IMG/VR virus record: IMGVR_UViG_3300024348_000007
Source of the DNA: a virus
Length of the DNA stretch: 64,000 nt
Direction: 5' to 3' (one strand)
In this document: positions 1 to 64,000 of the stretch, in pieces
How the letters are laid out: every line of letters starts with the position of its first letter
Numbering within the stretch: position 1 is the stretch's first letter
Notes under the pieces: generated by a model
The model's input: only the letters and a program-made list of their open reading frames with translations
The model's database searches: none
What the model was told of the DNA's origin: nothing
Position numbers and translations under genes: made by a program

Positions 1-249
1 GTAATGATCGGAGGCGGTGGTCAAAACGGTACAGGTGGAAACTACGCGGGTGGAGACGGAAATCCTGGAGCAGTTTTATATAGAATTAATAGTGATGAGT
101 TGCCTCAATTTGTAGGAACAGGTAACAACGCTGACGGCGTAATCGCTCCAGAAGAAGCGACTGGAACTGAAGCGCTTAGAATAAAAAATCACGTTTTTGA
201 AATTGTATTAACAAATAGTGGTGATATCACTACTACAAAAGTATTTTGA
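1..249 (+). CDS. C-terminal end of a Gly-rich virion/tail protein (5' truncated)
   Basis: The frame is open from base 1 (gta atg atc gga). Gly-rich GGGGQNGTGGNYAGGDGNPG segment, typical of phage tail proteins. Confidence 0.5.
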   Translation, partial: VMIGGGGQNGTGGNYAGGDGNPGAVLYRINSDELPQFVGTGNNADGVIAPEEATGTEALRIKNHVFEIVLTNSGDITTTKVF

Positions 250-259
250 GGAATAAGAT

Positions 260-874
260 ATGGATATGAAAAAATTCAAAGGCTTTTATCCATCTTTAGA
301 TAGAGCTTTAGATATTGTTCCGAATAATATGATACATTCTCTTGTTTTTACAAGAAGAGAAAATTCATTTACTGCTGCTCTTATCATGCATTACAGAGGT
401 GATGAATATAGAGAAAAGTTTGAAGAACTAATTAATTATGATCTCGGAGCAGATTGGTATAAAGCAGCTTATAGAATTAACGTTGCATTTATGTGTGTAG
501 ACTTAGAAAGTATTGATACAGAATCATTAAGAGTTTATAAAAACCAACCACAAAATATCCCTACTGGAATAGAAGCTACAGATGATGTAGAAGATTGGCA
601 TGAAAATTTAGGTTATTATATTAACACTAAAACTAATGAAGTTTTAGGAACTAAACACTACATAAGAAGTTCGCGAGATCGCTGTTACAAAATTGATTAT
701 TATGACAAATCTGGCAATAAAATAAAAGAAGATCAAAGAGAAGTTATAGGCGAATATGAAGACTGGAACGGTCCTAAAGAAATCTATAATATTGCGGTAG
801 AAGCTGGTGTCTCAACTGGGTTTGCTAAGAAAGTAAACAAAGATCAAGGCTATTTTATTGTTCACCAGGACTAA
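260..874 (+). CDS. hypothetical protein (204 aa)
   Basis: ORF with a GAGGA Shine-Dalgarno-like site upstream; no recognisable motif. Confidence 0.6.
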   Translation: MDMKKFKGFYPSLDRALDIVPNNMIHSLVFTRRENSFTAALIMHYRGDEYREKFEELINYDLGADWYKAAYRINVAFMCVDLESIDTESLRVYKNQPQNIPTGIEATDDVEDWHENLGYYINTKTNEVLGTKHYIRSSRDRCYKIDYYDKSGNKIKEDQREVIGEYEDWNGPKEIYNIAVEAGVSTGFAKKVNKDQGYFIVHQD

Positions 875-892
875 CATCCTCAGCCAGATTTA

Positions 893-900
893 TATAAATA
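893..900 (+). promoter_or_regulatory. T4-type late promoter TATAAATA
   Basis: Exact gp55-dependent late consensus, intergenic, ~30 bp before the 4013-aa gene. Confidence 0.8.
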
Positions 901-931
901 AAAGAAATTAGATTTAAAAAGGTACTCGAGA

Positions 932-3900
932 ATGTCGTTGATTTCAGAACTAGGTCCGATAAAAGGCGCTAATACAAGATCCGAGGACTTGTTTGTCATT
1001 GTTAACTTGATCCAAGGTGATGACGGAACGAAAAACATCACACGAAAAGAGATGGTCCAAGCTCTTCAGTATGAAATATTCAATAGAATAACTATTACTG
1101 GCGGGACGATATCAAACGTTACGATGTCTTCTTCTACTCTTAACACAGTTATTATCAATGACTCAGCATATAATAACGGAACGATTACAGGTTCAGCACT
1201 AAGCTCTGTATCTATTATTAATTCTACAGCAAATAATCTTACTATTACGAGCTCAGATTTCTCTGATGGTACTGGTAACAATAACATCTTTACCAACACT
1301 ACTTTAATTGACTCAGACATCCTTGATAGTGATGCCAACAATATGTTAATTGATAACTCTGATTTCTCTAATGGAACAGGCAATAATAACGTATTTACAA
1401 ATTCACGTATCGATAACTCTGATTTTGCGAATGTTGCAATTGAAGGTGGTACTGCTAATAATCTAACTCTTACGAATGTTATCATCGACGAAATCGTTCT
1501 TGAAGACGCGTTGATGTCAAACTCAGTAATCATTACTACTGACTTTAGTAATGGTACAATTCGTGACACAGCAATTTCTGGTAATACAACTATCGTTGAC
1601 GCTAATTTCTCTAATGGCGACATTCGTGACACAGACTTAGATAATGTTGATATTACAAACTCTCGTTTTTCAAATGGTCAAATTTGGGATACAACTGTAA
1701 GCAACTCAACTATTATTGACACGACTGCAAATAACATTGTAATGACATCTTCAATCATATCAAGTTCTGCACTTAATGATAGTACTGCTAACAATGTTAA
1801 CATTACAAACTCAGACTTCTCTGATGGAACTGGTAACAATAACATCTTTACCAATACTACTATTCAAGATGGTACACTTGCTAATAACGTTATTACCAAC
1901 TCATCATTCCAAGGTACACTTGATAATGTAACTGCTCAGAATATGACAATCACAAGTTCATCAACTGAAGGACTTGGTCAACAAAAATCAGTTATTGAAA
2001 ATTCAGAATTTAAAGATGGTACTGTATCTAATTCATCAATCGAGGAAAGCACTCTTGTTGATTTTGATATGGATATTACCAGAACATTCGAGCCTATGCT
2101 TGATGAAGATAGTTACTTTGCTCTAAAGAACGTCAAAACTGGCGATACAGAGAAAATGACTTATCGTCAACTTTACAACGAATTCTCAAAGAAAACAGAA
2201 AAATCTCTTAAAGTACATGTTGCTTCGGACGGTAACGATGATTATCCTGGTACAATTCTACAACCAGTTCGTACATTAAAACGTGCTGAGAAAATTGCTT
2301 TAGAAAAAGCTGGCGGATCTTATGATCGTAACGCAATTAATGATGCAGTTCACATTTCAGTAGGTCCAGGTACTTATTATGTAGATGAGCCTGTCATGTT
2401 GCCAGATGATTGTTCTATGACATCAACTGCTGGTCAGTACGCTACTGTAATTCAGAAAAAGCCAGGTTGGGAAAGAACAAACGGTATCTTAGTTGGATCT
2501 GGTTGTTACGTCCAAGGTTTCTCTTATATGAACTTTGAGGTAGATAACTTTGACCAACCTGAAGGTGGTTTTGCTATCGCTTACAGACCGGGTGCTCTAC
2601 TAAGACGTTCTCCATATCTTCGTGACTCTACACAGCTTTCAAACTTTAATAGACTTGATGTTGAACCTCCGTTAAATCCGTTTAACTCAAAAGGTACCAT
2701 CCTTGATTTAGGTCAGGAATTCTATTTAGTTGCAGGTCACTCTGCTCAAACTCAATTTGAAGTTGATGATGAAGTAACATTCTCATCTGGTGCAACAGGT
2801 TATGTTTCATATATTGCTGATATTGATACTAACAGACAAATTTATGTTCGTAACCTTAAAGGTAATGTTGAAGTTGGAGATATTTTATACGCACAACGTG
2901 GTGGTACAGGTACTATCGAGTCAATCGGAATTGATGATTTCCCTAACAGACTAGTTGGTCGTGGCGGTGGTTGTCTACTCGCAGACAGAGCACAACTTGA
3001 TACAGACTCACTATATACATACGTACTTTGTTTTGGTTTCACACCTCGTACTCAAAACGGTACAGGTTACGTTGCTAAAAACGGTGCTGGTGTTAACGGT
3101 ATTGGTTCACTTTCAATCTTTACACGTCAGGCGTTCTTTGCTCTTGACGGTGGCCAAATGACATTGAACAACTCAGGTTCTCAGTTTGGTGACATATCAA
3201 TGAGAGCAAGAGGCAGTACGGTTATTATTAGACCTGCAGAAGCCACTGCAGCCAACTTAACAGCAAACTCTGCATTCGCTGACGTAATCGAAGAAAATAA
3301 ACAAGAAATAGTAGATGATATGGTTTATCATCTTACAACTCCTGTTGCAAGCGGCGGTTTGGGTTATCAAGGTTATAACGCTGATAAATGCTTTAGAGAT
3401 ACTGGTATTATTGTTGATAATACAGGTTATGACATTGCAACAAACGGAAACTATTGGGGAAGATTAAACGGTATATCTTACCGTTCACCGATTTCATATC
3501 TTGTTGTTGACGAACAATTAACAGAAACTACTGGTTCTATCGAACACCTTAAAGACTCAATGACTAGCTCAGATGGCGGCATCTTCGGATACGCAAGTTC
3601 TACAGTTAGAGCAAGAATTGATACTTCTTTAAATGAAACTCTTAATATTTTACAAAACGGAGAAGAAGCTGCTAATCCTATTATCTTCGCTGATACAGGA
3701 AAATCAGATCAAACAGCGGCTCGCGAAGTAGTACAAGTAAACAGAGATTTAATCATTAACGAATTCGTAGATTGGATCGACAACAACGACGAGTTTTATG
3801 CTTATGACAGTGTAAAATGCGAACGCGATGTTCAAGAGTATATCTTACCAGCAGTAAAATATGATATGATGCTTGATACTAACTATAATGCTGTAACATC

Positions 3901-6900
3901 AGGTTTAGCTTATTATGTTAATACTGCAAGAACAAGTTTAGAAAATCAAAGAAATGAAACAGTTGCTTCATTTAAAAGATTACGTAAAACTACTGATGAA
4001 TTAATTCAGGCCAATTCTGCTCCTGCTGCTCAAGATGCTTATGATGCATTCAGCGTAATCATTGACTCAATTTCTAATGTTGGTGATAAGTACACACCAA
4101 CTAAGGCAACATACGATCCGACAACTGGTGCGATGGTTATCACTATTGGTACTCACGACTTAACAGTTGGACGTTACGTTAACCTTGCTGAAGAATCATT
4201 TACGTTCACATGTTCAAGCGATAACTTTAAAACAAAAATTAGCCATCCACGTAAATCAGAAAAAGCTTACTTAGCTGCGCTTCCAATCGTTGCGGTATCA
4301 GCAAAAACTATTACGGTTAACCCTGGATTAACAGCTGCTAACTTCGAACACAGATTTGTTGAAGCATCTGATAACGCTGTATCAGTAATCGGCGAAGCTA
4401 TTACATTCAGTGATAACGCTGCAATCTCTGCAGATAAACGCAATGCTCGTAAACATCTTCAAGCTAATAAAGAATACGTACAAGATTATATGATGCAATG
4501 GGCTGACGATGAATTCTATTTCTATGATAGCAAAAAATGCCATAGAGATACAGAAGAATATATTTTACCAGCTGTTCAAAGAGATATGATCCTTGGTACA
4601 AACTATAACGCAATCCAAACTGGTGCTGCATATCGTACTAAATCAGGCGAAGTTAGTGTTACAGATCAATTGGTAGAAACAGTAGGATCTATTGATTATT
4701 TAAAATCAAGAGCTGCTATGTTTATTGGTGATAACTCAATTGCTGTTGATAGATCTAATGACTCATTCGATGAAATGAAAAGATTACTTAATAACAATGG
4801 TAAGAAATACACACCAACTAATGCATCTTACGATCCTGCAACAGGTTCTATAGACTTAACTATTGGTTTACACGATTTTGATATCGGTGATGAAATTTAT
4901 ATCGAACCACATAGTTTAGTGTTTACATGCGCACTCGATGGCAATGCAACTAAGCATGCTTATCCTGCTACTCAGTTCTTAAACTTTACACCAACTGATG
5001 CAACATACAATGTAGCTTCTGGAGAGTTTAGTGCAACTATTGGAACTCACACTCTTAAAGTTGGCGATAAAGTTGAATTTAAACCAAATTCTATTGTATT
5101 CACTTGCGAGCTTGACAACGACATAACAAACCACCCTGCACCTGAATCACATCACCCGTTCTATAAGAAACAAATTACTATCACAAAAGTAGATGCTACT
5201 AAAATTTACATGAATGTTGGTGGAATTGTTGACGGTGGTGGTGTTCATACATTTGTATCTGCGGCAGATAACGCGATACAGGCCGAGAAAATACATCCTA
5301 TATACAAAAAGCCTGTTACGATTTCAGCAAGGACCGGTACAACGATTACTGTTAATGTTGGTGAGTCAAGTGATACATCAGTTCATACATTTGTATCTGC
5401 AACAACTAATGCAATTCGTGAAGCAGGAATGTGGACAGGAACATTTACTCCACAAACAGCTACATATGATCCTATATCAGGTGATATGGAAATCACAATT
5501 GGTCAGCATGATTTACCAGTTGGTAAATGGATACAAATCGCACCTGAGTCAATGGTATTTAGTTGTGATGTTGGCGGTGTAACAGGAACAGATGCTGCTC
5601 CGTTATACGATCACCCAGCATATAAAGAACCAGTTAGAGTAAAAGATGTTACTACTAATACTATTACAGTAAATGTAGGTAATGCAAACGGACATGCAAA
5701 TAACCACACATTTGTAAGCGCAACTGCGGACTGTATCGATGCTAACGCATTATACTTCTCAGATCCTGCTAAAGTATTAAAAGCCTATACTCCAACAACT
5801 GCTACATACGATCCAGTAACTGGAGAATTTGTAGTTACTCTTCCAGCACACGATCTTACTACTGATGATCATATCGAGCTACAACCACAAAGCTTCGTAT
5901 TTAGTTGTGCTGCAAACGGTGGAGGTAATGATTATTCACCACGTATTGGAGACTTTGCATATAAGTTACCATTAAAAATTAGCGCAGTAACTACAAATAC
6001 AGTAACGGTTAATGTTGGAAACGCTGGAACAAATACAGACGTGCATACATTTGTAAGCGCTGACGAAGGAGCAGTTATTAAAGTTGCAGGTTCTCAGCAA
6101 GGTGTATACGCATCTAGAAAATTACAGAAAAACAAAGCGTATTTACAAGCAGAAGTTGCTGCTTACTTGGATACAAACTATTTCATCTACGATAAAGATA
6201 AATGTTCAAGAGATACAGGTTTAATTTTAGATGCAGTTGCTAGAGATATTCTAACAGACTCAACTGTTAACGCTTACTATGTAGGTAAAGGTTACACGAT
6301 TGGTACAGTAGGTGCCAACGCAGTAATTAACGAACAATTAACTCAAACAGTTGGTGCTATCACTTGGCTAAAAGGTAAAATTGCAACTGAAGTATTAACA
6401 GATGCGACAGCGATCACGAGATCGAATGCAGCGTTTGATACTGTTATTGATATTATGACAAACGGTATCGGTGGTGCTGCTTTACCAATATACGGTGACT
6501 TAACAATTTCACCAGAACATCGTCAAGCAGGTAAAGCAATAATTACTAACAAAGCGTTTATCCAAAAAGAAATCATCGCGTTTATCACAGCTAACTATCC
6601 AAACTTCGTATATAACACAGCTGCATGCGAAAGAGATATGGGTATCTTCGTTGACCTAACCGCATGGGATGTACAAAACGGTTCGAATGCTTTAAGTGCA
6701 ACTAACTCGAAACTATACTTTGAAAACGCTATCCCAGTATTAGACGATGAGGAAGTTGTTCCAACATCGGAAGCATTCTTCTTCGCATCAGATCTAGTTG
6801 GTCAAATTGTTAGAAACGAAGTTGTTACTCCACTTCAAGGTGTGGTAACTCAAACTATTGTTGAAACAACAACATATACTCCAACAACTGCAACATACGA

Positions 6901-9900
6901 TCCTGCTAATGGCGACTTCGTAATGACTATGCCTGGACATACTGTTTCTCTTAACGACAGAGTTACACTAGAACCAAATAGCTTTACATTCACATGTGCA
7001 ATGGACGGTGACGATGCTGCTAAAACTTATCCTCGTGCAGGACTTGATCCATACGCGTTAAAAACATATTTAGTTAAAGAAGTAACATCAAGCACAGTTA
7101 CATTAGATGCTGCGGCTTCTGGTCCTAACAAATACTTTACACCAACAGCCGCTGTTTATGACGCGGCATCAGGCATAATGGAAGTTACAGTTGGACAACA
7201 CGGCTTAAGAGTCGGTAACGGTGTTGTTCTAGAAAATAACTCTTTCACATTTACATGTGATCAAGATAGTAACGCAACACAACATACATATCCAAGAGTT
7301 GGTGATCCATTAACTGGTAAATCATTAACAATTACTGCGGTTGGTGAAACTCAACATACTCCAACAAATGCAGTTCATAGCCCATCAAGTGGTGATACAA
7401 CAATCACATTAGCTGGCCACGGATTTAGTAATGGTGATTATGTAATGATCGCAGATTACGGATTAGTATATACATGCGTACTTGACGGTTACACAGTTGA
7501 AAAAGGTTATCCAAGAGCTACTGATTTTGCATCTAACCGTTGGTTGGAAATTTCAGATGTTACAACTGATACATTCAAATTAAATGTTGGTCCATCTCCA
7601 TATAACGGTGCTCACACATTTGTATCAGCGACTTCCAACTCAATCAGACGCCAAACTGGTACAATGACATTTAATGTTGGTGACGCAGGATCAGCTTCTG
7701 GATCAGTACATACATTCGTAAGTGCAACAGCCAACGCAATTAAACATGAGCCACAAACTGTACATACATTCGTATCGGTTACTGCTGATGCAGTTAAAGT
7801 AGCAAATATGGCAGAAGCTTATACACCAACAGATGTTGCATACGATCACATATCAGGTGTCATGACAATGACGTTGGGTACACACTCATTTACTGAAAAA
7901 GACTACGTAATTTTTGCTGAAAACGCAATTACATTAAGTTGTGCAAGTAATGGTGGTGGTAACTTATCTCATCCACGTCCTTCAGATCCAATATTCAACA
8001 AACCAGTTAGAATTGACTCCACTACTCCAACAACAATCACGTTGCAAGTTGGACCAGCTAATGTTAATGCCGCTCATACATTTGTAAGTGCATTAACCGA
8101 CGGTGTAAGAAGATCAATTAAGCCTGAAGTTTCAGAATTAGCTGAGCAGTTATTCTATGATGTTGGCGCTGTTATTAGAGAGAACGATGGAACGATCCCT
8201 GCGATTGTTGAACCAGCATTTGATACTCATACCGCAAACTATACATTAGGTTCAGAGTTCGAGTCAATCAAAGGTCAATCAATCAAATATCAAACTGAAA
8301 TCAATGAATATATTACAGAAACATATAACGGTTTAGCATACAATATCGCAAAATGTCCAAGAGATGTTGGTTATATTGTTGACGCTATTTCAGAAGATTT
8401 AGAATATGGCGGAGACTCTGCTACAATATTTAATGCAAGATACTATTTTGAAGGCGCTATAAACGTACTTCCAATGTATCAAAGAAAACCTACAAGATTA
8501 GCGTTCACTCACATTGCAAATGTAATAGAAAAAGTTATAACTAATACTGTTAATGAGCCAGTGTTTGGAACAAGATTTACACCAACAACCGCTACATACG
8601 ATCCAGCTACTGGTATCATGGAAGCCACGGTTGGTGCACACACATTAACAACTAGCGATCACGTTTGGTTCAAGCCAAATGCAATTACATTCTCTTGTGA
8701 TACTGGTTCAGGTCCAACTAACCACGCAAGCCCAGAAGCACATCATAGGTTCTTCAATAAAGCATGTCCAATCATCGGAGTAACAGCTACGACTATCACA
8801 ATGTGGGTTGGAAACGCTGGATCATATAGCGGAGCTCATACTTTTGTAAGTGCTTTAACTGATGCTATCTCTCAAATAAACGGCAACATCGTATATCAAG
8901 AAGTTGCAATGCAAGCTGCCGATGCCGCAACAGGTACTGAAGCTAAGAGACTTGCAAACATTATTTCAAATATTGTTGATGATAGATTAGTTATTCCTGA
9001 TTATCAAGGTTCATTAGATATAACACAACAAACACCAGAATCTCTTCCTACAGAGAACTTGTTGACTAAACCTAAAATGGATCCTGCTAGAACATTCGCA
9101 CGCAAATCTCTACAATGGAACAGAACGTTTATTCAAGAAGAGATTATTCAATTCGTACGCGATAATAACTACACATTTGATGAAGCTAAATGCGCAAGAG
9201 ATGCAGGCTTTATCATTGATGCGGTTAGAAGAGATGTTCAAACAGGTTCAACTTATAATGGTAAGTACATTGGTAAATCTTACAGAATTGGTACTGTAGG
9301 AGCCGATAAGGTTATTCAAGACCAACTTGCCGAAACAATTGAAGGAATTCAATATGTACAAAAAGACATCGAAGCACAACTTTCCGGTGTAGCACTATCT
9401 AGAGCTCAGAATTCCTTCAGTAATATTATCAATGCGATGGTCAATGACTATACTCCAGACGGAACAAATTATAGTTACGGTGATGGTAAAGTTTCAGAAA
9501 ATCACGAGTTTGCTCGTACAGGTTTACAATTAAACAGAGCATTCTTACAAGCTGAAGCTACTGCTTGGGTTAATGTGAATTATCCTGGACTATCGTATGA
9601 TGTTGCTAAATGCCAAAGAGATACTGGTATCATGGTTGATGCAGTATCTTATGACGTACAACATGAGTCAAACTCAGCAATGTTAGATGTTGCTAAACTA
9701 TACTTTGAAAACGGATTATCAACACTTTCCGCAGATCAACGTACACCTACAGCAGCATTATATACACACTTAAGTTCTGTTGCTTCGCAAATCGTTCTTA
9801 AACAAACAGTTTCAAAATCTTCTGGAAACACCGAATTACAAAATACTTCTTTCGGAGTTGTAACTGCACCAGTAGCGCAACATATTACATCTCTATGGAA

Positions 9901-12900
9901 TATAGTTGGAGATTTAATTGCTGATGACTCATTAATCAATATGCCACAGCTTGTTGAAGCAAAAACAACAACTTCTGGTGCTGATGGTTACTTGTACGAA
10001 ACAGAAGCTGCGCTTGTAGGATCTCGTAAAGATAATCTGCAAGCTACAATCACAAACTACTTAAGAGAAAACTTCGGTTATCTCGAGTATGATGAAGATC
10101 GTTGTAGAAGAGATACTGGTTATATTGTTGATGCTATATCACACGATATCCAATACGGTGGTAACTCTGCAATGCATGGTACTGCTGAACTCTATTTCAA
10201 AAATGCGGTTAATATTTTACCTGCTGATCAAAGAGATTCAACAAGAGAAGCATTTGAACATCTTGGTAAAGTAGTTCGTTGGGTAACACGTAATGAAATG
10301 ATACCACGTAAAGAAGGACGTAAGTTTACACCTACTTCTGCAACCTATGATCCAGATACAGGTATCTTTACAGCTACTATGGCAAATCATAATCTTAAAG
10401 TTGGAGATTATGTAATGATTGCACCAAATAGTATTGTATTCACATGCGCATTAGACGGTGGTGTACATGAACATCCTGCTCCTGAAGCACATCATCCATA
10501 CTATAATGCACCAATGAAAATTACTGCAAGAACTGGAACAACTATTACTATGGATGTTGGTAAAGTTCCTTACGGTAAAGGTGGCGGTGCTCATACTTTT
10601 GTAAGAGCTACAATGAATGCGATTACTCACTTAACTGGTAATACTGTTAAGCAAGAAATGAGTAATATGACTGCAAGAAGATCTATCGCAAACGAAGCGA
10701 TGGAATTAGCTACGATGTTGGCGAAAGTTGCAGACGATAATAGTCCTGCAAATATTCCATCAAGAATTGATCCTGATACAAGTTGGATTGAAACTAACTT
10801 GATAACTGCTAAAGCTGCAATAGATAACAACTCTATTCAGATGGCTAAAGACTTGCAAGTTTATATTTCAGAAACATATAACGGTATTAGTTACTCTAAA
10901 GAAAAATGTCGCAGAGATGTTGGTGTGATGATAGACTCTATTTCACACGATGTTAACTATACAACTAACTATGCAATGTTGATGACAGCAGGCTTATACT
11001 TTGAAGGTGCTCACTCAATCTTACCTGCAGATCAAAGACAACAAACCGCTAAATTCTTTACTGAAATGGCAAGAGTTGTTGAAGCTATCGTACAAGGTCA
11101 GACAGCATATCAAACAGGATTTACTGCCACAAACGCAACATACGATGCTGATACGGGTTACTTCACAGCTACACTTCCTGCAGATCACGGATTTAAGATT
11201 GGTGATTACGTATCATTCGATCCTGCAAGCTTCACATTCGCTTGTGATACTGGTTCTGGTGTAACTAACCATGCTGTACCTGAAGCACATCATCCATATT
11301 ACGATGTACCATGCCCAATCTTATATGTTGAAGGTAGTGTCATTACAATGTGGGTTGGAGCTGCAGCCACATACTCAGGTGTACATACATTCGTAAGTGC
11401 AACTGAAGAAGGTCTTAAGAAAGCAGTAAGAACTTGGACTGCGCAAGATAAAACAAATACAAACGCTACCGCGGTTGAAGGTGAAGAAGTTGCAGATCTA
11501 GTAAGAATTGTTGAAGATGCAATTAGAAGAGATAATACTGATGGTCTACCTGATATTATCGAGCCTAACATAAGTTGGGTTAATGCTTCTAAAGTTGAAG
11601 CAGGTAAAATTATCGATGATAACCTCGATGAATTAGCTGATGATATTACTAAGTTCTTGAAAGATACATTTACAATTATCGATTATTCTAAAGCTAAGTG
11701 TCGTAGAGATGCTGGTTATATTGTAGATGCTATGAGTTGGGACCTTAACTATGGTGGTAACTTGGCAACAAGATGGAACGCTGATTTCTATTATTGGAAT
11801 AATGAATTACGTATTCCTGAAGACACAAGAGTGGCTACTGCTAAAGCTTATCGTCAACTTGGTAAAATAGTAAGTCAAGTAGTTATAGGAAAACTTGCTG
11901 GTCAAGCTGTTCGTTCAGAATTAGGTACAACTACACAAGAAGCTCAAGCAATTAAACTTGGTGATATATTACATAACGTAATGTTCTATGACACACCTCA
12001 AGCTCTTGGTCCTGTAACAGAACCTAACTTCGAATGGGAAACAAACAAAGAATACGGTTTCGCAAAACAAATTCTTGCTAATAATAAAGTTAAACTACAA
12101 AGAGAAGTACAAAGATTTATCACTTCAGAATATAAGTTTATTGACTTACCTAAAACTTATCGTGATGGTCTCAACTTCCTTAAAGTTCTACAAAACGACT
12201 TTAATGGCCGTGTAGCTGATCCAGATGTTGGTACAGTTGGTTCTGATAAAGCTGCAAGATCGTTTGTTGGCGCATTGTTTAATATCGATGCACAACACGT
12301 ATTCCCAGTGTTTAATCCACCTGCAGCATATACAAATTGGCGTAGATTGAGATTTAAAGGTACAGTCGATAATGTTCCTGCGTTAGCAACTTTGAACGCG
12401 ACTTCTAAGAAATGGGATGCTCGTATTGTTCCAACAGATCCAAATGCTAATCGTTATGTAGGTGCTATTTACGTATATAACGGTGCAGGTGCTTGGAACA
12501 TTGTATCTGAAGGTAATAACAATACAGATTTATTACTTGCCTTCACTGAGGCGTGGTCACGCATGAAAACTTATATAAATACAAATATCGCTCCTGATGT
12601 AACACACCAAACGACGGTAACAGAATTGATTGATAACGTAATTATAGACAGTGTTATTAGACCAGACTTCTTGACCTTTGGGTCGTTAGTTGAATCTATC
12701 GCGCACCAGTTTAACGGTGCTTCAGCTGGTGTTAACAGAAATGCGTTGCCGCTTAACTTCAGAAACGTTGGTGCTGCTATCGGTGCTAATGCTTCGGTAT
12801 TATCAGAAAATGGTGGTCGTATTAGATGGTCAGGATCAGACGAATTAAACAACCAGTACTTCGCAAGAGGTCTTAAGATTAATGGTAGAACAGGTCGAAT

Positions 12901-12973
12901 TGAAGGTAGACCATTTACCTCATCTGTTAGAAAACTTGCCCGAAGGGCATCAAATAGTAGGGCAACTCTATAA
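932..12973 (+). CDS. giant (4013 aa) repeat-rich virion structural protein (baseplate/tail appendage-like)
   Basis: N-terminal Asn/Ser/Thr/Ile beta-solenoid-like repeats. VHVASDGND..GT..QP.RTLKRA beta-helix-start motif. About 11 helical 'YDxxKCxRD.G.I.DA' repeats and 12 'YTPTxATYDP...FTC...HTFVSA' modules. Resembles giant structural proteins of marine T4-like phages; follows a late promoter. Confidence 0.7.
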   Translation: MSLISELGPIKGANTRSEDLFVIVNLIQGDDGTKNITRKEMVQALQYEIFNRITITGGTISNVTMSSSTLNTVIINDSAYNNGTITGSALSSVSIINSTANNLTITSSDFSDGTGNNNIFTNTTLIDSDILDSDANNMLIDNSDFSNGTGNNNVFTNSRIDNSDFANVAIEGGTANNLTLTNVIIDEIVLEDALMSNSVIITTDFSNGTIRDTAISGNTTIVDANFSNGDIRDTDLDNVDITNSRFSNGQIWDTTVSNSTIIDTTANNIVMTSSIISSSALNDSTANNVNITNSDFSDGTGNNNIFTNTTIQDGTLANNVITNSSFQGTLDNVTAQNMTITSSSTEGLGQQKSVIENSEFKDGTVSNSSIEESTLVDFDMDITRTFEPMLDEDSYFALKNVKTGDTEKMTYRQLYNEFSKKTEKSLKVHVASDGNDDYPGTILQPVRTLKRAEKIALEKAGGSYDRNAINDAVHISVGPGTYYVDEPVMLPDDCSMTSTAGQYATVIQKKPGWERTNGILVGSGCYVQGFSYMNFEVDNFDQPEGGFAIAYRPGALLRRSPYLRDSTQLSNFNRLDVEPPLNPFNSKGTILDLGQEFYLVAGHSAQTQFEVDDEVTFSSGATGYVSYIADIDTNRQIYVRNLKGNVEVGDILYAQRGGTGTIESIGIDDFPNRLVGRGGGCLLADRAQLDTDSLYTYVLCFGFTPRTQNGTGYVAKNGAGVNGIGSLSIFTRQAFFALDGGQMTLNNSGSQFGDISMRARGSTVIIRPAEATAANLTANSAFADVIEENKQEIVDDMVYHLTTPVASGGLGYQGYNADKCFRDTGIIVDNTGYDIATNGNYWGRLNGISYRSPISYLVVDEQLTETTGSIEHLKDSMTSSDGGIFGYASSTVRARIDTSLNETLNILQNGEEAANPIIFADTGKSDQTAAREVVQVNRDLIINEFVDWIDNNDEFYAYDSVKCERDVQEYILPAVKYDMMLDTNYNAVTSGLAYYVNTARTSLENQRNETVASFKRLRKTTDELIQANSAPAAQDAYDAFSVIIDSISNVGDKYTPTKATYDPTTGAMVITIGTHDLTVGRYVNLAEESFTFTCSSDNFKTKISHPRKSEKAYLAALPIVAVSAKTITVNPGLTAANFEHRFVEASDNAVSVIGEAITFSDNAAISADKRNARKHLQANKEYVQDYMMQWADDEFYFYDSKKCHRDTEEYILPAVQRDMILGTNYNAIQTGAAYRTKSGEVSVTDQLVETVGSIDYLKSRAAMFIGDNSIAVDRSNDSFDEMKRLLNNNGKKYTPTNASYDPATGSIDLTIGLHDFDIGDEIYIEPHSLVFTCALDGNATKHAYPATQFLNFTPTDATYNVASGEFSATIGTHTLKVGDKVEFKPNSIVFTCELDNDITNHPAPESHHPFYKKQITITKVDATKIYMNVGGIVDGGGVHTFVSAADNAIQAEKIHPIYKKPVTISARTGTTITVNVGESSDTSVHTFVSATTNAIREAGMWTGTFTPQTATYDPISGDMEITIGQHDLPVGKWIQIAPESMVFSCDVGGVTGTDAAPLYDHPAYKEPVRVKDVTTNTITVNVGNANGHANNHTFVSATADCIDANALYFSDPAKVLKAYTPTTATYDPVTGEFVVTLPAHDLTTDDHIELQPQSFVFSCAANGGGNDYSPRIGDFAYKLPLKISAVTTNTVTVNVGNAGTNTDVHTFVSADEGAVIKVAGSQQGVYASRKLQKNKAYLQAEVAAYLDTNYFIYDKDKCSRDTGLILDAVARDILTDSTVNAYYVGKGYTIGTVGANAVINEQLTQTVGAITWLKGKIATEVLTDATAITRSNAAFDTVIDIMTNGIGGAALPIYGDLTISPEHRQAGKAIITNKAFIQKEIIAFITANYPNFVYNTAACERDMGIFVDLTAWDVQNGSNALSATNSKLYFENAIPVLDDEEVVPTSEAFFFASDLVGQIVRNEVVTPLQGVVTQTIVETTTYTPTTATYDPANGDFVMTMPGHTVSLNDRVTLEPNSFTFTCAMDGDDAAKTYPRAGLDPYALKTYLVKEVTSSTVTLDAAASGPNKYFTPTAAVYDAASGIMEVTVGQHGLRVGNGVVLENNSFTFTCDQDSNATQHTYPRVGDPLTGKSLTITAVGETQHTPTNAVHSPSSGDTTITLAGHGFSNGDYVMIADYGLVYTCVLDGYTVEKGYPRATDFASNRWLEISDVTTDTFKLNVGPSPYNGAHTFVSATSNSIRRQTGTMTFNVGDAGSASGSVHTFVSATANAIKHEPQTVHTFVSVTADAVKVANMAEAYTPTDVAYDHISGVMTMTLGTHSFTEKDYVIFAENAITLSCASNGGGNLSHPRPSDPIFNKPVRIDSTTPTTITLQVGPANVNAAHTFVSALTDGVRRSIKPEVSELAEQLFYDVGAVIRENDGTIPAIVEPAFDTHTANYTLGSEFESIKGQSIKYQTEINEYITETYNGLAYNIAKCPRDVGYIVDAISEDLEYGGDSATIFNARYYFEGAINVLPMYQRKPTRLAFTHIANVIEKVITNTVNEPVFGTRFTPTTATYDPATGIMEATVGAHTLTTSDHVWFKPNAITFSCDTGSGPTNHASPEAHHRFFNKACPIIGVTATTITMWVGNAGSYSGAHTFVSALTDAISQINGNIVYQEVAMQAADAATGTEAKRLANIISNIVDDRLVIPDYQGSLDITQQTPESLPTENLLTKPKMDPARTFARKSLQWNRTFIQEEIIQFVRDNNYTFDEAKCARDAGFIIDAVRRDVQTGSTYNGKYIGKSYRIGTVGADKVIQDQLAETIEGIQYVQKDIEAQLSGVALSRAQNSFSNIINAMVNDYTPDGTNYSYGDGKVSENHEFARTGLQLNRAFLQAEATAWVNVNYPGLSYDVAKCQRDTGIMVDAVSYDVQHESNSAMLDVAKLYFENGLSTLSADQRTPTAALYTHLSSVASQIVLKQTVSKSSGNTELQNTSFGVVTAPVAQHITSLWNIVGDLIADDSLINMPQLVEAKTTTSGADGYLYETEAALVGSRKDNLQATITNYLRENFGYLEYDEDRCRRDTGYIVDAISHDIQYGGNSAMHGTAELYFKNAVNILPADQRDSTREAFEHLGKVVRWVTRNEMIPRKEGRKFTPTSATYDPDTGIFTATMANHNLKVGDYVMIAPNSIVFTCALDGGVHEHPAPEAHHPYYNAPMKITARTGTTITMDVGKVPYGKGGGAHTFVRATMNAITHLTGNTVKQEMSNMTARRSIANEAMELATMLAKVADDNSPANIPSRIDPDTSWIETNLITAKAAIDNNSIQMAKDLQVYISETYNGISYSKEKCRRDVGVMIDSISHDVNYTTNYAMLMTAGLYFEGAHSILPADQRQQTAKFFTEMARVVEAIVQGQTAYQTGFTATNATYDADTGYFTATLPADHGFKIGDYVSFDPASFTFACDTGSGVTNHAVPEAHHPYYDVPCPILYVEGSVITMWVGAAATYSGVHTFVSATEEGLKKAVRTWTAQDKTNTNATAVEGEEVADLVRIVEDAIRRDNTDGLPDIIEPNISWVNASKVEAGKIIDDNLDELADDITKFLKDTFTIIDYSKAKCRRDAGYIVDAMSWDLNYGGNLATRWNADFYYWNNELRIPEDTRVATAKAYRQLGKIVSQVVIGKLAGQAVRSELGTTTQEAQAIKLGDILHNVMFYDTPQALGPVTEPNFEWETNKEYGFAKQILANNKVKLQREVQRFITSEYKFIDLPKTYRDGLNFLKVLQNDFNGRVADPDVGTVGSDKAARSFVGALFNIDAQHVFPVFNPPAAYTNWRRLRFKGTVDNVPALATLNATSKKWDARIVPTDPNANRYVGAIYVYNGAGAWNIVSEGNNNTDLLLAFTEAWSRMKTYINTNIAPDVTHQTTVTELIDNVIIDSVIRPDFLTFGSLVESIAHQFNGASAGVNRNALPLNFRNVGAAIGANASVLSENGGRIRWSGSDELNNQYFARGLKINGRTGRIEGRPFTSSVRKLARRASNSRATL

Positions 12974-13395
12974 TGGCAATTTACACAATAGCAACATCAC
13001 AGGCGCCTGATGCAAAACCGGTCGCCAAATCCTTTACATTGACTACCAACTGGTTGCCAATGATAGAAGTACCAAATTATGAAGTCCCAGAGCTAGTCTT
13101 TGGGGGTTCAACTACAACAGAACCTGGCGTTGGTGAAGTTATTTCACCACTCATTTTATGTAACATTACCGCAAACACGGTAGCGGTTGATGTAGAAGTA
13201 CATAGAGAAGCTGAGAATGCAGAATTTTATCTAGTTAGAAATTTACAAATTCCAGGTTATGAAACTATTCCATTACCTCTTAACGGGCAATTTTTTAAAT
13301 CAGGTGATTTATTAAATCTGAAGGCTGATACAAACTTAGCAATTCATGCTACGTTATCGTTTACACTGGGCCAAGCCGAAGAGGATGACGTCTAA
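12973..13395 (+). CDS. small virion-associated protein (beta-rich, 140 aa)
   Basis: TAATG overlaps with both neighbours; lies in the structural operon. Confidence 0.6.
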   Translation: MAIYTIATSQAPDAKPVAKSFTLTTNWLPMIEVPNYEVPELVFGGSTTTEPGVGEVISPLILCNITANTVAVDVEVHREAENAEFYLVRNLQIPGYETIPLPLNGQFFKSGDLLNLKADTNLAIHATLSFTLGQAEEDDV

Positions 13396-16300
13396 TGGCA
13401 TTTAATTCAATAAGCGGAAGTAGAATAATTGGTAAGGGTACGCCACAAGCTGTACCCATCCAATTAGATCCTGCCCCGTATACTGGAGCCATTGCTTATG
13501 GTTCAGACGGTTTAATATATGTTTCTAACGGTACAGCTTGGAACGCAGTTGGTGCAGGAATTCAGGGTACAACTGGTCTTCAAGGTGATGATGGATTACA
13601 AGGTACACAGGGTACGTATGGTCCAGGATTTGATGTTATTGGTTCTGTTACAGATGTTGATACTGGCGGAGACCAACAGGCAACTCTTAATACTGCATTC
13701 CCATCGGCTACAACTGGTCAAGGTGTTATCGATAATGCAGATGATGAACTTTGGGTTTATGACGGAGCAGTCTGGGTAAATGTTGGATCGTTTAGGGGTG
13801 TTCAAGGTTTTCAGGGTACGTTAGGTAACCAAGGTACACAGGGTACAATTGGTGAAGAAGGTATTCAAGGTTCTCGCGGTTATAGAGGATTTCAAGGAAC
13901 GCAAGGTATACAAGGCGATACCGGTATTCAGGGTATGCAAGGTATTCAAGGAGACCAAGGGGTTCAAGGAATTCAAGGTGTCCAAGGAGATCAGGGTACG
14001 CAAGGTATTCAGGGCTTACTCGGTTTTCAGGGTATACAAGGACCGCAATCTATTCAGGGTACAACTGGTATACAGGGTGACCTAGGTTTCCAAGGTTTCT
14101 CAGGTGACGACTCAGGAATGGTTGTTCAATATAACGTAGGACACCAATTTGCAGAGCCAGGTCCAGCTACTTCTGGATTTATGATATTCAATTCGCCAGC
14201 AGCTGATACAGGTGCATTAACTGGCGCAACTAAACTTTGGATTGCTGATAGTGATACATTTAACATTGATTTAACAGCTTACTTCAATGCGTTAGGTACA
14301 TCTAGCTCTACCAATAAAGGTTATATAAAAATCACATTGCGTGATAATCCTAGTACGTATGCCATATTCTCAATCCAAGGATTGGTTGATGATGGTAGTT
14401 ACTTTGATTTAGATGTTACTTATCTAAGTGGTAATGGTAATAAAGAAGATTTTGTTGCTGAGGATTTACCTTCTAATCCAGGAACATATATTTCATTACC
14501 ATGTATTGTTGCTTTAGATATATCAGGTGATAGAGGTTTTCAGGGAGTTCAAGGTTTTCAAGGAACGCAGGGACATCAAGGCGTACAAGGTTTACTCGGT
14601 AATCAAGGTACTCAAGGTCCACAATCTATTCAGGGTATCCAAGGCCATCAAGGCATACAGGGTATTAAAGGTATTCAGGGAAATCAAGGAACGCAAGGAA
14701 TTCAAGGAATTCAAGGTGTTCAATCTGTTCAAGGTGTGCAGGGCATACAAGGTGGAACAGGTACACAAGGAATACAGGGTTTACAAGGAGACCAAGGGGT
14801 TCAAGGAATTCAAGGTTTTCAAGGCTATCAGGGAACAACGGGTATCCAAGGTGATACCGGATTTCAGGGTACACTAGGTAATCAGGGTATTCAAGGAATT
14901 GGCGGTAATCACGGCGGATTAACATTCGAATGGAATTTTAACTCTAACGTTACTCCAACAACAGATCCTGGTACAAGCAATTGGAAAATTAATAACGCTG
15001 ACATTACTTTAGCTACAAAATTAACTATTGACGATTTGCCGCTAGATAATTATTCTGCTGCAATAGATGATATTTTTGATTATTTAGACTCAAATCAATC
15101 AGCGGTTAAAGGTCAAATCTTTATCGAAAGTGAACACGACGATAATGGACCTCCAGGACATCACTTCGTTGTTTACGAATTTACTAATTGGACTTGGGAT
15201 TCTTCAGGCTCAAAACTATGGGGTGAATTTGACGTTACCCACGTAGAGTCTTCTTCTGTTGCAAGCAATGATTGGAATAACGTAGTAAATGATCACGGTT
15301 CTAAAGCTATTATCAACTTTATTCCAGCAGGTATACGAGGAACGCAGGGTGTTCAAGGACATCAAGGCGTTCAAGGAGTTCAGGGCGTTCAAGGAACACA
15401 AGGACCACAATCTATTCAAGGTACTACCGGTATTCAGGGCATGCAAGGTATGCAAGGTATCGAAGGTGCAAGAACATTTACCGTAACTAGCTCTGGAAGT
15501 ACAGACTATATAGTAGATACTGTTGCAGATCCAGTCTTACATTTAATTAGAGGATTTACCTACTTATTTGATGTAGATGCGCCTGGTCACCCATTTGATA
15601 TTAGAGTTTCAAACGGTGGAGCTCAGTATAATGACGGCGTTACAAATAACGGGGCAGCATCTGGAATTATTACATTCAGAGTTCCTTTTGACGCGCCAGC
15701 ATCTTTATATTATCAATGCCAATTACATGCTGGTATGGGTAATACTATTGTTACTTCAGATCTTGGTCCTCAGGGTACTCAGGGTGTTCAAGCTCTACAA
15801 GGTATTCAAGGATTTATAGGTTTACAAGGCGATACAGGTGCAGGTAATCAGGGTATTCAAGGCACAATTGGTATTCAAGGCGATACAGGCTTTCAAGGAG
15901 TTCAAGGTTTCCCTGGTCCGATCGGTCCACAAGGTACACAAGGAACATTTGGTTTACAAGGTGGACCGGGTCAGCAAGGTACAACTGGTTCGTTTGGTGG
16001 TGTTACTTTTGATTACACATTCAGCACAGATACTACTACATCAGACCCAGGTGTTGGTACACTTAAGTTTAGCAATACGAGCATTAACTCTGCAGGTAAT
16101 CTGTATATGGACGATAGAGATGATAACTTTACGGACATTCAACCGTTCCTTAGAACTATTGATGACTCAACAAGCCCTATCAAAGGTCACTTTAAAGTAT
16201 CTGAAAATGGTTCACCTGAGAATTTTGCAGTATTCACTATAACTAGTGTCCAAGAACTTTCAGGTTATTTTAACATAATCTCTTCATATGTAAACGGTTC

Positions 16301-18089
16301 AGTCACTAGTTTCACAGATGGTGAAGATGTTGTTATCACGTTTGCAAGAACCGGTGATATCGGTGCAACTGGTTCTCAAGGTACGACCGGTATTCAGGGT
16401 GATGTCGGTTCACAAGGTACAGCAGGATTTATCGGTGGCGTAGGCTCGCAAGGTGTGCAAGGTTTTCAGGGTACACAAGGTTTTCAGGGTTTTCAGGGAA
16501 ATGAAGGAATTGGTACGCAAGGTGCTACCGGTATTCAAGGTCCTGAAGGACAACAAGGTGACGAAGGTGAAGTCGGTGGAGACGGGCCACAGGGTGTACA
16601 AGGCTCGTTGGGTTTCCAAGGTGCAGATGGTTTCCAAGGCATGCAAGGTATGCAAGGTACGCAAGGCGTAGGAGCGCCTGGTGCTTCTGGTATTCAGGGT
16701 AATGATGGTTTCCAAGGTATACAAGGTATGCAAGCTGCCCAAGGTATTCAGGGTAATGTTGGACCAATTGGATTTGGTACGCAAGGTGTACAAGGCTTAC
16801 AAGGTTTCCAAGGAGAAAGCGGTTTCCAGGGTGCTGGAGGTTTCCAAGGTATATCTGGTTCGGGTAACCAAGGTGTTCAAGGTTTTAACGGCTTCCAAGG
16901 TTTCCAAGGTGATAACGGTTTCCAGGGACCATCTGGTGCTGGTAACCAAGGTGTTCAAGGTTTCCAGGGTGCAATTGGTATCGGTGATGTAGGTTTCCAA
17001 GGTACTCAGGGATTATTAGGCCCGCAAGGTATTAGTGGTGAAGAGGGAACTGGCGGTGTACAAGGTTTACAAGGTTACTTCGGTTTCCAGGGTATGCAAG
17101 GTATTAGTGGTGCTTTAGGTAATACTGGTTTACAAGGCTTCCAGGGTATATCCGGTACGGGAATTCAAGGTGTACAGGGTAGAACTGGACAAGGCGTACA
17201 AGGTATGCAAGGCTTCCAGGGTTTACAAGGTTTCCTCGGGTTTCAAGGTGCTATCGGTGGCGGTGTACAAGGTTTCCAAGGTACAGCAGGTTTCCAAGGG
17301 GATTACGGTTTCCAAGGTACTCAGGGTGTTCAGGGTCCAGGTAATGAAGGTGGTGTTGGTAACTTACAAAACGTTCACACATCTGGATTGCAAGAAACTC
17401 CACTCTTTATTCCAATGTTTGAAGCTGGTGCAGATCAAAGACAGTTACTTGCTACGACTGGTCCAAATCCAAACGGAGAAAGTAACTTCTTCTATACTTC
17501 TAATATTGACGAACTTAGTGTTGAAAACATCAACCTTGGCGGTAATATTGATATAGGCGGTTCATTAACAGCAGGAGCTTTAACTGGTCTTACTTCAGAT
17601 CTTAACTTACCAAATAACGTTTATATGGGCTTTGGTACTAACCAAGCTGCTAAACTAGGATTTGATAGTACTGGTTCTGGAACATTGAACATTGATGTCG
17701 ACACAACTAATGTAAATGCGGTATTAATTGAAAAAAGATCAGATGGATCTGCGTTGTTTACATTCGATACGGCAACTGGTTCGTTTACAGCATCTGGTGA
17801 TGTAGTAACAAACTCAGATGAAAGACTTAAAACGAATATTAAAACTATTTCTGAAGCATTACCTAAAGTAATGGAATTAAGAGGCGTATCGTTTAATATG
17901 AAAGATAATCTTGATTTGAATAAGATCGGACTTATCGCTCAAGAAGTTGAAAAGGTAATACCTGAAGTAGTTCTTACTGATAAATCATCACAACAAATTA
18001 AGTCAGTAGCTTACAGTTCGCTAGTTGGTCTCTTGGTTGAAGCCATTAAAGATTTAAAAACTGAGGTCGACGAAATAAAAGTGCAATAA
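13395..18089 (+). CDS. collagen-like (G-x-Q) tail fibre/whisker with C-terminal intramolecular chaperone (Peptidase S74-like)
   Basis: Long (QGx)n tracts interrupted by globular domains. The C-terminus SDERLKTNIKTI..AL.KV..LRGVSF...IGLIAQEVEKVIPEVV...LVEAIKDLK is the typical S74 chaperone signature. Confidence 0.85.
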   Translation: MAFNSISGSRIIGKGTPQAVPIQLDPAPYTGAIAYGSDGLIYVSNGTAWNAVGAGIQGTTGLQGDDGLQGTQGTYGPGFDVIGSVTDVDTGGDQQATLNTAFPSATTGQGVIDNADDELWVYDGAVWVNVGSFRGVQGFQGTLGNQGTQGTIGEEGIQGSRGYRGFQGTQGIQGDTGIQGMQGIQGDQGVQGIQGVQGDQGTQGIQGLLGFQGIQGPQSIQGTTGIQGDLGFQGFSGDDSGMVVQYNVGHQFAEPGPATSGFMIFNSPAADTGALTGATKLWIADSDTFNIDLTAYFNALGTSSSTNKGYIKITLRDNPSTYAIFSIQGLVDDGSYFDLDVTYLSGNGNKEDFVAEDLPSNPGTYISLPCIVALDISGDRGFQGVQGFQGTQGHQGVQGLLGNQGTQGPQSIQGIQGHQGIQGIKGIQGNQGTQGIQGIQGVQSVQGVQGIQGGTGTQGIQGLQGDQGVQGIQGFQGYQGTTGIQGDTGFQGTLGNQGIQGIGGNHGGLTFEWNFNSNVTPTTDPGTSNWKINNADITLATKLTIDDLPLDNYSAAIDDIFDYLDSNQSAVKGQIFIESEHDDNGPPGHHFVVYEFTNWTWDSSGSKLWGEFDVTHVESSSVASNDWNNVVNDHGSKAIINFIPAGIRGTQGVQGHQGVQGVQGVQGTQGPQSIQGTTGIQGMQGMQGIEGARTFTVTSSGSTDYIVDTVADPVLHLIRGFTYLFDVDAPGHPFDIRVSNGGAQYNDGVTNNGAASGIITFRVPFDAPASLYYQCQLHAGMGNTIVTSDLGPQGTQGVQALQGIQGFIGLQGDTGAGNQGIQGTIGIQGDTGFQGVQGFPGPIGPQGTQGTFGLQGGPGQQGTTGSFGGVTFDYTFSTDTTTSDPGVGTLKFSNTSINSAGNLYMDDRDDNFTDIQPFLRTIDDSTSPIKGHFKVSENGSPENFAVFTITSVQELSGYFNIISSYVNGSVTSFTDGEDVVITFARTGDIGATGSQGTTGIQGDVGSQGTAGFIGGVGSQGVQGFQGTQGFQGFQGNEGIGTQGATGIQGPEGQQGDEGEVGGDGPQGVQGSLGFQGADGFQGMQGMQGTQGVGAPGASGIQGNDGFQGIQGMQAAQGIQGNVGPIGFGTQGVQGLQGFQGESGFQGAGGFQGISGSGNQGVQGFNGFQGFQGDNGFQGPSGAGNQGVQGFQGAIGIGDVGFQGTQGLLGPQGISGEEGTGGVQGLQGYFGFQGMQGISGALGNTGLQGFQGISGTGIQGVQGRTGQGVQGMQGFQGLQGFLGFQGAIGGGVQGFQGTAGFQGDYGFQGTQGVQGPGNEGGVGNLQNVHTSGLQETPLFIPMFEAGADQRQLLATTGPNPNGESNFFYTSNIDELSVENINLGGNIDIGGSLTAGALTGLTSDLNLPNNVYMGFGTNQAAKLGFDSTGSGTLNIDVDTTNVNAVLIEKRSDGSALFTFDTATGSFTASGDVVTNSDERLKTNIKTISEALPKVMELRGVSFNMKDNLDLNKIGLIAQEVEKVIPEVVLTDKSSQQIKSVAYSSLVGLLVEAIKDLKTEVDEIKVQ

Positions 18090-18117
18090 GATTTTGTAGA
18101 CACTATGGTTTAAATCG

Positions 18118-18150
18118 AGGGGGTCTATTCGTAGTACCCCCTTATTTTTT
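18118..18150 (+). terminator. intrinsic terminator
   Basis: Stem AGGGGGT/ACCCCCT enclosing CTA-TTCG-TAG (UUCG-type loop), followed by a T-run, just after the collagen fibre gene. Confidence 0.75.
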
Positions 18151-18157
18151 ATAAATA
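18150..18157 (+). promoter_or_regulatory. T4-type late promoter TATAAATA
   Basis: Exact consensus, intergenic, upstream of the gene at 18184. Confidence 0.8.
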
Positions 18158-18183
18158 GAATAAACGAATAAAGAGATGAAGAC

Positions 18184-18510
18184 ATGGGATCCAAAGCAAA
18201 TATCTATATAGATCAAGGTACTGATTTTCGCATCACGTTGGAAATGTTCGACGGGGATGATGATGATTTGGTGATCGGCACTTTTAGTTTCTTCGCAGAT
18301 TTAAGAAAAATGTACTCTTCAAAAAGAGCTGCAGAGTTTGTTGTAGAAAAGAACGAAAACGACATAACACTAGTTTTAGAAGCCGATGTTACGGCCAATC
18401 TAAAACCTGGGAAATATGAATATGATGTTTTAATGAGAAAATCCAGCGGTGAGATGTCCAAGATAGTTGAAGGACTAGCTATTGTTATTCCTACTATCAC
18501 GGAGGTATAA
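18184..18510 (+). CDS. small Ig-like baseplate/fibre-attachment protein
   Basis: ANIYIDQGTDF...T..L..GKY.YDV...K.VEG pattern, common in small virion proteins of T4-like phages. Confidence 0.6.
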   Translation: MGSKANIYIDQGTDFRITLEMFDGDDDDLVIGTFSFFADLRKMYSSKRAAEFVVEKNENDITLVLEADVTANLKPGKYEYDVLMRKSSGEMSKIVEGLAIVIPTITEV

Positions 18511-18513
18511 CTG

Positions 18514-21500
18514 GTGAGCATTAAAGTTAAAGTAGGTCAATCCCAGAAGATAAGGATTGTCGCTTCTGCAGAAAAGAAACCGTTAATTACGCCTGATTCG
18601 ATAACTTTAGGAATCGATACGGTAGGTCAGTATGTAGCTAAAATTGACGCAGGTTCTGGTATTATAGTTACACCAGAACTTAACGTTGAAAACGCAAACC
18701 TAGTAATATCTCATGCCGCAACTTCTACAGAATTAAGTTCTAATAATGCTGGTTTAGAATTTGCTGGTAATATTGATATTGATCAATACGGTCACATTAC
18801 TCAATTTACTAATCGTTCTTTTTCTAATACAAATTTCTCATACGCAAACACCGTTATTAGTACTAATGATATAACTCTTGGTACTACGGCTTTAACATTA
18901 GGCGAAACATCGAATAACATAATCGGTCTTACAACTTTTGAAGCAGGTGGTGTTGAACTATTCGATAGAACATTTACAGCAAACGGTAATATTAGTTTTG
19001 AGCCTGGCAGTAACAATGTTATTGACATGGGTTTCTCAAGAATTACTGGTCTTGCAACTCCTATTGACGGATTTGATGCCGTTAATAAAACTTGGCTTGA
19101 ATTTGAATTAGATAGAGTTGAAACTTCTATTAAAGTTTTTGACGATCCTATTCTTCCTTCAGATGCTACTAATAAAAGATATGTTGATAACTTAGTTACT
19201 GGTTTTGTTGTTAGACCGCAAGCTTTAGCCGCAACAACAGCAGATCTTGGCGCTACTTTTGAAGAAGGTAATACAAGTGTAAGAGATACGCTTACTATTC
19301 CGCCAGTTAACTTTTTATATATCGATGATGTTACTACTTGGACATTAGGCGCGAACCTTCTTGTTAAAGACCAGACAGATGCTTCTGAAAACGGCTCGTA
19401 TAATGTTAAGCAAATTGGTAGTGCCAATACAGCTTGGATTTTTGAAAGAGCTGATTTCTCTACAAACACTGAACTTCCTGGTTCTTATGAATTTGTTACT
19501 GACGGTACAATTAACGGCGGCACAGGTTGGGTTGCAACAGTTCTAGACGCTTCTAACTTTAACCTTAATACTGATCCTATTGAATGGGCTCAGTTCCAAG
19601 GTGAAGGTACATTTACTGCAGGCTCAGGTTTAAATCTTAACGGAACTCAATTCAGTGTTTCTCAAACTCTGTCATTGGATCAAATCAATCCAGTTGGTGA
19701 CGATTTAATTGTTGGCGGAACTTCAGCACTTAGACTTCCTAAAGGTACAGTCGCTGAAAGGCCAAATGCACAAGCAGGTCAGATACGATTTAATTCGCAA
19801 GACAATCAATTCGAAGGTTATGATGGAGTAGCATGGGCAGGATTAGGTGGTACTGTTGATGTTGACCAAGATACAAAAGTTGTAGCAGAAAATTCACCTG
19901 GATCTGACGACGATCAATTACAATTCTTTACTGGCGGCACTTTAGCTGCTATGATGAATGCAAATAATGTTGCAACCTTTTATGGTGACGTAAATATTAA
20001 TGCTCTTGGTTCTACTCTTAGTCCTAAAACTCCAGGTGCAATAAACTTAGGTGCTTCTAACTTTAACTATGATAAAGTATTTACAAGTAAAATTGGTTCA
20101 GACGATCAATTAGTTAGAATTGATACTACTGGCGCATTGGTTATGCCAAAAGGTACGACTCTTGAAAGACCGGTTGGTATCGTTGGTGGATTACGTTATA
20201 ATATTGATGACGCAAGATTTGAAGGTTATGACGGTACAGCTTGGGCAGGTCTTGCTGGATCTGTTATGGATCTCGATAGAAATACGTATATTATTGCAGA
20301 AACTTCTGCAGGTGTAGATAACAATGATTTAGATTTCTATACTGCGAATACTCATAGAATGCAAATTGATCAAGACGGTAATTTAAACTTTGGTCAAAGT
20401 CTTAATAAGATTATACTTAACTATAGCACAGGCAATTTAATTGTCAATAGTGAAATTGGTTCTGCAAGTGATTTAGTTTTAAATCCTACAGGTAATATCG
20501 ATGCAGCGAATAATACAATCACTAATGTTGCTGACCCTGTTAATCTTAGTGATGTAGTTACACTCAACTATCTTGGCGGATCATTTTCATCTAAGCTAGA
20601 AATACAAGATAATGCTAATAATTATTTAACAGATATAGATTTACTTCAAGATCCTAAACTAAAAATAGGTAGAGGTCTTGAACTTCAAAGTATTGATAGT
20701 GCAAACAATGAATTTGAAATAGGTATTGATGTATCTGGTGTTCAACCTGGGATGTACGGTGTAGATAACTTTACTCCTAGAATTAGAATTAACGAAGAAG
20801 GTCGTATTGATTTTGCTACAGACATTCCGTTAGAATTACAAGCCAACGCGATTCCAAACTTTACTGAAACATCACGTGATATCATTGGTCTAATGTTTAC
20901 AGACGGTAATGCAAATAACGAAGGTATTATTGCAGTAAACGACGATGCTAACGATGTAATGAATTTAAAAGCTGCTAACTTTAACATATCTTTAGCAGGA
21001 GATTTATTTGGTCAAGCTCAAGTAACAAGGCTTTCAAATACACAAATTGATGCAACTATTACAGCAGATTACATTAGAGATATTGTTCCTTCTGGTCCAA
21101 ACTCTGGTATTACGGTTTCTGGAGCAAATGGCGCAAGCGCTAATGCTTCAATAGAAATTGATTATAATCATCTTGATACAGTATATGCTGAGTTAGATGG
21201 AGCTACATTTAGTGGTAACGTATTCGCACCAAGATATTACGATAGTGATAATAACAATTACTTCGGTGATTTTGGAGGAGAAACAAGATTAAACCAGTTA
21301 AGAGTTGGTTTTGGATTAACTACATCTCAAATTAGTTTTGCTGACGGTGTAGGAAGTCAATCGACATTATATGCTGGTAATGGTAGAATTGGTTTCTTAA
21401 ACAATACTTTTAACTTTGCTGCTTATTCTGAAAAAACGACAAGCAACTGGGTTGTAGAAAACGGTGATGTATTAGCTGAAAGATTTGTTGACGCAGACTC

Positions 21501-22365
21501 TACATCTTTCTTTATCCATCCAGGTGGTACAGATTCATACATTAAAGCTTTAGATGTTCAAGATAACTTTAGAGCAGGTGATGTCTTAGTTAATTCAAGA
21601 ACTATTTCAACTGCTGTTGGAACTGGCGACTTAATACTTAATGCAGATTCTAATGAGATTTCAGTAGCTTCAAATAAGATTACTAATCTAGCAGATCCTA
21701 CAAGTACACAAGATGCAGCTACTAAAGCGTATGTTGATAGTGTTGCACAAGGTTTAAGAGTTATTCCAGCAGCGAAAGCCTCGACAACAGCAGATCTTGG
21801 AGCTACTTACGCATTTAATGCTGGAGCAAGCACATTATCTATTAACGCTGGAGCAATACTAGATATTGACGGAGTATTAACTTGGTCTTTAGGTGATAGA
21901 GTTCTTGTAAAAGATCAAACAAATGCTGATGAAAATGGTTCTTATGAACTTACATCACTTGGCGATATATCTAATCCTTTTGTATTAACAAGAGGAGAAT
22001 ATTTTAATGAAACTTCAGAAATACCTGGCTCATTCCAATTTATAACTGATGGTAGTGTAAACGCAAGTTCAGGTTATGTAGCAACTGTATTAGATGCAGA
22101 AACATTTGTTCTTGGTACAGACGATATCGTATTTTACCAATTCTCAGGTGCTGGCACTTATACTGCTGGAAATCAATTAACATTAACTGGTAACGAATTT
22201 TCTGTTACTAATCCTCAAATCACTATTATTGGTGAAGTTGGAGCAAATCAAGATATATTATTAGGTGGAACACTTGAATTTGAAGGTACCGATGGCGTAA
22301 ATACGACCATCTCTGCTGGAAAAGTTTCCATTGCTGTTGATGAAATAGATGGCGGAAGTTTTTAA
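18514..22365 (+). CDS. tail fibre / virion structural protein (1283 aa, GTG start)
   Basis: GGAGG SD before GTG. Duplicated modules: PKGTxxERP...RFN...FEGYDGxAW (x2), DATNKRYVD/DAATKAYVD, LVKDQTxAxENGSY (x2). Ends with IDGGSF, typical of fibre proteins. Confidence 0.75.
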   Translation: MSIKVKVGQSQKIRIVASAEKKPLITPDSITLGIDTVGQYVAKIDAGSGIIVTPELNVENANLVISHAATSTELSSNNAGLEFAGNIDIDQYGHITQFTNRSFSNTNFSYANTVISTNDITLGTTALTLGETSNNIIGLTTFEAGGVELFDRTFTANGNISFEPGSNNVIDMGFSRITGLATPIDGFDAVNKTWLEFELDRVETSIKVFDDPILPSDATNKRYVDNLVTGFVVRPQALAATTADLGATFEEGNTSVRDTLTIPPVNFLYIDDVTTWTLGANLLVKDQTDASENGSYNVKQIGSANTAWIFERADFSTNTELPGSYEFVTDGTINGGTGWVATVLDASNFNLNTDPIEWAQFQGEGTFTAGSGLNLNGTQFSVSQTLSLDQINPVGDDLIVGGTSALRLPKGTVAERPNAQAGQIRFNSQDNQFEGYDGVAWAGLGGTVDVDQDTKVVAENSPGSDDDQLQFFTGGTLAAMMNANNVATFYGDVNINALGSTLSPKTPGAINLGASNFNYDKVFTSKIGSDDQLVRIDTTGALVMPKGTTLERPVGIVGGLRYNIDDARFEGYDGTAWAGLAGSVMDLDRNTYIIAETSAGVDNNDLDFYTANTHRMQIDQDGNLNFGQSLNKIILNYSTGNLIVNSEIGSASDLVLNPTGNIDAANNTITNVADPVNLSDVVTLNYLGGSFSSKLEIQDNANNYLTDIDLLQDPKLKIGRGLELQSIDSANNEFEIGIDVSGVQPGMYGVDNFTPRIRINEEGRIDFATDIPLELQANAIPNFTETSRDIIGLMFTDGNANNEGIIAVNDDANDVMNLKAANFNISLAGDLFGQAQVTRLSNTQIDATITADYIRDIVPSGPNSGITVSGANGASANASIEIDYNHLDTVYAELDGATFSGNVFAPRYYDSDNNNYFGDFGGETRLNQLRVGFGLTTSQISFADGVGSQSTLYAGNGRIGFLNNTFNFAAYSEKTTSNWVVENGDVLAERFVDADSTSFFIHPGGTDSYIKALDVQDNFRAGDVLVNSRTISTAVGTGDLILNADSNEISVASNKITNLADPTSTQDAATKAYVDSVAQGLRVIPAAKASTTADLGATYAFNAGASTLSINAGAILDIDGVLTWSLGDRVLVKDQTNADENGSYELTSLGDISNPFVLTRGEYFNETSEIPGSFQFITDGSVNASSGYVATVLDAETFVLGTDDIVFYQFSGAGTYTAGNQLTLTGNEFSVTNPQITIIGEVGANQDILLGGTLEFEGTDGVNTTISAGKVSIAVDEIDGGSF

Positions 22366-22422
22366 CTAAGCCATATTATTATCTTATAGGCTATATAGCT
22401 ATTATACAGAAGGGGCATAAAT

Positions 22423-24810
22423 ATGTCAACAATTAAATTACGCCGAAGTGCCGTAGCCGGTAGAATACCTACTATTGCACAATTAGATTTAGGCGAATTA
22501 GCCATCAACACGAATGATGGTAAACTTTATTTTAAAAGACTTGATGTTGCTGCAAATACAGAAACTATTGTTGATGTTTCTGCCGATTTAGATGCTAACG
22601 CTATTCTCACATTACTTAAAACAGTTGATGGCTCAGGCTCTGGCCTTGATGCTGACCTGTTAGATGGACAGTCTGGAGATTATTATCTAGACTATACTAA
22701 CTTTACAAACGTTCCGCCTGCAACTTTAGATTTAACTTTAAGCGGAAAAGTAACTGGTAACGCTTTTTCAAATACTGGCGTAATGACTCTTGTTACAGAG
22801 TTAGCCAATACCGCAGTTACAGCTGGTTCTTACGGTTCTGCCTCACAAATTCCGGTATTTACTGTTGATGAAGATGGTCGATTAACAGCAGCAAGTACAA
22901 CAGCAGTTGCGGGTGTTGATGATTTTGTTTGGAATACAGCCAATAATACTTTGCAAATTGATACGGGAGATGGCTCCTCATTCTTTGCAGATATATCAGA
23001 TTTTGGCGATCCAGTAAATATTAATACTACTTCTACCGTTTATTCAGATTCGTTTGATTTATTATCTAATAACCCTCTTACTTTTGGTTACAATTCTGGC
23101 GCTTTACCTCAATCTGTTTTAGGACCGACAAGAGATGACACTGCAGGTAACTCAGCTTTAGGAATTAGATTATATAATTATGGAACAGAATCTACCGGAG
23201 ATTTCGCAATTATCGGTAAATCAAACGCGTCTGGATCTGCAGAGCAATTATTTAGAGTTAATTGGGATGGATCTTCTGTAGACTTAGCTGCACCTAAATT
23301 AAAATTAGGTGATACATCAAACAACTCTGTATCTTCAACCATCGAAAGTTCTGGTGTGCTAGTATTAGATCCAGCACCGACCGGTGGAAATGTTGCTGGT
23401 GCTGTAAGAGTTAAAGGTGATCTACATGTTGATGGAAACTTTATACAAGATTTAACTGTTACCTTGACAGGAGACGTTACTGGTACTGTAACTTCTAACA
23501 ATACCATTATGTCTCTAGTCACTGATATATCTTCGAGTGGTGTTACTGCAGGACAATATGGTTCTGCTACGGCAATCCCGGTTATTACTGTTGCGGATGA
23601 TGGACGTATTACTCTTGCTTCTACAACTTCAGTTGCAGGCGTTGATGACTTTACTTATGATTCAGCAAATAATAGTTTAGTTCTTCAAACTGGAGACGGA
23701 TCATTCTATATAGCTCCTATTACAACGTTTGGATTAAATACAGATTTTAGCGCAGGTATAGATGTTACAGGTAATATCACTGTTACTGGAACTGTTGATG
23801 GTAGAGATGTTTCCACAGACGGGGCTAAACTCGATTTAATCGAAAATAATGCTACCGCAGATCAAACAGCTTCAGAAATATTAACCGCGATTAAAACAGT
23901 AGATGGATCAGGAACAGGACTTGATGCAGATTTATTAGATGGTTTACACGCTTCTGATATTCTTTCTCAAGCCGCTAATACAGCTTCGCAGTCAGTAGGT
24001 AACGGAGAAGTTGCTATTACTGCGAATACAGGATTAACCGGTTCAGGAACATTTAACCTTAATGATTCAACTGATCTTGCTATTAATATTCAGCACGCCG
24101 ACACATCAAGCGTTGTCGATGTTTCTTTAGCATCAGGCCGAGCACTTACTGGCTTAACATTTGATACATTCGGTCATGTACAAACACATTCAAATACAGA
24201 CTTTGACGATCGTTACTATACAGAAACAGAATTAGACGCAGGGCAATTAGATAATCGTTATTATACTGAAAGCGAAATAGATGGTGGTCTATTAGACAGC
24301 AGATATTATACTGAAACAGAATTAGACGCTGGTCAATTAGATAATCGTTATTATACAGAAACAGAATTAGACGCTGGTCAACTTGATAACAGATATTATA
24401 CTGAAACTGAAGCAGATGCAAGATTTGTTAATGTTACAGGCGATACAATTACTGGAAACTTAGATGTTCAAGGTAACTTAGGATTAAATTACTCTACATT
24501 TGTATCAGCTCAAGTAACTACGACGACTACGGCAGCTACAACTCTATACGCGTTTCCTACTGCAAACTTTGGGTCTGCTGAACTTGTAGTATCTGCCACA
24601 TCTGGCGGTAATAGACATACTACAAAATTATTGATAACTCATGATGGGTCAACTGCAATTGCTACAGAATACGCTACGATATTTACAAATGCAGAGATTG
24701 GAACTTACGATGTAACTGTAACAGGCGGAACTTTAGTTACGGTACAAGTAACTTCTGCAAATGCTAACTCTACGACATATACAGTAGCTGGACAGCTTTT
24801 GAAAGTCTAG
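22423..24810 (+). CDS. tail fibre protein (795 aa)
   Basis: N-terminal IKLRRS...P...L..GELAINT.DGKL fibre-attachment motif. GxGLDADLLDG repeats, VTAGxYGSA repeats and a tandem RYYTETELDAGQLDN repeat. Confidence 0.8.
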   Translation: MSTIKLRRSAVAGRIPTIAQLDLGELAINTNDGKLYFKRLDVAANTETIVDVSADLDANAILTLLKTVDGSGSGLDADLLDGQSGDYYLDYTNFTNVPPATLDLTLSGKVTGNAFSNTGVMTLVTELANTAVTAGSYGSASQIPVFTVDEDGRLTAASTTAVAGVDDFVWNTANNTLQIDTGDGSSFFADISDFGDPVNINTTSTVYSDSFDLLSNNPLTFGYNSGALPQSVLGPTRDDTAGNSALGIRLYNYGTESTGDFAIIGKSNASGSAEQLFRVNWDGSSVDLAAPKLKLGDTSNNSVSSTIESSGVLVLDPAPTGGNVAGAVRVKGDLHVDGNFIQDLTVTLTGDVTGTVTSNNTIMSLVTDISSSGVTAGQYGSATAIPVITVADDGRITLASTTSVAGVDDFTYDSANNSLVLQTGDGSFYIAPITTFGLNTDFSAGIDVTGNITVTGTVDGRDVSTDGAKLDLIENNATADQTASEILTAIKTVDGSGTGLDADLLDGLHASDILSQAANTASQSVGNGEVAITANTGLTGSGTFNLNDSTDLAINIQHADTSSVVDVSLASGRALTGLTFDTFGHVQTHSNTDFDDRYYTETELDAGQLDNRYYTESEIDGGLLDSRYYTETELDAGQLDNRYYTETELDAGQLDNRYYTETEADARFVNVTGDTITGNLDVQGNLGLNYSTFVSAQVTTTTTAATTLYAFPTANFGSAELVVSATSGGNRHTTKLLITHDGSTAIATEYATIFTNAEIGTYDVTVTGGTLVTVQVTSANANSTTYTVAGQLLKV
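24211..24420 (+). repeat. in-frame 45-bp tandem repeat (~4.7 copies) encoding RYYTETELDAGQLDN
   Basis: Units start at 24211, 24256, 24301, 24346 and 24391, with synonymous divergence between copies. Confidence 0.9.
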
Positions 24811-24816
24811 TTTCAT

Positions 24817-24824
24817 TATAAATA
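24817..24824 (+). promoter_or_regulatory. T4-type late promoter TATAAATA
   Basis: Exact consensus, intergenic, upstream of the long tail fibre gene. Confidence 0.8.
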
Positions 24825-24862
24825 AAAGAAAAATAGAAGCCTAACTGGGGAGAGTGAACCGA

Positions 24863-27800
24863 ATGGCAAATGATAAAAAATTCATAGTAAAGAACGGACT
24901 TCAATCTGAGAATAACGTTCTTGTCGGTACTACAACAGATGACGGCGTAAATAAATTACAAGTATCAGGTACAACTAAGCTTATAAACTCAGGCTCATCG
25001 GTTCCAATTACTATTGAGAACACGGGCGGTATTAATACTCCTTTAATAAATTTTGAAGGTGGTGTAGGCGCGCTACAAGTTAAAAACACGGGTAGCGGAG
25101 ACTATAGTATTCTCAATACCTCAGGCGCTAACGAAATAAAATTTAATGATAATACTGCAAATGGTTTGGTATTCATTGCTGGCAATACAGATCAGCTTAA
25201 AATCAATACTACTGTAGCAGATTTCACTAATGTTCCTTCTATTAATGGTGTACCAGTTTGGTATAGCGGTAACGATGGAGCAGGATCTGGTCTTGATGCC
25301 GACTTATTAGACGGTCTTAATTCAATACAATTCCTGCGTAGCGATGAAAACGATACTTTTGACGGTGACTTAGTTATAACTGGTGATCTTACTGTACAAG
25401 GTACTCGTACTGAAATAATTTCAGAAACAGTTTTAATTGCTGATAATATCATTACACTTAATAGTAATTTCACAGCATCTAATCCTACAGAAAATGCAGG
25501 TATAGAAGTAGAACGTGGTACTTTAACTAATTCAATTTTTCAATGGAACGAAACTATGGACTGGTGGGAACTTAATTCTGCTGGTACAAGTTTAGGACGT
25601 ATTATTACAACAGCCGATGAAGGTTCAGGCAACGGGTTTGATGCGGATACAGTTGATGGTTTACAAGCTTCACAATTTATTCGTTCTGATGTTAATGACG
25701 TCGCAACTGGTAATTTAGAATTTGAAGGCACAGTTGCTATTGGTAACGAGGCTGGTTCCGCATTACTCACAATGCGAGGTGCTGGTACTAACAGAGTTCT
25801 TTCTTCTGATAACGGAAAGATAGGTTTCTTAGATACAGGCTTTGCTTATAATACATATTCTGATGCTAACTACAATTGGCATGTAGGGAACGATGTTATT
25901 GCTAAAAGATTACTTGATGCAGATGATAACAGCTATCTAGTCGATCCTGCGGGAGAGTCTCAACTAAATGATGTCGTATTAGTAGGTGAACTTTACGGCC
26001 ATGACGGTACTGCAAAAGATGGTAGCACATATATCGATCTTCAAAACAACGGTACAACTGGATTAATTTATTTTAACGTTGATGGCGCTGGGTTACACAC
26101 CACTTTATCAAAAGATCAGATGTTTGTAAACAAAAAAGTTGTTGCACCAAGATTTGAAGATAGCAACGATAACGGATATTATGTAGTACCTAGTAGTGTA
26201 TCAAGACTTAGCCAAATTCAAATAGATGATTATATCATACACAAAGGTGATACAAATACTTACTTTGGTTTTGACACAGATGATAGTTATAAATTGTACA
26301 TTAACGGTGTTCAACAACTCGCAATGTCAGCAAGCTCTGCCGTATTTACTAATGATGTTGAAGCGGCTAGATTTGTAGATTCAGATAACAATAGCTATTT
26401 TCTTGATCCAGCTAGTGCCTCTACTTTAAATACAATTGGTATTGACTCAGATCTTTTCCATAACGGTGATACCGATACTAAACTTTCATTCGGTACAAAT
26501 CAAATTGATTTCAATACTGGCGGTACACAAAGACTTTCTATAGCAAACGCAGCATCAACCTTCAGTCACAGTGTAATTGCTCCCAACGTTTACATAGACG
26601 ATTACATATATCATACAGGAGACACGCCTGCAAATACAACTTATTTTGGTTTTTCTGCAGATGATAATTTTGGCGTAGTATTAGGAGGTAATGGTGCACT
26701 TTTACTTACGCCTACCGCTACAACTTCTATTGCTTACATATATGCGCCTCGCTTTGTTGACACAGATAATAGTGCTAGATATTTAGATCCTAGTGCTACT
26801 TCACCTTTGAATAACATTTCTTTAGATGGTGTTTTACAAAACTTAAACGATCCAGATACATATTTAACATTTGCTTCGGATGCGGTTCAGTTTTATACTG
26901 GTAATACATTAAGAGCTTTTATTAATAATTCTTATCTTGAAACTACGGTTTCTGTAAGATCTCCAGTATATTATGGCACAAGCCAAATAGTTGATTTCTT
27001 AGATCTCGATGCAGGAGCTGGTTCTGACGCTTTAAGAGTTAGAGGTAGACTTAACATCGGTGGCGGTACTGATGTTGAAAGATTTAACGATACTACAGGA
27101 AATGGTGGTATTACTATTTCTGGTTATGCAGGTATGGGTGGAACAACTAATCCATCAATTCAAGTATCTGGTGCAAACGGCGCAAGATCTCTTTTATCTC
27201 TTAACAAGATTGATATTGGTGGAAACCCCTATTCTTCTAAAAATAACTACTTTGCAGAATTCTTAACTGATGGTGCAGCAGCTTTCTCAATCAGAGGCGA
27301 CAATTCTAAAAACGCTTATTTTATTGCAGACGCAGATCAAAAAATGGTGTTTATGGATAGTGGAGCCAATACAAGATTGGCTATGGATGAGTTAGGCAAC
27401 ACTATTATCGGTAACGACTCTATAAGTTTTACTCAAGGATCACATACACCAGTACTTGCTTCTGGAGCAAAAACAGATGGTAAACTACACGTTGACGGTT
27501 CCATTCATATAAACGGTGCAGACGATGCGTTGGTTATTGGTGGTACTACATCTACTTTCTTAAGAGATGACGAACTAGGATTTGGTTCAGGCGGTGGTTT
27601 CTATATGAACGATACTACCAATCTTAGAGTTAGAAATAATAAGTTACTAACATCAACGGGTAATGCTTCATTCGCTCAATATCTAGATGCTAATGATGTT
27701 TTATTCTATGGTGACTTTGCTAGTACATCACGAATGAATAACATAAGCCTTGTCGGTGAAGTTATACACGACGGAGATACTAATACTAAAATTGGTTTTG

Positions 27801-30800
27801 GCACAGATCAAATTATTTTTACTGCCGGTGGAACTGCACAGCTTAATGTATATACAACATATGCGCAAGCTACTACAGATATGCGATCCCCAATATTCTC
27901 TGATGCTGGTGGAACTTTTAAATTTGAGCCTAACACGAGCTCAGCTCACAGATTTACAACTCCTACCGGTTGGTTAGAAATCGGTTCTAAAGTTGCAGGT
28001 TCAACCGCATTCGATACAGATAGAGCTTTATTCACTTTCAATAAACGAGTAAATTTTGACGGCGGAATTTCTGCGGCTGACACAAACGATGACGCGTATT
28101 TTAATCGCTATTACGATTATGGAGATAATAACTATTATATAGATGCGGCTGGAGATTCACAATTAAATACTATTGACATTGACGACTTTATCAGACATCG
28201 TGGAGATACAGGAACTTATATGGGTTTCTCTGCTGCAGCAACTTATAAAGTAGTCATAGTAGGTACTGAAAGATTAAATATTGACGGAAACTCTGCTGAT
28301 TTTAATGTTGATGTTTATGCTCCTCGTTATTATGATTCTAATAATACAAACTATTACGTAGATCCTGGATCTACATCTATTGTTAATAATCTTAGAACAA
28401 ATCAAATCCAAATGGATGGTTCTTCTCTAATTATCGACTCACCATCTGGTCCTAAAGGTACCATAATGGTTACGGGTGAAAGAGATAGTTACGCTGGTTA
28501 TATGATTGATAACGACTGGGGCTTTATATCTAGTGGTGCTACAGAAATGGGTCTGTATAACGAGACAGATAACGAATGGTCATTACTCGCCAATAGAAAT
28601 AACTTCACAAGATTATATTCTAACAACATCCATCAAATTGGTGCAGAAAATGGTTACGGTTACGCTCCTAACAGAATGAGAGCGCCAATATTTGAAGACT
28701 CAAACGACACGGCATTCTATGCCGATCTGGCTGGTCAATCACGATTAAAATCTGTTAAGGCTGGCGATAGTGCAATCTATAATAATACAACTTATCCATT
28801 AGAAGTTAAGTCTTCACAAGAACGCATGATCGTTATGCAAAATACATCTGCTGACACTAACTTTCCATCAATTTTACATAATACTAGAAACTCTCGCGCT
28901 ACTATGGCGTTATCATTTAACAACATTGGTGAGCGTTTTTGGTTTGAAGAAAATGGTAATATACAAGCATACGGCGCAGGTATCTTTGGATCTCTTGCAC
29001 TTAACGGCGGTAATGAAGATCTTGGTCTTCTGAAAACTTATGGATCAGGACTTGCCGATCTTAAAATGTTTGATGCTTCAGACTATTGGGATAAGCGAGT
29101 TATTCAGCCGATGCAAGGTTCTGAAAACAGTGCTACATCTAGTACAGGCGAATATGTTAAAAACGGAAATGGTCCATTTGCATCAAGTTATGCTCTAAGA
29201 ACTGCGGGTTACAGAGATTTCGACTCTGATTATATTCCAGTTCAACCTGGAGAAACAATCTACGTTGAACAAGCTGTAAGAAATATTAGTGGTTCTGGCG
29301 GTTTATTTTATCTTGGTGTTAGAAGATACGATAAAGACAAAAACCCGATTGCGTCTAACGATGGTATTGTATACTTCGGAGCAAGCGCTATTAATAATAC
29401 TTCTACTTCTTGGACGGAATACAAAGGTACTCATACTCTTCCAACATCTCATACACCGTATAACGGTTCTGACGGAGAAGGTGTTCGCTATGTAAGAGTT
29501 ATTTCTCTTATGAATTATAGCGCAGGTGGTGCTACACGCGAATTTGGTCCTCCAATTTTAAAACGTACTAACGTACAATCTGATTTAGTTACTCCAAATC
29601 TTACAGTTGAAGTCGATTTAACGGTAGGTGGAAACGCAACAATTACCGGTGATTTAACAGTTGATGATATTACAGCAGATGTTATTACCGCAAATAGATT
29701 TGCAGATCGTGGTAATACTGCTTATTATGTTGAGCCATTAACTGGCGCTAAAGTTGCTGGTTCTTGGGATTGGACAAACGGTTCTATCAACAATCTAAAC
29801 AACTTAACATTTAACGATCCAGGTCCTAATGAAGGTATTAAATGGAACGGTGGTAATCTATGGCAGATTTATGAGTCACCAAATGACTTAGCAACTAATA
29901 CAGGTGGTAATTTACAATTTACTTCTGGTGCAAATCAAGGCTCGATGAGACTTAGAGTTGATACTTCTGGTGATGTATACGCTGGACGTTATCATAGAGC
30001 ACAACGTTTTTATGATACTAACAATGCTGCTTACTACGCAGATCCTGCTTCAACATCTGTACTTAATCAAGTATATATTAATGAATATCTCCGCCACAGT
30101 GGTGATACAGATACTTATTTAAGATTTATAGGTGCAGACGATATGCAGCTTGTTGCTGGTGGTCGTCAAATGCTTCGTATGGGTGAAGGTACAGATCCTG
30201 ATAGATTACGATTTGTTACAGATAGTAACTGGACAGACTCTAACGGTGACTGGGCAATGTCTCGTAATGTTGTTGTACAAGGTACACATACCGCTGTAAA
30301 CAGTTCATACGCGCCAATATTCTACGATTATGATGATAATGCTTATTATGGTAATTTTGCTGGCACATCTTTAATGAATATTGTTAGGGCAAATCGGTTT
30401 GAAGTAGATGGTTCTACAAGATATATCGACGGCATATCAGGTCAATACGGTACTATTAGAGTAACGGGTAACACAAACGGTTATGCTGGTTACGCGATTA
30501 ACGATGACTGGGTGTTCATGTCAAGTGGCGCTGGAATGTCAGGCATTTATAACGATACGAATAACGAATGGTCTGCTCAATTCCTACAGAATAGTGATGT
30601 TAAACTTTATCATAACGGTGGAGAGAAATTCAGCACGAACTCTGGTGGCGCTACAATTTATGGCAGACTAATAGCTGATTACATGGCAGATAGAAATAAT
30701 ACAGCGTATACTGTTAACCCTGCTGGCACATCAAGGTTCTTAGATTTAGACGTTGATAACCCTATCGGTGGAAATATCGCTGGGTATTCTGAGAACTTAT

Positions 30801-33433
30801 TAAGAGTTGATAACAGAGATATTGAGCCAAATGATCATACTGCAGGCAGATTAACGTTTGGTTTCACATCTTGGAATAATAACAACACATCACCTTGGGC
30901 TGATTATTTACACTTAAGATCTTATACAGATGCATCAGGTGGATCAGATAACCTTCTTATGTTTAAGAAGTCTGGTCGTGGAATGCGTTTATGGCAACAA
31001 ACTTTTAACAGTGGTACAGCGTATTCCGCGTATTCTGATGTTGCGATATATAACGCAAACCCTGGTAATACGCCTTTCTATGCATCAAGATACTATGATT
31101 CAAATAATACTGCATACTACGGTGATTTTGCATCAACATCCATTGTTAATATAATTAGGTATGCGTCTGGTGGTTATGCAGAGTTCCAAACAGCAGCCGG
31201 TAATATTCGCGGATATATGCAAGCAACTGACGACAACGATGCGCACCTTAAAATTGCTACATCGGGCGGTGAAGATATTAGATTTACGGACGGCGGCCTA
31301 TCCGGTGATTGGAATGTGATTATCAGAGGTGATGGTCAAACATTAATTCGAAGCAGATTAGACACTCCTATCATGTACGATAGAGATGATACTGGTTATT
31401 ATAGTAATCCAGCAGGAGCCTCCAACTTTAATACAAGTATTCGCGCAAACGAGGTTTATGCACGTAACTGGTTCAGAAATGATAACTCTGGCGAGGGTAT
31501 GTATAACCAAGCAACGGGTATGCATTGGTATTCAACAAATAATACCACTTGGAGAGCATACGGCGGACAGACTACTGTAAAAATAGAAATGAACACAGCT
31601 AGTAATACTTTAAGAGGTTCATTCTACGCAAACAATAGTGATGAAGTAGGTATCTTATCTCAAGATAATGGTTGGGCTTTACAAGCTACTAACTCTAAAG
31701 TAGATGCGCACCATAATTTCTATGCTCCTATCTTTTATGATAGAGACGATTCAAATTATTATGTAAATCCAGCCGGCGATGCAAGAATTTCTGGTACTGT
31801 TCAAGCAAACCGTTTTACACATAGAGATGCAGTATCACAAAACGATACTTTTGGACTATATTTTGCTGATAACGCATCTACTGCATACGCGATTTATCGT
31901 GAAAGCGGTGGTTGGAGCAGCCCATATCCAGATTTAAGAATTGCTTTCCATACTGGTATTAAGTTTGGTGCAAACTCTGGTTACCAAGGTATGCGTTTCT
32001 ATAATGACTATAACATGGTTACTCAGGTTATGTCAATCAATAATGGTAGTGACCCATTAGGTGCTAACGATGTTTATGTAAATAACTCATTGCAATCAGG
32101 CAATTCATTAAGATCGCCTATTTTTTATGACTCGAACGATACAGCTCGTTACACGAACCCTGCAAGTACATCTGAAATGGGCACTATACGAGCCGATCGT
32201 TTTGATATGCGTGATCGTGGAGATTGGATTACTTTCTATGGTGATGATAGTACAAACCATGGTATTGCATCTCGTGGTTCTACAGGAACCGCAACTGACG
32301 ATATTCGTATTAACACCTATGGTTCTCTTTTTATTAACCTAGACTCAAACAACAATAATACATCTGGAGCTGACTTCTATATTGGTCGCCATGGTAGTGC
32401 TACTGGTACTATTGCTAATAGTGACTTGTTTAGAGTATACGGTGATGATAACTATGCTTACTCAGCATACAGTTTCAGAGCGCCTATCTTCTATGACTCA
32501 AACGACACTGGTTATTATTGTAATCCGAACAGTTCATCTAATTTTGCTACATCTGTTCGTGCAAATGAATTCTATGCTCGTAACTGGTTCCGTAATGATA
32601 ATGGCGCAGAAGGTTTATATAACCAAAATAACGGTTGTCACTTCTATGCGAGATCGTCTCAATACTGGCACGCGACTGGTAATAATAACGCCAGTGCTAT
32701 TAATATGCAATTAAGATCAACATATGACGGCAATATTAGGATGTGGTTACACGGTGACTCATCAAGTTGGTGTGGATACTTAAATGATGGCGGTCAATGG
32801 ATGATTAGAACTAGAATGACAGATGGTTCGTCTCCAAACCACTGGTATTATGAGGATTCAAACACAACTTGGACCGGTAACCCTGGGAATGATAAAGGTA
32901 AAATTGAATATCACTCAGATAGATTTTATATCGCTGCTGGTGGTAACTCAAATAGAATTTGTCAATTCCGTAGAGATGGTACTGATAAAGCTTATGTTAA
33001 TAACGATGGCGTTTATGTCGGTACAGCTACGTCAGCACAATGGGCTGACCTTGCAGAAAGATATAGCGCTGACGAAGTTTATGAGAATGGTACATTACTA
33101 GGTATGAACCTAGACGGTGAATCTGAAGGTACTCTTTATCAACCAGGAATGCCTATCTTAGGAGTTATTTCTACATCGCCTGGTGTTAAAATGAACGACA
33201 TGGAAATCGAAGATGATAACTCTCTTGAAGGTAAAATGAACCCTTATATTGCTCTTAAAGGACGTATACCGTGTAAAGTAAATGGAGACGTTAAAAAGGG
33301 TCAATGGTTAATACCTGATATTGACGGTAAATGTAAAGGAATAGATTATGGTACTTCTGGTATAAATAGTCATGAAATTATAGGAATTGCGCTTAGCGAC
33401 TCCGAAAATGGTGAAGTAGAGGTGAAAGTATAA
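24863..33433 (+). CDS. long tail fibre (~2856 aa) with C-terminal autoproteolytic intramolecular chaperone (Peptidase G2-like)
   Basis: ATG at 24863 follows a GGGGAGAG SD. GSGLDADLLDG motif and many 'P.FYDS..T.YY..PA..S' repeats. C-terminal WADLAERY...ILGVIST.PG..MN...IALKGRIPCKV.G.VKKG domain. Confidence 0.8.
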   Translation: MANDKKFIVKNGLQSENNVLVGTTTDDGVNKLQVSGTTKLINSGSSVPITIENTGGINTPLINFEGGVGALQVKNTGSGDYSILNTSGANEIKFNDNTANGLVFIAGNTDQLKINTTVADFTNVPSINGVPVWYSGNDGAGSGLDADLLDGLNSIQFLRSDENDTFDGDLVITGDLTVQGTRTEIISETVLIADNIITLNSNFTASNPTENAGIEVERGTLTNSIFQWNETMDWWELNSAGTSLGRIITTADEGSGNGFDADTVDGLQASQFIRSDVNDVATGNLEFEGTVAIGNEAGSALLTMRGAGTNRVLSSDNGKIGFLDTGFAYNTYSDANYNWHVGNDVIAKRLLDADDNSYLVDPAGESQLNDVVLVGELYGHDGTAKDGSTYIDLQNNGTTGLIYFNVDGAGLHTTLSKDQMFVNKKVVAPRFEDSNDNGYYVVPSSVSRLSQIQIDDYIIHKGDTNTYFGFDTDDSYKLYINGVQQLAMSASSAVFTNDVEAARFVDSDNNSYFLDPASASTLNTIGIDSDLFHNGDTDTKLSFGTNQIDFNTGGTQRLSIANAASTFSHSVIAPNVYIDDYIYHTGDTPANTTYFGFSADDNFGVVLGGNGALLLTPTATTSIAYIYAPRFVDTDNSARYLDPSATSPLNNISLDGVLQNLNDPDTYLTFASDAVQFYTGNTLRAFINNSYLETTVSVRSPVYYGTSQIVDFLDLDAGAGSDALRVRGRLNIGGGTDVERFNDTTGNGGITISGYAGMGGTTNPSIQVSGANGARSLLSLNKIDIGGNPYSSKNNYFAEFLTDGAAAFSIRGDNSKNAYFIADADQKMVFMDSGANTRLAMDELGNTIIGNDSISFTQGSHTPVLASGAKTDGKLHVDGSIHINGADDALVIGGTTSTFLRDDELGFGSGGGFYMNDTTNLRVRNNKLLTSTGNASFAQYLDANDVLFYGDFASTSRMNNISLVGEVIHDGDTNTKIGFGTDQIIFTAGGTAQLNVYTTYAQATTDMRSPIFSDAGGTFKFEPNTSSAHRFTTPTGWLEIGSKVAGSTAFDTDRALFTFNKRVNFDGGISAADTNDDAYFNRYYDYGDNNYYIDAAGDSQLNTIDIDDFIRHRGDTGTYMGFSAAATYKVVIVGTERLNIDGNSADFNVDVYAPRYYDSNNTNYYVDPGSTSIVNNLRTNQIQMDGSSLIIDSPSGPKGTIMVTGERDSYAGYMIDNDWGFISSGATEMGLYNETDNEWSLLANRNNFTRLYSNNIHQIGAENGYGYAPNRMRAPIFEDSNDTAFYADLAGQSRLKSVKAGDSAIYNNTTYPLEVKSSQERMIVMQNTSADTNFPSILHNTRNSRATMALSFNNIGERFWFEENGNIQAYGAGIFGSLALNGGNEDLGLLKTYGSGLADLKMFDASDYWDKRVIQPMQGSENSATSSTGEYVKNGNGPFASSYALRTAGYRDFDSDYIPVQPGETIYVEQAVRNISGSGGLFYLGVRRYDKDKNPIASNDGIVYFGASAINNTSTSWTEYKGTHTLPTSHTPYNGSDGEGVRYVRVISLMNYSAGGATREFGPPILKRTNVQSDLVTPNLTVEVDLTVGGNATITGDLTVDDITADVITANRFADRGNTAYYVEPLTGAKVAGSWDWTNGSINNLNNLTFNDPGPNEGIKWNGGNLWQIYESPNDLATNTGGNLQFTSGANQGSMRLRVDTSGDVYAGRYHRAQRFYDTNNAAYYADPASTSVLNQVYINEYLRHSGDTDTYLRFIGADDMQLVAGGRQMLRMGEGTDPDRLRFVTDSNWTDSNGDWAMSRNVVVQGTHTAVNSSYAPIFYDYDDNAYYGNFAGTSLMNIVRANRFEVDGSTRYIDGISGQYGTIRVTGNTNGYAGYAINDDWVFMSSGAGMSGIYNDTNNEWSAQFLQNSDVKLYHNGGEKFSTNSGGATIYGRLIADYMADRNNTAYTVNPAGTSRFLDLDVDNPIGGNIAGYSENLLRVDNRDIEPNDHTAGRLTFGFTSWNNNNTSPWADYLHLRSYTDASGGSDNLLMFKKSGRGMRLWQQTFNSGTAYSAYSDVAIYNANPGNTPFYASRYYDSNNTAYYGDFASTSIVNIIRYASGGYAEFQTAAGNIRGYMQATDDNDAHLKIATSGGEDIRFTDGGLSGDWNVIIRGDGQTLIRSRLDTPIMYDRDDTGYYSNPAGASNFNTSIRANEVYARNWFRNDNSGEGMYNQATGMHWYSTNNTTWRAYGGQTTVKIEMNTASNTLRGSFYANNSDEVGILSQDNGWALQATNSKVDAHHNFYAPIFYDRDDSNYYVNPAGDARISGTVQANRFTHRDAVSQNDTFGLYFADNASTAYAIYRESGGWSSPYPDLRIAFHTGIKFGANSGYQGMRFYNDYNMVTQVMSINNGSDPLGANDVYVNNSLQSGNSLRSPIFYDSNDTARYTNPASTSEMGTIRADRFDMRDRGDWITFYGDDSTNHGIASRGSTGTATDDIRINTYGSLFINLDSNNNNTSGADFYIGRHGSATGTIANSDLFRVYGDDNYAYSAYSFRAPIFYDSNDTGYYCNPNSSSNFATSVRANEFYARNWFRNDNGAEGLYNQNNGCHFYARSSQYWHATGNNNASAINMQLRSTYDGNIRMWLHGDSSSWCGYLNDGGQWMIRTRMTDGSSPNHWYYEDSNTTWTGNPGNDKGKIEYHSDRFYIAAGGNSNRICQFRRDGTDKAYVNNDGVYVGTATSAQWADLAERYSADEVYENGTLLGMNLDGESEGTLYQPGMPILGVISTSPGVKMNDMEIEDDNSLEGKMNPYIALKGRIPCKVNGDVKKGQWLIPDIDGKCKGIDYGTSGINSHEIIGIALSDSENGEVEVKV
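33361..33368 (+). promoter_or_regulatory. candidate late promoter TATAAATA inside the 3' end of the fibre gene
   Basis: Exact consensus 67 bp before the ATG of the first Cys/His-tailed gene. It is intragenic, so it could be chance. Confidence 0.5.
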
Positions 33434-33434
33434 T

Positions 33435-33848
33435 ATGCCATCATATGCAGATTTAAACACTAGCATGCAAGAAAAAGCTGGGGCACAGCTACGCACGTTT
33501 GATAAAGGAATTACTATTACAATACAATCGTGGGTTCGTATTTGGGGGTTTGATAGCTCTTACGGATCATGGATGATTGTTAACGGCTATGGTTGGTATG
33601 GTAATAGTGCTCATTACCACAGATTTGAATATGTTAACGCAAATAACACATTGTTTGAAAACTATCTTGATGGCGGAATATATACCGGTGGTATTATCCG
33701 TTCACAAGATGTTATTGATTCAATTACCGATGTTGTTCGAAGAGCTGTTGATTTGGTCGAAGGCAGACTAACTAACAGAAGTATGACTGCACGTCCTTGT
33801 CACCAAAGCTGTCATAGTAGTTGTCATACATCTAGAGGAAGAAGATAA
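33435..33848 (+). CDS. putative radical-SAM substrate / fibre-tip protein A with C-terminal CHQSCHSSCHTSRGRR
   Basis: Starts 1 nt after the fibre stop. Aromatic-rich core with a Cys/His/Ser repeat tail. Paralog of the next gene. Confidence 0.65.
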   Translation: MPSYADLNTSMQEKAGAQLRTFDKGITITIQSWVRIWGFDSSYGSWMIVNGYGWYGNSAHYHRFEYVNANNTLFENYLDGGIYTGGIIRSQDVIDSITDVVRRAVDLVEGRLTNRSMTARPCHQSCHSSCHTSRGRR

Positions 33849-34270
33849 TGGCTGCATCAGTATCTGACATTAACTCATATGTACAAACATATTCTGGCTC
33901 ACAACTAAGAACTTTTGATAAAACCGTCACATATACCGTAAATACGTATGTTCGGTATTATCGATTTGATAGCGCATATGGCGGTGCGTTGAGGCTTGAC
34001 GGTGCTCAATATACTACAAACTCAACCTTTACTAGAAGATATCTTCATTACTCCTGGACCGGGCGCGATGCACTCTTTGACGGCTATTATGACTCTGGAA
34101 TTACTGCAGGTGGACTTATGTATGCTCAAGATATTGTAGATACTGTAGAAGATGCTGTAAGAAGAGCTGTTGATCTAATGGAGGAAAGAATCGTAAATAC
34201 AGTCAAGACAATTAACGCGTGCCATGCTAGTTGCCATAGTAGTTGTCACACATCGAGAGGAAGACGCTAA
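33848..34270 (+). CDS. putative radical-SAM substrate / fibre-tip protein B with C-terminal CHASCHSSCHTSRGRR
   Basis: TAATG overlaps on both sides. Shares QLRTFDK, FDSxYG, LFxxYxDxGIxxGG, QD, D.VRRAVDL.E.R and the tail with protein A. Confidence 0.65.
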   Translation: MAASVSDINSYVQTYSGSQLRTFDKTVTYTVNTYVRYYRFDSAYGGALRLDGAQYTTNSTFTRRYLHYSWTGRDALFDGYYDSGITAGGLMYAQDIVDTVEDAVRRAVDLMEERIVNTVKTINACHASCHSSCHTSRGRR

Positions 34271-35445
34271 TGTCTATGCAAAAATCATATTGTAAACAAA
34301 TGAGATATTCTGGACCAGAAAGTCTAACACCATCTGATGCATCTAAATTCGATGTTCTTATTCAAATGGAAGTTTTAGCTGGGTGCGATCACGGTTGCTT
34401 AGGTTGTTTCGTAGATAAAAACATTAATCCTGATATGAACCAACAAATTATTGATAGAGCAAAGGAACTCGCTGATGGTGTAAAAAGAACTGGGCTTAAT
34501 CTTAGAGAATTTGTCATAGGTCCAACAGATTTCTTTTCTGCAACTAACACGGAGTCAGTTTTAAATAACTCAGTAGTCCAAGAGATTATGAGAGAACACG
34601 TTGGCGCTCGGATTGCAGCACCTGCAAAATTTGATATCGCTACAATGGAAAGAGTAAAAGAAATCTATGCAATTCTTGATGACGAAGATAAGTATCGCCG
34701 TGATATGATCATTGAGTTTATTATGCCAATCGGTAAAGTAGATCAGATGTTAAATGATGAAGAATACTTTAATAATGTTATGGAAAAAGTAGAATTCTTT
34801 AAAAATAATACACCAAAACAAATGGATTGGTCTTGGACACTACAGGCTTCTAACGTTGTTGGTAAGAAGATTGATAAAGAAACATATAACAAGATTGTTC
34901 AAAAATCAGTAAACGAATACAAGACTATTGTAGAAATGAACCCTGCTTTCTCAAGAGCGAGATCCCAATTGGTACAGCGTAGAAACCTGTTTGGATGGAA
35001 CGATTTCCTTGGTAGAGTTATTGATAAAGATAACGCACAAGAGACAGTTATGTCAATGGCTAATCTTTATTGTAACTCAATTAACTTTATTGGACTTACA
35101 ATCGTACCAGGAGAACACGGACCTACTACACATTTAAATGTAATGCTACACGAACAAGCATTCTTCCTTAATAATAAAAACTTAGACGTTACAGGTCTTA
35201 CCTTCGAAGAAATATTAGATCGTAAAAACGAGCTAGTAACCAAGGGCATAAATAGATCAAGCAAAGTATCTGATTGCAACGGATGCCAATTTGCCGTAGC
35301 TTGTGCAAGTAGACTAATTTTTGAAGCTCAAGAAACTTTAAACGTCGATGGATGTGTTTTAAACAAAGATGTCCTTGCAGAATATAACCCATACGATTGG
35401 ACTTGGAACGACGATGCGATGGAAAAACTAGGAGTAACATCATGA
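34270..35445 (+). CDS. radical SAM protein 1 (IGPTD family, C-terminal Cys cluster)
   Basis: EVLAGCDHGCLGCFV (CX3CX2C), VIGPTDF, and CNGCQFAVAC...GC. The ATG at 34270 overlaps the upstream stop. Confidence 0.85.
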   Translation: MSMQKSYCKQMRYSGPESLTPSDASKFDVLIQMEVLAGCDHGCLGCFVDKNINPDMNQQIIDRAKELADGVKRTGLNLREFVIGPTDFFSATNTESVLNNSVVQEIMREHVGARIAAPAKFDIATMERVKEIYAILDDEDKYRRDMIIEFIMPIGKVDQMLNDEEYFNNVMEKVEFFKNNTPKQMDWSWTLQASNVVGKKIDKETYNKIVQKSVNEYKTIVEMNPAFSRARSQLVQRRNLFGWNDFLGRVIDKDNAQETVMSMANLYCNSINFIGLTIVPGEHGPTTHLNVMLHEQAFFLNNKNLDVTGLTFEEILDRKNELVTKGINRSSKVSDCNGCQFAVACASRLIFEAQETLNVDGCVLNKDVLAEYNPYDWTWNDDAMEKLGVTS

Positions 35446-36524
35446 TAGGTCAACACCTTTATTTTTTAAATAACAAAAAATATATTACAAACTCGACTAA
35501 TCTCGAAACTGTATTTTTCGAGATGAACTCGTTTTATCACACGAAAACACCTAGAACAGTTTGTATGATTGAATCATCAATGCCAGACAGCCAAATCGTC
35601 CAGTATGATGTAAGAGTACGTGCTGATTCTATTCGCGCTAATGCCGGTGCTGATATTATTTTTAAACCTTGGGAAGAAGTTTGTACTAGTGAGTTTATCC
35701 AAAATAGCGAAAAATATATTCTTGTAGCTTGGGAAGAAGAAGATCAAATTCACATTCACGCAAGATATGCCGCTGGCTTATTAGCCGCTGCTGGTTTCTA
35801 TGCAGATACTGATCACGACGTAAACACTATTGTTGGTGAATTTATGGAAAAAATCTTTGATTGTGATAGTATGTTCACGTATATGTCAGCGGCTCCTGCC
35901 GTTCAAGATATATCAAACACAGTTGAAACTATTTTGAATAATCCAGAAACTCCACCTTTTGATGTTATATATCAAAACGGTAAAAACTTTAGCTATGACT
36001 TTTTATTCTTTTTAAACGAATTCTATCCCTGCGCAGAAGTACAAGCTCTGTTAATCGAGAAGTTTACAATTCATAGCGCTGATATGGCACAAGATGTTAT
36101 GGAACACTTTACGTCACGGCGCCACTACTTGGCATATATTCTTTCTGTAATTGATTGGATGAACAATAACGGTTTACCAGTAGATAAACAACAATTTGTA
36201 AACGATGTTTATATGAAAGCTGCTAATAAAGGTAATTATCAAATTGCGTTTTATCAATTGGAAGAGTTATGGAATAGGGTAAAAGATAACGAAGCTTTCA
36301 TTCTTGCACATACTGATAAAAGAGATAACACAAGAGATGGTTGGGAATTTTGGGATATGTATACCGAAATAAGCAACGTATTCCCTATCGTTAAAAAGGT
36401 GCTTGAGCGTAGTTTTGATATGGATAATCTAACAGAAGACTTGAGGTTGATTAACACTGATGTTCAGTTCTTCTCTAAAAGACAAAATAGAATTCCATAT
36501 TTGATACACAAATACACATTATAG
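35442..36524 (+). CDS. hypothetical protein (~360 aa) in the radical SAM operon
   Basis: ATGA overlap with rSAM1 and a GGAG SD; no motif recognised. Confidence 0.65.
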   Translation: MIGQHLYFLNNKKYITNSTNLETVFFEMNSFYHTKTPRTVCMIESSMPDSQIVQYDVRVRADSIRANAGADIIFKPWEEVCTSEFIQNSEKYILVAWEEEDQIHIHARYAAGLLAAAGFYADTDHDVNTIVGEFMEKIFDCDSMFTYMSAAPAVQDISNTVETILNNPETPPFDVIYQNGKNFSYDFLFFLNEFYPCAEVQALLIEKFTIHSADMAQDVMEHFTSRRHYLAYILSVIDWMNNNGLPVDKQQFVNDVYMKAANKGNYQIAFYQLEELWNRVKDNEAFILAHTDKRDNTRDGWEFWDMYTEISNVFPIVKKVLERSFDMDNLTEDLRLINTDVQFFSKRQNRIPYLIHKYTL

Positions 36525-36534
36525 GATGTAATAA

Positions 36535-37440
36535 ATGAATGATAATGATACAAACAACTTGAATCCAGACAGAGAATTCGAAGATCACAAACTTTCAGAG
36601 CGTGAGAAGAATTTTAAAGCTTATACTTTACCTCTTGCTCCTCAAGATTTAGTTGCGATATATAAACAAAAAGAAGAAGATAAAGACTTTATTCTCTATG
36701 TAGACTACTATCAAACTAAACAGAAATTAAGCCCTAAGCATATTATTATATATTTGGCAAACACCAACTTTAAGGCTGGCTTTACTTTCTTAGATGAAGA
36801 ATTAATTACAGAATATATTAAATCAGATTTTATGATTGATTGTCCAATTCTTGTGCGTATGGTTTCTATTATAGTCAGAATGAGATTGCATTATGATATC
36901 AATGGTGCTGAAAAGAAATTAACTATTTTATTCCCAGAAGAAAAAATACATCAATTTATTGAACAGAACATTGAATTAGTCGATGAACTAATCGAAACTA
37001 TTAGAGATTCTGTGCCGTGGGCTATGGTTAATTTGCATGAAAACTTGACTGACGAAGCCAAAAAAGAAGAGAAAGAACTTACAAACTTTATTAATAATAT
37101 TGATGTTTATGATAAACCATCGAATTGCGGACCTAACGTTGCACGATTTATTACAGAAGCTTGGGACGGGTTTTTATGTATTATTCATAATAAGGGTGTA
37201 AGCTCGACTTATAATAAAACAGTTTATAATGAACAACCAAAGTACTTTGGTAAAGATTTATACTACATTATGAACGAAACTAGGGTTATAGATCAGATTA
37301 TGGCATTGTTCCCATCATGGTTTTGGGCTAAAATCGAAACAGTAGATATAAACGCGCTATTAGAAGAAACTGAGGGCGAACATATCGATAAATTTGTCGA
37401 CGGTCTTGAAGATAAGTTCAATGATAGTCCATCTAAATAA
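36535..37440 (+). CDS. hypothetical protein (301 aa) in the radical SAM operon
   Basis: Acidic, helical-looking ORF with an AGGA SD; no motif recognised. Confidence 0.65.
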   Translation: MNDNDTNNLNPDREFEDHKLSEREKNFKAYTLPLAPQDLVAIYKQKEEDKDFILYVDYYQTKQKLSPKHIIIYLANTNFKAGFTFLDEELITEYIKSDFMIDCPILVRMVSIIVRMRLHYDINGAEKKLTILFPEEKIHQFIEQNIELVDELIETIRDSVPWAMVNLHENLTDEAKKEEKELTNFINNIDVYDKPSNCGPNVARFITEAWDGFLCIIHNKGVSSTYNKTVYNEQPKYFGKDLYYIMNETRVIDQIMALFPSWFWAKIETVDINALLEETEGEHIDKFVDGLEDKFNDSPSK

Positions 37441-38443
37441 TTCTTATGCTGGCTATTATACATATGATGAAGATAAAAGTCCAACAAATATTGATTTTCT
37501 CAGAACAGAAATAAATTTAGATATCTTACACGGATGTTCTCAACAATGTCCTGGATGCTTTATACCAAGAAAAAACTTAACAAAAGCAGATAACCTAGAA
37601 ACCTTATATAATCTTCTTATAGAAGGCGCGTATTATCCTGACGAAATAACAATCGGCCCAACTGATATATTCGATGCTGAAAATTTCAATGAAATCATGA
37701 ATCATCCTTATATGGAAAAAATATACGGAATATCTGCAGTAGGATTTACATCCACTTTAACTCAACCTTATCAATTAATAAGAGATAAACTTGATAAGAT
37801 ATGGAGTTTATATAACAATATAGCGAGAATACCGGATATTGATTTTAAAATTGTTTTAGATATAAACAAATATTTAGATGGAGAATTAGATGATTGGTAT
37901 CGTAAACTTGCGATGTTTAAACATGGTTCTGTGCAATTTAGAGTTAACTATCATAAAGATATATTCAAACGCATTTCATACAATGAATTAGCTCAAAAAG
38001 TATTCGATGACTTTAACGCGCCAGTTATAATCACGCCTTCTTTCTTAACTGATAGAAATGCAAGAGGTAAAGTAGAACAACACCTTGCAAACTTTAGACG
38101 TGAAATGGTTGAACAAAACATAGATAAAAAATGGCTAAACTTATATACATTTTTTGATGCGAAGTTTAACGGTTATGGTTGTCAAAATTATAGTTTTTAT
38201 AATAACAAACTCTATATTAATCCATTCTTATATGATGTGATTATTCAACGTACACCTCAGTTTGAAACAAATATGGATGCTAATACTTTATACGACAACA
38301 TAGAATATGCACAACAAGTTGATGACTGTAATGGATGTGAATATATGATGAGTTGTGCAGAACGCAACGTTCATTTGTATATGGAGTCGAGAGGATTAGA
38401 CACTTGCGTCGCATTGAAAGAATACATGTATGCCTCTAATTAA
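37421..38443 (+). CDS. radical SAM protein 2 (IGPTD family)
   Basis: DILHGCSQQCPGCFI, TIGPTDI, and CNGCEYMMSC...TC. Confidence 0.85.
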   Translation: MIVHLNNSYAGYYTYDEDKSPTNIDFLRTEINLDILHGCSQQCPGCFIPRKNLTKADNLETLYNLLIEGAYYPDEITIGPTDIFDAENFNEIMNHPYMEKIYGISAVGFTSTLTQPYQLIRDKLDKIWSLYNNIARIPDIDFKIVLDINKYLDGELDDWYRKLAMFKHGSVQFRVNYHKDIFKRISYNELAQKVFDDFNAPVIITPSFLTDRNARGKVEQHLANFRREMVEQNIDKKWLNLYTFFDAKFNGYGCQNYSFYNNKLYINPFLYDVIIQRTPQFETNMDANTLYDNIEYAQQVDDCNGCEYMMSCAERNVHLYMESRGLDTCVALKEYMYASN

Positions 38444-39587
38444 GAATAATCTATACTATGAGATGACCACAGAGACTCAGACAAAGCCTGTATCAGCGGT
38501 TAAGATACAGCTAGACGTTTTAGACGGATGCCACCATAAGTGTCCTGGATGCTTTGTACACAGACGTGGTAACTCAAGTGATAAAAATCAGTTAGAGAAT
38601 GCAAAGCAATTTATCAGAAGTATTACAGATCAAGGCATACTTGTTGATGAAATATTAATTGGTCCTACTGACTTTTTAGCATCAGAGAATTTCTTTGATG
38701 TCATGCCTGATTTATTAGATATTATAAATGAGAACTCTCCTATATTAGCGTTTGTTTCTACATTAATTGATGGAGACATAGAAGGATTTTGCGAGTTTAT
38801 TACAGACTATGTAAATTTAGATACTGAGATAGAAATAGGTATTGCGTCAAATCCTTATAAGTTTTTCGATAAAGACTATTTACAACACATCTCTGATATG
38901 TTATATTATATAGATCAAAATCTAGAACATGAAGTAACTTATACTTTTGTTGTTAATATAAGAGATTACGATCTAGATTATTCTGAACTTCACAGATACG
39001 CGGTAGAAAAGTTTGATACAATCCTAGATTTTATTCCAAGCGTATCGCGCTCTCATAAAGCAAAAATGATTTTAGAAACTCTTGATAAGTTTAATGATTA
39101 CTTTAATGTCTTAGCCAAAGATACTAATCTTAATAACATTATGGTTGATCATTCTCATGCTGGAATTAATTATACTGTTTTAAACTATAAAAGAGGAGAG
39201 TGGTATCTTAGTCCGTTTATGTATGAAAATATGGCAATATACCATGAAATGTTTAAGATAGATTCTTTTGAAGATGTCGTACCAATGGTAGAAGACCAGA
39301 TACGTAGAGCAAAAGGAACTGAATGTGAAAATTGCGAGTTGTTTTTTTCTTGTTATAATAGAAAAATTATCTTATTAAGAGATTATTTAGGAGTCGATAG
39401 ATGCATTGCTCCTAAAAAGAATATGTTGAACAATATACACAATTATAATGGCCCTGCACAAGAAATGTATAAATGGGAAGGATATTCTGTAGAGAATGAC
39501 AAAAAAGGTTATCGCAAAAAGTTTTTAGTCACCACAGATGATGATCCAGAATTAGAAAGAATTAAGGATATATCTTATGTTAAATAA
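38430..39587 (+). CDS. radical SAM protein 3 (IGPTD family)
   Basis: DVLDGCHHKCPGCFV, LIGPTDF, and CENCELFFSC...RC. Confidence 0.85.
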   Translation: MPLIKNNLYYEMTTETQTKPVSAVKIQLDVLDGCHHKCPGCFVHRRGNSSDKNQLENAKQFIRSITDQGILVDEILIGPTDFLASENFFDVMPDLLDIINENSPILAFVSTLIDGDIEGFCEFITDYVNLDTEIEIGIASNPYKFFDKDYLQHISDMLYYIDQNLEHEVTYTFVVNIRDYDLDYSELHRYAVEKFDTILDFIPSVSRSHKAKMILETLDKFNDYFNVLAKDTNLNNIMVDHSHAGINYTVLNYKRGEWYLSPFMYENMAIYHEMFKIDSFEDVVPMVEDQIRRAKGTECENCELFFSCYNRKIILLRDYLGVDRCIAPKKNMLNNIHNYNGPAQEMYKWEGYSVENDKKGYRKKFLVTTDDDPELERIKDISYVK

Positions 39588-40734
39588 TGATTGGAAAGAT
39601 ATAGTAAGTGGAGGCGGAATGGGTGAAGAGTTCGCTTCTATTGATAGTATGAAACAATATAAAATTCAAGTTAACCTAGAAATATTAGAAGGTTGCTCTT
39701 ATATGTGTCCTGGTTGTTTTGTGAAACGTCGCGGAAACTGGCATCCAAAATCAATAACAATGTTTCATTCTTTGGCTTACGAATTAAAAGATAGAACAGA
39801 CATCGTATTAGATGATATTGTGATAGGACCTACTGATTTCTACGGAGCTGAAAACTTAGATGAGATTATCAATAATTTAAAATTATCTGACGCCATTAAG
39901 ATGATGCCAAAAGATAATAGAAACATTCAACACAATTGTTCTATACTTGGTTCGTTATCTGAGAAAGATATTGAAGGAAAGATAAGAGATATTGAGAAAT
40001 CGCCTTTAGGAGAAGCAGTAGAAGCCTGGGATGTTCAGATCGCTTTGGATTTAAATCGATTAATGAATGACCAAGAATATATCGATGCGCTTGATGAAAG
40101 GATAGAGACATTTAAAAACAGCTCTTTAAACTTCGAAATATCAATGGCTACTAATATCGTTCAAGGTGTAGAAGAAATACTATACCCAGCTATTGATTTT
40201 GTTCGTTCGAAATACGAAACTGTTATCGAAGTATTACCTTCTGTAGTTAGATCATTTAACCATAGTGCAAAGCACGGTGATAAACTATTTGAATGGAATG
40301 ATATGTTAACTCGATTGGCATTAGATACGCATCGTTTTAAAAATAAGTTTCACTTCTTACAGGGAGATGTATCGCATAAAGCATTTAATTATTCAGTTAT
40401 AAGTATTCACAAAGGAAACATGTATTTGTCTCCTTTCATATACGAAAATGCTCAGATACACACAGAAGATTTTCTAGTATCTGATGGTTGGATGTGGTTA
40501 CCAGATGCTGATATATCTGATTTCATACTAGATAGAAAGAATGAAATTGTCAATAGTCAAATTGAAAATAGTCTTGAAAAAGAATGTGGAACATGCAAAT
40601 ATCTTAACATATGCGCGAACAGAATGGTGCCATTAATAATGGATACAGTATTTAATGGAAGAAAGGAATGCATTCTTAATAAAGATGTTATTGCTTTATT
40701 TGATGATGAGGTTTATCATGGGAATAGTTACTAA
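39577..40734 (+). CDS. radical SAM protein 4 (IGPTD family)
   Basis: EILEGCSYMCPGCFV, VIGPTDF, and CGTCKYLNIC...EC. Confidence 0.85.
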   Translation: MLNNDWKDIVSGGGMGEEFASIDSMKQYKIQVNLEILEGCSYMCPGCFVKRRGNWHPKSITMFHSLAYELKDRTDIVLDDIVIGPTDFYGAENLDEIINNLKLSDAIKMMPKDNRNIQHNCSILGSLSEKDIEGKIRDIEKSPLGEAVEAWDVQIALDLNRLMNDQEYIDALDERIETFKNSSLNFEISMATNIVQGVEEILYPAIDFVRSKYETVIEVLPSVVRSFNHSAKHGDKLFEWNDMLTRLALDTHRFKNKFHFLQGDVSHKAFNYSVISIHKGNMYLSPFIYENAQIHTEDFLVSDGWMWLPDADISDFILDRKNEIVNSQIENSLEKECGTCKYLNICANRMVPLIMDTVFNGRKECILNKDVIALFDDEVYHGNSY

Positions 40735-41737
40735 TAACCTAAGAGCTGCTAAAGCTGATAAAGATTTTGATCTATCATTCTCTGAAGGACATGAAATTAA
40801 AGTACAGTTTAATTGCGAAGTATTATCGGGGTGTGAGTTTAAATGTAAAGGTTGTTTTGTAAACAAACTTGGTTCCAACATGGGATCTTATGATAGACTT
40901 AATAACGCTATAGATTTATTTAATGCAAACGGTTACAGAGTGTCAACCATTAATATTGGGCCTACTGATTTATTTGGTAATAATAATGTTATCGAGTTAT
41001 TAAAAGACGAAACATTTCGAGAGTGTTTAAGCAAGGTTTCTACTATACAATTCGTAACAACCCTAACAAGCATTTCGCAAGAAGTTATTGAACTACTTAA
41101 CAGCATCCCTAAAATAGATGGATTTTTATATGATTGTAATATAGCTTTACAACCTCCTGTAAATTGGGATTGGGTAGAAGAGCGATTAGACCTTCTGAAT
41201 GGATTTACGGATGATCTAAATTATTATATGGTTTATAACATGGGTAATGATGACGAGTACAATTCTAAAGTGCTTGAAATGTCAGAACTTGTTGAGGATA
41301 GGTTTGACTCAATCCTTACATTAAACCCGTCATTCTTTAGAGCACCAAAATCTAAGGTTCAAAAACATCTTATTGAGAAATGGAAGAACTATGACTTCTC
41401 AGATAATCTTATGCCTAAAACATTTATTGACCAAGCGCAAGGTGGTTCTTTAGAGTTAAACTATACTTACTGCAACGAACGTTTCTTTTGGACGCCATTC
41501 GTATATGACATCGCTTTAATAGGTACTGATGAATTCCAAGTTAAAGATGAGAACGATATTGAATCATGGACTCAAGTAAAAGAAAATAAGTTTATGTCAC
41601 AGTTGTCTTATTCAAGTAAAACTGATAACTGCGCCTCTTGTAAAAACCTAATGACATGTATTGATAAAGGCGTATTAAGTTATATGGAACATCATTCACT
41701 TACGGGCTGTACGTTTCCTGGAGTAATAACGACCTAA
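40718..41737 (+). CDS. radical SAM protein 5 (IGPTD family)
   Basis: EVLSGCEFKCKGCFV, NIGPTDL, and CASCKNLMTC...GC. ATG at 40718 follows a GAGGT SD. Confidence 0.85.
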   Translation: MGIVTNNLRAAKADKDFDLSFSEGHEIKVQFNCEVLSGCEFKCKGCFVNKLGSNMGSYDRLNNAIDLFNANGYRVSTINIGPTDLFGNNNVIELLKDETFRECLSKVSTIQFVTTLTSISQEVIELLNSIPKIDGFLYDCNIALQPPVNWDWVEERLDLLNGFTDDLNYYMVYNMGNDDEYNSKVLEMSELVEDRFDSILTLNPSFFRAPKSKVQKHLIEKWKNYDFSDNLMPKTFIDQAQGGSLELNYTYCNERFFWTPFVYDIALIGTDEFQVKDENDIESWTQVKENKFMSQLSYSSKTDNCASCKNLMTCIDKGVLSYMEHHSLTGCTFPGVITT

Positions 41738-42409
41738 GAATGTTCTTGGAAACGAATCATTAATCTTACCCCATTGTTCCATGCTATCTACAAATATATT
41801 TTTAAAAGTAACATCGATATCTTCCATTGGATAAATCGCCATCAGATCGTTACCGTAATTTAATCTAACTTCGTATGTTTCGTCTTTTAAAGGAAACAAT
41901 AAGAATACATTAATCGCATGTTGATCATAGAAATTAAGAACGCCTGGTGCTACAAGTATCCCATGCTTGCGTAAATCTTCACTGTAATGAAATTCACAAT
42001 TCATAAAATCTACTGGCTTCTTAGCTTTTAAATACCAAGGAGCTTCTAATTTCACGACAGCATATCCCTTATAAAAATCATCGCCATACTGTCTTTGTTC
42101 ATGCACACCAGTACTGACTTGATGAGAATGCAACGGACTTGCAGACGAAACCTTTCCGTTTGGTTCAACTCTAAAAATCATATCGGACCACAATCTCATT
42201 ATAATAGCTTTTTGCATATATTGTGTAATTCCAGGACAAGCCTTTACAGTTGGGGTTGGAACCATAATGCCTGACTTTGAATTATAAACAGTGTACATTG
42301 TCGACAATTTTTTCCACCATGAAGGCTTTCTAATTTTAGATGTCCATTTAAAATTTTCGAAAACGCTTTTATCGTAAGTGTAAGCTTCAATCTCTAGTTT
42401 TTTTCTCAT
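41696..42409 (-). CDS. phage hypothetical protein (beta-rich; KPSWWK...TVKACPG...WSD type)
   Basis: Motif type I recall from marine T4-like phages, often near oxygenase genes. Last gene of the minus-strand operon; its 3' end overlaps rSAM5. Confidence 0.6.
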   Translation of the reverse strand: MRKKLEIEAYTYDKSVFENFKWTSKIRKPSWWKKLSTMYTVYNSKSGIMVPTPTVKACPGITQYMQKAIIMRLWSDMIFRVEPNGKVSSASPLHSHQVSTGVHEQRQYGDDFYKGYAVVKLEAPWYLKAKKPVDFMNCEFHYSEDLRKHGILVAPGVLNFYDQHAINVFLLFPLKDETYEVRLNYGNDLMAIYPMEDIDVTFKNIFVDSMEQWGKINDSFPRTFLGRYYSRKRTARK

Positions 42410-43466
42410 AATCAAATCCTGTAATTAAGTTCTGTCCAGTTTTTTCCATATAGTTAAACCACATTCTCATGATGCAGTCAGGTAAGTCTCGTTCTCTATT
42501 CTTCCAATCCCATTGGGTATAACATCTAAATCCACATTTGTTCCACCACTTACAAGATAAACAACCATTCTCGTCCATATATGCTTGCATCATACCAGCA
42601 TTATCTTTGGGTTTATATTCTGTATTAAAATCTCTCTGATCATATCTATCCCATCTACAGTTTGACGTAGAATTATCGGGGAATATCGTAACCTTATTTA
42701 AAGCCAAGCAATGCATATGGTTACTATCATTATATATAAGATCTTTTATAGGATTAATATCGGGATAGTTATGATATACAAATTTAAGAAATTCTAAGTA
42801 TTCACTATCAGATGGAATCATATAATCATAACCACGATCTGGAATGTAATCATCAAAGTAAAAGTTATCAAACTTTTCATATAGATAGTGAAAATACTCA
42901 TCATCGTCTGCCATAAACTTTTTTATTGATAAAGTAGTAGCAACCATATTAATTGATACGATATAGTCGGCAAAGTATTCTATATTTTTAGCATATGGAC
43001 CTTTTGTTGGTCGCCCATCAAAGTCATATGAACATATAATATGTGAAGGAATTGCTTCAGCGTTTAGGTCGTCGAGCAGTCGCTGAACTCTGTCTCGTTT
43101 ACTAAATTGAAACGATGTTACCCACACAACTTTAATTTTTTGTTTATGTTCGTCAAATATCTTTTTAATTGCTACAAGGAAATCAAAGTAAACAGGGTAA
43201 GCCCATTCTGATATTCTATCTTGGAATAACTCACCGCCAACCATATTGATTTGGATTATATCAACTCTGCCTTTCATCTTAATGACATGTTGTTCAACTA
43301 AATCCAATTTAGAGAATATCTCTTCCCTACTCAATCCTACGGTAGATTTTTTATCATGATGGCAGAACGAACAATTGAGGTGACAGTTTTCAAATAAAGT
43401 CAACTCAATCTCAGCGATATCAGGTCGTTTAGTTTCTAATAATGTTTTTGTTATTTCAAAGTCCAA
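42387..43466 (-). CDS. radical SAM/SPASM protein 6
   Basis: Probable TTG start after an AGAGGA SD. LFENCHLNCSFCHH, MVGGELF, and CLALN...NCRW...CLSCKWWNKCGFRC...C. Confidence 0.85.
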   Translation of the reverse strand: MDFEITKTLLETKRPDIAEIELTLFENCHLNCSFCHHDKKSTVGLSREEIFSKLDLVEQHVIKMKGRVDIIQINMVGGELFQDRISEWAYPVYFDFLVAIKKIFDEHKQKIKVVWVTSFQFSKRDRVQRLLDDLNAEAIPSHIICSYDFDGRPTKGPYAKNIEYFADYIVSINMVATTLSIKKFMADDDEYFHYLYEKFDNFYFDDYIPDRGYDYMIPSDSEYLEFLKFVYHNYPDINPIKDLIYNDSNHMHCLALNKVTIFPDNSTSNCRWDRYDQRDFNTEYKPKDNAGMMQAYMDENGCLSCKWWNKCGFRCYTQWDWKNRERDLPDCIMRMWFNYMEKTGQNLITGFDYEKKTRD

Positions 43467-43854
43467 ATAACATTTCCTCTTTATAGTATTCGTAGATATC
43501 GGGAACCATACCAAGTTTTTCATTAAACTCTAGTTGGAATAGTATCTCGTCGTAAGTTTCTTTGTCTTGCCAATATGGAACAAAGTGCGGATCATTATTA
43601 AATAGTAACTCAGGATCGTTAAGTGCATCGAAAAACGGTTCGTTAAAATCCCTGTTTAACCAATGAGCATAACATATAGCAACTACATATGATTTAGCTG
43701 GGTAAATCCATTCGTCTACATACTCTCTGAAGTGTGTTAGAGCAAACTCAACCGTAAGGTCAGGTTGCCAATTAATCTCCACGTCAGTCAGATCATCTTT
43801 GAATAAAGATGCTGTCAAATGATATGCGCTTTGTCTAGCTTTCCATTCTTTCAT
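43456..43854 (-). CDS. hypothetical protein (~132 aa) between radical SAM genes
   Basis: Overlaps both neighbours; aromatic and acidic; no motif recognised. Confidence 0.6.
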   Translation of the reverse strand: MKEWKARQSAYHLTASLFKDDLTDVEINWQPDLTVEFALTHFREYVDEWIYPAKSYVVAICYAHWLNRDFNEPFFDALNDPELLFNNDPHFVPYWQDKETYDEILFQLEFNEKLGMVPDIYEYYKEEMLFGL

Positions 43855-44743
43855 AATATTCCAACAATCCTTTATATCCATTACAACTATTAGTCAAATC
43901 TTTAACATATCGGTAATGTTCTGTTAAACAATTACCATAATATTTACACGTCTTACATATTTCGCTTAGATTGTTCTCAGGTTCTTCCCTTGCCCACTTC
44001 TTGTACTCATAATATGTTTTATATTCTTTGAAGTATTCCCTATCATATTTATCGAACTCCAATACCCCAAACTTACCAGATGGAGTAATATACACATGAT
44101 CATTACTAAAAGCATCATACTCTTTATCTATGCTTCTCCATATATTATCCATATTCTGAAAATTAAACTTTTTCTCTGTTTTTGCTTCGTCAAACTTAAT
44201 AACAAAATCTTCAAAGTCTTTGTGTGTAACAGGATGTGCATTTGCTTGGTTTATTGAGTAAGGTTTAATTTCTACAGACTTAATATTAGATACCATATTA
44301 AGAGTGAAGATCATAAACTCTACATCCATCTCTAATACTTTTGGAGAGGCCAATATTAATACAGATAAATCCTTATTGGCGTTCATCATATTATTTAAAA
44401 CATGCTGTTCTTTTTCTCTGGCATGGAAATCATATGATACAGATAATGTTACATCCTCATCTCGAAAGAAGTCTGGGAACGCAGACAAATTAGTATTGAT
44501 ATTGATAGGACCTTTGTAATAATTACGTATTACTTTCTTTAATGAATAATAATATTCTGGTGATAGTAAACCAATCTCACCGCCGTATAGATCTACGTGC
44601 CCTATTTGATCATCTACTTGACTTAAAGAATGATCTAACCATAAAGGCGTTATCTTATGTCTATCGTTTAATTGTGCTGGCGTTAAATAACAAAAATCAC
44701 AACTGAAGTTACAATAGTAGGTGGGATTAATTGATAGATTCAT
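43835..44743 (-). CDS. radical SAM protein 7 (short SPASM-like C-terminus)
   Basis: INPTYYCNFSCDFCY, LYGGEIG, and CKTCKYYGNC...SC. Confidence 0.88.
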   Translation of the reverse strand: MNLSINPTYYCNFSCDFCYLTPAQLNDRHKITPLWLDHSLSQVDDQIGHVDLYGGEIGLLSPEYYYSLKKVIRNYYKGPININTNLSAFPDFFRDEDVTLSVSYDFHAREKEQHVLNNMMNANKDLSVLILASPKVLEMDVEFMIFTLNMVSNIKSVEIKPYSINQANAHPVTHKDFEDFVIKFDEAKTEKKFNFQNMDNIWRSIDKEYDAFSNDHVYITPSGKFGVLEFDKYDREYFKEYKTYYEYKKWAREEPENNLSEICKTCKYYGNCLTEHYRYVKDLTNSCNGYKGLLEYYERMES

Positions 44744-45764
44744 CAACATAAGGCGTCACCATATCTGGGCTCATTCCATTCGTAGCAAGTATTCTTGGAG
44801 CGAGCGTTTTCATTTGTTTGCAATGTGCTTCATTTGTCCCTTCTCTTTTCATATCACGTACTGTCTTTTTACAACCATTACATATTTCGAACATTGGACA
44901 CGTATAGCAAGCCATCTTCATTGTTTGGATATGAGGATCGTTAGCCAATGGAGTCTGCATTTCGCCATTCATTTCTTCCTCAAAATCAATAGGATAATCC
45001 ATATCATCAGCAAACGAACCGCAAGAATAGTAATCACCGCCAGGGTTAAAAGCTCGAATGCCACTATCACATTGTCTATTTTGTGGACAAGATGTTGAAA
45101 AACCTTTGAGGCGTTTCATCATTTGCTTTGTATTATATTCGTATTCTGCTAATCCACGATCGTATATCTCAAGATATGTTTCGTAAATCTTACTTAACTG
45201 ATATGTACTGCCTTGAACACCAGAAGCCATAGCATAATTTAGTTTGCATTCTACACCCATTTCTTTAGCAAGTTCAACGTTCTTAATAGCAAGATGTTCG
45301 TTCTCATCTGTTATGACGGCAATAAAGTCTGGTCTTTCTCCAGTGTGTTTCAACATAGCGTTTGATACCATCCAAAAATCTTTCTCAGTAAATTCGGAAT
45401 AATCACCTTTTAATCTACCACCACCATATTGAAATGATGTTGCACAACCAAACCTATCATTCTTAAAGATAGGAAGCCACTTCTCGGGACGCATTAAAAA
45501 AGGCCACAGATTAGATGTAAAACTAATTGATGCGGGATAATCATGTTCATTAAGATGATCTATTAGTTCCTGATAATATTCTGGCTTTACCATAAGAGGG
45601 TCACCACCATTAACGATAATAGTATTAGTATCGGGATATCGCTTAAGAAATTTGTATATGTATTCCAAGTCTAATAAGCCAACTTCGTTAGGATCGATGT
45701 CGGTAGAAGAACAAAATGTACATTTAAAATTGCAAGCTTCAGTGGGTTTAATAATTAAATCCAT
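44727..45764 (-). CDS. radical SAM/SPASM protein 8
   Basis: IKPTEACNFKCTFCS, NGGDPL, and CPQNRQC...YSCGS...CYTCPMFEICNGC...HC. Confidence 0.9.
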   Translation of the reverse strand: MDLIIKPTEACNFKCTFCSSTDIDPNEVGLLDLEYIYKFLKRYPDTNTIIVNGGDPLMVKPEYYQELIDHLNEHDYPASISFTSNLWPFLMRPEKWLPIFKNDRFGCATSFQYGGGRLKGDYSEFTEKDFWMVSNAMLKHTGERPDFIAVITDENEHLAIKNVELAKEMGVECKLNYAMASGVQGSTYQLSKIYETYLEIYDRGLAEYEYNTKQMMKRLKGFSTSCPQNRQCDSGIRAFNPGGDYYSCGSFADDMDYPIDFEEEMNGEMQTPLANDPHIQTMKMACYTCPMFEICNGCKKTVRDMKREGTNEAHCKQMKTLAPRILATNGMSPDMVTPYVDESIN

Positions 45765-46783
45765 CCCTTATCTCCTGCTAGTTTTAGCATTAGAGTTTTA
45801 GGCGCTGGACAAACGTCTTCCATCCATTGAAGTTGGTGACAATCAGAATGGCAATAGATAAAGACTGGGCAATCATAACATCTTGGATCACGATCATGAG
45901 TTTCACACGAAATGATTTCCATTCGTTTCGGGCTTAATCTTACTTCTTTTGCTGGCATACTAATATCACCATACCATTGAGTAGGCGCAGTATTAGGACA
46001 ACCTGCTACAGTTCCATCAGCATTGATTGTGTGTATCTTTTGTTCACAATCCCTACAGAACGTACCATTAAAGAATTGACCTTTACTAAACTTATCATAA
46101 ACTGAGTTAAGAAAGTTGTTTTCAATAGGGTGATCTTTAGTTGTCTCATGCATTTTCATCCAAAAAGCATCGAGCTCAGAATTATGAGGGAAGATTTCTG
46201 TGTTTATCGTTGCGTTACCATCATGAGTAAGTCTTTCATAACTAATAGTACCAATACCTAATGAATACATATAATCAGCAATTTCAAGAGGATCCATTGC
46301 AACAACATCTTTAGACACTGAAATAAAGCATTGGATATAACATCCCTCAGCTACCAAAAGCTTTACATTATCTTCCCATAACTTTCTCTGCTTTTCATTT
46401 GCAAATCTAATATTTGGGTCCCAAGATGTACCGATAGAACCAGAGTCTAATATTTTAAGAAACTCGATACGTTCATCTGTAAGTTTATAAGTTAGATTTG
46501 TTGTAATACCATGTGTGCATTTATCACCCCAATGATCTTTCGTAACATTGTAGAAATGCCACAGATCTTTCATAGGCGCTAGCAAAGGTTCTCCACCATG
46601 ATATTCGAAGTGAATACGGTTTGAACCATCGTCTAGTTCGTTACACCACTTTGCAGTTTTATCTGCATCAAAATAAATTTTACGACCATTGATACCAGAG
46701 GTAAAACAATGTGCACAATTTAAATTACAAGTTTCTGTAGTCTTAACGTATACGATTAAGTGTTTCTGAGTCGTGAATGCCAT
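45755..46783 (-). CDS. radical SAM/SPASM protein 9
   Basis: VKTTETCNLNCAHCF, HGGEPL, and CRDC...AGCPN...CYDCPVFIYCHSDC...CP. Confidence 0.9.
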   Translation of the reverse strand: MAFTTQKHLIVYVKTTETCNLNCAHCFTSGINGRKIYFDADKTAKWCNELDDGSNRIHFEYHGGEPLLAPMKDLWHFYNVTKDHWGDKCTHGITTNLTYKLTDERIEFLKILDSGSIGTSWDPNIRFANEKQRKLWEDNVKLLVAEGCYIQCFISVSKDVVAMDPLEIADYMYSLGIGTISYERLTHDGNATINTEIFPHNSELDAFWMKMHETTKDHPIENNFLNSVYDKFSKGQFFNGTFCRDCEQKIHTINADGTVAGCPNTAPTQWYGDISMPAKEVRLSPKRMEIISCETHDRDPRCYDCPVFIYCHSDCHQLQWMEDVCPAPKTLMLKLAGDKGWI

Positions 46784-47198
46784 GTGATAACATTAGTGCC
46801 TTTTCATAATTTAACGCTCTGTGCGGTGTTCCTGCTTCTATGAACAGAGTTTCATTTTTAGATAAAGAAATCTCTTTACCTTCAACTTCCATGATCTTAG
46901 TTCCTTCGACGCATTCTATAATAACATCAATTGGATCAGTATGTACATCAAAAGATGCACCGTTTTCCTGATTATAAAAAACATGAACAGTTCCGTTATT
47001 AATGCCTAAAGGTTTTTCAAACTGTTCTACTTTAATGGTAGCTTTATTTGCTAATAAAACCGTAGTTTCTCCAAGATAAGCAATGTATTCTGATTGTTTT
47101 ATGTAATGCTGATTTCCATCTTCATCTATATGAGATACGTCGTGGTTATTAAAGCATTCTTCTGTTAATAAGAAATTTTCAAATTGGTCAAATGTCAC
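46743..47198 (-). CDS. cupin / JmjC-like putative Fe(II)-2OG hydroxylase
   Basis: GTG start after a GGAGA SD. FDVHTDPIDVII..GTK...LFIEAGTPHRA gives the HxD...H facial triad. Confidence 0.7.
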   Translation of the reverse strand: MTFDQFENFLLTEECFNNHDVSHIDEDGNQHYIKQSEYIAYLGETTVLLANKATIKVEQFEKPLGINNGTVHVFYNQENGASFDVHTDPIDVIIECVEGTKIMEVEGKEISLSKNETLFIEAGTPHRALNYEKALMLSHGIHDSETLNRIR

Positions 47199-47223
47199 TA
47201 CTATTCTCCATGTCGTATATATC

Positions 47224-47231
47224 TATTTATA
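47224..47231 (-). promoter_or_regulatory. T4-type late promoter (TATAAATA on minus strand)
   Basis: TATTTATA on + strand, ~25 bp upstream of the cupin gene that heads the minus-strand radical SAM operon. Confidence 0.75.
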
Positions 47232-47258
47232 CCATAATTTTAGAGCTTTGTAAACCGT

Positions 47259-47266
47259 TATAAATA
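47259..47266 (+). promoter_or_regulatory. T4-type late promoter TATAAATA
   Basis: Exact consensus upstream of the 2OG-Fe(II) oxygenase gene, divergent from the 47224 promoter. Confidence 0.75.
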
Positions 47267-47293
47267 ATTGTATATATTATGAGGAGATTGATT

Positions 47294-47863
47294 ATGGAAA
47301 TGACTCCAAGATGGCCTACTATGTTTGGTCAAGGGAAATTTGAAGTTGAAGGGTTATTTGAGTACCTATTTGCAAACTACGACCTAAACGATCCAGGCGG
47401 TGATGTAGATGGCGCAAATATTTTTACAGATAATTCTGAAATGATGAATAAGTTTAAGTCCGTTGTTCATGGTAAATTCAACGAATATCTTACAAACACA
47501 ATCAGTAAGACTATAGAAGACTTTGGCGATCACGAAATTAAAGCTTGGATTACAGGTCATGGTAAAGGTTATAGCATGACAACCCATAACCATTCTGGTG
47601 CACACATATCAGCTGTGTTTTACGTTTTAGCTGAAGATAAGTATTCTGGTGGGTCAATTGTATTCATTGATCCAAGAAGTAATGCAAATCGTGGATACGA
47701 TAGTTCGTTTGATGATTTATTTGCGCATCATGCATTCGTCCCAGAAACTGGTGATTATGTAATCTTTCCTTCTTTTAATTACCATCACGTAAAACCTTAC
47801 TACTCTGAATTTAGAATATGTATACCAGTTGATTTGTATTTGTATAGTAACAAAGATGTATAA
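47294..47863 (+). CDS. putative 2OG-Fe(II) oxygenase
   Basis: ATG after a GAGGAG SD. HNHSGAHISAVFYV...FIDPR...P.TGD.VIFPS..YHHV.P...RI matches the marine phage 2OG oxygenase pattern. Confidence 0.8.
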   Translation: MEMTPRWPTMFGQGKFEVEGLFEYLFANYDLNDPGGDVDGANIFTDNSEMMNKFKSVVHGKFNEYLTNTISKTIEDFGDHEIKAWITGHGKGYSMTTHNHSGAHISAVFYVLAEDKYSGGSIVFIDPRSNANRGYDSSFDDLFAHHAFVPETGDYVIFPSFNYHHVKPYYSEFRICIPVDLYLYSNKDV

Positions 47864-47866
47864 ATA
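47859..47866 (+). promoter_or_regulatory. T4-type late promoter TATAAATA
   Basis: Exact consensus overlapping the oxygenase stop, followed by the hairpin GTGTTC-acata-GAACAC (47882-47898). Confidence 0.7.
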
Positions 47867-47925
47867 GCTATATAATTTAACGTGTTCACATAGAACACTG
47901 AACGATAAACAAACGGAGATTTAAA

Positions 47926-48315
47926 ATGGCACTTTCATATACTTACAAAGTCCGCAATCTGAAGGTAAAAGATGAAGTTAACAGCGAAGGCGCTACATTG
48001 CAAAACGCTGTTGTTCAAACTTATTGGACTATCATCGGTACTGACGAGAACGGAAACTCTGGCGAATGGTCAGGGGCAACACCATTTACTGCAGCAAGTG
48101 TTCCTGCCGGTTCATTCACACCTTTCGAAACCTTAGAAGAAGCTGATGTTATTGGTTGGATTCAAAACGTTGTTAATAATGATGCCCAATATAAAGCACA
48201 TATTGATGAGCAACTTACAAAAGAAATCAGTAGAAATGTAGAAACAGAAGTTGCTGGAGAAGATTTGCCTTGGGGTGTAGCGGCAGCAGCGCCTGATGCA
48301 AGCGAAGGCGAATAA
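47926..48315 (+). CDS. small tail-fibre-associated protein (paralog 1)
   Basis: YTYKV..L...VQTYW..GTDENG...F.PFE.L.E.DVIGWI...LPW pattern, a type often found next to phage fibre genes. Confidence 0.6.
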   Translation: MALSYTYKVRNLKVKDEVNSEGATLQNAVVQTYWTIIGTDENGNSGEWSGATPFTAASVPAGSFTPFETLEEADVIGWIQNVVNNDAQYKAHIDEQLTKEISRNVETEVAGEDLPWGVAAAAPDASEGE

Positions 48316-48318
48316 AAA

Positions 48319-48648
48319 ATGACATATACTTGGGAAATTATAAAGCTTGGGCATGCAGATGTAACTAACGCTGGTGGTGAAAGTTTAACTAATGCAATTA
48401 TCCAAGTTCAATGGAGAAAGAAAGCCACAGACAGTGACGGCAATTCTTCAGTATATTTGGGAAAAACTAATCTTGATGTTTCAACTACTAGCGCGGCAGA
48501 TTTTGTAGCTTTAGATGATGTAACAAAAGAAAACGTTATCGCTTGGGTAGAAGAAAGCTTAAGTGCTTCCGAAGTAACGATGATAAATAATATTTTACAG
48601 AAAAAAGTTCAAGAAACTGCTATGACTGAGATCGCACCTTCTTGGTAA
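48319..48648 (+). CDS. small tail-fibre-associated protein (paralog 2)
   Basis: MTYTWEI...IIQVQW...TDSDGN...FVALDDVTKENVIAWV...PSW; aligns with the preceding gene. Confidence 0.6.
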   Translation: MTYTWEIIKLGHADVTNAGGESLTNAIIQVQWRKKATDSDGNSSVYLGKTNLDVSTTSAADFVALDDVTKENVIAWVEESLSASEVTMINNILQKKVQETAMTEIAPSW

Positions 48649-48690
48649 GATCGCCTATACTTTGTTATAGTTTTATATTATGGAGACAAA

Positions 48691-49725
48691 ATGCACGATT
48701 TGCACACAGGTGGATTAGCTAATTACGCCTTAAAAAGAGGCGGTTCACTGCACCCAATTTGTATACCAACAGAAGTGCTTGGTAACGAAACAGGGATTAT
48801 GAACCCCTCTATTTTTCTTCACAAAGGAAAAATACTCGTTAACGTAAGACACGTTAACTATATCTTATATCACTCAGAAGGTAAACAGTTTCCTCATCAG
48901 TGGGGTCCTTTGGTATACGTACATCCCGAAACAGATGTTACTTTGAGAACGCATAACGTAATATGCGAGCTTGATAAGAATATGAATCTGGCCAATGCTC
49001 AAAGAATTAATATGGTTTTAGATACAGAACCTACTTGGAATTTTATTGGATTAGAAGATGCGCGCTTGTTTAGTTGGGATGATAAACTATTCTTATGTGG
49101 TGTAAGAAGAGATTGTTATGATAATAAGGGTAAAGGGCGCATGGAAATGTGTCATATAGATTTCGTAGATGGTGAATGGAAAGAATTGTCGCGTCATCCA
49201 ATTCCTGCGCCTGGTGATGACGGGTCTTACTGTGAAAAAAATTGGATGCCTATTCTTGATATGCCTTATCACTTTGTAAAATGGACAAATCCTACTCAGG
49301 TGATTAAATTCGATATAGATGAAGGAACAACGGTAGATGCGGTATATGACGCGTCAAAATTTGTTAACGCGAATAAAGATTTTAGAGGTGGATCTCAAGT
49401 ACTTCGCATTAATGAAAATCAAAGAATGGCTTTTATTCACGAAACAAACCTATTAAGAGATCCTTTTGGCAGAAAAGATGGTAACTATGCGCATCGAGTA
49501 ATCGTATGGGATAACGATTGGAATATAGTTCATAAATCTAAAGAATTCCATTTTATGGGAACTTATTATGATCATGTTAAAGCACAAGATTATAATATAG
49601 AATTTGTAACAGGCGCTGCAATGTTGGGTAACGATATTCTTATTTCTTATGGATGGCAAGATAATGCCTCGTATGTGTTACGCATGCCTCAAAATGTGTT
49701 TGCAAATTTTCTTTATGGAGAGTAG
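48691..49725 (+). CDS. five-bladed beta-propeller glycosidase/phosphorylase-like protein (GH130/GH43-like)
   Basis: MNPSI, GLEDARLF, EKNWMP, RGGSQ, IEFVTG and ISYGWQDN motifs. Confidence 0.7.
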   Translation: MHDLHTGGLANYALKRGGSLHPICIPTEVLGNETGIMNPSIFLHKGKILVNVRHVNYILYHSEGKQFPHQWGPLVYVHPETDVTLRTHNVICELDKNMNLANAQRINMVLDTEPTWNFIGLEDARLFSWDDKLFLCGVRRDCYDNKGKGRMEMCHIDFVDGEWKELSRHPIPAPGDDGSYCEKNWMPILDMPYHFVKWTNPTQVIKFDIDEGTTVDAVYDASKFVNANKDFRGGSQVLRINENQRMAFIHETNLLRDPFGRKDGNYAHRVIVWDNDWNIVHKSKEFHFMGTYYDHVKAQDYNIEFVTGAAMLGNDILISYGWQDNASYVLRMPQNVFANFLYGE

Positions 49726-49728
49726 ATT

Positions 49729-50967
49729 ATGAAATTTAAAAATATGCAAGTTTTAAACGATGTTGTGTTAGATTATTCTAATCCGTTTAAGATGTATAAG
49801 TTAGCTTTAGAATACGATTCTCTTAAACAAGGAGCTGCAGCATTCGGTTGGTATCTTAGAGCTGCTGATTTTGTGACTGGAAATTCAGACGAAGAACTAG
49901 AATTACAATATAAGTGTTTAATAAAAGGTGCAATGATTTTTGCAAGATCTGAAGCACGTAATGAAACTTCAAAAGGTCTAATTAAATTAGCGATGTCTAT
50001 TTTGCCGAATAGGCCAGAAGCGTATTATTTTGCTTCTAGATGGGCTATAGACCAAAGCAAATTCAGAAATGCTTTAATGTATGCGAAAATAGCTTTATCA
50101 CAAAATGAAGAGCATGAACCCATTGAAGATTTAAAAGATTACCCAGGAAAAGTCGGATTAAAATATTGTTATGCAGTTTCTAAATGGAAATCTGACGGAA
50201 GAGATGACTCTAGAAACTTGCTCTTTGATTTGAAATACAAAGAAAAACTAAATATGACTAAAGAGATAAGTGATAGTGTTAATGGATGGTTAGGATCTGT
50301 CGGTTATCCAAGTACAATACCTTATACTAAAGAAGAAAAATCTAAATACAGATTTCCCTTTGAAGGCATGGATAAAATCGATAAAAATTATTCCCGCCAT
50401 TTCCAAGATATGTTTGTGTTGTCATTATTAGATGGTAAAACAGACGGTTCCTTTATAGAAATAGGATCAGGCCATCCTACACTATTCAATAATACATTTC
50501 TATTAGAAGATAAATTTAATTGGAAAGGTATATCTTTAGATTACTCAGAAAGAATGTGTTCTAAGTTTAGTAGAGAAAGAAAGACAAATATAATTTTTGC
50601 TGACGCTTCAAACATAGATTACTCACAACTTTTTAAGCAAAACTGTATAGAGCAACGTGTAGATTATCTAAGAATAAACGCAGACTCAGCTTCTTATAAA
50701 GTACTAGAATCTATACCATATCATAAGCATGAATTTTCTACAATTCAGTTTCAACATAATGCTTGTTGGTGGGGAGAGGAAATGAGAGACGCTAGCAGAG
50801 AATTCCTTAAGAATGTAGGCTATATTTTATGCGTTTCAGATGTAGCTATTGATGAAGAGCATGCTTATGAAGATTGGTGGATTCATCCAGCCTTAATAAA
50901 TAATCGTATGCAATCCAATAAAAGTATTAATTTCGCTTGGCAATATATGATGAAGGAAAGAAAATGA
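49729..50967 (+). CDS. TPR-like domain fused to an FkbM-like SAM-dependent methyltransferase
   Basis: N-terminal helical repeats (PNRPEAYY). C-terminal QDMFV...G.FIEIGSGHP...NNT.LLE..FNWKG...VDYLRI...EDWW. Confidence 0.7.
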   Translation: MKFKNMQVLNDVVLDYSNPFKMYKLALEYDSLKQGAAAFGWYLRAADFVTGNSDEELELQYKCLIKGAMIFARSEARNETSKGLIKLAMSILPNRPEAYYFASRWAIDQSKFRNALMYAKIALSQNEEHEPIEDLKDYPGKVGLKYCYAVSKWKSDGRDDSRNLLFDLKYKEKLNMTKEISDSVNGWLGSVGYPSTIPYTKEEKSKYRFPFEGMDKIDKNYSRHFQDMFVLSLLDGKTDGSFIEIGSGHPTLFNNTFLLEDKFNWKGISLDYSERMCSKFSRERKTNIIFADASNIDYSQLFKQNCIEQRVDYLRINADSASYKVLESIPYHKHEFSTIQFQHNACWWGEEMRDASREFLKNVGYILCVSDVAIDEEHAYEDWWIHPALINNRMQSNKSINFAWQYMMKERK

Positions 50968-51716
50968 AACCAGTAATCGTAACAGGAGGGTTTGACCCTT
51001 TACATTCAGGACATATCGCGTATTTTAAAGCTGCTAAGGAATTAGGTTCTATTCTATTTGTTGGTGTTAATAGTGATGAGTGGTTAACACGAAAAAAGGG
51101 AAGACCTTTTATGCCAGTTGAAGAACGTATTGCAATCATTAAAGAAATAGGTTGTGTAGGACATGTATTCGCATTTAATGATGACGATGATACAGCAATT
51201 AACGCTATTGAATATGTAAAGAAACAAGCACCAGGAAATTCTAGCATAGTCTTCGCGAATGGTGGAGATCGTACTAAAGATAATATCCCAGAAATGGTAT
51301 TCGATGATGTAGAATTTTTATTTGGTGTTGGTGGAGAAGATAAGAAAAATAGTTCATCTTGGATTTTAAAAGAATGGGATAAACCTACAACAAAAAGATT
51401 GTGGGGTAAATACAGAGAATTAGATCAAAATGGTCATTGGAAAGTTAAAGAACTGTCTATAGATGTTGGTAAATCATTATCTGATCAAAGACATTTTATA
51501 CGTTCTGAGCATTGGCATGTTGTTGATGGAGATCTTAAAATGAATCTAGACTTCCAAAATGGATATAGTACATCTAAAATCTATAAAACCGGAGACAGCA
51601 TTGACATTCCAAGACGGACATGGCATCACGCAACGAATGTCGGTGATAAACCAGTAAAGGTAATTGAGGTTTGGATGGGAGATACTCTCTCAGAAGAAGA
51701 TATAGAAAGAAGATAA
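50964..51716 (+). CDS. cytidylyltransferase-like nucleotidyltransferase fused to a mannose-6-phosphate isomerase type II-like cupin
   Basis: TGGFDPLHSGH (HxGH), GVNSDEWLTRKKG and FANGGDR. C-terminal WG.Y..L...KVKEL...SLSDQRH..RSEHW...IEVW.G..LSE.DI.R. Confidence 0.85.
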   Translation: MKPVIVTGGFDPLHSGHIAYFKAAKELGSILFVGVNSDEWLTRKKGRPFMPVEERIAIIKEIGCVGHVFAFNDDDDTAINAIEYVKKQAPGNSSIVFANGGDRTKDNIPEMVFDDVEFLFGVGGEDKKNSSSWILKEWDKPTTKRLWGKYRELDQNGHWKVKELSIDVGKSLSDQRHFIRSEHWHVVDGDLKMNLDFQNGYSTSKIYKTGDSIDIPRRTWHHATNVGDKPVKVIEVWMGDTLSEEDIERR

Positions 51717-51779
51717 CTTTATTTTGTAGTAGATAATACTATTCTACCGTGTCTCCTAAAAAGTGTCAACCTATATTTT

Positions 51780-51787
51780 TATAAATA
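51780..51787 (+). promoter_or_regulatory. T4-type late promoter TATAAATA
   Basis: Exact consensus, intergenic. Confidence 0.8.
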
Positions 51788-51819
51788 GTAGAAATAAGTT
51801 TGAAACAAAGGAGAAAGAC

Positions 51820-52227
51820 ATGGCCTTTCAGTTATCGCCTGGCGCCAGAAATGGTACGCTCCAGTCACTAGAGACTACAATCGGTGCAAATCCGATCTTA
51901 ACAATAGCAACAGGTGCATCACCCACAGAGTGTGCGAGTGCAAATACTGGTAATATTGTTGCTACTATGGTATTACCTTCAGATTGGCTTGCAACTCCTT
52001 CTGGCGGAGTAATTCAATTATCAGGTAGTTGGCAAGATTTATCAGCAGATGCATCAGGCACGGCAGGGTATTTTAGAATTCACCAAAACGATGGAACAGT
52101 TTGTCATATGCAAGGTACTATTTCTGCATCTGGCGCAGGTGGAGATATGCAGTTAGACAATACTAACATCGCTATTGGTCAACAAATTACAATCACTACA
52201 TTTACAATTACTGCTGGTGGCGCATAA
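51820..52227 (+). CDS. small virion structural protein
   Basis: ATG after an AAGGAG SD. Ala/Gly/Thr-rich ADASGTAGYFRI...QG...GGDMQL pattern. Confidence 0.65.
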   Translation: MAFQLSPGARNGTLQSLETTIGANPILTIATGASPTECASANTGNIVATMVLPSDWLATPSGGVIQLSGSWQDLSADASGTAGYFRIHQNDGTVCHMQGTISASGAGGDMQLDNTNIAIGQQITITTFTITAGGA

Positions 52228-52239
52228 AGGACTGTCTAA

Positions 52240-52821
52240 ATGTCCGCAAATGGCGTATTTACATCAACATTAGATATTAGTTTCTTCGGTGGCGGTTTTT
52301 CAACCATCGAAGGACAAGCTTCTGGTGTCTTCGATCTAAGTTTTACATCCGATGTTTTTAATCCAGTTCTTGCTGAATTAAATCAAACATTGACATTTGA
52401 TGTTGAAGCTGGTATTGTGACACCTACTATCTATGGTGAATTTTCAGGAGCAATAGATTTTACGCTTGACCAATCTGGTCGTATAGAATTCGGTATTCAA
52501 AGCTACTTAACTTCAGCAAATAACGAACTAGACTTTACTGCGATATCATACGGTAAAGTTCCAGTAGCTGCTACCGCAAATCCAACCTTTGAAATATTGT
52601 TCTCAGGAACCATGGCTCAATTCTCTGAGATAGAAGGTGCTACTGCATTCGATTTCTCTTTGTATGGATACGGCGAAAACTATACTCTTCTTAGTAAAAC
52701 AAGATTTGGTAAAAACGATGCAGAGTTAACAAGACTTGCATCAAATGAAGCAGTAATTAAACAAGAGCCTAACGACGTTAAGATAAGAAATTCTGGCATA
52801 ACATACGCAGAAGTACGATGA
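52240..52821 (+). CDS. putative virion protein (Phe/Ser/Gly-rich beta repeats)
   Basis: ORF in the late operon; no family recognised. Confidence 0.55.
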   Translation: MSANGVFTSTLDISFFGGGFSTIEGQASGVFDLSFTSDVFNPVLAELNQTLTFDVEAGIVTPTIYGEFSGAIDFTLDQSGRIEFGIQSYLTSANNELDFTAISYGKVPVAATANPTFEILFSGTMAQFSEIEGATAFDFSLYGYGENYTLLSKTRFGKNDAELTRLASNEAVIKQEPNDVKIRNSGITYAEVR

Positions 52822-52860
52822 CAGTTTTAATAAATAAGAGTAAATACTTGGAGAAAACAA

Positions 52861-53193
52861 ATGGCAGCTAACTTTTATATAAAACAAAATGATACTGCGC
52901 CAGCAATTGAAGCGGTTCTTACTGATTCTTCAGGACGAGCAAAATCATTAGCCGCGGCTTCATTAATAAGATTTAATATGTCTACAGATTCTGGCACTAA
53001 TGTTATCAATCTGGGAACAGGCGCAATCGTAAATCCGGCAAAAGGTATAGTATCATATACTTGGCAAGCTGGTGATACATCTAACACCGGTATTCATAAC
53101 GCAGAATTCCAGGTTACATACAATAACGGTCAGATCGAGAGTTTTCCAAACTCAGGTTACATTAAAGTAATCATCAAAGAAGAACTGGCGTAA
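52861..53193 (+). CDS. BppU-like Ig-fold virion protein
   Basis: FYIKQNDT.P.I...L...G.V.YTWQAGDT...G...AEFQVTY...E.FPN pattern. Variant promoter AATAAATA upstream at 52829. Confidence 0.65.
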   Translation: MAANFYIKQNDTAPAIEAVLTDSSGRAKSLAAASLIRFNMSTDSGTNVINLGTGAIVNPAKGIVSYTWQAGDTSNTGIHNAEFQVTYNNGQIESFPNSGYIKVIIKEELA

Positions 53194-53203
53194 GGAGAAA
53201 ACA

Positions 53204-53947
53204 ATGGCGCAACCACAGTCAAGAGAAGAATTTCAAGATTACGTCTTAAGAAAAATCGGTGCACCTGTTATTCAAATTAACGTGTCAGAAGAACAGATTG
53301 AAGACCGAGTAGACGAAGCAGTTTCTTTTTGGAGAGATTACCATTATAACGGATCACAAATGGTATATCTTAAACACCAGATAACTGAAGAAGATAAAGA
53401 AAGAGGTTGGGTTCCTTTACCTCCTAAACTTTTAGGTATATCAAAAATATTCTCTTTCGATACATCTATCTCAACAGGTACTGGTATGTTTAACGTAACA
53501 TATCAATTTGTTTTAAATAATATTCAGGATATGACAAGCTATAGTATGCAGAACTATTATATGACTATGCAACATATCGAGTTCCTTCAAGAAATTCTTG
53601 TCGGTAAACCGATGGTTCGTTATAATAGACATGTTAATAAATTGCATGTTGATACAGATAGAAAGGGTTGGGTAGTAGGTAACTATATTATTATAGAAGC
53701 TTATGATATTATTGACCCTGACGAATATGCTGATGTTTGGACAGATCGTTGGTTACAGAACTATGCTGCTGTTTTGGTAAGAGAACAATGGGGACTAAAC
53801 TTAACTAAATTTACCAATATGCAATTAGTAGGTGGTGTATCTTTTAACGGTGAACAAATCTTATCAGAAGCAAGAGCTGAGCGGCAACAAATAGAAGAAG
53901 ACGCAATACGTTCATTGCAACCACTTACATATAACTTCATTGGATAA
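53204..53947 (+). CDS. gp13: neck protein gp13
   Basis: LRKIGAPVIQINV..EQI.D.VDEA...W..YH...QWG.NL.KF...L.GGV.FNG; T4 synteny. Confidence 0.92.
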   Translation: MAQPQSREEFQDYVLRKIGAPVIQINVSEEQIEDRVDEAVSFWRDYHYNGSQMVYLKHQITEEDKERGWVPLPPKLLGISKIFSFDTSISTGTGMFNVTYQFVLNNIQDMTSYSMQNYYMTMQHIEFLQEILVGKPMVRYNRHVNKLHVDTDRKGWVVGNYIIIEAYDIIDPDEYADVWTDRWLQNYAAVLVREQWGLNLTKFTNMQLVGGVSFNGEQILSEARAERQQIEEDAIRSLQPLTYNFIG

Positions 53948-53950
53948 ATC

Positions 53951-54631
53951 ATGGCAACTAATGCATTCTTTAGAAACATTGATAACACAAACGAACAGAA
54001 CTTAATTGATGACTTAGTAATTGAATCAATTCAGATCTATGGTCTCGACGTTAAGTTCGTTACGAGATTGCATTCTAATGTCGATAAGATTTTAAATGAG
54101 GATGATTTACCTACATTTGATAACTATTACGATTTTGAAGTTTATATTAAAAACGTTGACGGTTTTGAAGGTGAAGGAGATTTCTTAAGTAAGTTTGGTC
54201 TTCAAATCAGAGACTCAATTACATTTACTGTAGCAATAAGAACATTCGAACGGTTTGTAACAAGAGAAAAAGACACTAGAAAAAGACCGTTGGAAGGAGA
54301 AATGATATTCCTCCCTCTTAACGGTAAAATGTACAAAATTCAGCATGTTGAGCACGAAAGTATATTCTATCAATCTGGTTCTCTTCAAGTGTATGATATG
54401 CGTTGTGAACTCGCAGAATATTCTGGTGAAACATTCGATACTGGTTATTATGAGATTGATAATTATTTTGAAGATATTGATACTTCTGCTAATACCGTTA
54501 CTACACTTACGAATTTAGCAAACACAGATCCTATTTCCCAAAACGTATTCTTCGAGTCGCAGGCTGATGATATCATAGATTTCTCTGAGATGGATCCATT
54601 CAGCGAAAATATTTCAATACAGGACTCATAA
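53951..54631 (+). CDS. gp14: neck protein gp14
   Basis: EQNLI.DLV.ESIQ.YG...GF.GEGD..SKFGL...RP.EG..I..PL...DFSE.DPF. Confidence 0.92.
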   Translation: MATNAFFRNIDNTNEQNLIDDLVIESIQIYGLDVKFVTRLHSNVDKILNEDDLPTFDNYYDFEVYIKNVDGFEGEGDFLSKFGLQIRDSITFTVAIRTFERFVTREKDTRKRPLEGEMIFLPLNGKMYKIQHVEHESIFYQSGSLQVYDMRCELAEYSGETFDTGYYEIDNYFEDIDTSANTVTTLTNLANTDPISQNVFFESQADDIIDFSEMDPFSENISIQDS

Positions 54632-54632
54632 T

Positions 54633-56741
54633 ATGGCAATTGCAAATTACTTTTATAACTCAACGACAAGAAAATATGTTGCACTGTTTGGGACTCTGTT
54701 TAATCAATTAAAAATTCAGAGACAAGATAACGCAGGCGTTACTAAAAAAGATATGATTGTGCCGTTATCTTACGCACCATTTCAAAAAATATTAGCACGA
54801 GCAACTCAAGATCCTGATCTTATTAACAGCCGTCGTCCCGCTATGACTCTGCCTAGAATGTCTTTTGAGATGACTAGTCTTGCTTATGATGCTACGCGAA
54901 AAATTGGTTCTACTCAAAAACTTATAAAAAGAAATAAAGATGAAACTGATGATGGACGAGATTTTATCTATTCTCCAGTTCCTTATAACTTAGAGTTTTC
55001 TCTTTACATTATGACTAAGTACGCAGAAGATGCTACAAAAATTATGGAACAAATACTTCCGTTCTTTACACCAGATTTTACTGTGTCTGCTCAAATGATA
55101 CCTGATATAGACCCAATAGATATTCCAATTATTATGACAAGTGTTACAACTGAAGACCTTTATGAAGGTACTTTCGAAGAAAGAAGAGCTATATTATATA
55201 CTCTTACATTTACTTTAAAGGGTTGGTTCTTTGGACCAGAAAAGAGAAAACAAGTAATTAAATTTGTAGACGTTGATATGTTTAACGGAACAGCAACAGA
55301 TTCTCCATTCATAGAAGGTTTAGATATTAGACCTGGACTTAGCGCAAACGGTGAACCTATTACTATAGATGGAGAACAGGCACAAGCTATTGCTAGTTTG
55401 GTTAACGGTACAGTGAGCTCTATTACTGTTACTAATTCTGGTGAACAGTATAATGCGAATACGACTGTAACAATATCTGCACCAGATGTAGCTAACGCGA
55501 GTTTAATCCCTACTTTAACTAGTGGATCAATCACTAATATATCAGTAGCTGAACCTGGAGGATACTTTAGTACAACTCCGACTATTTCTATATCATTACC
55601 AGACGCGACTCCTACCACTGCTACAGCTACTGCAAGTACCGCAAATGGAGTAATCGATGCAATCACAGTTACAAATGGTGGTAATTTCTATAGTAATCCT
55701 ACTTTTACAATAAGTCCTCCACCTTCTAAATCACCAGAATTTAAATTTGGAGATGATGCTTTGCATCACGACCATGAAGATGATGTTACTGAATTACATA
55801 CTTCTGCTGGATTTTTTAATACGGCAACTGGTTATAAAATACAATTGTGGGTTTATCCAACATCATTTCCTGGAGGTAATCCATTCTCTTTAATATTTTC
55901 TAACTTCTGGAAATTGCTTTATAACTCAGATGATGGTCAAGTAAAATTCCAATACGGAGGTGGAGCAAGTGTAAACTCTGATAGTAATTTGATTTTAAAT
56001 CAATGGAACCACGTTGAAGTCGAACAAGAAGGCACAGATATAAGAGTTAACTTAAACGGAACAAAGGGTACTTCCGTTGCTAAAGGTAGCGGTAATATAT
56101 TATTCCCTGGCCACATAATTAGAGCTGGTGATGCCCAAGGTAACGAGTCTGTGTTTGATGGAGCAAACAGAAGTTTTATCGGATACGTTGATAATATTAC
56201 ATGGGATGCTCAAGCTTCTATGTCTGGAGCAGATGGTTCATCTTATACAGTACCAACAACAGCACAAAACGGCAGCGTGTTTGAAAGTAACTTTGATAAA
56301 TCATTGCCTTCTGCTAATTTAGTTGTAACTGACGGTGTAGTTTCTGCTATAAATGTAGTTGAAGGTGGTGCTGAATATGGTAATACAGTTCCTATAGTTA
56401 CTATTCAAGATCCAGATGATACGGCAGCTTCGTTTGCGGCAACAGCTACGCCTAATCTTGTTAACGGTGGCATAGATAGTGTAGCGATTACAAATAACGG
56501 AAAATTTTACGCAAATACACCAACTGTAAATGTTTCTGCGCCTACTGCTACCACGGCTACAGCAATTCCTAATATTCTTCCAAGCGGAGATGTATCTTCA
56601 ATTACTGTAACGAATGCTGGTCTTGGTTATAGAACAGTTCCTACAATCTTTATTACTTCGCCTGATTTCGGTTCAGTACCATATACTGATATAGAATTCG
56701 ACGATAATTGGGGTATAATTAAAACAATAGTGAGTGAATAA
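54633..56741 (+). CDS. gp15: tail sheath stabilizer/terminator gp15 with a large inserted extension (repeats + LamG-like domain)
   Basis: YFYN...RKYV.LFG.LFN...VPL.Y.P..K...LPRMSFE...PVPYNL...EQILP.F.P core. 702 aa versus the usual ~270. Confidence 0.88.
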   Translation: MAIANYFYNSTTRKYVALFGTLFNQLKIQRQDNAGVTKKDMIVPLSYAPFQKILARATQDPDLINSRRPAMTLPRMSFEMTSLAYDATRKIGSTQKLIKRNKDETDDGRDFIYSPVPYNLEFSLYIMTKYAEDATKIMEQILPFFTPDFTVSAQMIPDIDPIDIPIIMTSVTTEDLYEGTFEERRAILYTLTFTLKGWFFGPEKRKQVIKFVDVDMFNGTATDSPFIEGLDIRPGLSANGEPITIDGEQAQAIASLVNGTVSSITVTNSGEQYNANTTVTISAPDVANASLIPTLTSGSITNISVAEPGGYFSTTPTISISLPDATPTTATATASTANGVIDAITVTNGGNFYSNPTFTISPPPSKSPEFKFGDDALHHDHEDDVTELHTSAGFFNTATGYKIQLWVYPTSFPGGNPFSLIFSNFWKLLYNSDDGQVKFQYGGGASVNSDSNLILNQWNHVEVEQEGTDIRVNLNGTKGTSVAKGSGNILFPGHIIRAGDAQGNESVFDGANRSFIGYVDNITWDAQASMSGADGSSYTVPTTAQNGSVFESNFDKSLPSANLVVTDGVVSAINVVEGGAEYGNTVPIVTIQDPDDTAASFAATATPNLVNGGIDSVAITNNGKFYANTPTVNVSAPTATTATAIPNILPSGDVSSITVTNAGLGYRTVPTIFITSPDFGSVPYTDIEFDDNWGIIKTIVSE

Positions 56742-57188
56742 ATGAATAATGATAAAATAGCTGAAAATCTGGGCATGCGGCCTCTTTCAGAAGTGAGAGA
56801 AGAAGCCACAGAAGATTTACCCATTGAAGTTGTAGAAGAAAATCTGCCTGCTGAAATCGTAGAATTTGATGATGAAAATCTAAATGATTTAGAAAAAGTA
56901 AGATCAAACATTCAGGATGTAATGAATACTGGACAAGAAGCAGTAAGAGAAATGCTCGAGATTGCAAAGCAGTCTGAACAACCTAGAGCATTTGAAGTTG
57001 TATCTACTCTTATGAAAACATTGTTAGACGCAAATAAAGATTTTGCTGAGGTATCTACTAAGAAAAAGTTTGCAAAAGAAGAGCTCAACGGGCCAAAAGA
57101 AGCTGCACAAAGTAATGTTACAAACAATAATCTTATTGTATCAACTGCTGATTTGTTAAAAATGTTAAAAGAGAATACAAATGAGTGA
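56742..57188 (+). CDS. gp16: terminase small subunit gp16
   Basis: A..SE.PRAFEV...L...NVTNNNL.VST.DL.K.L; directly precedes gp17. Confidence 0.88.
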   Translation: MNNDKIAENLGMRPLSEVREEATEDLPIEVVEENLPAEIVEFDDENLNDLEKVRSNIQDVMNTGQEAVREMLEIAKQSEQPRAFEVVSTLMKTLLDANKDFAEVSTKKKFAKEELNGPKEAAQSNVTNNNLIVSTADLLKMLKENTNE

Positions 57189-58770
57189 AGGTTATTTAGG
57201 CAATGTTAATCTTAAAAATAGCGGACAAGAAATTGAATGGACTCCTGAACTATTAAAAGAATATATGAAATGCGCAAAGGATCCGATATATTTTGCTAAG
57301 ACATATATTAAGATTGTTCATGTTGACAAAGGTCTTGTACCTTTTGAAATGTATCCATATCAAGAAAATATTACAAGAAAGATTACAGATAACCGTAGAG
57401 TTGCAGTATTAACTGCACGTCAGTCCGGTAAAACAACTACTGCTATGGCGATTATTTTACACTATGTTTTATTTAACGAATTTAAAACCGTTGCTATATT
57501 AGCTAACAAAGGTGATGCCGCTCGAGAAGTTATGGCGAGAGTTAAGCTTGCATTTGAAGCATTACCTAAATGGTTGCAACAAGGGGTTGAAGAATGGAAC
57601 AAAGGAAACATTGCACTTGAGAATGGTTGTCAAGTTTTGGCAGGTACTACCTCTTCAAGCGCAATTCGTGGTAAATCAGTTAATTTTCTATATCTTGATG
57701 AGGTTGCATTCATCGAAGGATATGACGAATTTTTCGCATCTGTTTATCCTACTATCTCGTCTGGCGAGTCAACAAAACTTTTAATGACTTCTACACCAAA
57801 CGGTTTAAACCATTTTTGGAAAACCTGTAAAGGTGCAAAAGAACAGACTAACGGTTATGAATACGAAGAAGTAATGTGGAATGATGTTCCTGGCAGAGAC
57901 GAAAAGTGGCGCCAAGAAACAATCGAAGCATTAGACCATGACTCTGAAAAATTTGCCCAAGAATATGAATGCCAATTTTTAGGTAGTTCTGGTACTCTGA
58001 TATCAGGAGCTAAACTAAAAACGTTAGCTGCTTCTATACCAATTCACAAAGGTGAAGGTTTTACTCAGTACGAAGCACCTATTAAGGACAGACAATACGC
58101 AATGACAGTTGATGTCGCACGTGGTAAAGGTTTAGACTATTCTTGTTTTTCAGTACTAGATATTTCTGAAATGCCATATAAACAAGTTGGTGTTTACAGA
58201 GATAATTTAATTGGTCCCATAGATTTTGCTTCAGTTGTATTTAGAATAGGTAAATTATATAACGAAGCAGGCGTATTAATAGAAATTAATGACATAGGAG
58301 AACAAGTAAGTGACGTTCTTTTGATGGATTATGGTTATGATAATCTTCTTTATACATCTAATAATGGAAGAAGCGGTAAGATATTAACTGGCGGTTTTGG
58401 TAAAAGAGTTGATAATGGTATAAGAACAACAAAACTTGTTAAAGGTACTGGGTGTTCTATGCTTAAAATGCTTATAGAACAAGATCAGCTAATAATTCAA
58501 GATCAAGACACAATAGAAGAATTAAGTAGATTTTCTAAGAAAAAGAATTCATTTGAAGCAGAACAAGGATTTCATGACGATTTAGTTATGAACTTAGTAC
58601 TATTTGCTTGGATGACCGAACAACCTTATTTCAAAGATATGACAGACATAAATACATTAGTTAAGCTCAGAGAAAAGACAGAGGAGCAAATTGAGGAAGA
58701 GCTATTACCATTCGGTTTTGTCGACGTGGGTGACGAATTTTATTATGAAGACGACGGACTAAGGCTGTGA
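57181..58770 (+). CDS. gp17: terminase large subunit gp17
   Basis: YLGN.NLK, Walker A RQSGKTT, Walker B YLDEVAF, TSTPNG, and nuclease motifs DVARG.G.DYS and HDDLVM. Confidence 0.96.
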   Translation: MSEGYLGNVNLKNSGQEIEWTPELLKEYMKCAKDPIYFAKTYIKIVHVDKGLVPFEMYPYQENITRKITDNRRVAVLTARQSGKTTTAMAIILHYVLFNEFKTVAILANKGDAAREVMARVKLAFEALPKWLQQGVEEWNKGNIALENGCQVLAGTTSSSAIRGKSVNFLYLDEVAFIEGYDEFFASVYPTISSGESTKLLMTSTPNGLNHFWKTCKGAKEQTNGYEYEEVMWNDVPGRDEKWRQETIEALDHDSEKFAQEYECQFLGSSGTLISGAKLKTLAASIPIHKGEGFTQYEAPIKDRQYAMTVDVARGKGLDYSCFSVLDISEMPYKQVGVYRDNLIGPIDFASVVFRIGKLYNEAGVLIEINDIGEQVSDVLLMDYGYDNLLYTSNNGRSGKILTGGFGKRVDNGIRTTKLVKGTGCSMLKMLIEQDQLIIQDQDTIEELSRFSKKKNSFEAEQGFHDDLVMNLVLFAWMTEQPYFKDMTDINTLVKLREKTEEQIEEELLPFGFVDVGDEFYYEDDGLRL

Positions 58771-58790
58771 TATAATAGAATTGAAAAATT

Positions 58791-58798
58791 TATAAATA
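58791..58798 (+). promoter_or_regulatory. T4-type late promoter TATAAATA
   Basis: Exact consensus upstream of gp18. Confidence 0.85.
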
Positions 58799-58858
58799 GA
58801 AACAGTAAGAATAGATAAAACAAGATTAACGCGTTTTCAATACACAAAGGAGAAAAAT

Positions 58859-60793
58859 ATGGCTTTTTCCGTAAGTCCTTCTGTTATCGTTCGAGAAGTG
58901 GACGCCTCACAGGCAGTGCCAGCCATTGCGAATCCACCTGCTGCTATAGCAGGTGTATTTAGATGGGGTCCAACAAACGAACCGATACTTATATCATCGG
59001 AAAACCAACTCGTAGATCGATTTGGTGCACCAAATAATAACAATTACGAAACATTTTTTGTAGCTTCAGATTTTCTGTCATACTCGAACGCGTTATACGT
59101 TGTTCGTGCTGATGATGGATCAGTAACTGCTAACTCAACAACAATAGTAAGAGATGGTAATAACGACATTATTCCTGAATCTTCTACATTCGGAGCTTTT
59201 GAAGCTAAATATCCTGGAGAATTAGGTAACTCGTTAGAAGTTACTTGGGTATCTTCTACTGGTTTTGAAAATGACTGGAGAGAAGTAGGGGAAATTCAGC
59301 AAAACAAAGTTTCAAACTCAGCAATCGCGCAAACAATTTCATTTAACAGCAATGCCATGACTTTAGAAACAGGCAACACTGATCAATTGACTGCACTTAC
59401 AGCGGGCGATGTCTTAGTCGTAGGTAACGATTCAATCGGTTATCAAGAATTAAGAGTGGCAAGTTTCACAGAAACTGCGGTTTCTGCTGAATCAGTACCT
59501 GGAGATGCTAACACAGCATTCATAGCGCTATATCAATACGACGTTTCGTTTTCAAACAAATACACTTTAGCTGAAACTAGTTTAAATAAGCTTGAGCTTA
59601 CTAGAAAATGGCAACATGGTTCTAATTTCTCTAGAAAGCCAGACGCTAATCACATTCACGTAGCGGTTATTGACGCAGGTGGAGCAATTTCTGGTACTAA
59701 AGGATTTATGCTAGAGAAATTTGAAAATATTTCAACAACCGTAGGTGCAGTTTCACCGCAAGGTTTAACTAACTACTACAATACAGTAATTGACAACTTC
59801 TCTGAATGGGTAAAACTTGCAAACACTAGTGTTATCGGTACTGCTGCTACTGCTCTTTCAAAATATGAAGTAATGGCCGATGGTACAGATGCAACAACCG
59901 AAACTACTGCAACTCTTGCACATCTTGGTTTAGCATTAGATACTCTTAAAAGCGCTAACGAAATTGATATCTCGTTTGTTCTTCAAGGTAAAGGCGATGA
60001 TGCAGCAACAAGAGCAAATTATATTGTTTCTAACATTTGCGAAACAAGAAAAGATTGCGTAGCTTTCATCTCACCATCTAAAGAAGCAGTTGTTGACGAG
60101 TTAAAAACAAATGCTAAGCTAACAAAGGCAATTGCATATCGTAACAAAGTTCAAAATTCATCTTATATGTTCGTTGATAGCGGTTACAAATATCGTTACG
60201 ACAAATATAATGACATGTATCGTTGGACGCCGTTAAACGGTGATATGGCTGGTCTTGCTGCTAGAGTAGAAGCATGGGAATCACCTGCTGGATTTAGAAA
60301 AGGCGTAATTAAGAACGTAGTTAAACTAGCATTTAACCCAAATAAAACAATGAGAGATGCGCTATACGGTGCAGATATTAACCCCGTAATGTCGCAAGTA
60401 GGTCAAGGAATTGTACTATTTGGAGATAAAACTGGTTTAGGTCTAGCATCTGCTTTCGATCGTTTAAATGTTCGCAGATTGTTTATTGCAGTAGAAAAAT
60501 CTATCGCAACAGCAGCTCAAAGCTTCTTGTTTGAACTGAATGATGAATTCACTCAAACACAGTTTAAAAACATTGTTGATCCGTTCTTACGTGATATCCA
60601 GGGAAGAAGGGGTATTATTGATTACCGAGTAATCAGTGACTCAACTGTTAACACTCCTGAGGTAATTGACCAAAATAAATTCCGCGCAAGCATATTCATC
60701 AAACCAGCTCGTTCTATTAACGTTATCGAATTAACATTCGTTGCAACTAGAACCGGTATTGAATTTGATGAAATTGTTGGTCAGTTAACGTAA
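58859..60793 (+). CDS. gp18: tail sheath protein gp18
   Basis: SPSV.VREVD, F.WGP, RKDC.AFISP, FGDKT, FDRLNVRRLF and IKPARSIN.IEL.FVA. Confidence 0.96.
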   Translation: MAFSVSPSVIVREVDASQAVPAIANPPAAIAGVFRWGPTNEPILISSENQLVDRFGAPNNNNYETFFVASDFLSYSNALYVVRADDGSVTANSTTIVRDGNNDIIPESSTFGAFEAKYPGELGNSLEVTWVSSTGFENDWREVGEIQQNKVSNSAIAQTISFNSNAMTLETGNTDQLTALTAGDVLVVGNDSIGYQELRVASFTETAVSAESVPGDANTAFIALYQYDVSFSNKYTLAETSLNKLELTRKWQHGSNFSRKPDANHIHVAVIDAGGAISGTKGFMLEKFENISTTVGAVSPQGLTNYYNTVIDNFSEWVKLANTSVIGTAATALSKYEVMADGTDATTETTATLAHLGLALDTLKSANEIDISFVLQGKGDDAATRANYIVSNICETRKDCVAFISPSKEAVVDELKTNAKLTKAIAYRNKVQNSSYMFVDSGYKYRYDKYNDMYRWTPLNGDMAGLAARVEAWESPAGFRKGVIKNVVKLAFNPNKTMRDALYGADINPVMSQVGQGIVLFGDKTGLGLASAFDRLNVRRLFIAVEKSIATAAQSFLFELNDEFTQTQFKNIVDPFLRDIQGRRGIIDYRVISDSTVNTPEVIDQNKFRASIFIKPARSINVIELTFVATRTGIEFDEIVGQLT

Positions 60794-60822
60794 TAAATAG
60801 AATAAGATAAAGGAGAAACAAC

Positions 60823-61356
60823 ATGGCATTCAATATCAACCAGTTCAAGTCAGAACTCGTCGGTGGCGGTGCACGTCCAACGCTCTTCCAATGTCAAATC
60901 ACAAACCCAATTGCTCCAGAAGCCGATATTAAAGTACCATTTATGATACGAGCGGCAGGAATTCCAGAATCAGTTCTGGGGCAATTTACGGTTCCATACT
61001 TTGGCCGTCAGGTCAAATATGCAGGTGATAGGGTGTTCGCAGATTGGAACGTGACTGTTATCAATGACGAAGACTTTGCTATTCGTAACGCGATGGAAGC
61101 ATGGTCTAACGCAATAAACTCGCATGACTCTAATACTAGAGCCTTGCCACAAACTTATAAGTCAACTGGACAAATTACTCAGTTCAGTAAAGATGGTTCA
61201 ATTCTTAGAACGTACATTTTCGAAGGCATGTATCCAATCAATATCGATGGTATTGCAATGGATTGGTCACAAAGTGATACAATCGAAGAATTTGGAATGA
61301 CCTTCCAATACGACTTATGGCGCGTTGAGGGTAACACCGGCGTTCCAACTACATAA
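60823..61356 (+). CDS. gp19: tail tube protein gp19
   Basis: GGARP.LF, V.Y.GR.VK.AGDR.F..W.VTV.NDEDF.IR..E.W and IEEF..TF.Y. Confidence 0.95.
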   Translation: MAFNINQFKSELVGGGARPTLFQCQITNPIAPEADIKVPFMIRAAGIPESVLGQFTVPYFGRQVKYAGDRVFADWNVTVINDEDFAIRNAMEAWSNAINSHDSNTRALPQTYKSTGQITQFSKDGSILRTYIFEGMYPINIDGIAMDWSQSDTIEEFGMTFQYDLWRVEGNTGVPTT

Positions 61357-61379
61357 TTATATAATTAGAAAGTGATAAA

Positions 61380-62903
61380 ATGAAAATTTTTGGTTTTGAT
61401 ATCAAGAGAGACGGCGAAGAGAAGGAGCAATTTGTTCCTTCTTCTTTCGCTGAACCTCAAAACGACGATGGAGCTATCACTGTTGGTAATGCAATGGGTG
61501 GCTTCTATAGTACGTTGTTGGACATGGAAGGTTCGGCTAAGACTGAATCTGAATTAGTGACTAAATACAGAGGATTAGCACACCAACCAGAAATTGCACA
61601 AGCTGTTGATGAAATCGTCAATGAAGCGATTAGTGTTGATACAGATGAAAAAGTAGTAGAGATTATTCTCGACGATACCGATCTTCCAGATAAAATTAAA
61701 AAACGAATTAGCGAAGTGTTTGATGAGGTTCTTTCTCTATTAGACTTTAGTAACACAGCTTATGATACGTTTTCAAAATTTTATGTAGACGGCAGAATCA
61801 ATTATCACATTATTATTGACAACGAAAAAATCGAAGAAGGTATTAAAGAATTACGTTACGTAGATCCTCGTAAATTAAAACTTATTCGTGAAGTCGATAA
61901 GAGAGAAAAAGATCCGCACTCTGGTATTCCAGTCAAAAAAGTTAAAAGCGAATACTATATGTATTCAGAAAACGGATTTGGTTCTGATAAGAGTGGAGCA
62001 CAAGGCGGAACACAAGGATATAGAATTTCAAAAGATTCTGTAGCAAGAATTACTTCAGGTCAAATGAATGAAAACAATTCTTTAGTCTTATCATACTTAC
62101 ATCCTTCAATTAAACCACTTAATCAGTTAAGGATGTTAGAAGATGCAACAGTCATTTATACTCTTACTAGAGCTCCTGAGAGAAGAATCTTCTATATTGA
62201 TGTCGGTAACTTACCTAAGTCGAAAGCTGAACAATATCTAAGAGATATGATGGTTCGTCATAAAAACAAGCTACAATATAATTCATCTACAGGTGAAATT
62301 ACAGACGCTCGTAAAATGATGACAATGACTGAAGATTTTTGGTTCCCACGTCGTGGTGGTGAACGTTCAACTGAAGTTGATACATTAGCAGGTGGTACAT
62401 CTCAAGCTTTAAGTTCTGATGAGAATATGCAGTACTTTCAACGTAAACTATATAAATCGTTAAAAGTTCCTATCTCAAGACTTGAACCTGAGTCAATGGC
62501 TACATTCGGCAGATCTTCTGAAATTACAAGAGATGAGTTAAAATTTAGTAAATTTGTACAAAGATTGAGAGCAAGATTTTCTCAACTGTTTACGAATATA
62601 TTAGAAAAGCAATTAATTCTTACAGGCATGCTAACTCCTGAAGAATTTGCTGAAATTAAAAATCTAATTCGTTACGACTTCGTTGTAGATAACTATTTTA
62701 CTGAGCTAAAAGAAGCTGAGATAACTAGAGAAAGACTTACAACACTGCGTGAAGTTGAAGAACATGTAGGCACATACTACTCAAGAGAGTGGGTGCTTAA
62801 AAATGTACTCCGCATGTCAGAAGAAGAAATGGATGATATGAAAGAACAAATAGAAGCTGAACTCAAGGAAAATCCTCCTGAGGAAGCTCCTGAAGAAGAA
62901 TAA
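61380..62903 (+). CDS. gp20: portal vertex protein gp20
   Basis: YVDGR, ELRYVDPRK, NQLRMLED..VIY...RAPERRIFYIDVGNLPK.KAEQY, EDFW.PRR and EITRDELKF. Confidence 0.96.
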   Translation: MKIFGFDIKRDGEEKEQFVPSSFAEPQNDDGAITVGNAMGGFYSTLLDMEGSAKTESELVTKYRGLAHQPEIAQAVDEIVNEAISVDTDEKVVEIILDDTDLPDKIKKRISEVFDEVLSLLDFSNTAYDTFSKFYVDGRINYHIIIDNEKIEEGIKELRYVDPRKLKLIREVDKREKDPHSGIPVKKVKSEYYMYSENGFGSDKSGAQGGTQGYRISKDSVARITSGQMNENNSLVLSYLHPSIKPLNQLRMLEDATVIYTLTRAPERRIFYIDVGNLPKSKAEQYLRDMMVRHKNKLQYNSSTGEITDARKMMTMTEDFWFPRRGGERSTEVDTLAGGTSQALSSDENMQYFQRKLYKSLKVPISRLEPESMATFGRSSEITRDELKFSKFVQRLRARFSQLFTNILEKQLILTGMLTPEEFAEIKNLIRYDFVVDNYFTELKEAEITRERLTTLREVEEHVGTYYSREWVLKNVLRMSEEEMDDMKEQIEAELKENPPEEAPEEE

Positions 62904-62925
62904 ACAAGAACAAACTATAATATTG

Positions 62926-62933
62926 TATAAATA
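62926..62933 (+). promoter_or_regulatory. T4-type late promoter TATAAATA
   Basis: Exact consensus between gp20 and the next ORF. Confidence 0.8.
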
Positions 62934-62957
62934 TAGAAAAGATTAACCGGGAGAAAA

Positions 62958-64000
62958 ATGATGAAATCATTTAGAGCTATAGTGTCAGAGGTTGCGCAAC
63001 CTCGAGGACCAGAAGAAAAGAAGTTTAAGGATATGCATTCTTATGAAACTAAGTCTCATCCTGTTGCGCCCGACGCTGTATTTACCGGTGCCATTGGCGC
63101 TGATGATTTACCTAAAGTAAAAGCAAAACGCAAAGCTGACCAAGAAGGTGATGTAAACTACGACAAGCAATTCAAAGAATCATATGGATCAACTATGGTT
63201 TGTAAAGATTGCGGCGATGAATTTGGTAAACCAACACCAGGCAATGGCTGTACTAATGATTGTAACGATAAAAATGAAAATTGTTGGATGCCAAAAGAAC
63301 AATATCTTGCTGCTCAGACGACTAAAGAAGAAGCTGAAGTTAACGAATTGTCTAAAAAAGCTCTAGGTAACTATATTAAAACAGCATCTAATGACGCCGC
63401 TGACCACGCTCAAGATACAGGCAAACATTATGGCAACAAAGCGAACTATAAAGCCTTTTTGAGTTCTTGGGAGAGAGAAAAACGCCGTAAGGGTGTGAAT
63501 ATGGCCGTCAACAAATTGGCTAAAGAAGAATTAGAGTTAGAAATTAACGAAGATTTAACAATGGTTTCTCGTCAACCACACCCAAAAGGTGGTCACATTG
63601 TAACTTTAATCGATAAGAACGGTAAGAAAGTTGTTCGTCACCTTAACAACGGTAAAGTTAAAGACATAAAAAATGTTAAAGATATGAAATCAGAAGAAAC
63701 TCAACTTGACGAACTTGATAAAAAGACTCTTGGTTCTTATATCAAAAAAGCTGGTCCTGATGCAGTAAAGCAAACAGCACAAGCAAAACGTCATGCAGAT
63801 GCTGGTGATATGTCTGATAAAGATGCAGATATGTATAAAAACTATGCTAAATCTCAACGAGCTATGGATAAAGCTAAAAACCGTCAAAAAGGTATTAGTA
63901 AAGCAGTAGATAAGCTTACAAAGGAAGCTACTGCAGATCCAGATACGGTACGTATGATGAAAGACAATCCACATATGATAGGTCAAAAAGGACCAGGTGG
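62958..64000 (+). CDS. Lys/Glu-rich putative prohead core/internal protein (3' truncated, absent from the ORF track)
   Basis: Manual translation MMKSFRAIVSEVAQPRG... is open to the window end, with a GGGAG SD. Two copies of the module ELxKKxLGxYIKxA...RxKG...AVxKLxKE. Sits at the T4 gp67/68 position. Confidence 0.7.
   Translation, partial: MMKSFRAIVSEVAQPRGPEEKKFKDMHSYETKSHPVAPDAVFTGAIGADDLPKVKAKRKADQEGDVNYDKQFKESYGSTMVCKDCGDEFGKPTPGNGCTNDCNDKNENCWMPKEQYLAAQTTKEEAEVNELSKKALGNYIKTASNDAADHAQDTGKHYGNKANYKAFLSSWEREKRRKGVNMAVNKLAKEELELEINEDLTMVSRQPHPKGGHIVTLIDKNGKKVVRHLNNGKVKDIKNVKDMKSEETQLDELDKKTLGSYIKKAGPDAVKQTAQAKRHADAGDMSDKDADMYKNYAKSQRAMDKAKNRQKGISKAVDKLTKEATADPDTVRMMKDNPHMIGQKGPG

What the first reader, a model, noticed from the sequence alone, without database searches (positions are those of the whole stretch)
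33361..47863. Phage-encoded RiPP-like maturation island: two Cys/His-repeat substrates next to the tail fibre, nine radical SAM enzymes and two oxygenases
Seen: two paralogous ~140-aa genes ending in CHxSCHSSCHTSRGRR lie immediately after the long fibre gene and are coupled by a TAATG overlap to the first of nine CX3CX2C radical SAM genes. All nine carry C-terminal Cys clusters (SPASM-like). A JmjC-like cupin, a 2OG-Fe(II) oxygenase and four unknown ORFs complete the island. Known: rSAM/SPASM enzymes cross-link Cys-rich peptides (sacti-/ranthipeptides such as SCIFF) and His-containing three-residue motifs (triceptides, His-Xaa-Ser systems). Multiple rSAM genes have been reported in some myoviruses (e.g. 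Campylobacter CP220-like phages), with no substrate assigned as far as I know. Inference: this is a dedicated pathway that modifies the two small proteins, probably as virion or fibre components, giving a phage-built cross-linked adhesin or effector.
Basis: partly seen in the sequence, partly recalled or inferred. Interest (0 to 1): 0.95.

Follow-up and report, generated by a model that had tools for sequence, protein, structure and literature searches.

The report
Radical-SAM kit maturing Cys-His-tailed phage proteins
Behind its giant tail-fibre gene, a marine T4-like phage carries nine radical-SAM enzymes and two iron oxygenases around two small proteins with an almost invariant (Cys-His-x-Ser)x3-Arg-Gly-Arg-Arg tail, and this undescribed kit, which also occurs in jumbo phages and predatory bacteria, most likely modifies that tail chemically.

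Summary
At 33435-34270 two paralogs (46% identical) end in CHxSCHSSCHTSRGRR. They are joined by TAATG overlaps to each other and to the first of nine CX3CX2C genes. A cupin, a 2OG-Fe(II) oxygenase and four unknown ORFs complete the island.

The link between tail and enzymes is far beyond chance.
- A DNA scan for the tail alone found 118+ viral contigs. Nearly all with enough flank carry the same enzymes.
- The reverse scan, starting from one enzyme, found no contig that reaches far enough yet lacks the tail.
- Six isolated jumbo phages checked (RSL2, RSF1, S13, Atu_ph07, Phosso, pPa_SNUABM_DT01) have the tail.
- So do chromosomes of predatory Bdellovibrionota.

The shared core is the tail protein, four SPASM/twitch radical-SAM enzymes, a cupin and two unknown proteins. 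The five atypical enzymes here are a lineage-specific expansion. No Pfam or NCBIfam family covers any part, and no paper found names the tail protein.

Best reading (about 0.55): a late-expressed protein-maturation system that cross-links or oxidises the tail. A virion or fibre role is plausible but unproven. The closest known analogue is the bacterial HXS defence system, but membership fails.

This scan met the same cassette earlier on other genomes and read it the same way.

The parts
24854..33433 (+). Giant tail-fibre gene (2859 aa). Its last ~145 residues (about 32996-33430) form a Peptidase_G2-type intramolecular chaperone / autocleavage domain.
   Evidence: ORF. The C-terminal domain is conserved at the end of otherwise different fibres upstream of the cassette. 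A profile of it hits the PDB Dpo31 chaperone domain (E 1.5e-4) and phi29 gp12. PF11962 matches 18 of 19 relatives, but not the window's own copy.
33361..33368 (+). TATAAATA, a T4 late-promoter-like motif 67 nt before the CHa start
   Evidence: Eight of the 11 matches in the window lie within 75 nt upstream of a same-strand ORF start, including the fibre and sheath genes (compare).
33435..33848 (+). CHa, tail protein 1 (137 aa). The tail CHQSCHSSCHTSRGRR is encoded at 33798-33845.
33848..34270 (+). CHb, tail protein 2 (140 aa). The tail CHASCHSSCHTSRGRR is encoded at 34220-34267.
   Evidence: The AF2 model (pLDDT 78) shows two helices, a long beta hairpin with a hypervariable tip, and a low-confidence tail. 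No fold match was found.
34243..35445 (+). aR1, atypical radical-SAM paralog 1 (likely ATG at 34270, overlapping the CHb stop)
   Evidence: CX3CX2C, GPTD in place of GGE, and CX2CX5C...C; phrog_31457; Fer4_12 and NrdG-like N-terminal hits only
35397..36524 (+). U375, an unknown protein found only in the marine layout
   Evidence: No Pfam, NCBIfam or Atlas hit.
36535..37440 (+). U301, an unknown protein and a universal core component
   Evidence: An iterated HMM search finds it in 127 loci, including RSL2 ORF070, Atu_ph07 gp169, DT01 and Bdellovibrionota. No PDB sequence match.
37394..38443 (+). aR2, atypical radical-SAM paralog 2
38430..39587 (+). aR3, atypical radical-SAM paralog 3
   Evidence: PF04055 at 20.6 bits, below threshold; tblastn to RSL2-type phages at 22-25% identity
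39577..40734 (+). aR4, atypical radical-SAM paralog 4
   Evidence: (TIGR04085 E 0.049)
40655..41737 (+). aR5, atypical radical-SAM paralog 5
41696..42415 (-). U239, an unknown protein (phrog_7084), seen only in close relatives
42387..43523 (-). R6, core radical-SAM enzyme with a seven-Cys SPASM-like C-terminus
   Evidence: It has orthologs in RSL2, Atu_ph07 and DT01.
43456..43881 (-). U141, a small core accessory protein (phrog_20737)
   Evidence: Orthologs occur in all lineages. The AF2 model has pLDDT 90. No clear fold match; the best Z is 3.1, with many weak winged-helix rows.
43835..44749 (-). R7, core radical-SAM enzyme with a four-Cys (twitch-like) C-terminus
44727..45764 (-). R8, core radical-SAM/SPASM enzyme and the most conserved part (at least 52% identity across all lineages)
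   Evidence: PF04055 at 36.8 bits. Best NCBIfam hits are DynA (1e-14) and anSME (7e-11) over the full length. It is 55-61% identical to jumbo-phage proteins.
45755..46783 (-). R9, core radical-SAM/SPASM enzyme; elsewhere it is the gene next to the tail protein
   Evidence: Best NCBIfam hits are DarE, PapB and HxsB. CX3CX2C, GGEP and eight SPASM Cys are invariant. PDB profile hits include CteB, anSME (full length) and ChlB.
46743..47198 (-). Small cupin (JmjC_2-like), first gene of the minus-strand operon
   Evidence: Orthologs sit ahead of R9 in the other lineages.
47224..47231 (-). TATAAATA, a late-promoter-like motif 26 nt before the cupin start
47279..47863 (+). 2OG-Fe(II) oxygenase (PF13759 / TIGR02466 family), a frequent but not universal neighbour

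Best explanation
This is a protein-maturation cassette. The two small proteins act as carriers, and their invariant 16-residue C-terminus, (Cys-His-x-Ser)x3-Arg-Gly-Arg-Arg, is the substrate.

Four conserved radical-SAM enzymes of the SPASM/twitch class (R6-R9) most likely install carbon-carbon or carbon-sulfur cross-links on the three C-H-x-S units. Candidate chemistries are a His-to-Ser-C-beta cyclophane, as in three-residue cyclophane makers, or Cys thioethers. In this phage five extra atypical paralogs would take part as well. The cupin and the 2OG oxygenase would add oxygen-dependent changes, perhaps on the Arg or His residues. U141 and U301 would be helpers that hold the substrate.

The genes are co-transcribed with late fibre genes. 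The matured proteins therefore probably act together with the neighbouring self-cleaving trimeric fibre, in or on the virus particle.

Shown: the anatomy, the conservation, the two-way gene linkage, the enzyme class and the distribution. Inferred: that the tail is the substrate, the chemistry, the late timing and the virion role.
For: 1. Tail invariance. It is invariant in 119 of 120 clusters found through the N-terminal domain at 35-98% identity. Mean pairwise identity is 0.90 for the tail, 0.20 for the hairpin tip and about 0.6 for the helices. Among 164 distinct gene ends all synonymous codons are used, including both Ser and both Arg boxes. The two positions left free by the search pattern are still 91% Ser and 90% Gly.

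2. Linkage from tail to enzymes. Of 118 viral contigs chosen only by the tail's DNA pattern, nearly every locus with enough flank has R9 beside the tail gene plus the cupin, R6, R8, R7 and U141. The 27 hits in prokaryote genomes show the same.

3. Linkage from enzymes to tail. Of 80 loci chosen by R8, 25 show the tail within 10 kb. In the rest the expected site lies outside the stretch fetched. Eight such contigs checked another way all have the tail genes, and three end too early. No counter-example was found.

4. All 171 tail proteins form one homologous family, 61-309 aa long, with the tail always at the very C-terminus.

5. Enzyme class. R8, R9 and their bacterial orthologs align over their full length to peptide- or protein-modifying SPASM enzymes: DynA, DarE, anSME, PapB, YhhB, FxsB and QhpD, and PDB CteB, anSME and ChlB. 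The SPASM Cys are invariant.

6. H and S invariant with x free is what a three-residue cross-link motif needs. Ser is not a usual metal ligand (established knowledge of triceptide makers; inference).

7. Operon structure and timing. TAATG overlaps run fibre-CHa-CHb-aR1. TATAAATA lies before CHa and before the minus-strand operon, as it does before the fibre and sheath genes. The neck, sheath and portal genes follow.

8. Fibre link. A fibre ending in a G2 chaperone domain lies within 2.5 kb of the cassette in 59 of 88 loci. A Peptidase_S74 fibre-like gene lies beside the chromosomal copy in a Halobacteriovoraceae genome.
Against: - No modification has been observed anywhere.
- The enzymes have no recognisable peptide-recognition (RRE) domain. 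The fold of U141 gave no clear match.
- Three Cys and three His could simply bind a metal.
- The RSL2-type tail protein is annotated only as hypothetical, while its neighbour ORF065 is annotated as a virion structural protein. That annotation is weak evidence either way.
- About a third of loci show no G2-ended fibre next to the cassette, and the RSL2 and DT01 neighbours are fibre-like only by their appearance.
- The best NCBIfam hit of R7 is to the viperin family, which acts on nucleotides, although only over the rSAM core.
- Oxygen-sensitive enzymes in phages of oxic surface water need an explanation.
Confidence: 0.55

Rival explanations
1. The matured tail protein is not a particle component. 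It is an effector that works in the infected or attacked cell, as a phage and predator counterpart of the bacterial HXS system. There, an HxS-repeat protein matured by radical-SAM enzymes binds DNA and blocks genome entry. Here it could exclude competing phages, counter such a defence, or help genome or cell entry.
For: - The three H-x-S units followed by an Arg-rich end resemble the basic HxS repeats of HxsA. In HxsA the modified motif is SHRSS and the maturases are rSAM enzymes (PMC13128918).
- The cassette occurs in phages and in prey-invading Bdellovibrionota, both of which cross a Gram-negative envelope.
- The tail protein is not annotated as a virion protein in the jumbo-phage records.
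Against: - There is no signal peptide and no peptidoglycan-binding domain hit in any of 12 variants.
- HxsB and HxsC score far below their cut-offs, and no HxsD was found.
- The genes sit in late structural operons next to fibres.
Confidence: 0.13
2. The tail is not a substrate. It is a metal or iron-sulfur site (three Cys, three His), and the small protein serves the many radical-SAM enzymes as an electron donor, cluster donor or scaffold. Their true substrate would be the fibre or a small molecule.
For: - Cys and His are invariant at i, i+4 spacing, which suits one face of a helix. AF2 draws a short helix there, at low confidence.
- Up to nine cluster-rich enzymes need reduction and cluster supply.
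- Marine T4-like phages with many rSAM genes also carry Fe-S assembly genes (PMC5332604).
Against: - Ser is as invariant as Cys and His, and so is the Arg-Gly-Arg-Arg end. A metal site does not need either.
- The motif resembles no known ferredoxin or scaffold, and no family hit was found.
- An extreme C-terminal position beside a SPASM enzyme gene is typical of precursors (established knowledge of MftA, PqqA and FXSXX-COOH systems).
Confidence: 0.15
3. The tail is a sacrificial precursor of a small peptide-derived cofactor or metabolite, as PqqA is for PQQ and MftA for mycofactocin. The tail would be cut off after modification, and the carrier domain would act only as a leader.
For: - An invariant core is typical of peptide-derived cofactors and not of bioactive RiPPs, whose cores vary (established knowledge).
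- The core is at the C-terminus, many redox enzymes are present, and the carrier varies in length from 61 to 309 aa.
Against: - No protease, transporter or cofactor-using enzyme is conserved in the cassette.
- The carrier has conserved helices and a hypervariable hairpin tip, which suggests a role of its own.
- The cassette is constantly near fibre genes.
Confidence: 0.12
4. The adjacency is an accident of a hypervariable region. The tail proteins and the enzymes would be unrelated in function.
For: The region between the baseplate and neck genes of marine T4-like phages is a known hotspot for unrelated cargo (PMC7029224).
Against: There is two-way linkage across T4-like, phiKZ-like and other jumbo phages and in bacterial chromosomes, with different gene orders but the same gene set.
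Confidence: 0.02

Closest known systems
HXS antiphage system (HxsA with rSAM maturases HxsB and HxsC and partner HxsD; TIGR03976-03979; Li et al., Nat Commun 2026, PMC13128918)
   Same: - A protein, not a short peptide, carries repeated His-x-Ser units in a basic context.
- More than one radical-SAM enzyme and a small partner protein mature it.
- In HXS the modification (+8 Da) maps to an S-H-R-S-S unit.
   Different: - Here each unit is preceded by an invariant Cys.
- There are exactly three units at the very C-terminus, followed by RGRR.
- There is no signal peptide and no peptidoglycan-binding domain.
- There are four to nine rSAM enzymes plus oxygenases.
- HxsB and HxsC models score 33 and 24.5 bits against cut-offs of 370 and 268, and no HxsD was found.
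- The cassette is carried by phages and predators next to fibre genes, not as a host defence island.
Three-residue cyclophane (triceptide) maturases: XyeB, GrrM/OscB, FxsB, YhhB, ChlB
   Same: - They are SPASM rSAM enzymes that link an aromatic residue, including His, to the C-beta of the residue two positions on (from memory).
- H-x-S with a free x fits that motif.
- FxsA-type substrates carry the motif at the C-terminus (from memory).
- There are weak full-length hits to YhhB and FxsB and to PDB ChlB.
   Different: All scores are far below the family cut-offs. The enzymes have no leader-recognition domain, the Cys is invariant, there are several enzymes per substrate, and no cross-link has been shown.
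Anaerobic sulfatase-maturating enzyme (anSME) and QhpD, which are SPASM enzymes that act on proteins
   Same: - These are leaderless SPASM enzymes of about 340-370 aa that modify a short motif in a protein.
- R9 and its bacterial ortholog align to anSME over the full length (E 9e-20 for the ortholog; PDB 4k37).
- The last unit, C-H-x-S-R, has the C...R spacing of the sulfatase C-x-P/A-x-R motif.
   Different: The third position is Gly, Ser or Thr, and Ala in only 5 of 164 tails. The scores are 42-71 bits against a cut-off of 349. There is no sulfatase or amine dehydrogenase partner.
Phage fibres with a C-terminal intramolecular chaperone plus a downstream tip or assembly protein (phi29 gp12 G2 domain; T4 gp37 with gp38)
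   Same: The fibre here ends in a G2-type autocleaving chaperone domain. It is followed at once by small proteins with a hypervariable loop, much as gp38-type adhesins or chaperones follow gp37 (from memory).
   Different: No sequence or fold similarity to gp38 was found. No known fibre accessory protein is matched with radical-SAM enzymes.

Membership tests
Radical SAM superfamily (PF04055) | CX3CX2C cluster motif near the N-terminus | tested here: met
   Present in all nine ORFs and invariant in the R9 family alignment.
Radical SAM superfamily (PF04055) | HMM score above Pfam's gathering threshold | tested here: inconclusive
   Met by R8 only (36.8 against 29.5 bits). R9 scores 26.5, R7 21.1, aR3 20.6 and R6 17.0. 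aR1 and aR5 hit only Fer4_12, and aR2 and aR4 hit no rSAM model. PHROG phrog_1802, a radical-SAM family, matches R6-R9 at E 6e-20 to 3e-57.
SPASM / twitch subgroup (TIGR04085, PF13186) | C-terminal seven-Cys motif including CX2CX5CX3C (SPASM), or a shortened four-Cys form (twitch) | tested here: met
   R6, R8 and R9 have 7-8 Cys with CX2CX5CX2-3C. R7 and aR1-5 have CX2CX5C plus one more Cys. TIGR04085 scores 21.4 and 24.3 bits in the window, below the 27-bit cut-off, and 29.9 bits for the bacterial R9 ortholog.
His-Xaa-Ser (HXS) system | Substrate with repeated His-x-Ser units | tested here: met
   There are three H-x-S units in every tail.
His-Xaa-Ser (HXS) system | HxsB and HxsC equivalog maturases and the HxsD partner | tested here: not met
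   TIGR03978 scores 33.2 bits against a cut-off of 370. TIGR03977 scores 24.5-37.5 bits against 267.9. No HxsD or HxsA model hit any protein.
His-Xaa-Ser (HXS) system | Exported effector with a peptidoglycan-binding domain | tested here: not met
   No Pfam domain was found in 12 tail-protein variants. The N-termini are polar, with no hydrophobic signal segment (read).
Triceptide (three-residue cyclophane) systems | Aromatic-x-x motif in the substrate with a SPASM maturase of the XyeB, GrrM, FxsB or YhhB families | tested here: inconclusive
   The motif fits. The enzyme hits are only 22-51 bits against cut-offs of 310-450. The cross-link itself cannot be tested with these tools.
Anaerobic sulfatase maturase system | C/S-x-P/A-x-R motif in the substrate and a TIGR03942 equivalog enzyme | tested here: not met
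   The third position is Gly, Ser or Thr, and Ala in 5 of 164 tails. TIGR03942 scores 41.8 bits (R8), 24.6 bits (R9) and 71 bits (bacterial R9 ortholog) against a cut-off of 349.
SCIFF / ranthipeptide systems | Short Cys-rich precursor with an equivalog thioether-forming maturase (TIGR03974, PapB) | tested here: not met
   TIGR03974 scores 19.4 bits against 425, and PapB scores 37.9-57 bits against 340. The substrate is a 125-310 aa protein with only three Cys in the motif.
Peptidase_G2 intramolecular chaperone domain (PF11962), for the fibre C-terminus | C-terminal autocleaving chaperone domain of trimeric fibres and spikes | tested here: inconclusive
   The window's own copy gives no Pfam hit, but 18 of 19 aligned relatives do (best E 2.4e-7). 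The family profile hits the Dpo31 chaperone domain (E 1.5e-4 and 5e-3) and phi29 gp12 (E 6e-3) in the PDB. Cleavage was not tested.

The most novel reading that the evidence does not exclude
Tailed phages of several unrelated lineages and predatory Bdellovibrionota share a dedicated pathway. At least four radical-SAM enzymes plus oxygenases turn the C-terminus of a small protein associated with the fibre module into a rigid, multiply cross-linked, possibly metal-binding 'warhead'. This warhead would be used when the phage or predator attaches to or breaches a Gram-negative envelope. It would be the first virus-particle component finished by radical chemistry, and a mirror image of the host's HXS defence.
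Probability: 0.25. Interest if true: 0.92.

Novelty: new variant of a known kind. Interest (0 to 1): 0.8.

Why it matters
Radical-SAM gene clusters have been noticed in marine T4-like phages and in jumbo phages for about ten years without any substrate or purpose being assigned (PMC5332604, PMC7029224, PMC8066314, PMC11898562). This work gives a concrete, testable substrate: a 16-residue tail that is almost frozen across hundreds of viral contigs.

It also defines a minimal gene set and shows that the set is shared with predatory bacteria. Cultured systems in which to test it are Ralstonia phages RSL2 and RSF1, Burkholderia phage S13, Agrobacterium phage Atu_ph07 and Pseudomonas phage pPa_SNUABM_DT01.

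If the tail is modified as proposed, three things follow:
- It adds a new class of protein post-translational chemistry, with several SPASM enzymes acting on one Cys-His-x-Ser array.
- It may be the first case of radical chemistry used to finish a virus-particle or host-recognition component.
- It raises the question of how such oxygen-sensitive enzymes work in phages of oxic surface waters.

Tried and rejected
- **tblastn false negative.** tblastn of the tail proteins against 50,697 phage records found nothing. The isolates do carry the tail gene, as reading the loci found through the enzymes showed. The N-terminal domains have diverged, and the low-complexity filter probably masks the tail.
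- **megablast.** A search with the whole island found nothing.
- **Folds.** The tail-protein model had no Foldseek hit at E 0.001 or better, and its best VIA Z was 5.7 among unrelated helical rows. The U141 model had a best Z of 3.1, no Foldseek hit and no Atlas row above TM 0.34. The weak winged-helix rows for U141 are only a lead towards a peptide-binding helper.
- **Atlas feature search.** Nothing usable for U375 or U141.
- **PDB sequence profiles.** Nothing for U301 or for the RSL2-ORF069-like family.
- **U375 against the RSL2-ORF069-like family.** hhalign gave 12% probability, so they are not shown to be related.
- **Tools not offered for this window.** Complex prediction (tail with R9) and the look-up of sequencing runs could not be used. 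Binding and expression therefore remain untested.
- **Suspected intron or intein in R8.** Match lengths over 1035 nt in relatives were only tblastn running on into the similar N-terminus of R7. Rejected.
- **Campylobacter CP220-like phages.** Not among the R8 or R9 matches. Their rSAM genes are a different set.
- **Another tail protein after the 4013-aa gene.** The 140-aa ORF at 12973-13395 is not one.
- **Literature.** Searches for the tail strings, and for phage with rSAM, SPASM and fibre, RiPP with virion, and Bdellovibrio with rSAM, found no description of the tail protein. The RSL2/RSF1 virion-proteome paper is not held.

Full report
**What is in the window**

The window comes from a T4-like myovirus. 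After the island lie genes for neck proteins (head-tail adaptor, head closure), the sheath stabiliser, large terminase, tail sheath and portal. Before it lie a 4013-aa protein and several fibre genes with collagen repeats, a Peptidase_S74 chaperone domain and a T7-fibre N-terminal domain. The island therefore sits in the fibre-rich stretch between the baseplate and neck genes. A study of pelagimyophages calls this stretch the host recognition cluster and notes that it can hold 'cassettes related to radical SAM proteins' (PMC7029224). G+C content is 31-39% across the island. No tRNA genes are present. The host is not identified. The nearest held genome is a metagenome bin named as a Rhodobacteraceae bacterium. 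It holds three phage-like contigs, each with its own pair of tail genes.

**Check of the observation**

- The fibre ORF ends at 33433.
- CHa (33435-33848) and CHb (33848-34270) follow. Both end in CH(Q/A)SCHSSCHTSRGRR.
- The CHa/CHb junction and the CHb/next-gene junction are both TAATG overlaps. The first radical-SAM gene most likely starts at the ATG at 34270.
- Nine ORFs have CX3CX2C. Five are mutually related + strand paralogs (aR1-aR5, 21-29% identical). They have GPTD where GGE usually stands and a four-Cys C-terminal cluster.
- Four are on the - strand (R6-R9). R6, R8 and R9 have 7-8 C-terminal Cys (SPASM-like) and R7 has four.
- Only R8 passes Pfam's radical-SAM threshold. The others are recognisable by motif, by weaker scores and by PHROG families.
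- A small cupin and a 2OG-Fe(II) oxygenase close the island. Four ORFs have no family.

**The tail is the conserved element**

A protein search with CHb found 126 clusters of 125-210 aa proteins at 35-98% identity, mostly from marine metagenomes. Of the 120 listed, 119 end in CHxSCHxSCHxSRGRR; the exception looks frameshifted. That set was found through the N-terminal domain, so the tail's invariance is not a product of how it was chosen.

Within this group the mean pairwise identity is:
- 0.90 for the tail,
- about 0.6 for two helices,
- 0.20 for the middle segment, which also varies from 24 to 49 residues.

Among 164 distinct gene ends from all sources, every synonymous codon is used, including both Ser boxes and both Arg boxes. 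The two positions that my DNA pattern left free are Ser in 91% and Gly in 90%. Selection therefore acts on the peptide, not on the DNA or RNA. All 171 tail-bearing proteins collected form one BLAST-connected family of 61-309 aa, with the tail always at the extreme C-terminus. AlphaFold2 models CHb (pLDDT 78) as a helix, a long beta hairpin whose tip is the variable segment, a second long helix and a low-confidence tail. Neither Foldseek nor an exhaustive aligner found a convincing fold relative. No Pfam or NCBIfam model hits any of 14 variants tested.

**Linkage of tail and enzymes**

I scanned IMG/VR with a degenerate DNA pattern for the tail plus a stop codon. I annotated the loci by BLAST with the window's proteins. 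Nearly every locus with enough flank has R9 next to the tail gene, together with the cupin, R6, R8, R7 and U141.

Two layouts recur:
- The commoner one is fibre, cupin, R9, one tail protein of 170-310 aa, R6, R8, often a 2OG oxygenase, R7, U141.
- The marine T4-like layout, as in this window, is fibre, two tail proteins of 125-140 aa, aR1, U375, U301, aR2-aR5, meeting the convergent run cupin, R9, R8, R7, U141, R6.

The reverse test started from R8. IMG/VR holds 249 relatives. Of the 80 loci fetched, 25 show the tail within 10 kb. In the others the tail genes are expected 10.5-11.5 kb away or beyond the contig end. Eight such contigs checked by other routes all have the tail pair, and three fragments end too early. 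I found no contig that reaches far enough and lacks the tail.

**Isolated phages**

R8 and R9 each match the same 15 records (13 phages) out of 50,697. All are jumbo phages of 222-490 kb:
- Ralstonia phages RSL2, RSF1, RsoM3USA and three FLC4 phages
- Burkholderia phages FLC6, FLC8 and S13
- Agrobacterium phage Atu_ph07
- Sinorhizobium phage Phosso
- Pseudomonas phage pPa_SNUABM_DT01

R8 is 55-61% identical to its counterparts in these phages, which is remarkable given how distant they are. I read the loci. RSL2 ORF068, RSF1, S13 gp72, Atu_ph07 gp170, the Phosso gene numbered 289 in its record and DT01 PA10_00065 all end in the tail. The only variations are S, A or N before the first Arg and G or S between the Args. 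The published descriptions of these phages list the cupin, rSAM and 2OG genes as accessory genes without a function (PMC8066314, PMC11898562). A survey of marine viral genomes noted a T4-like genome with 12 rSAM genes (PMC5332604). None names the tail protein, and the tail strings occur nowhere in the searchable literature.

**The core gene set**

Comparison of the window with a distant marine relative, RSL2, Atu_ph07 and DT01, plus iterated HMM searches over all loci, gives this picture.
- Universal: the tail protein, R6, R7, R8, R9, U141 and U301 (127 loci).
- Nearly universal: the cupin.
- Variable: the atypical aR family has one copy in RSL2, two in DT01 and five here, and BLAST found none in the Atu_ph07 locus fetched.
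- Frequent: the 2OG oxygenase.
- Non-marine only: an RSL2-ORF069-like protein occupies the position of U375 in non-marine loci, but it is not detectably related to U375 (hhalign 12%).
- Marine only: U375 itself. U239 occurs only in close relatives.

U141 folds confidently (pLDDT 90) but matches no known fold. The weak rows are enriched in winged-helix domains, which is only a hint of a peptide-binding helper.

**Enzyme class**

R8 and R9 align end to end with SPASM enzymes that modify peptides or proteins.
- For R8 the best hits are DynA and anSME.
- For R9 they are DarE, PapB, CbpB and HxsB.
- The chromosomal R9 ortholog from a Halobacteriovoraceae genome scores best on anSME (9e-20), followed by PapB, DarE, YhhB, DynA, FxsB and QhpD.
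- A profile of the R9 family hits PDB entries for CteB, anSME (full length) and ChlB.
- In the R9 family the three cluster Cys, GGEP and eight SPASM Cys are invariant.

All scores are far below every curated family cut-off, so these enzymes belong to the class but to no described family. Cofactor and nucleotide families (MoaA, NirJ, QueE) rank lower. The exception is R7, whose best weak hit is the viperin family, over the radical-SAM core only. None of the enzymes has an N-terminal leader-recognition domain. In this they resemble anSME and QhpD, which act on proteins.

**Link to fibres and timing**

The last 145 or so residues of the fibre are conserved at the end of otherwise unrelated proteins of 250-2800 aa that lie just upstream of the cassette. 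This domain is a Peptidase_G2-type intramolecular chaperone with autocleavage, as in the phi29 appendage and the Dpo31 tailspike. An ORF with this domain lies within 2.5 kb of the cassette in 59 of 88 loci that have at least 2.5 kb of flank.

Some loci differ. In a group of marine contigs the cupin is preceded by the same 2OG gene, two DUF7936 genes and the 344-aa gene that follow it in this window. The RSL2 and DT01 types have other fibre-like neighbours.

The octamer TATAAATA, the T4 late-promoter core, is no more frequent in the window than chance predicts: 11 matches against 10.6 expected. Its placement is what stands out. Eight of the eleven lie within 75 nt upstream of a same-strand ORF start. 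These include sites before the fibre, the sheath gene, CHa (33361) and the cupin that heads the minus-strand operon (47224). Roughly 3% of positions would qualify by chance; that is my own estimate from gene density. Together with the overlapping stop and start codons, this suggests late co-expression with structural genes. That is an inference, not a measurement.

**Not only in phages**

The same DNA pattern found 27 loci in one-genome-per-species prokaryote assemblies. More than half are in Bdellovibrionota (Bdellovibrio, Pseudobdellovibrionaceae, Bacteriovoracaceae, Halobacteriovoraceae), and all carry cassette enzymes.

On a 1.29-Mb Halobacteriovoraceae contig the cassette is complete (R7, R8, R6, tail protein, U301-like, ORF069-like, R9, U141, cupin, 2OG-like genes). 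It lies between acyl-CoA dehydrogenase and serine dehydratase on one side and an Mrp/NUBPL ATPase, a lytic transglycosylase and a penicillin-binding protein on the other. A 413-aa protein with a pilin-like N-terminus and a Peptidase_S74 fibre chaperone domain sits beside it. I did not look for phage hallmark genes beyond ten flanking ORFs.

R8 orthologs occur in 11 of 301 sampled genomes of the phylum, one of them at 2.2 Mb on a single contig. In a maximum-likelihood tree of R8, ten Bdellovibrionota sequences from several families, plus one contig binned as Flavobacteriaceae, form one well-supported group (97/93) apart from the phage sequences. The root is unknown, so no direction of transfer can be claimed.

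The remaining hits are metagenome bins with phage-like contigs, plus one 4.3-kb contig in an isolate assembly of Dysosmobacter segnis.

**Interpretation**

The data fit a protein-maturation system with the tail as substrate. Five lines point that way:
- an extreme C-terminal, frozen core on a variable carrier;
- a SPASM enzyme gene beside it;
- several more enzymes that must all recognise the same peptide, which would explain why it cannot change;
- Ser as invariant as Cys and His;
- a free x in H-x-S, as in three-residue cross-link motifs.

The chemistry is inferred, whether a His-to-Ser-C-beta cyclophane, Cys thioethers, or hydroxylation of Arg or His by the cupin and the 2OG enzyme. So is the order of steps. 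I put the substrate-enzyme relation at roughly 0.7. The fuller statement, which includes a late role linked to the fibre module, I put at 0.55.

Rivals that keep the maturation idea but change the purpose are an HXS-like effector (0.13) and a released cofactor-like product (0.12). A rival that denies it, the tail as a metal or cluster site serving the enzymes, gets 0.15. Chance adjacency is close to excluded.

**Comparison with known systems**

The closest known system in logic is the bacterial HXS defence system. There, rSAM enzymes HxsB and HxsC with HxsD mature HxsA, which carries basic HxS repeats, and the product blocks phage DNA entry (PMC13128918). Membership fails on the enzymes, the partner protein and the export and anchoring domains. 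Triceptide makers, anSME and QhpD are the closest in enzyme type, and again every family cut-off is missed. I therefore file this as a new variant of a known kind (radical-SAM/SPASM maturation of a ribosomal product), not as a member of any named family.

**Earlier notes of this scan**

After finishing my own analysis I looked up earlier findings. The same cassette was noted on other genomes, and three follow-up reports reached the same reading: an invariant tail, presence in jumbo phages and predatory bacteria, and HXS as the closest known system. They are not independent evidence. Each of those points was re-derived here from the sequence data.

Noticed in passing
window 893, 24817, 33361, 47224(-), 47259, 47859, 58791, 62926: TATAAATA, the T4 late-promoter core, is no more frequent than chance (11 matches against 10.6 expected). 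However, 8 of the 11 copies sit within 75 nt upstream of a same-strand gene start. This gives a usable late-promoter map of the window.
   Followed up: partly
L159:13765-15006:- (Halobacteriovoraceae 1.29-Mb contig, G002): A 413-aa protein with a type IV pilin-like hydrophobic N-terminus and a C-terminal Peptidase_S74 fibre chaperone domain lies next to the chromosomal cassette of a predatory bacterium. It is a possible bacterial counterpart of the phage fibre link.
   Followed up: partly
L161:12153-13880:+ (Pseudobdellovibrio contig, G004): A 575-aa B12-binding radical-SAM protein (KedN5-like methyltransferase, E 2e-24) is inserted in the Bdellovibrionota version of the cassette. This suggests an extra methylation step in that lineage.
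   Followed up: no
L011:16941-18090 (RSL2 ORF073 and ORF074); L244:15403-16580 (S13 gp77 and gp78): Two dihydrofolate-reductase-like genes sit inside the cassette of the RSL2/S13-type jumbo phages, between R6 and R8. No reason for this is apparent.
   Followed up: no
Ralstonia phages RP12 and RP31 (supplement of PMC5468394; RP31 ORF68-76): Related phiKZ-like phages carry a different radical-SAM set after two YomR-like fibre genes, at about the same genome position: a 537-aa rSAM, an anSME-like protein, a MoaA-like protein and MgoB. Fibre-adjacent rSAM cassettes may therefore be a wider theme.
   Followed up: no
window 47926-49725: Two DUF7936 genes and a 344-aa unknown gene follow the 2OG oxygenase. 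The same block (344-aa gene, DUF7936 x2, 2OG, cupin) recurs beside the cassette in several other marine contigs (for example L017, L035, L066, L112).
   Followed up: partly
window 50937-51716: This gene is related to the heptose 7-phosphate kinase / heptose 1-phosphate adenylyltransferase (phrog_7878, E 4e-26). It is a lipopolysaccharide-type gene inside the fibre region, as reported for pelagimyophages.
   Followed up: no
L147 (Dysosmobacter segnis BX15, 4.3-kb contig); L158 (Methanobacteriota bin, 45-kb contig): Cassette fragments turn up in an isolate assembly of a gut Firmicute and in an archaeal bin. In the R8 tree they nest among phage sequences, so they are probably phage DNA or mis-binned contigs.
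   Followed up: partly
window 932-12973: A 4013-aa ORF heads the structural region. It may be the VrlC-like baseplate giant of marine T4-like phages. I did not examine it.
   Followed up: no

What the first reader, a model, noticed from the sequence alone, without database searches (positions are those of the whole stretch)
33798..34270. Near-invariant C-terminal core (C-H-x-S)3-R-G-R-R in two otherwise diverged paralogs
Seen: 33798-33845 encodes CHQSCHSSCHTSRGRR and 34220-34267 encodes CHASCHSSCHTSRGRR. That is 15 of 16 residues identical with many synonymous codon differences, while the rest of the proteins is much more diverged, pointing to protein-level selection. The motif combines Cys-every-fourth spacing (as in SCIFF/CXXX-repeat rSAM targets) with three H-x-S triplets (as in His-Xaa-Ser systems). 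Inference: this is the modified core, RGRR is a follower or recognition tag, and the conserved helix D.VRRAVDL.E.R is a leader-like docking site.
Basis: partly seen in the sequence, partly recalled or inferred. Interest (0 to 1): 0.85.

Follow-up and report, generated by a model that had tools for sequence, protein, structure and literature searches.

The report
Radical-SAM-linked Cys/His tail on phage virion proteins
Two small phage proteins end in an invariant (Cys-His-x-Ser)x3-Arg-Gly-Arg-Arg tail that, in every phage examined here, lies next to a battery of radical SAM enzymes and that in one cultured phage sits on a virion protein, which points to an undescribed enzyme-made modification of phage particle proteins.

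Summary
Genes at 33435-33848 and 33848-34270 both end in CHxSCHSSCHTSRGRR: 15 of 16 residues are identical, and 7 of the 15 shared residues use different codons.

About 250 homologues from marine viromes and cultured jumbo phages carry the same C-terminal tail. The consensus is (C-H-x-[S>N,A])3-R-[G>S,N]-R-R-stop, and it occurs on scaffolds of 125-541 aa, some fused to tail-fibre segments. Synonymous sites in the tail are saturated (dN/dS about 0.05, against 0.13-0.19 in the rest of the gene).

Every locus examined has radical SAM genes beside the tail gene. The universal core is a cupin, four SPASM-type radical SAM maturases, a 132-aa acidic protein and the tail protein. In this window the core enzymes lie on the minus strand (41696-47198). 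The five 'IGPTD' radical SAM paralogues at 34270-41737 are a clade-specific addition.

Published virion proteomics of Agrobacterium phage Atu_ph07 detect its tail-bearing protein gp170 (31.89 kDa), most abundant in the top gel slice, and list none of the neighbouring enzymes.

Best reading (about 0.6): the tail is the site of radical-SAM-dependent modification or crosslinking of a late, virion-associated protein. Modification itself is not shown.

It is not a member of the His-Xaa-Ser, SCIFF or CXXX-repeat families. The 'leader-like helix' is specific to one subfamily. First readers of this scan noted the same tail in another genome.

The parts
24854..33433 (+). Giant fibre-like structural gene (2859 aa) directly upstream. 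The position is kept in relatives but the gene varies (a 2893-aa homologue, or collagen-like fibre genes).
   Evidence: neighbouring ORFs hit tail-fibre PHROGs
33361..33368 (+). TATAAATA, the T4-type late-promoter consensus, 67 nt upstream of tail gene A
   Evidence: The total count (11) is not above chance (10.6 expected), but at least 8 of the 11 copies lie just upstream of gene starts.
33435..33848 (+). Tail protein A (137 aa), the 'first' paralogue
33798..33845 (+). Tail motif of A: CHQSCHSSCHTSRGRR
33848..34270 (+). Tail protein B (140 aa), the 'second' paralogue; TAATG overlaps at both ends
34220..34267 (+). Tail motif of B: CHASCHSSCHTSRGRR
34270..35445 (+). rS1, 'IGPTD'-type radical SAM paralogue (CX3CX2C plus C-terminal CX2CX5C...C)
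35442..36524 (+). Conserved unknown protein (about 360-375 aa) of the add-on cassette
36535..37440 (+). Conserved unknown protein (301 aa, PHROG 20767) of the add-on cassette
37394..38443 (+). rS2, IGPTD-type radical SAM paralogue
38430..39587 (+). rS3, IGPTD-type radical SAM paralogue
39577..40734 (+). rS4, IGPTD-type radical SAM paralogue
40655..41737 (+). rS5, IGPTD-type radical SAM paralogue
41696..42415 (-). Conserved unknown protein (239 aa, PHROG 7084), last gene of the minus-strand cassette
42387..43523 (-). Core radical SAM/SPASM enzyme 'mR378' (CX3CX2C; C-terminal CX2CX5CX3C set)
43456..43854 (-). Core accessory protein 'm141' (132 aa from the conserved Met; PHROG 20737; acidic; WIYPAKSY motif). 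Present in every full system.
43835..44749 (-). Core radical SAM enzyme 'mR304' (one auxiliary Cys set)
44727..45764 (-). Core radical SAM/SPASM enzyme 'mR345'. PF04055 is above its cutoff. Best sub-threshold NCBIfam hits are DynA and the anaerobic sulfatase maturase. It is 55-61% identical to genes of cultured jumbo phages.
45755..46783 (-). Core radical SAM/SPASM enzyme 'mR342' (full SPASM Cys set). In the minimal systems it lies immediately upstream of the tail gene. Best sub-threshold hits are DarE, PapB and HxsB.
46743..47198 (-). Cupin (JmjC-like) protein, first gene of the core cassette
47224..47231 (-). TATAAATA late-promoter consensus 26 nt upstream of the cupin start
47279..47863 (+). 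2OG-Fe(II) oxygenase, often part of the system in relatives; its own TATAAATA lies at 47259

Best explanation
The two genes encode late-expressed, probably virion- or fibre-associated proteins. Their variable body carries a constant C-terminal module: a hydrophobic strand, then (Cys-His-x-Ser/Asn)x3, then Arg-Gly-Arg-Arg at the carboxyl end.

Inferred mechanism. This module is the substrate site of a dedicated phage maturation system. The universal core of that system is four SPASM-type radical SAM enzymes, a cupin-type oxygenase and a small acidic accessory protein. In this phage clade five further divergent radical SAM paralogues, two unknown proteins and a 2OG-Fe(II) oxygenase are added.

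Most likely chemistry. The enzymes install several site-specific radical modifications on the Cys and/or His residues: thioether or other crosslinks of the ranthipeptide, darobactin or dynobactin type, possibly with oxidation by the cupin and 2OG enzymes. The result would be a rigid, covalently tied tail, or covalent links between subunits, in the finished particle. The terminal R-G-R-R and the preceding strand would serve as the constant recognition handle.

Shown: the motif, its selection, its strict genomic linkage to the enzymes, the enzyme class, and the presence of one homologue in a virion. Inferred: that the tail is modified, the chemistry, and the structural role.
For: 1. The tail is conserved on diverged scaffolds. 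All 119 word-indexed homologues and about 130 of 149 50%-cluster representatives end in the tail, although the bodies fall to 35% identity or align only over the last 25-60 residues.

2. Protein-level selection with saturated synonymous sites.

3. Linkage. Every one of about 67 loci has radical SAM genes next to the tail gene. The invariant neighbours across T4-like, phiKZ-like and Rak2-like phages are the cupin, mR342, mR345, mR304, mR378 and m141. A reverse search with the enzyme mR345 found Ralstonia RSF1, Agrobacterium Atu_ph07, Pseudomonas pPa_SNUABM_DT01 and Sinorhizobium Phosso. Each has a tail protein directly after cupin-radical SAM.

4. Enzyme class. CX3CX2C plus SPASM Cys sets. Full-length sub-threshold NCBIfam alignments to DynA (1e-14), the anaerobic sulfatase maturase (7e-11), DarE (2e-11) and PapB (1e-9).

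5. The five IGPTD paralogues are each conserved as separate orthologues (78-80% between phages against about 23% between paralogues). This indicates non-redundant roles.

6. Atu_ph07 virion mass spectrometry (PMC6102473, Table S5). gp170 has 8 unique peptides and 35% coverage and is most abundant in gel slice 1, although its mass is 31.89 kDa (identity checked by mass). The 43.5-kDa capsid protein peaks in slice 6. Its only three Cys are those of the tail. The neighbouring enzymes gp165, 168, 171 and 172 are not listed.

7. Some homologues are fused to tail-fibre segments (P0253).

8. TATAAATA late-promoter motifs lie in front of both cassettes.
Against: There is no direct evidence of any modification.

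The gel behaviour of gp170 has other explanations. The loading buffer in that paper lists no reductant, so disulfides through the tail Cys, an SDS-stable oligomer or aggregation would give the same result.

Cys/His-rich C-termini in trimeric fibre proteins could simply bind metal; T4 gp37 and gp12 use His-x-His sites (general knowledge).

The enzymes fall far below every curated family cutoff, so the chemistry cannot be assigned.

An invariant 'core' with a variable body is the reverse of typical RiPPs.

The AlphaFold model gives the tail low confidence (pLDDT 48-64).
Confidence: 0.6

Rival explanations
1. The tail is an unmodified metal-binding or disulfide-forming oligomerisation site at the C-terminus of a (trimeric) fibre-associated protein. 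The neighbouring radical SAM enzymes act on something else, such as another virion protein, a sugar, a lipid or a nucleotide.
For: Three Cys-His pairs with four-residue spacing would line one face of a helix; the model predicts a helix at 127-135 with low confidence. Some homologues carry fibre-like segments. gp170's only Cys are in the tail, and it runs at the top of a gel whose loading buffer lists no reductant, which fits disulfide-linked multimers. From general knowledge, T4 gp37 and gp12 use His-rich metal sites on the trimer axis.
Against: This reading does not explain why the tail is the one feature that travels with the cupin and four SPASM enzymes across phage groups whose tail proteins are otherwise barely alignable. 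It does not explain why the tail gene sits inside the enzyme operon directly after the first radical SAM gene. It does not explain the invariance of the terminal R-x-R-R. No locus has the tail without radical SAM genes.
Confidence: 0.22
2. The tail proteins are helpers of the enzymes rather than their substrates, for example small Fe-S or metal carriers, or electron donors that feed the many phage radical SAM enzymes.
For: A CX3CX3C motif with adjacent His could ligate an Fe-S cluster or a metal ion. Strict co-occurrence with radical SAM genes fits this reading equally well. Marine T4-like phages with many radical SAM genes are reported to carry Fe-S assembly genes (PMC5332604).
Against: The homologue gp170 is found in purified virions while the enzymes are not. 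The bodies are highly variable and sometimes fibre-fused, which is unlike an electron carrier. The genes sit behind fibre genes, preceded by a late-promoter motif.
Confidence: 0.06
3. The tail proteins are precursors of a released small product (a true RiPP or a cofactor, as with PqqA or MftA). The modified C-terminal peptide would be cut off and act on the host or on competitors.
For: The C-terminal position and the invariance of the modified segment resemble the cofactor precursors MftA and PqqA (general knowledge). The radical SAM/SPASM enzymes are of the peptide-maturase class.
Against: No protease or exporter gene is conserved in the core system. The bodies are 125-540 aa and one contains fibre-like segments. 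The whole protein (35% coverage) is found in virions.
Confidence: 0.07

Closest known systems
Ranthipeptide / SCIFF systems (CteB, PapB): radical SAM/SPASM thioether crosslinking of Cys-x3 repeat peptides
   Same: Cys recurs every fourth residue near the C-terminus. The adjacent SPASM-type radical SAM enzymes include mR342, which aligns over its full length with the PapB model (E 1e-9). Several Cys sites occur in one substrate.
   Different: All scores are far below the family cutoffs (PapB 37.9 against 340 bits; SCIFF maturase 19.4 against 425). The substrates are folded proteins of 125-540 aa, not peptides of about 45 aa. An invariant His follows each Cys and the chain ends in R-G-R-R. There are four to nine enzymes instead of one. 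The system is phage-encoded and virion-associated.
His-Xaa-Ser system (HxsA-D; NCBIfam TIGR03976-03979), uncharacterised
   Same: His-x-Ser triplets occur beside more than one radical SAM enzyme. There are weak hits to HxsB (mR342, E 2e-8) and HxsC (mR345, E 1e-5).
   Different: The hits are far below cutoff. The tail proteins match no HxsA model. No HxsD match was found. Ser is replaceable by Asn or Ala, while Cys, absent from the Hxs definition, is invariant here.
QhpD/QhpC (quinohemoprotein amine dehydrogenase) and the anaerobic sulfatase-maturating enzymes: radical SAM/SPASM enzymes that modify Cys in proteins rather than in short peptides
   Same: These are protein-sized substrates with Cys-directed radical chemistry. 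mR345 aligns over its full length with the anSME model (E 7e-11) and mR342 partly with the QhpD model. The last repeat, C-H-x-S-R, loosely recalls the sulfatase C-x-[PA]-x-R motif (comparison from memory).
   Different: The hits are below cutoff. There is no sulfatase or dehydrogenase context. Position +2 is Thr, Ser or Gly, not Pro or Ala. Multiple enzymes are involved.
Metal sites of phage fibre tips (T4 gp37 His-x-His iron sites, gp12 zinc site)
   Same: A short repeated metal-ligand motif at the distal or C-terminal end of fibre-associated proteins. The genes lie directly behind fibre genes.
   Different: The ligand pattern differs (Cys-His pairs with period 4). It is obligately linked to radical SAM enzymes. 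There is no sequence or fold similarity.

Membership tests
His-Xaa-Ser system (HxsA/B/C/D) | Precursor matches the HxsA model (His-Xaa-Ser repeat protein) | tested here: not met
   An NCBIfam scan of both tail proteins gave 0 families at E<=0.1
His-Xaa-Ser system (HxsA/B/C/D) | Paired radical SAM maturases reach the HxsB and HxsC cutoffs | tested here: not met
   mR342 against HxsB: 33.2 bits, cutoff 370. mR345 against HxsC: 24.5 bits, cutoff 267.9. The five IGPTD paralogues had no Hxs hit.
SCIFF / ranthipeptide | Maturase reaches the SCIFF (TIGR03974) or PapB (NF047865) cutoff | tested here: not met
   19.4 bits against 425, and 37.9 against 340
SCIFF / ranthipeptide | Short (about 45-aa) precursor peptide with a Cys-rich C-terminal core | tested here: not met
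   The proteins are 125-541 aa with a confidently modelled body. Only the Cys-x3 spacing is shared.
CXXX-repeat peptide modification system | Maturase or precursor matches the curated CXXX-repeat models | tested here: not met
   No such model appeared among the hits at E<=0.1 or 0.01 for any of the 9 radical SAM proteins or the 2 tail proteins
Radical SAM superfamily | CX3CX2C cluster motif near the N-terminus and a match to PF04055 | tested here: met
   The motif is present in all nine enzymes. PF04055 is above its cutoff for mR345 (36.8 against 29.5). The others are sub-threshold.
SPASM-domain radical SAM peptide maturases | C-terminal seven-Cys set including CX2CX5CX3C, and the TIGR04085 model | tested here: inconclusive
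   mR342 and mR378 carry the full Cys pattern. TIGR04085 scores 24.3 and 21.4 bits against a cutoff of 27. mR304 and the five IGPTD paralogues have only CX2CX5C...C.
RiPP precursor with a leader recognised by an RRE (PqqD-like) domain | A PqqD-like recognition element, fused or separate | tested here: inconclusive
   No Pfam or NCBIfam hit for any accessory protein. The m141 model (pLDDT 91) gives only weak matches, Z<=3.7, several of them to winged-helix domains.
Virion structural protein | Detected in purified particles | not testable with these tools
   Shown only for the homologue Atu_ph07 gp170, in published proteomics (PMC6102473 Table S5). Not known for the two window proteins.

The most novel reading that the evidence does not exclude
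Phages use a set of radical SAM enzymes to forge covalent Cys/His crosslinks in, or between, virion proteins through a universal C-terminal (Cys-His-x-Ser)3-RGRR module. That would be an enzyme-installed radical 'staple' that fixes variable receptor-binding or decoration proteins onto the particle. It would be the first radical-SAM post-translational modification of a virus structural protein and a new crosslink chemistry.
Probability: 0.25. Interest if true: 0.92.

Novelty: new variant of a known kind. Interest (0 to 1): 0.8.

Why it matters
If the tail is modified, this is a widespread and so far undescribed maturation pathway. It occurs in marine T4-like myophages and in phiKZ-like and Rak2-like jumbo phages.

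Phages would be spending 4-9 radical SAM genes on a protein of their own particle. That would open new radical SAM chemistry on Cys-His pairs and a new principle of virion assembly or stabilisation.

It would also explain the clusters of radical SAM genes noted, without a proposed function, in marine phage genomes (PMC7029224, PMC5332604).

The system is directly testable, because cultured phages of Ralstonia, Burkholderia, Agrobacterium, Sinorhizobium and Pseudomonas carry it.

Tried and rejected
- tblastn of the window tail protein and megablast of the region against the phage collection found nothing. This was later traced to low-complexity masking of the tail and to divergence of the bodies (one search aligns only residues 1-170 of 186).
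- Pfam and NCBIfam gave nothing for the tail proteins. A profile search of the PDB gave no hit for the tail family or the IGPTD family.
- Fold searches with the tail-protein model (pLDDT 79) gave no match with Foldseek against pdb or viral libraries at E<=0.001, and a best VIA Z of 5.5, within the noise range.
- Fold searches with the m141 model gave no match: Foldseek pdb, VIA Z<=3.7, atlas TM<0.4. ESM Atlas look-ups were uninformative.
- No whole genome is held for this window.
- The Streptomyces and Prauserella hits of the genome scan are chance matches in other reading frames of high-GC DNA with no radical SAM neighbours and were rejected.
- The ORF at 12973-13395 (140 aa, behind the 4013-aa gene) is not a third paralogue.
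- The Pfam scan of the fibre C-terminus and N-terminus found nothing.
- Literature searches for the motif strings and for phage radical SAM/RiPP work found no description of this system. The jumbo-phage comparative review contains no mention of radical SAM.
- The idea that the phage is a pelagimyophage was dropped. Its portal protein is at most 54% identical to any cultured phage, the nearest being Stenotrophomonas DLP_6 and the Sinorhizobium phiM12 group.

Full report
**Observation**

The two ORFs are real and lie exactly where stated: 33435-33848 (137 aa) and 33848-34270 (140 aa). They end in CHQSCHSSCHTSRGRR and CHASCHSSCHTSRGRR. Fifteen of 16 residues are identical, and 7 of the 15 shared residues use different codons. 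The proteins as a whole are 46% identical. Both junctions are TAATG overlaps: gene A to gene B, and gene B to the first radical SAM gene.

**Conservation**

A word-indexed search found 126 homologues, all metagenomic and largely marine. Every full-length one ends in CHxSCHxSCHxSRGRR, down to 35% overall identity.

An exhaustive profile search of 1.84 billion cluster representatives found 149 families. Most of these are 170-235 aa, and a few are 300-541 aa. They align only over the last 25-120 residues yet end in the same tail.

Over 233 non-redundant tails that fit the Cys/Arg frame, the frequencies are as follows:

| Position | Frequency |
|---|---|
| His (three positions) | 233/233, 233/233, 232/233 |
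| 'Ser' (three positions) | 94%, 85%, 95% Ser; otherwise Asn or Ala |
| Gly in R-G-R-R | 93% |

Rare variants have two or four repeats (P0143; L064).

Codon tables show both Ser codon families, both Arg codon families and near-even Cys and His codon use. Pooled dN/dS is 0.046 in the tail against 0.13-0.19 elsewhere, with synonymous divergence just as high in the tail. The pairs are not independent and dS is near saturation. The tail is therefore held by protein-level selection, not by gene conversion.

A tree shows that 'first' and 'second' genes form separate, old groups: 3-4 label changes against 24.5 for shuffled labels. Both paralogues have therefore been kept for a long time.

**Context in the window**

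The window comes from a marine T4-like myophage. It carries portal, terminase, tail sheath and tail-sheath-stabiliser genes, has 36.7% GC, and its portal protein is at most 54% identical to that of any cultured phage.

The tail genes follow a 2859-aa fibre-like gene. Downstream lie five radical SAM paralogues and two unknown ORFs. On the minus strand lie four more radical SAM genes (PHROG 1802), a 132-141-aa protein (PHROG 20737), a 239-aa protein and a cupin. A 2OG-Fe(II) oxygenase follows on the plus strand.

TATAAATA, the T4 late-promoter consensus, lies 67 nt before gene A and 26 nt before the cupin gene. The total count of this octamer in the window is not above chance, but its copies mostly sit just upstream of gene starts.

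**Which enzymes go with the tail**

I compared about 67 loci: 55 from IMG/VR, 4 ENA contigs, 6 phage-like contigs from genome bins, and 4 cultured phages. Every locus has radical SAM genes beside the tail gene, and short contigs show at least one.

The marine clade keeps the whole arrangement of this window. In some members it forms a single plus-strand operon (L009, L025, L035).

In the distant 180-300-aa families the neighbours are the minus-strand set only: cupin, mR342, tail gene, mR378, mR345, mR304, m141, with or without 2OG oxygenases. That set is therefore the universal core. The five 'IGPTD' paralogues are an addition.

Each of those five is nevertheless conserved as its own orthologue: 78-80% identity between phages against about 23% between paralogues. 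The invariant features are G-C-x3-C-x-G-C-F, I-G-P-T-D and C-x2-C-x5-C...C.

**Reverse test**

Searching cultured phages with the enzyme mR345 returned 15 records at 55-61% identity. In each of the four lineages inspected, the gene after cupin-radical SAM ends in the tail:

| Phage | Protein | Tail |
|---|---|---|
| Ralstonia RSF1 | ORF071, 186 aa | CHSSCHSSCHGSRGRR |
| Agrobacterium Atu_ph07 | gp170, 296 aa | CHSSCHASCHNSRSRR |
| Pseudomonas pPa_SNUABM_DT01 | 178 aa | CHTSCHTSCHSARGRR |
| Sinorhizobium Phosso | 306 aa | CHTSCHASCHSSRSRR |

The first tblastn searches missed these because the low-complexity filter masks the tail.

**Enzyme class**

mR342 and mR378 have the full SPASM cysteine pattern, and mR345 a close variant.

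The NCBIfam alignments are full-length but far below the curated cutoffs:

- mR345: DynA 1e-14, anaerobic sulfatase maturase 7e-11.
- mR342: DarE 2e-11, PapB 1e-9, HxsB 2e-8.

The enzymes therefore belong to the peptide- and protein-modifying SPASM group but to no named family.

The tail proteins match no curated family. Only PHROG 35144, of unknown function, matches, and only over the tail end.

**Experimental lead from the literature**

Attai et al. 2018 (PMC6102473) analysed Atu_ph07 virions by SDS-PAGE slices and MS/MS. Their Table S5 lists gp170 at 31.89 kDa, with 8 unique peptides and 35% coverage, present in slices 1-9 and most abundant in slice 1.

The mass I computed for the tail-bearing ORF is 31.89 kDa, so the identity is secure. 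Its only three Cys are those of the tail.

Proteins of similar mass peak in slices 7-8, and the 43.5-kDa capsid protein peaks in slice 6. The enzymes gp165, gp168, gp171 and gp172 are not in the table.

The tail protein is therefore a particle component that runs as a heat- and SDS-resistant high-mass species. The loading buffer described lists no reductant, so disulfides, other crosslinks, a stable oligomer and aggregation all remain possible.

One metagenomic homologue (P0253) carries tail-fibre PHROG segments before the tail, and another carries a Gly-rich domain, sub-threshold in Pfam.

**Structure**

The AlphaFold model of protein B has mean pLDDT 79. It shows an N-terminal helix, a beta sheet and a long helix at 93-114. 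The tail is a low-confidence helix. No fold match stands out.

The accessory protein m141 models confidently (pLDDT 91) but has no clear structural relative. The weak hits include winged-helix domains, which is not enough to call it a recognition element.

**Interpretation**

The best-supported reading is that the tail is the substrate site of the radical SAM system on a late, virion-associated protein. Four facts speak for this rather than for a helper role:

- the tail is the only feature shared by all these proteins;
- the tail gene sits inside the enzyme operon;
- the enzymes are of the peptide-crosslinking class;
- the protein, not the enzymes, ends up in the particle.

The chemistry is unknown. 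Thioether (ranthionine-type) links from Cys, or crosslinks on His (dynobactin's maturase acts on His; from memory), with hydroxylation by the cupin and 2OG enzymes, are reasonable guesses.

The main rival is an unmodified metal or disulfide site. It remains open because nothing here shows a modification.

The assignments to the His-Xaa-Ser, SCIFF and CXXX-repeat systems fail the membership tests.

The helix D.VRRAVDL.E.R is confined to the marine 137-aa subfamily. Within alignment A1, D95, D98, R106, V108, D109, E112 and R114 are nearly invariant. The jumbo-phage relatives lack this helix motif.

**Novelty**

Papers note many radical SAM genes in marine T4-like genomes and in 'host recognition clusters' (PMC5332604; PMC7029224). 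Jumbo-phage papers annotate cupin, radical SAM and 2OG genes. I found no paper that describes the tail motif or links it to these enzymes. The library is not exhaustive.

First readers of this scan noted the same tail in this genome and in one other genome. None of those notes had been followed up.

Noticed in passing
window 932-12973, 13395-18089, 18514-22365, 22423-24810, 24854-33433: A run of very large structural genes (4013, 1564, 1283, 795 and 2859 aa). Several hit tail-fibre, collagen-like and baseplate PHROGs. This is a hypervariable fibre or 'host recognition' block in front of the tail genes. In relatives the gene directly upstream is replaced by collagen-like fibre genes (L003).
   Followed up: partly
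window 34270-41737: The five IGPTD-type radical SAM paralogues have I-G-P-T-D where SAM-binding GGE-type motifs usually lie, and only one auxiliary Cys set (CX2CX5C...C). They match no PDB sequence by profile search and only PHROG 31457 (unknown function). This looks like a distinct, uncharacterised radical SAM family.
   Followed up: partly
window 43456-43854 (-): The universal accessory protein m141 (PHROG 20737) is acidic, has an invariant WIYPAKSY..VAICYA motif, models at pLDDT 91 and has no recognisable fold relative. Its likely true start is the internal Met (MKEWKARQ), not the upstream ATG.
   Followed up: partly
window 35442-36524, 36535-37440 and 41696-42415 (-): Three conserved proteins of unknown function (about 360, 301 and 239 aa; PHROGs 20767 and 7084 for the last two) travel with the cassettes in the marine clade.
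   Followed up: no
L063-L065 (contigs binned as Bdellovibrio-like MAGs): Tail proteins of about 200 aa with variant tails (last Ser replaced by Ala; one with four CHxS repeats), flanked by the core radical SAM genes. Whether these contigs are phage or cellular was not determined.
   Followed up: no
L068 (Ralstonia phage RSF1 72639-91700): In RSF1 and its relatives the system is interrupted by an HNH endonuclease and two dihydrofolate-reductase genes, and it carries two 2OG-Fe(II) oxygenases. A baseplate wedge gene and a concanavalin-like gene lie nearby.
   Followed up: no
window 47224-47266: Two TATAAATA motifs lie back to back, on the minus strand at 47224 and on the plus strand at 47259, in the 80-nt gap between the cupin and 2OG oxygenase genes. 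This looks like a divergent late-promoter pair.
   Followed up: no

Follow-up and report, generated by a model that had tools for sequence, protein, structure and literature searches.

A pair of small phage genes, A and B, was analyzed in a 64,000-nucleotide stretch of viral DNA (IMG/VR record IMGVR_UViG_3300024348_000007; the window). On balance we lean to the view that A and B belong to the tail-fibre module, are matured by radical-SAM enzymes and are probably parts of the virion. This reading starts from what was observed of their anatomy, synteny and conservation pattern, and from the presence in virions of one distant homologue that shares a module with them. Our literature search found no paper describing the A/B system.

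A and B lie directly behind a tail-fibre gene

The genes are packed as follows:
24854..33433, plus strand: tail-fibre gene, 2859 aa, directly 5′ of A, with its stop codon TAA at 33431-33433
33361..33368, plus strand: TATAAATA, T4 late-promoter-like, inside the fibre's last codons and 74 nt 5′ of A's ATG
33435..33848, plus strand: gene A, 137 aa, a folded N-terminal body and a C-terminal tail
33848..34270, plus strand: gene B, 140 aa, paralog of A, with the tail CHASCHSSCHTSRGRR at 34220-34267

The last 666 aa of the fibre match the PHROG tail-fibre families phrog_19602 and phrog_22593, and orthologues of 2795-2846 aa were found in loci L002, L007, L019 and L029. A single nucleotide separates the fibre stop from the ATG of A (33435), with GAGGTG 9-14 nt 5′ of that ATG. 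The stop of A and the ATG of B overlap in TAATG (33846-33850), as do the stop of B and the ATG of the first radical-SAM gene (TAATG, 34268-34272). The two proteins are 46% identical (E 5e-46). The phage carrying the module is marine and T4-like.

The TATAAATA motif is not enriched in the window (11 copies, 10.6 expected), and 8 of its 10 plus-strand copies lie at most 75 nt 5′ of a gene start when copy positions are compared with ORF starts. It is this placement ahead of genes, and only this, that hints at a promoter role. Of the 32 distinct upstream regions of class-1 loci (those of the A/B type), 9 retain a copy at -74 to -77, with coding constraint as a confounder because the copy also encodes G-I-N-S.

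The first-pass annotation had placed A and B at the position of the T-even tip adhesin gp38. Gene position is indeed conserved: wherever a class-1 locus has an upstream ORF (44 of 44), that gene (105 to 3290 aa) ends in the same C-terminal chaperone domain (42-75% identity) -1 to +12 nt from A. By sequence, however, A and B are not relatives of gp38, and the gp38 reading was upheld only in part.

Two segments make up the end of the fibre:
32837..33049, plus strand: pre-chaperone segment, fibre residues 2662-2732, conserved
33050..33430, plus strand: Peptidase_G2-like (phi29 gp12-type) intramolecular chaperone domain, fibre residues 2733-2859

An invariant W-A-D-L-A-E-x-Y motif (fibre residues ~2730-2737) stands just ahead of the G2-like domain. 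PF11962 (Peptidase_G2 IMC domain) matched 16 of 25 homologous C-termini (best E 5e-6), the window copy being unmatched. The model of residues 2733-2859, with a mean pLDDT of only 62, resembled 3gqh, the C-terminal fragment of phi29 gp12 (Z 7.5, rmsd 3.3, 89 residues, 24% identity), and the phi29 gp8.5 base (VIA Z 8.1-8.3), amid a consistent series of gpD-like phage proteins. Searches by sequence (phmmer, and the alignment profile against PDB sequences) found no solved relative of the fibre C-terminus. Peptidase_S74 (PF13884) was ruled out, with no match at E up to 10 in the last 199 or 299 residues of the fibre, and it was absent from the 25 homologous C-termini (E up to 1). The earlier claim of an autocleaving chaperone was upheld only through homologues and fold, but the window copy itself has no Pfam match, and the domain is distantly G2-like rather than S74 as in T-even gp37.

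The chaperone domain is presumably cleaved off, which would leave residues 2662-2732 as the distal end of the mature fibre. Homology of short upstream proteins (258-698 aa) to the window fibre begins at residues 2662-2718, and the pre-chaperone segment has a mean identity of 65% across loci. A more specific version of the preferred reading, which we advance tentatively and regard as doubtful, is that A and B are tip adhesins of gp38 type in function: they would dock on the tip exposed by chaperone cleavage, their hairpins would bind the receptor, and radical-SAM chemistry would stiffen or staple the tip. The conserved gene site speaks for it, as does the comparative conservation of the pre-chaperone segment, which is expected of a docking surface. 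The S16/T2 paradigm, in which chaperone autocleavage exposes the docking surface of gp38, also speaks for it (PMC7917993). In gp38 of the T2/T6/S16 type, an N-terminal attachment domain bears conserved Trp prongs and C-terminal receptor loops are flanked by polyglycine (PMC7917993). In contrast, Trp is missing from the first 30 residues of both A and B, and neither polyglycine motifs nor Gly runs were found in the proteins. Pfam gave no sequence relation to gp38, Foldseek and VIA-align gave no fold match, and a longer, fused fibre-A form was not found by a search that is itself weak evidence.

Chaperones are often encoded directly 3′ of fibre genes, as the titles of PMC9608196 and PMC7289586 indicate. 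This agrees with another reading, in which A and B are non-virion assembly factors of the fibre (like T4 gp38/gp57A or lambda Tfa), or else Zn/Fe binders beside unrelated radical-SAM genes. We consider it highly improbable, and the fibre already has a chaperone domain of its own, which argues against an assembly factor.

The bodies of A and B carry a hypervariable hairpin

The most variable part of A lies within its hairpin:
33531..33626, plus strand: hypervariable part of the long beta-hairpin, A residues 33-64, aromatic-rich and indel-rich

A had been described as a folded protein, and its AF2 model (mean pLDDT 82) agrees, with a helix (residues 4-19), a long beta-hairpin (23-40/45-65) and a second helix (90-111). 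Model confidence drops past ~residue 120, to pLDDT <50 at residues 132-137, and is 73-78 in the variable part of the hairpin compared with ~90 in its flanks. The aromatic segments noted earlier were recovered at residues 33-56 of A and 34-55 of B; across residues 33-62 the aromatic fraction has a median of 0.21, against 0.11 for the whole proteins. The centre is also the most variable part, as had been proposed. Among 110 family clusters, entropy and indels peaked at A residues 41-64, a region that ranges from 14 to 43 aa across the family. The dN/dS ratio was 0.36-0.56 in the central hairpin and 0.12-0.27 elsewhere in A and B, below 1 throughout; in A it was 0.56 at residues 33-64 and 0.16-0.27 in the rest. 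A hypervariable hairpin rich in indels and aromatic residues favors a receptor-binding tip.

A-type and B-type proteins form old lineages that are conserved separately and are paired in 40 of 45 class-1 loci. This retention as a pair fits non-redundant or heteromeric roles, and counts in favor of tip adhesins. Alternative or heteromeric tips had been suggested at the outset; the pairing agrees with them, but the identity of A does not co-vary with that of the pre-chaperone fibre tip (rho -0.18), which argues against docking adhesins.

No Pfam family was found for A or B in a scan at E up to 0.1, and NCBIfam also gave nothing. The sole PHROGs match, reached through the tail region, was phrog_35144 (function unknown). 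No relative of the A fold rose above background in Foldseek searches of PDB and BFVD or in a VIA-align comparison with 48,161 chains (best Z 6.2), and the best matches were designed helical proteins (Z 5-6). A fold without known relative is compatible with an assembly factor or metal binder. A match to the 3gw6 chaperone was dismissed as noise (E 0.2, TM 0.18). The ESM Atlas held no usable match for A or for the ORF at 35442-36524, and DNA and protein searches of a phage collection with the region, A and a class-2 protein (see below) returned none. BLAST masks the Cys-His tail as low complexity, and one alignment ends at residue 280.

The Cys-His-x-Ser tail keeps company with radical-SAM genes

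The tail of A maps as follows:
33798..33845, plus strand: A tail CHQSCHSSCHTSRGRR, A residues 122-137

The tail, (Cys-His-x-Ser)x3-Arg-Gly-Arg-Arg, spans 16 residues and is the most conserved, nearly invariant part of the proteins. Within A1, residues C122, H123, S125, C126, H127, C130, H131, S133, R134, G135, R136 and R137 are invariant, and the RGRR terminus is present in 109 of 110 family clusters. In the AF2 model of A, the mean pLDDT is 57 for residues 121-130 and 44 for residues 131-137.

CX3CX2C ORFs of at least 250 aa, usually 4-8 of them, adjoin the tail in 79 of 80 tail-bearing IMG/VR loci; in the sole exception (L033) the sequence stops 2.4 kb downstream. The contexts compared came from IMG/VR and GTDB loci. 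Protein bodies other than those of A and B bear the tail too, in phages as well as in Bdellovibrionota genomes, and there it is flanked by radical-SAM genes. Class-1 and class-2 proteins have in common only their last 56 residues, comprising helix, linker and tail (hhalign 99.1%). A radical-SAM gene intervenes between the class-2 tail proteins and the fibre gene, and a G2-like domain is present in 29 of 35 class-2 loci, usually 1.5-2.5 kb upstream. The surroundings of the Bdellovibrionota cassettes look chromosomal, with DctP neighbours and without a G2 domain, so the system can do without a phage fibre. What accompanies the tail throughout is the radical-SAM set rather than the fibre.

These arrangements argue against tip adhesins on two counts, the radical-SAM gene between the class-2 proteins and the fibre gene, and most Bdellovibrionota loci being without fibre genes. 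They also argue against assembly factors and metal binders, given that tail and radical-SAM genes occur together in 79 of the 80 IMG/VR loci and in Bdellovibrionota too. Cys/His ladders bind metals, a point in favor of a Zn/Fe binder. Two broader associations were rejected: (i) the Bdellovibrionota cassettes are not generally fibre-linked, Peptidase_S74 proteins being upstream in L090 only and not in L089, L091, L093 or L094; and (ii) phages with the G2-like domain do not always have the tail system, as the PA5oct and CP220 records have the domain and no motif.

Enzymes and other ORFs of the cassette

Downstream of B the cassette comprises:
34270..35445, plus strand: first radical-SAM-like gene (rSAM1), CX3CX2C, the most conserved of the block (mean 77% identity)
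35442..36524, plus strand: ORF of 360 aa, no family match, in all 45 class-1 loci and 0 class-2 loci
36535..37440, plus strand: ORF of 301 aa, phrog_20767 (function unknown), in 43 class-1 loci and 0 class-2 loci
37394-38443, 38430-39587, 39577-40734 and 40655-41737, plus strand: four radical-SAM-like paralogs, CX3CX2C
42387-43523, 43835-44749, 44727-45764 and 45755-46783, minus strand: four radical-SAM/SPASM-type genes, phrog_1802
43456-43881, minus strand: small ORF of 140 aa, conserved in class-1, class-2 and Bdellovibrionota loci
46743-47198, minus strand: cupin/JmjC-like gene, Cupin_2 E 3.5e-6, cassette edge
47279-47863, plus strand: 2OG-Fe(II) oxygenase gene, 2OG-FeII_Oxy_5 E 9e-14, cassette edge

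The radical-SAM genes number nine. The plus-strand paralogs (37394..41737) match phrog_31457 and, weakly, Radical_SAM/NrdG. The minus-strand enzymes matched DynA, DarE, PapB, anSME, HxsB and HxsC of NCBIfam, all far below the cut-offs, and they are kin of the peptide-modifying rSAM/SPASM maturases. A cupin flanks the cassette of Agrobacterium phage Atu_ph07 too.

The enzymes evolve far more slowly than A and B. Mean identity to relatives was 46-49% for A and B, and 44-49% for A, B and the two class-1-specific ORFs taken together, compared with 77% for rSAM1. The identity of A tracks that of the ORFs at 35442-36524 (Spearman rho 0.88) and 36535-37440 (rho 0.83), and the identity of B tracks the latter (Spearman 0.74).

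A quite improbable alternative, in our judgement, is that A and B are classical RiPP precursors, with the body as a long leader and the 16-residue tail as a core that is cut off; the freed, modified peptide would act alone as a cofactor, metal chelator, signal or toxin. The constant vicinity of the tail to rSAM/SPASM-type maturases and oxygenases is consistent with this, as are the fast-evolving putative helper ORFs, which track the body, and the pre-tail helix, which both classes have in common in the manner of a recognition sequence. The invariance of the tail resembles that of the cores in cofactor precursors, e.g., PqqA and MftA. However, family searches detected no protease or exporter family in the cassette, in which four ORFs are without assigned function, and a well-folded, hypervariable leader of 120 residues, kept as two old paralogs, would be atypical.

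A module-sharing homologue is present in virions

Atu_ph07 is a cultured phage. Its gp170 ends in CHSSCHASCHNSRSRR and has in common with the class-2 proteins only a C-terminal 72-residue module (helix-linker-tail); gp176, ~2.6 kb upstream of gp170, bears a G2-like domain. In Table S5 of PMC6102473, gp170 was found in purified Atu_ph07 virions by 8 unique peptides (35% coverage) and was most abundant in the top gel band despite its mass of 31.9 kDa. It was spread across bands 1-9 of a gel in which many proteins smear (PMC6102473). The neighbouring radical-SAM and cupin proteins (gp165-169, gp171 and gp172) were absent among the Table S5 rows examined (PMC6102473).

Peptides of the gp170 body in virions indicate that the body is not discarded, which argues against a RiPP precursor. 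The presence of gp170 in virions also argues against a non-virion role and is consistent with tip adhesins. For A and B the virion evidence is indirect, because the module common to gp170 and class 2 spans 72 residues and that common to class 2 and A only 56.

Proposed maturation of A and B

We propose that A and B are made late and serve the tail-fibre module as two accessory proteins that are not redundant. Each is predicted to combine a folded body (a helix, a long hypervariable beta-hairpin and a second helix) with a C-terminal tail of 16 residues that is flexible. Their maturation may proceed as follows: (i) the tail and the preceding helix would be the substrate element of the adjoining radical-SAM/SPASM enzymes and would be modified in the cytoplasm, and the two Fe(II) oxygenases of the cassette perhaps also act on the tail, the likeliest chemistry being side-chain cross-links, e.g., Cys thioethers or His-to-Ser three-residue cyclophanes; (ii) the ORFs at 35442-36524 and 36535-37440 are probably substrate-specific helpers; and (iii) finished A and B would be built into the particle with the fibre, the Peptidase_G2-type chaperone domain would be removed, and the fast-evolving hairpin would stay exposed.

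Several observations weigh against the proposal: the spread of gp170 over bands 1-9, the Bdellovibrionota cassettes, the G2-like domain in PA5oct and CP220, whose records have no tail motif, the absence of co-variation between A and the pre-chaperone fibre tip, and a hairpin dN/dS below 1. The least secure part is a location of A and B on the fibre tip, where they would bind the host receptor, and we are inclined to doubt it. Fairly unlikely, in our estimate, is that the radical-SAM enzymes weld the (Cys-His-x-Ser)x3 tails, within a tail or to the processed fibre, into a stapled, SDS-resistant receptor-binding tip. Such a tip would explain why the 31.9-kDa gp170 lies mainly in the top gel band and, if true, would represent an undescribed virion maturation, namely RiPP chemistry on a structural protein.

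Radical-SAM peptide chemistry is otherwise known from antibiotics, cofactors and bacterial HXS defence. Should the modified tails prove to belong to a particle protein, phages would turn this chemistry on their own host-recognition apparatus. An enzymatic finishing step would then join chaperones and autoproteolysis in fibre assembly, and a function would be at hand for the radical-SAM genes, numerous and so far unexplained, that have been noted where marine myophages encode host recognition (PMC7029224).

Comparison with known systems

The phi29 gp12 auto-chaperone (Peptidase_G2; 3gqh/3suc) likewise sits at the C-terminus of a trimeric fibre or spike, although the window copy has no Pfam match, and this comparison concerns the fibre C-terminus and not A and B. 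The gp38 adhesin (T2/T6/S16), like A, is encoded by a small gene directly 3′ of a distal long-fibre gene with a chaperone domain, self-cleaving in gp37 and presumably so here, and, like A and B, is a small protein with a hypervariable, aromatic-rich segment. In contrast to gp38, A and B have no Pfam GP38 match, no Trp prongs and no polyglycine sandwich, and the model is helix-hairpin-helix. They are two paralogs instead of one gene, they carry a radical-SAM-linked Cys/His tail that gp38 lacks, and the fibre chaperone is Peptidase_G2-like here and S74 in gp37.

The rSAM/SPASM RiPP systems include the ranthipeptides/PapB, darobactin DarE, dynobactin DynA and the triceptide enzymes XyeB and HtkB (PMC11499958). 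A and B likewise have a C-terminal Cys/His-rich core next to SPASM-type maturases. We take the H-x-S of their tail to fit the aromatic-x-X three-residue cyclophane pattern, and its C-x3-C spacing resembles the thioether ladders of these RiPPs. The A/B system differs in several respects: its maturases match the known families only at scores far under the cut-offs, a folded, hypervariable domain of 120 residues stands in the place of the "leader", neither protease nor exporter was detected, and the module-sharing homologue gp170 stays whole in virions.

In the HXS antiphage system, the effector HxsA with His-x-Ser repeats is matured by the rSAM enzymes HxsB and HxsC, with the small HxsD as partner (PMC13128918). 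Like the A/B cassette, HXS combines a folded protein with tandem His-x-Ser units, several adjoining radical-SAM enzymes and a small conserved ORF. The three H-x-S units inside the (CHxS)x3 of A and B are HxsA-like at the motif level only. NCBIfam HxsA (TIGR03979) and HxsD (TIGR03976) had no match in the cassette, whereas HxsB (TIGR03978) scored 33 bits against a cut-off of 370 and HxsC (TIGR03977) 15-24 bits against 268. A and B matched no Pfam family and hence no peptidoglycan-binding domain. In contrast to HXS, the units of A and B are Cys-His-x-Ser, placed at the extreme C-terminus and followed by RGRR, and the system is phage-encoded, within a fibre module, and has nine radical-SAM genes.

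Layout of A, B and the radical-SAM cassette

Two small paralogous genes, A and B, directly follow the giant tail-fibre gene and lead into the first radical-SAM-like gene, rSAM1.

24854-33433, +, tail-fibre ORF, 2859 aa, stop TAA
33435-33848, +, gene A, 137 aa, ATG one base past the fibre stop
33848-34270, +, gene B, 140 aa, ATG overlapping the stop of A
from 34270, +, rSAM1, ATG overlapping the stop of B
35442-36524, +, unknown ORF interrupting the plus-strand CX3CX2C genes
36535-37440, +, unknown ORF interrupting the plus-strand CX3CX2C genes

Downstream of A and B, the plus strand carries five CX3CX2C genes, and cupin and 2OG-Fe(II) oxygenase genes are also present. On the minus strand of the cassette, a conserved 140-aa ORF lies among four rSAM/SPASM-type genes. 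The source phage is a marine T4-like myovirus (G+C 32-41%) whose tail sheath shares 40-44% identity with the sheaths of Sinorhizobium phiM12-type phages, Caulobacter Cr30 and pelagimyophages.

Four very large structural ORFs lie 5' of the fibre (932-12973, 13395-18089, 18514-22365 and 22423-24810, +; 4013, 1564, 1283 and 795 aa). PHROG matches of tail-fibre or collagen-like type were obtained for three, and a second G2-like (Peptidase_G2-type) C-terminal domain is absent from all four. Exact TATAAATA copies are located ≤75 nt 5' of gene starts at 893, 18150, 24817, 33361, 47259, 47859, 58791 and 62926 (+), and the genes so preceded include those of the fibre and the tail sheath. The gene-proximal copies are suggestive of T4-type late promoters, although the total copy number is at chance level.

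A and B are folded proteins with an invariant tail and a variable hairpin

A and B share 46% identity (E 5e-46), and both terminate in C-H-x-S-C-H-S-S-C-H-T-S-R-G-R-R (the tail). Marine metagenomes yielded 110 relatives of A (90%-identity clusters, 37-99% identity), none of which bears a functional name; 109 have RGRR at the C-terminus, and the (CHxS)x3 before it is very rarely substituted. The invariant columns in an alignment of 39 family members were R20, F22 and twelve tail positions. Across all 110 relatives, entropy and gaps were maximal at A residues 41-64, a segment that ranges from 14 to 43 aa, and minimal in the tail.

The AlphaFold2 model of A, built on the family alignment (mean pLDDT 82), contains a helix (4-19), a long beta-hairpin (23-40/45-65) and a second helix (90-111); confidence drops past residue ∼120, and residues 132-137 have pLDDT <50. 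The position of the hairpin, together with the variability, indicates that the variable, aromatic-rich segment of A is the hairpin. The first-pass annotation had described A and B as folded, aromatic-rich and most variable centrally (A residues 33-56, B residues 34-55). The variability among the relatives and the model bear this out, and the layout and paralogy that it reported are confirmed. No fold relative of the A body was found among solved or predicted viral structures.

The fibre C-terminus resembles a phi29 gp12-type chaperone

The fibre had been credited with an autocleaving chaperone. Sequence searches of Pfam and PDB with the window fibre C-terminus gave no match. Among 25 homologous C-termini, PF11962 (Peptidase_G2 IMC autoproteolytic cleavage domain) matched 16 (best E 5e-6) and Peptidase_S74 matched none. 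In the AF2 model (mean pLDDT 62, ∼90 across the last 60 residues), residues 2733-2859 align to the base of phi29 gp8.5 (Z 8.1-8.3), and the phi29 gp12 C-terminal fragment 3gqh was matched with Z 7.5 (rmsd 3.3, 89 residues) at 24% identity, the highest among the structure matches listed. A coherent series of gpD-like phage cement proteins was matched as well; only 75 of 48,161 chains reached Z ≥2. An invariant W-A-D-L-A-E-x-Y motif marks the N-terminal edge of the domain. The PF11962 matches and the phi29-type alignment thus make a putative autocleaving chaperone plausible, of phi29 gp12 type rather than T-even S74 type.

Virion proteins of two other phages also end in G2-like domains: gp359 of Pseudomonas phage PA5oct, which MS detected, and gp036 of Campylobacter phage CP220, whose gene adjoins a baseplate wedge gene. 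The tail motif is absent throughout both records, so the domain is independent of A and B.

Tail genes in other phages keep company with enzymes and fibres

Scanning IMG/VR for the tail motif confirmed 107 loci; the 80 retained for analysis fall into two classes. Class 1 (45 loci) has A-like proteins of 120-145 aa, in a tandem A/B-like pair in 40 loci, and 5-8 CX3CX2C genes downstream wherever enough downstream sequence exists. At the 44 loci with an upstream ORF present, the first gene lies -1 to +12 nt from it; the upstream gene encodes 105 to 3290 aa, and in 44/44 the C-terminal 103-300 residues match the window fibre end at 39-75% identity. Class 2 (35 loci) has proteins of 180-290 aa with a body unlike that of class 1; the two classes have just their C-terminal 56 residues in common, comprising helix, linker and tail (hhalign 99.1%). 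Here the tail gene lies directly 3' of a radical-SAM gene in most loci, and the fibre C-terminal domain is present in 29/35, usually 1.5-2.5 kb upstream; three of the six loci lacking it have almost no upstream sequence. From both contexts, the constant partner of the tail is the enzyme set, and the chaperone-bearing fibre gene is its near-constant neighbour in phages.

At two loci (L039 and L042), collagen-like Gly-x-y repeats precede the G2-like domain in short proteins (258-629 aa) and not in a giant fibre; the chaperone-plus-A cassette therefore sits on very different shafts.

A and B diverge with two helper candidates, and A does not track the fibre tip

The two members of the tandem pairs fall into distinct lineages with good support (one clade holds 24 first genes, support 96/90), so A-type and B-type are ancient and neither has been lost.

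Mean identity to the window across 37 distinct class-1 loci
A, 49%
B, 46%
ORF 35442-36521, 47%
ORF 36535-37437, 44%
rSAM1, 77%
pre-chaperone fibre segment (fibre residues 2662-2732), 65%

At one locus (L007), rSAM1 is 95% identical to that of the window, A 53% and B 43%. In the hairpin, pairwise dN/dS was 0.56 for A-type and 0.36 for B-type genes, compared with 0.12-0.27 elsewhere; the hairpin is under relaxed or partly diversifying selection, positive selection not being proven by these ratios.

Identity of A correlated with that of ORF 35442-36521 (rho 0.88), ORF 36535-37437 (0.83) and B (0.70), and identity of B with the same ORFs at 0.64 and 0.74. The ORFs at 35442-36524 and 36535-37440 are restricted to class-1 loci and diverge alongside A and B, in contrast to the conserved flanking enzymes. 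We interpret these ORFs as substrate-specific helpers, perhaps with one serving each paralog, because the strongest correlation of B is with the second ORF (0.74). A identity did not correlate with that of the fibre tip at class-1 loci (rho -0.18). Co-variation lends no support to contact between A and the fibre tip, although a conserved docking surface would hardly co-vary anyway.

A tail-bearing protein is found in virions of Atu_ph07

In Agrobacterium jumbo phage Atu_ph07, gp176 terminates in a G2-like domain, and a cluster ∼2.6 kb downstream comprises a cupin (gp172), the radical-SAM gene gp171 and gp170 (296 aa, C-terminal end CHSSCHASCHNSRSRR), followed by two further radical-SAM genes with unknown ORFs between. 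The last 72 residues of gp170 are common to class-2 proteins (98.6%). In the Table S5 excerpt of the virion proteome (PMC6102473), gp170 has 8 unique peptides (35% coverage) and spans gel bands 1-9 with its peak in band 1, where other proteins are ∼87-127 kDa; 30-kDa proteins peak in bands 7-8. In the same excerpt, gp165-169, gp171 and gp172 are not among the rows. These peptides place the body of a tail-bearing protein in the particle, where it may form an SDS-resistant high-mass species, but many proteins smear on the same gel. On the first-pass check of presence in purified virions, the outcome is thus positive only for gp170, a distant, module-sharing relative, and the evidence for A and B themselves is indirect. 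A classical leader with a released peptide is less likely, and we consider it improbable for A and B.

In the same table, gp176 (66 kDa) is most abundant in band 4, beside 52-56-kDa proteins, a position compatible with removal of a ∼15-kDa C-terminal domain, but gel assignments are too coarse to decide.

The cassette extends to Bdellovibrionota

The same tail ends class-2-like proteins of 188-215 aa on Bdellovibrio, Pseudobdellovibrio and Bacteriovoracia MAG contigs (≤299 kb). Between 3 and 8 radical-SAM-like genes flank these proteins, and some loci have cellular neighbours, e.g., DctP. No G2 domain was found at these loci, and inspection by eye revealed no hydrophobic N-terminal signal sequence among the tail proteins. 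The core of the system is thus the tail protein with its enzymes; the link to a fibre is habitual in phages but not required. At one Bdellovibrio locus (L090:2604-6346, CAWVRN010000013.1), three Peptidase_S74 chaperone-domain proteins (334-373 aa, E 4e-10 to 5e-13) lie directly upstream of the (CHxS)x3-RGRR protein and radical-SAM genes, and two have weak prepilin-type N-terminal motifs; such proteins are absent upstream at four other Bdellovibrionota loci.

A Bacteriovoracia protein (L086:156-764) has four CHxS units, not three. A class-B radical-SAM enzyme is hinted at in Pseudobdellovibrio (L088:5222-6949), where the gene before the tail protein matches the Pfam families B12-binding (25 bits, cut-off 32) and Radical_SAM (21 bits, cut-off 29.5) below threshold. 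The 140-aa ORF (43456-43881, -), with no family match, is kept in 33 class-1 and 22 class-2 loci and in Bdellovibrionota loci (34-38% identity), which makes it a core cassette part; it could act as a small partner HxsD or a RiPP recognition element.

Comparison with known systems

In S16/T2, chaperone autocleavage exposes a docking site to which gp38 attaches by Trp prongs, and polyglycine-flanked loops bind the receptor (PMC7917993). A and B, proposed at first pass as gp38-like tip adhesins, share with gp38 only the position behind a chaperone-bearing fibre; gp38 homology is excluded at the level detectable here. That interpretation is partly upheld. We modestly favor A and B as radical-SAM-matured fibre-module proteins, probably virion components; that they are true tip adhesins is possible but less likely.

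In the literature searched, beyond radical-SAM cassettes mentioned in passing in pelagimyophage host-recognition clusters (PMC7029224), we found no published description of the tail family. Generic kinship links the minus-strand enzymes to peptide cross-linking rSAM/SPASM maturases (including DynA, DarE, PapB, anSME and cyclophane formers), which makes thioether or His-to-Ser cyclophane cross-links reasonable guesses for the tail. All Hxs family models fail on the window cassette. The nearest functional analogue is the HXS antiphage system, in which two radical-SAM enzymes, together with a small partner, mature a folded effector bearing His-x-Ser repeats (PMC13128918).
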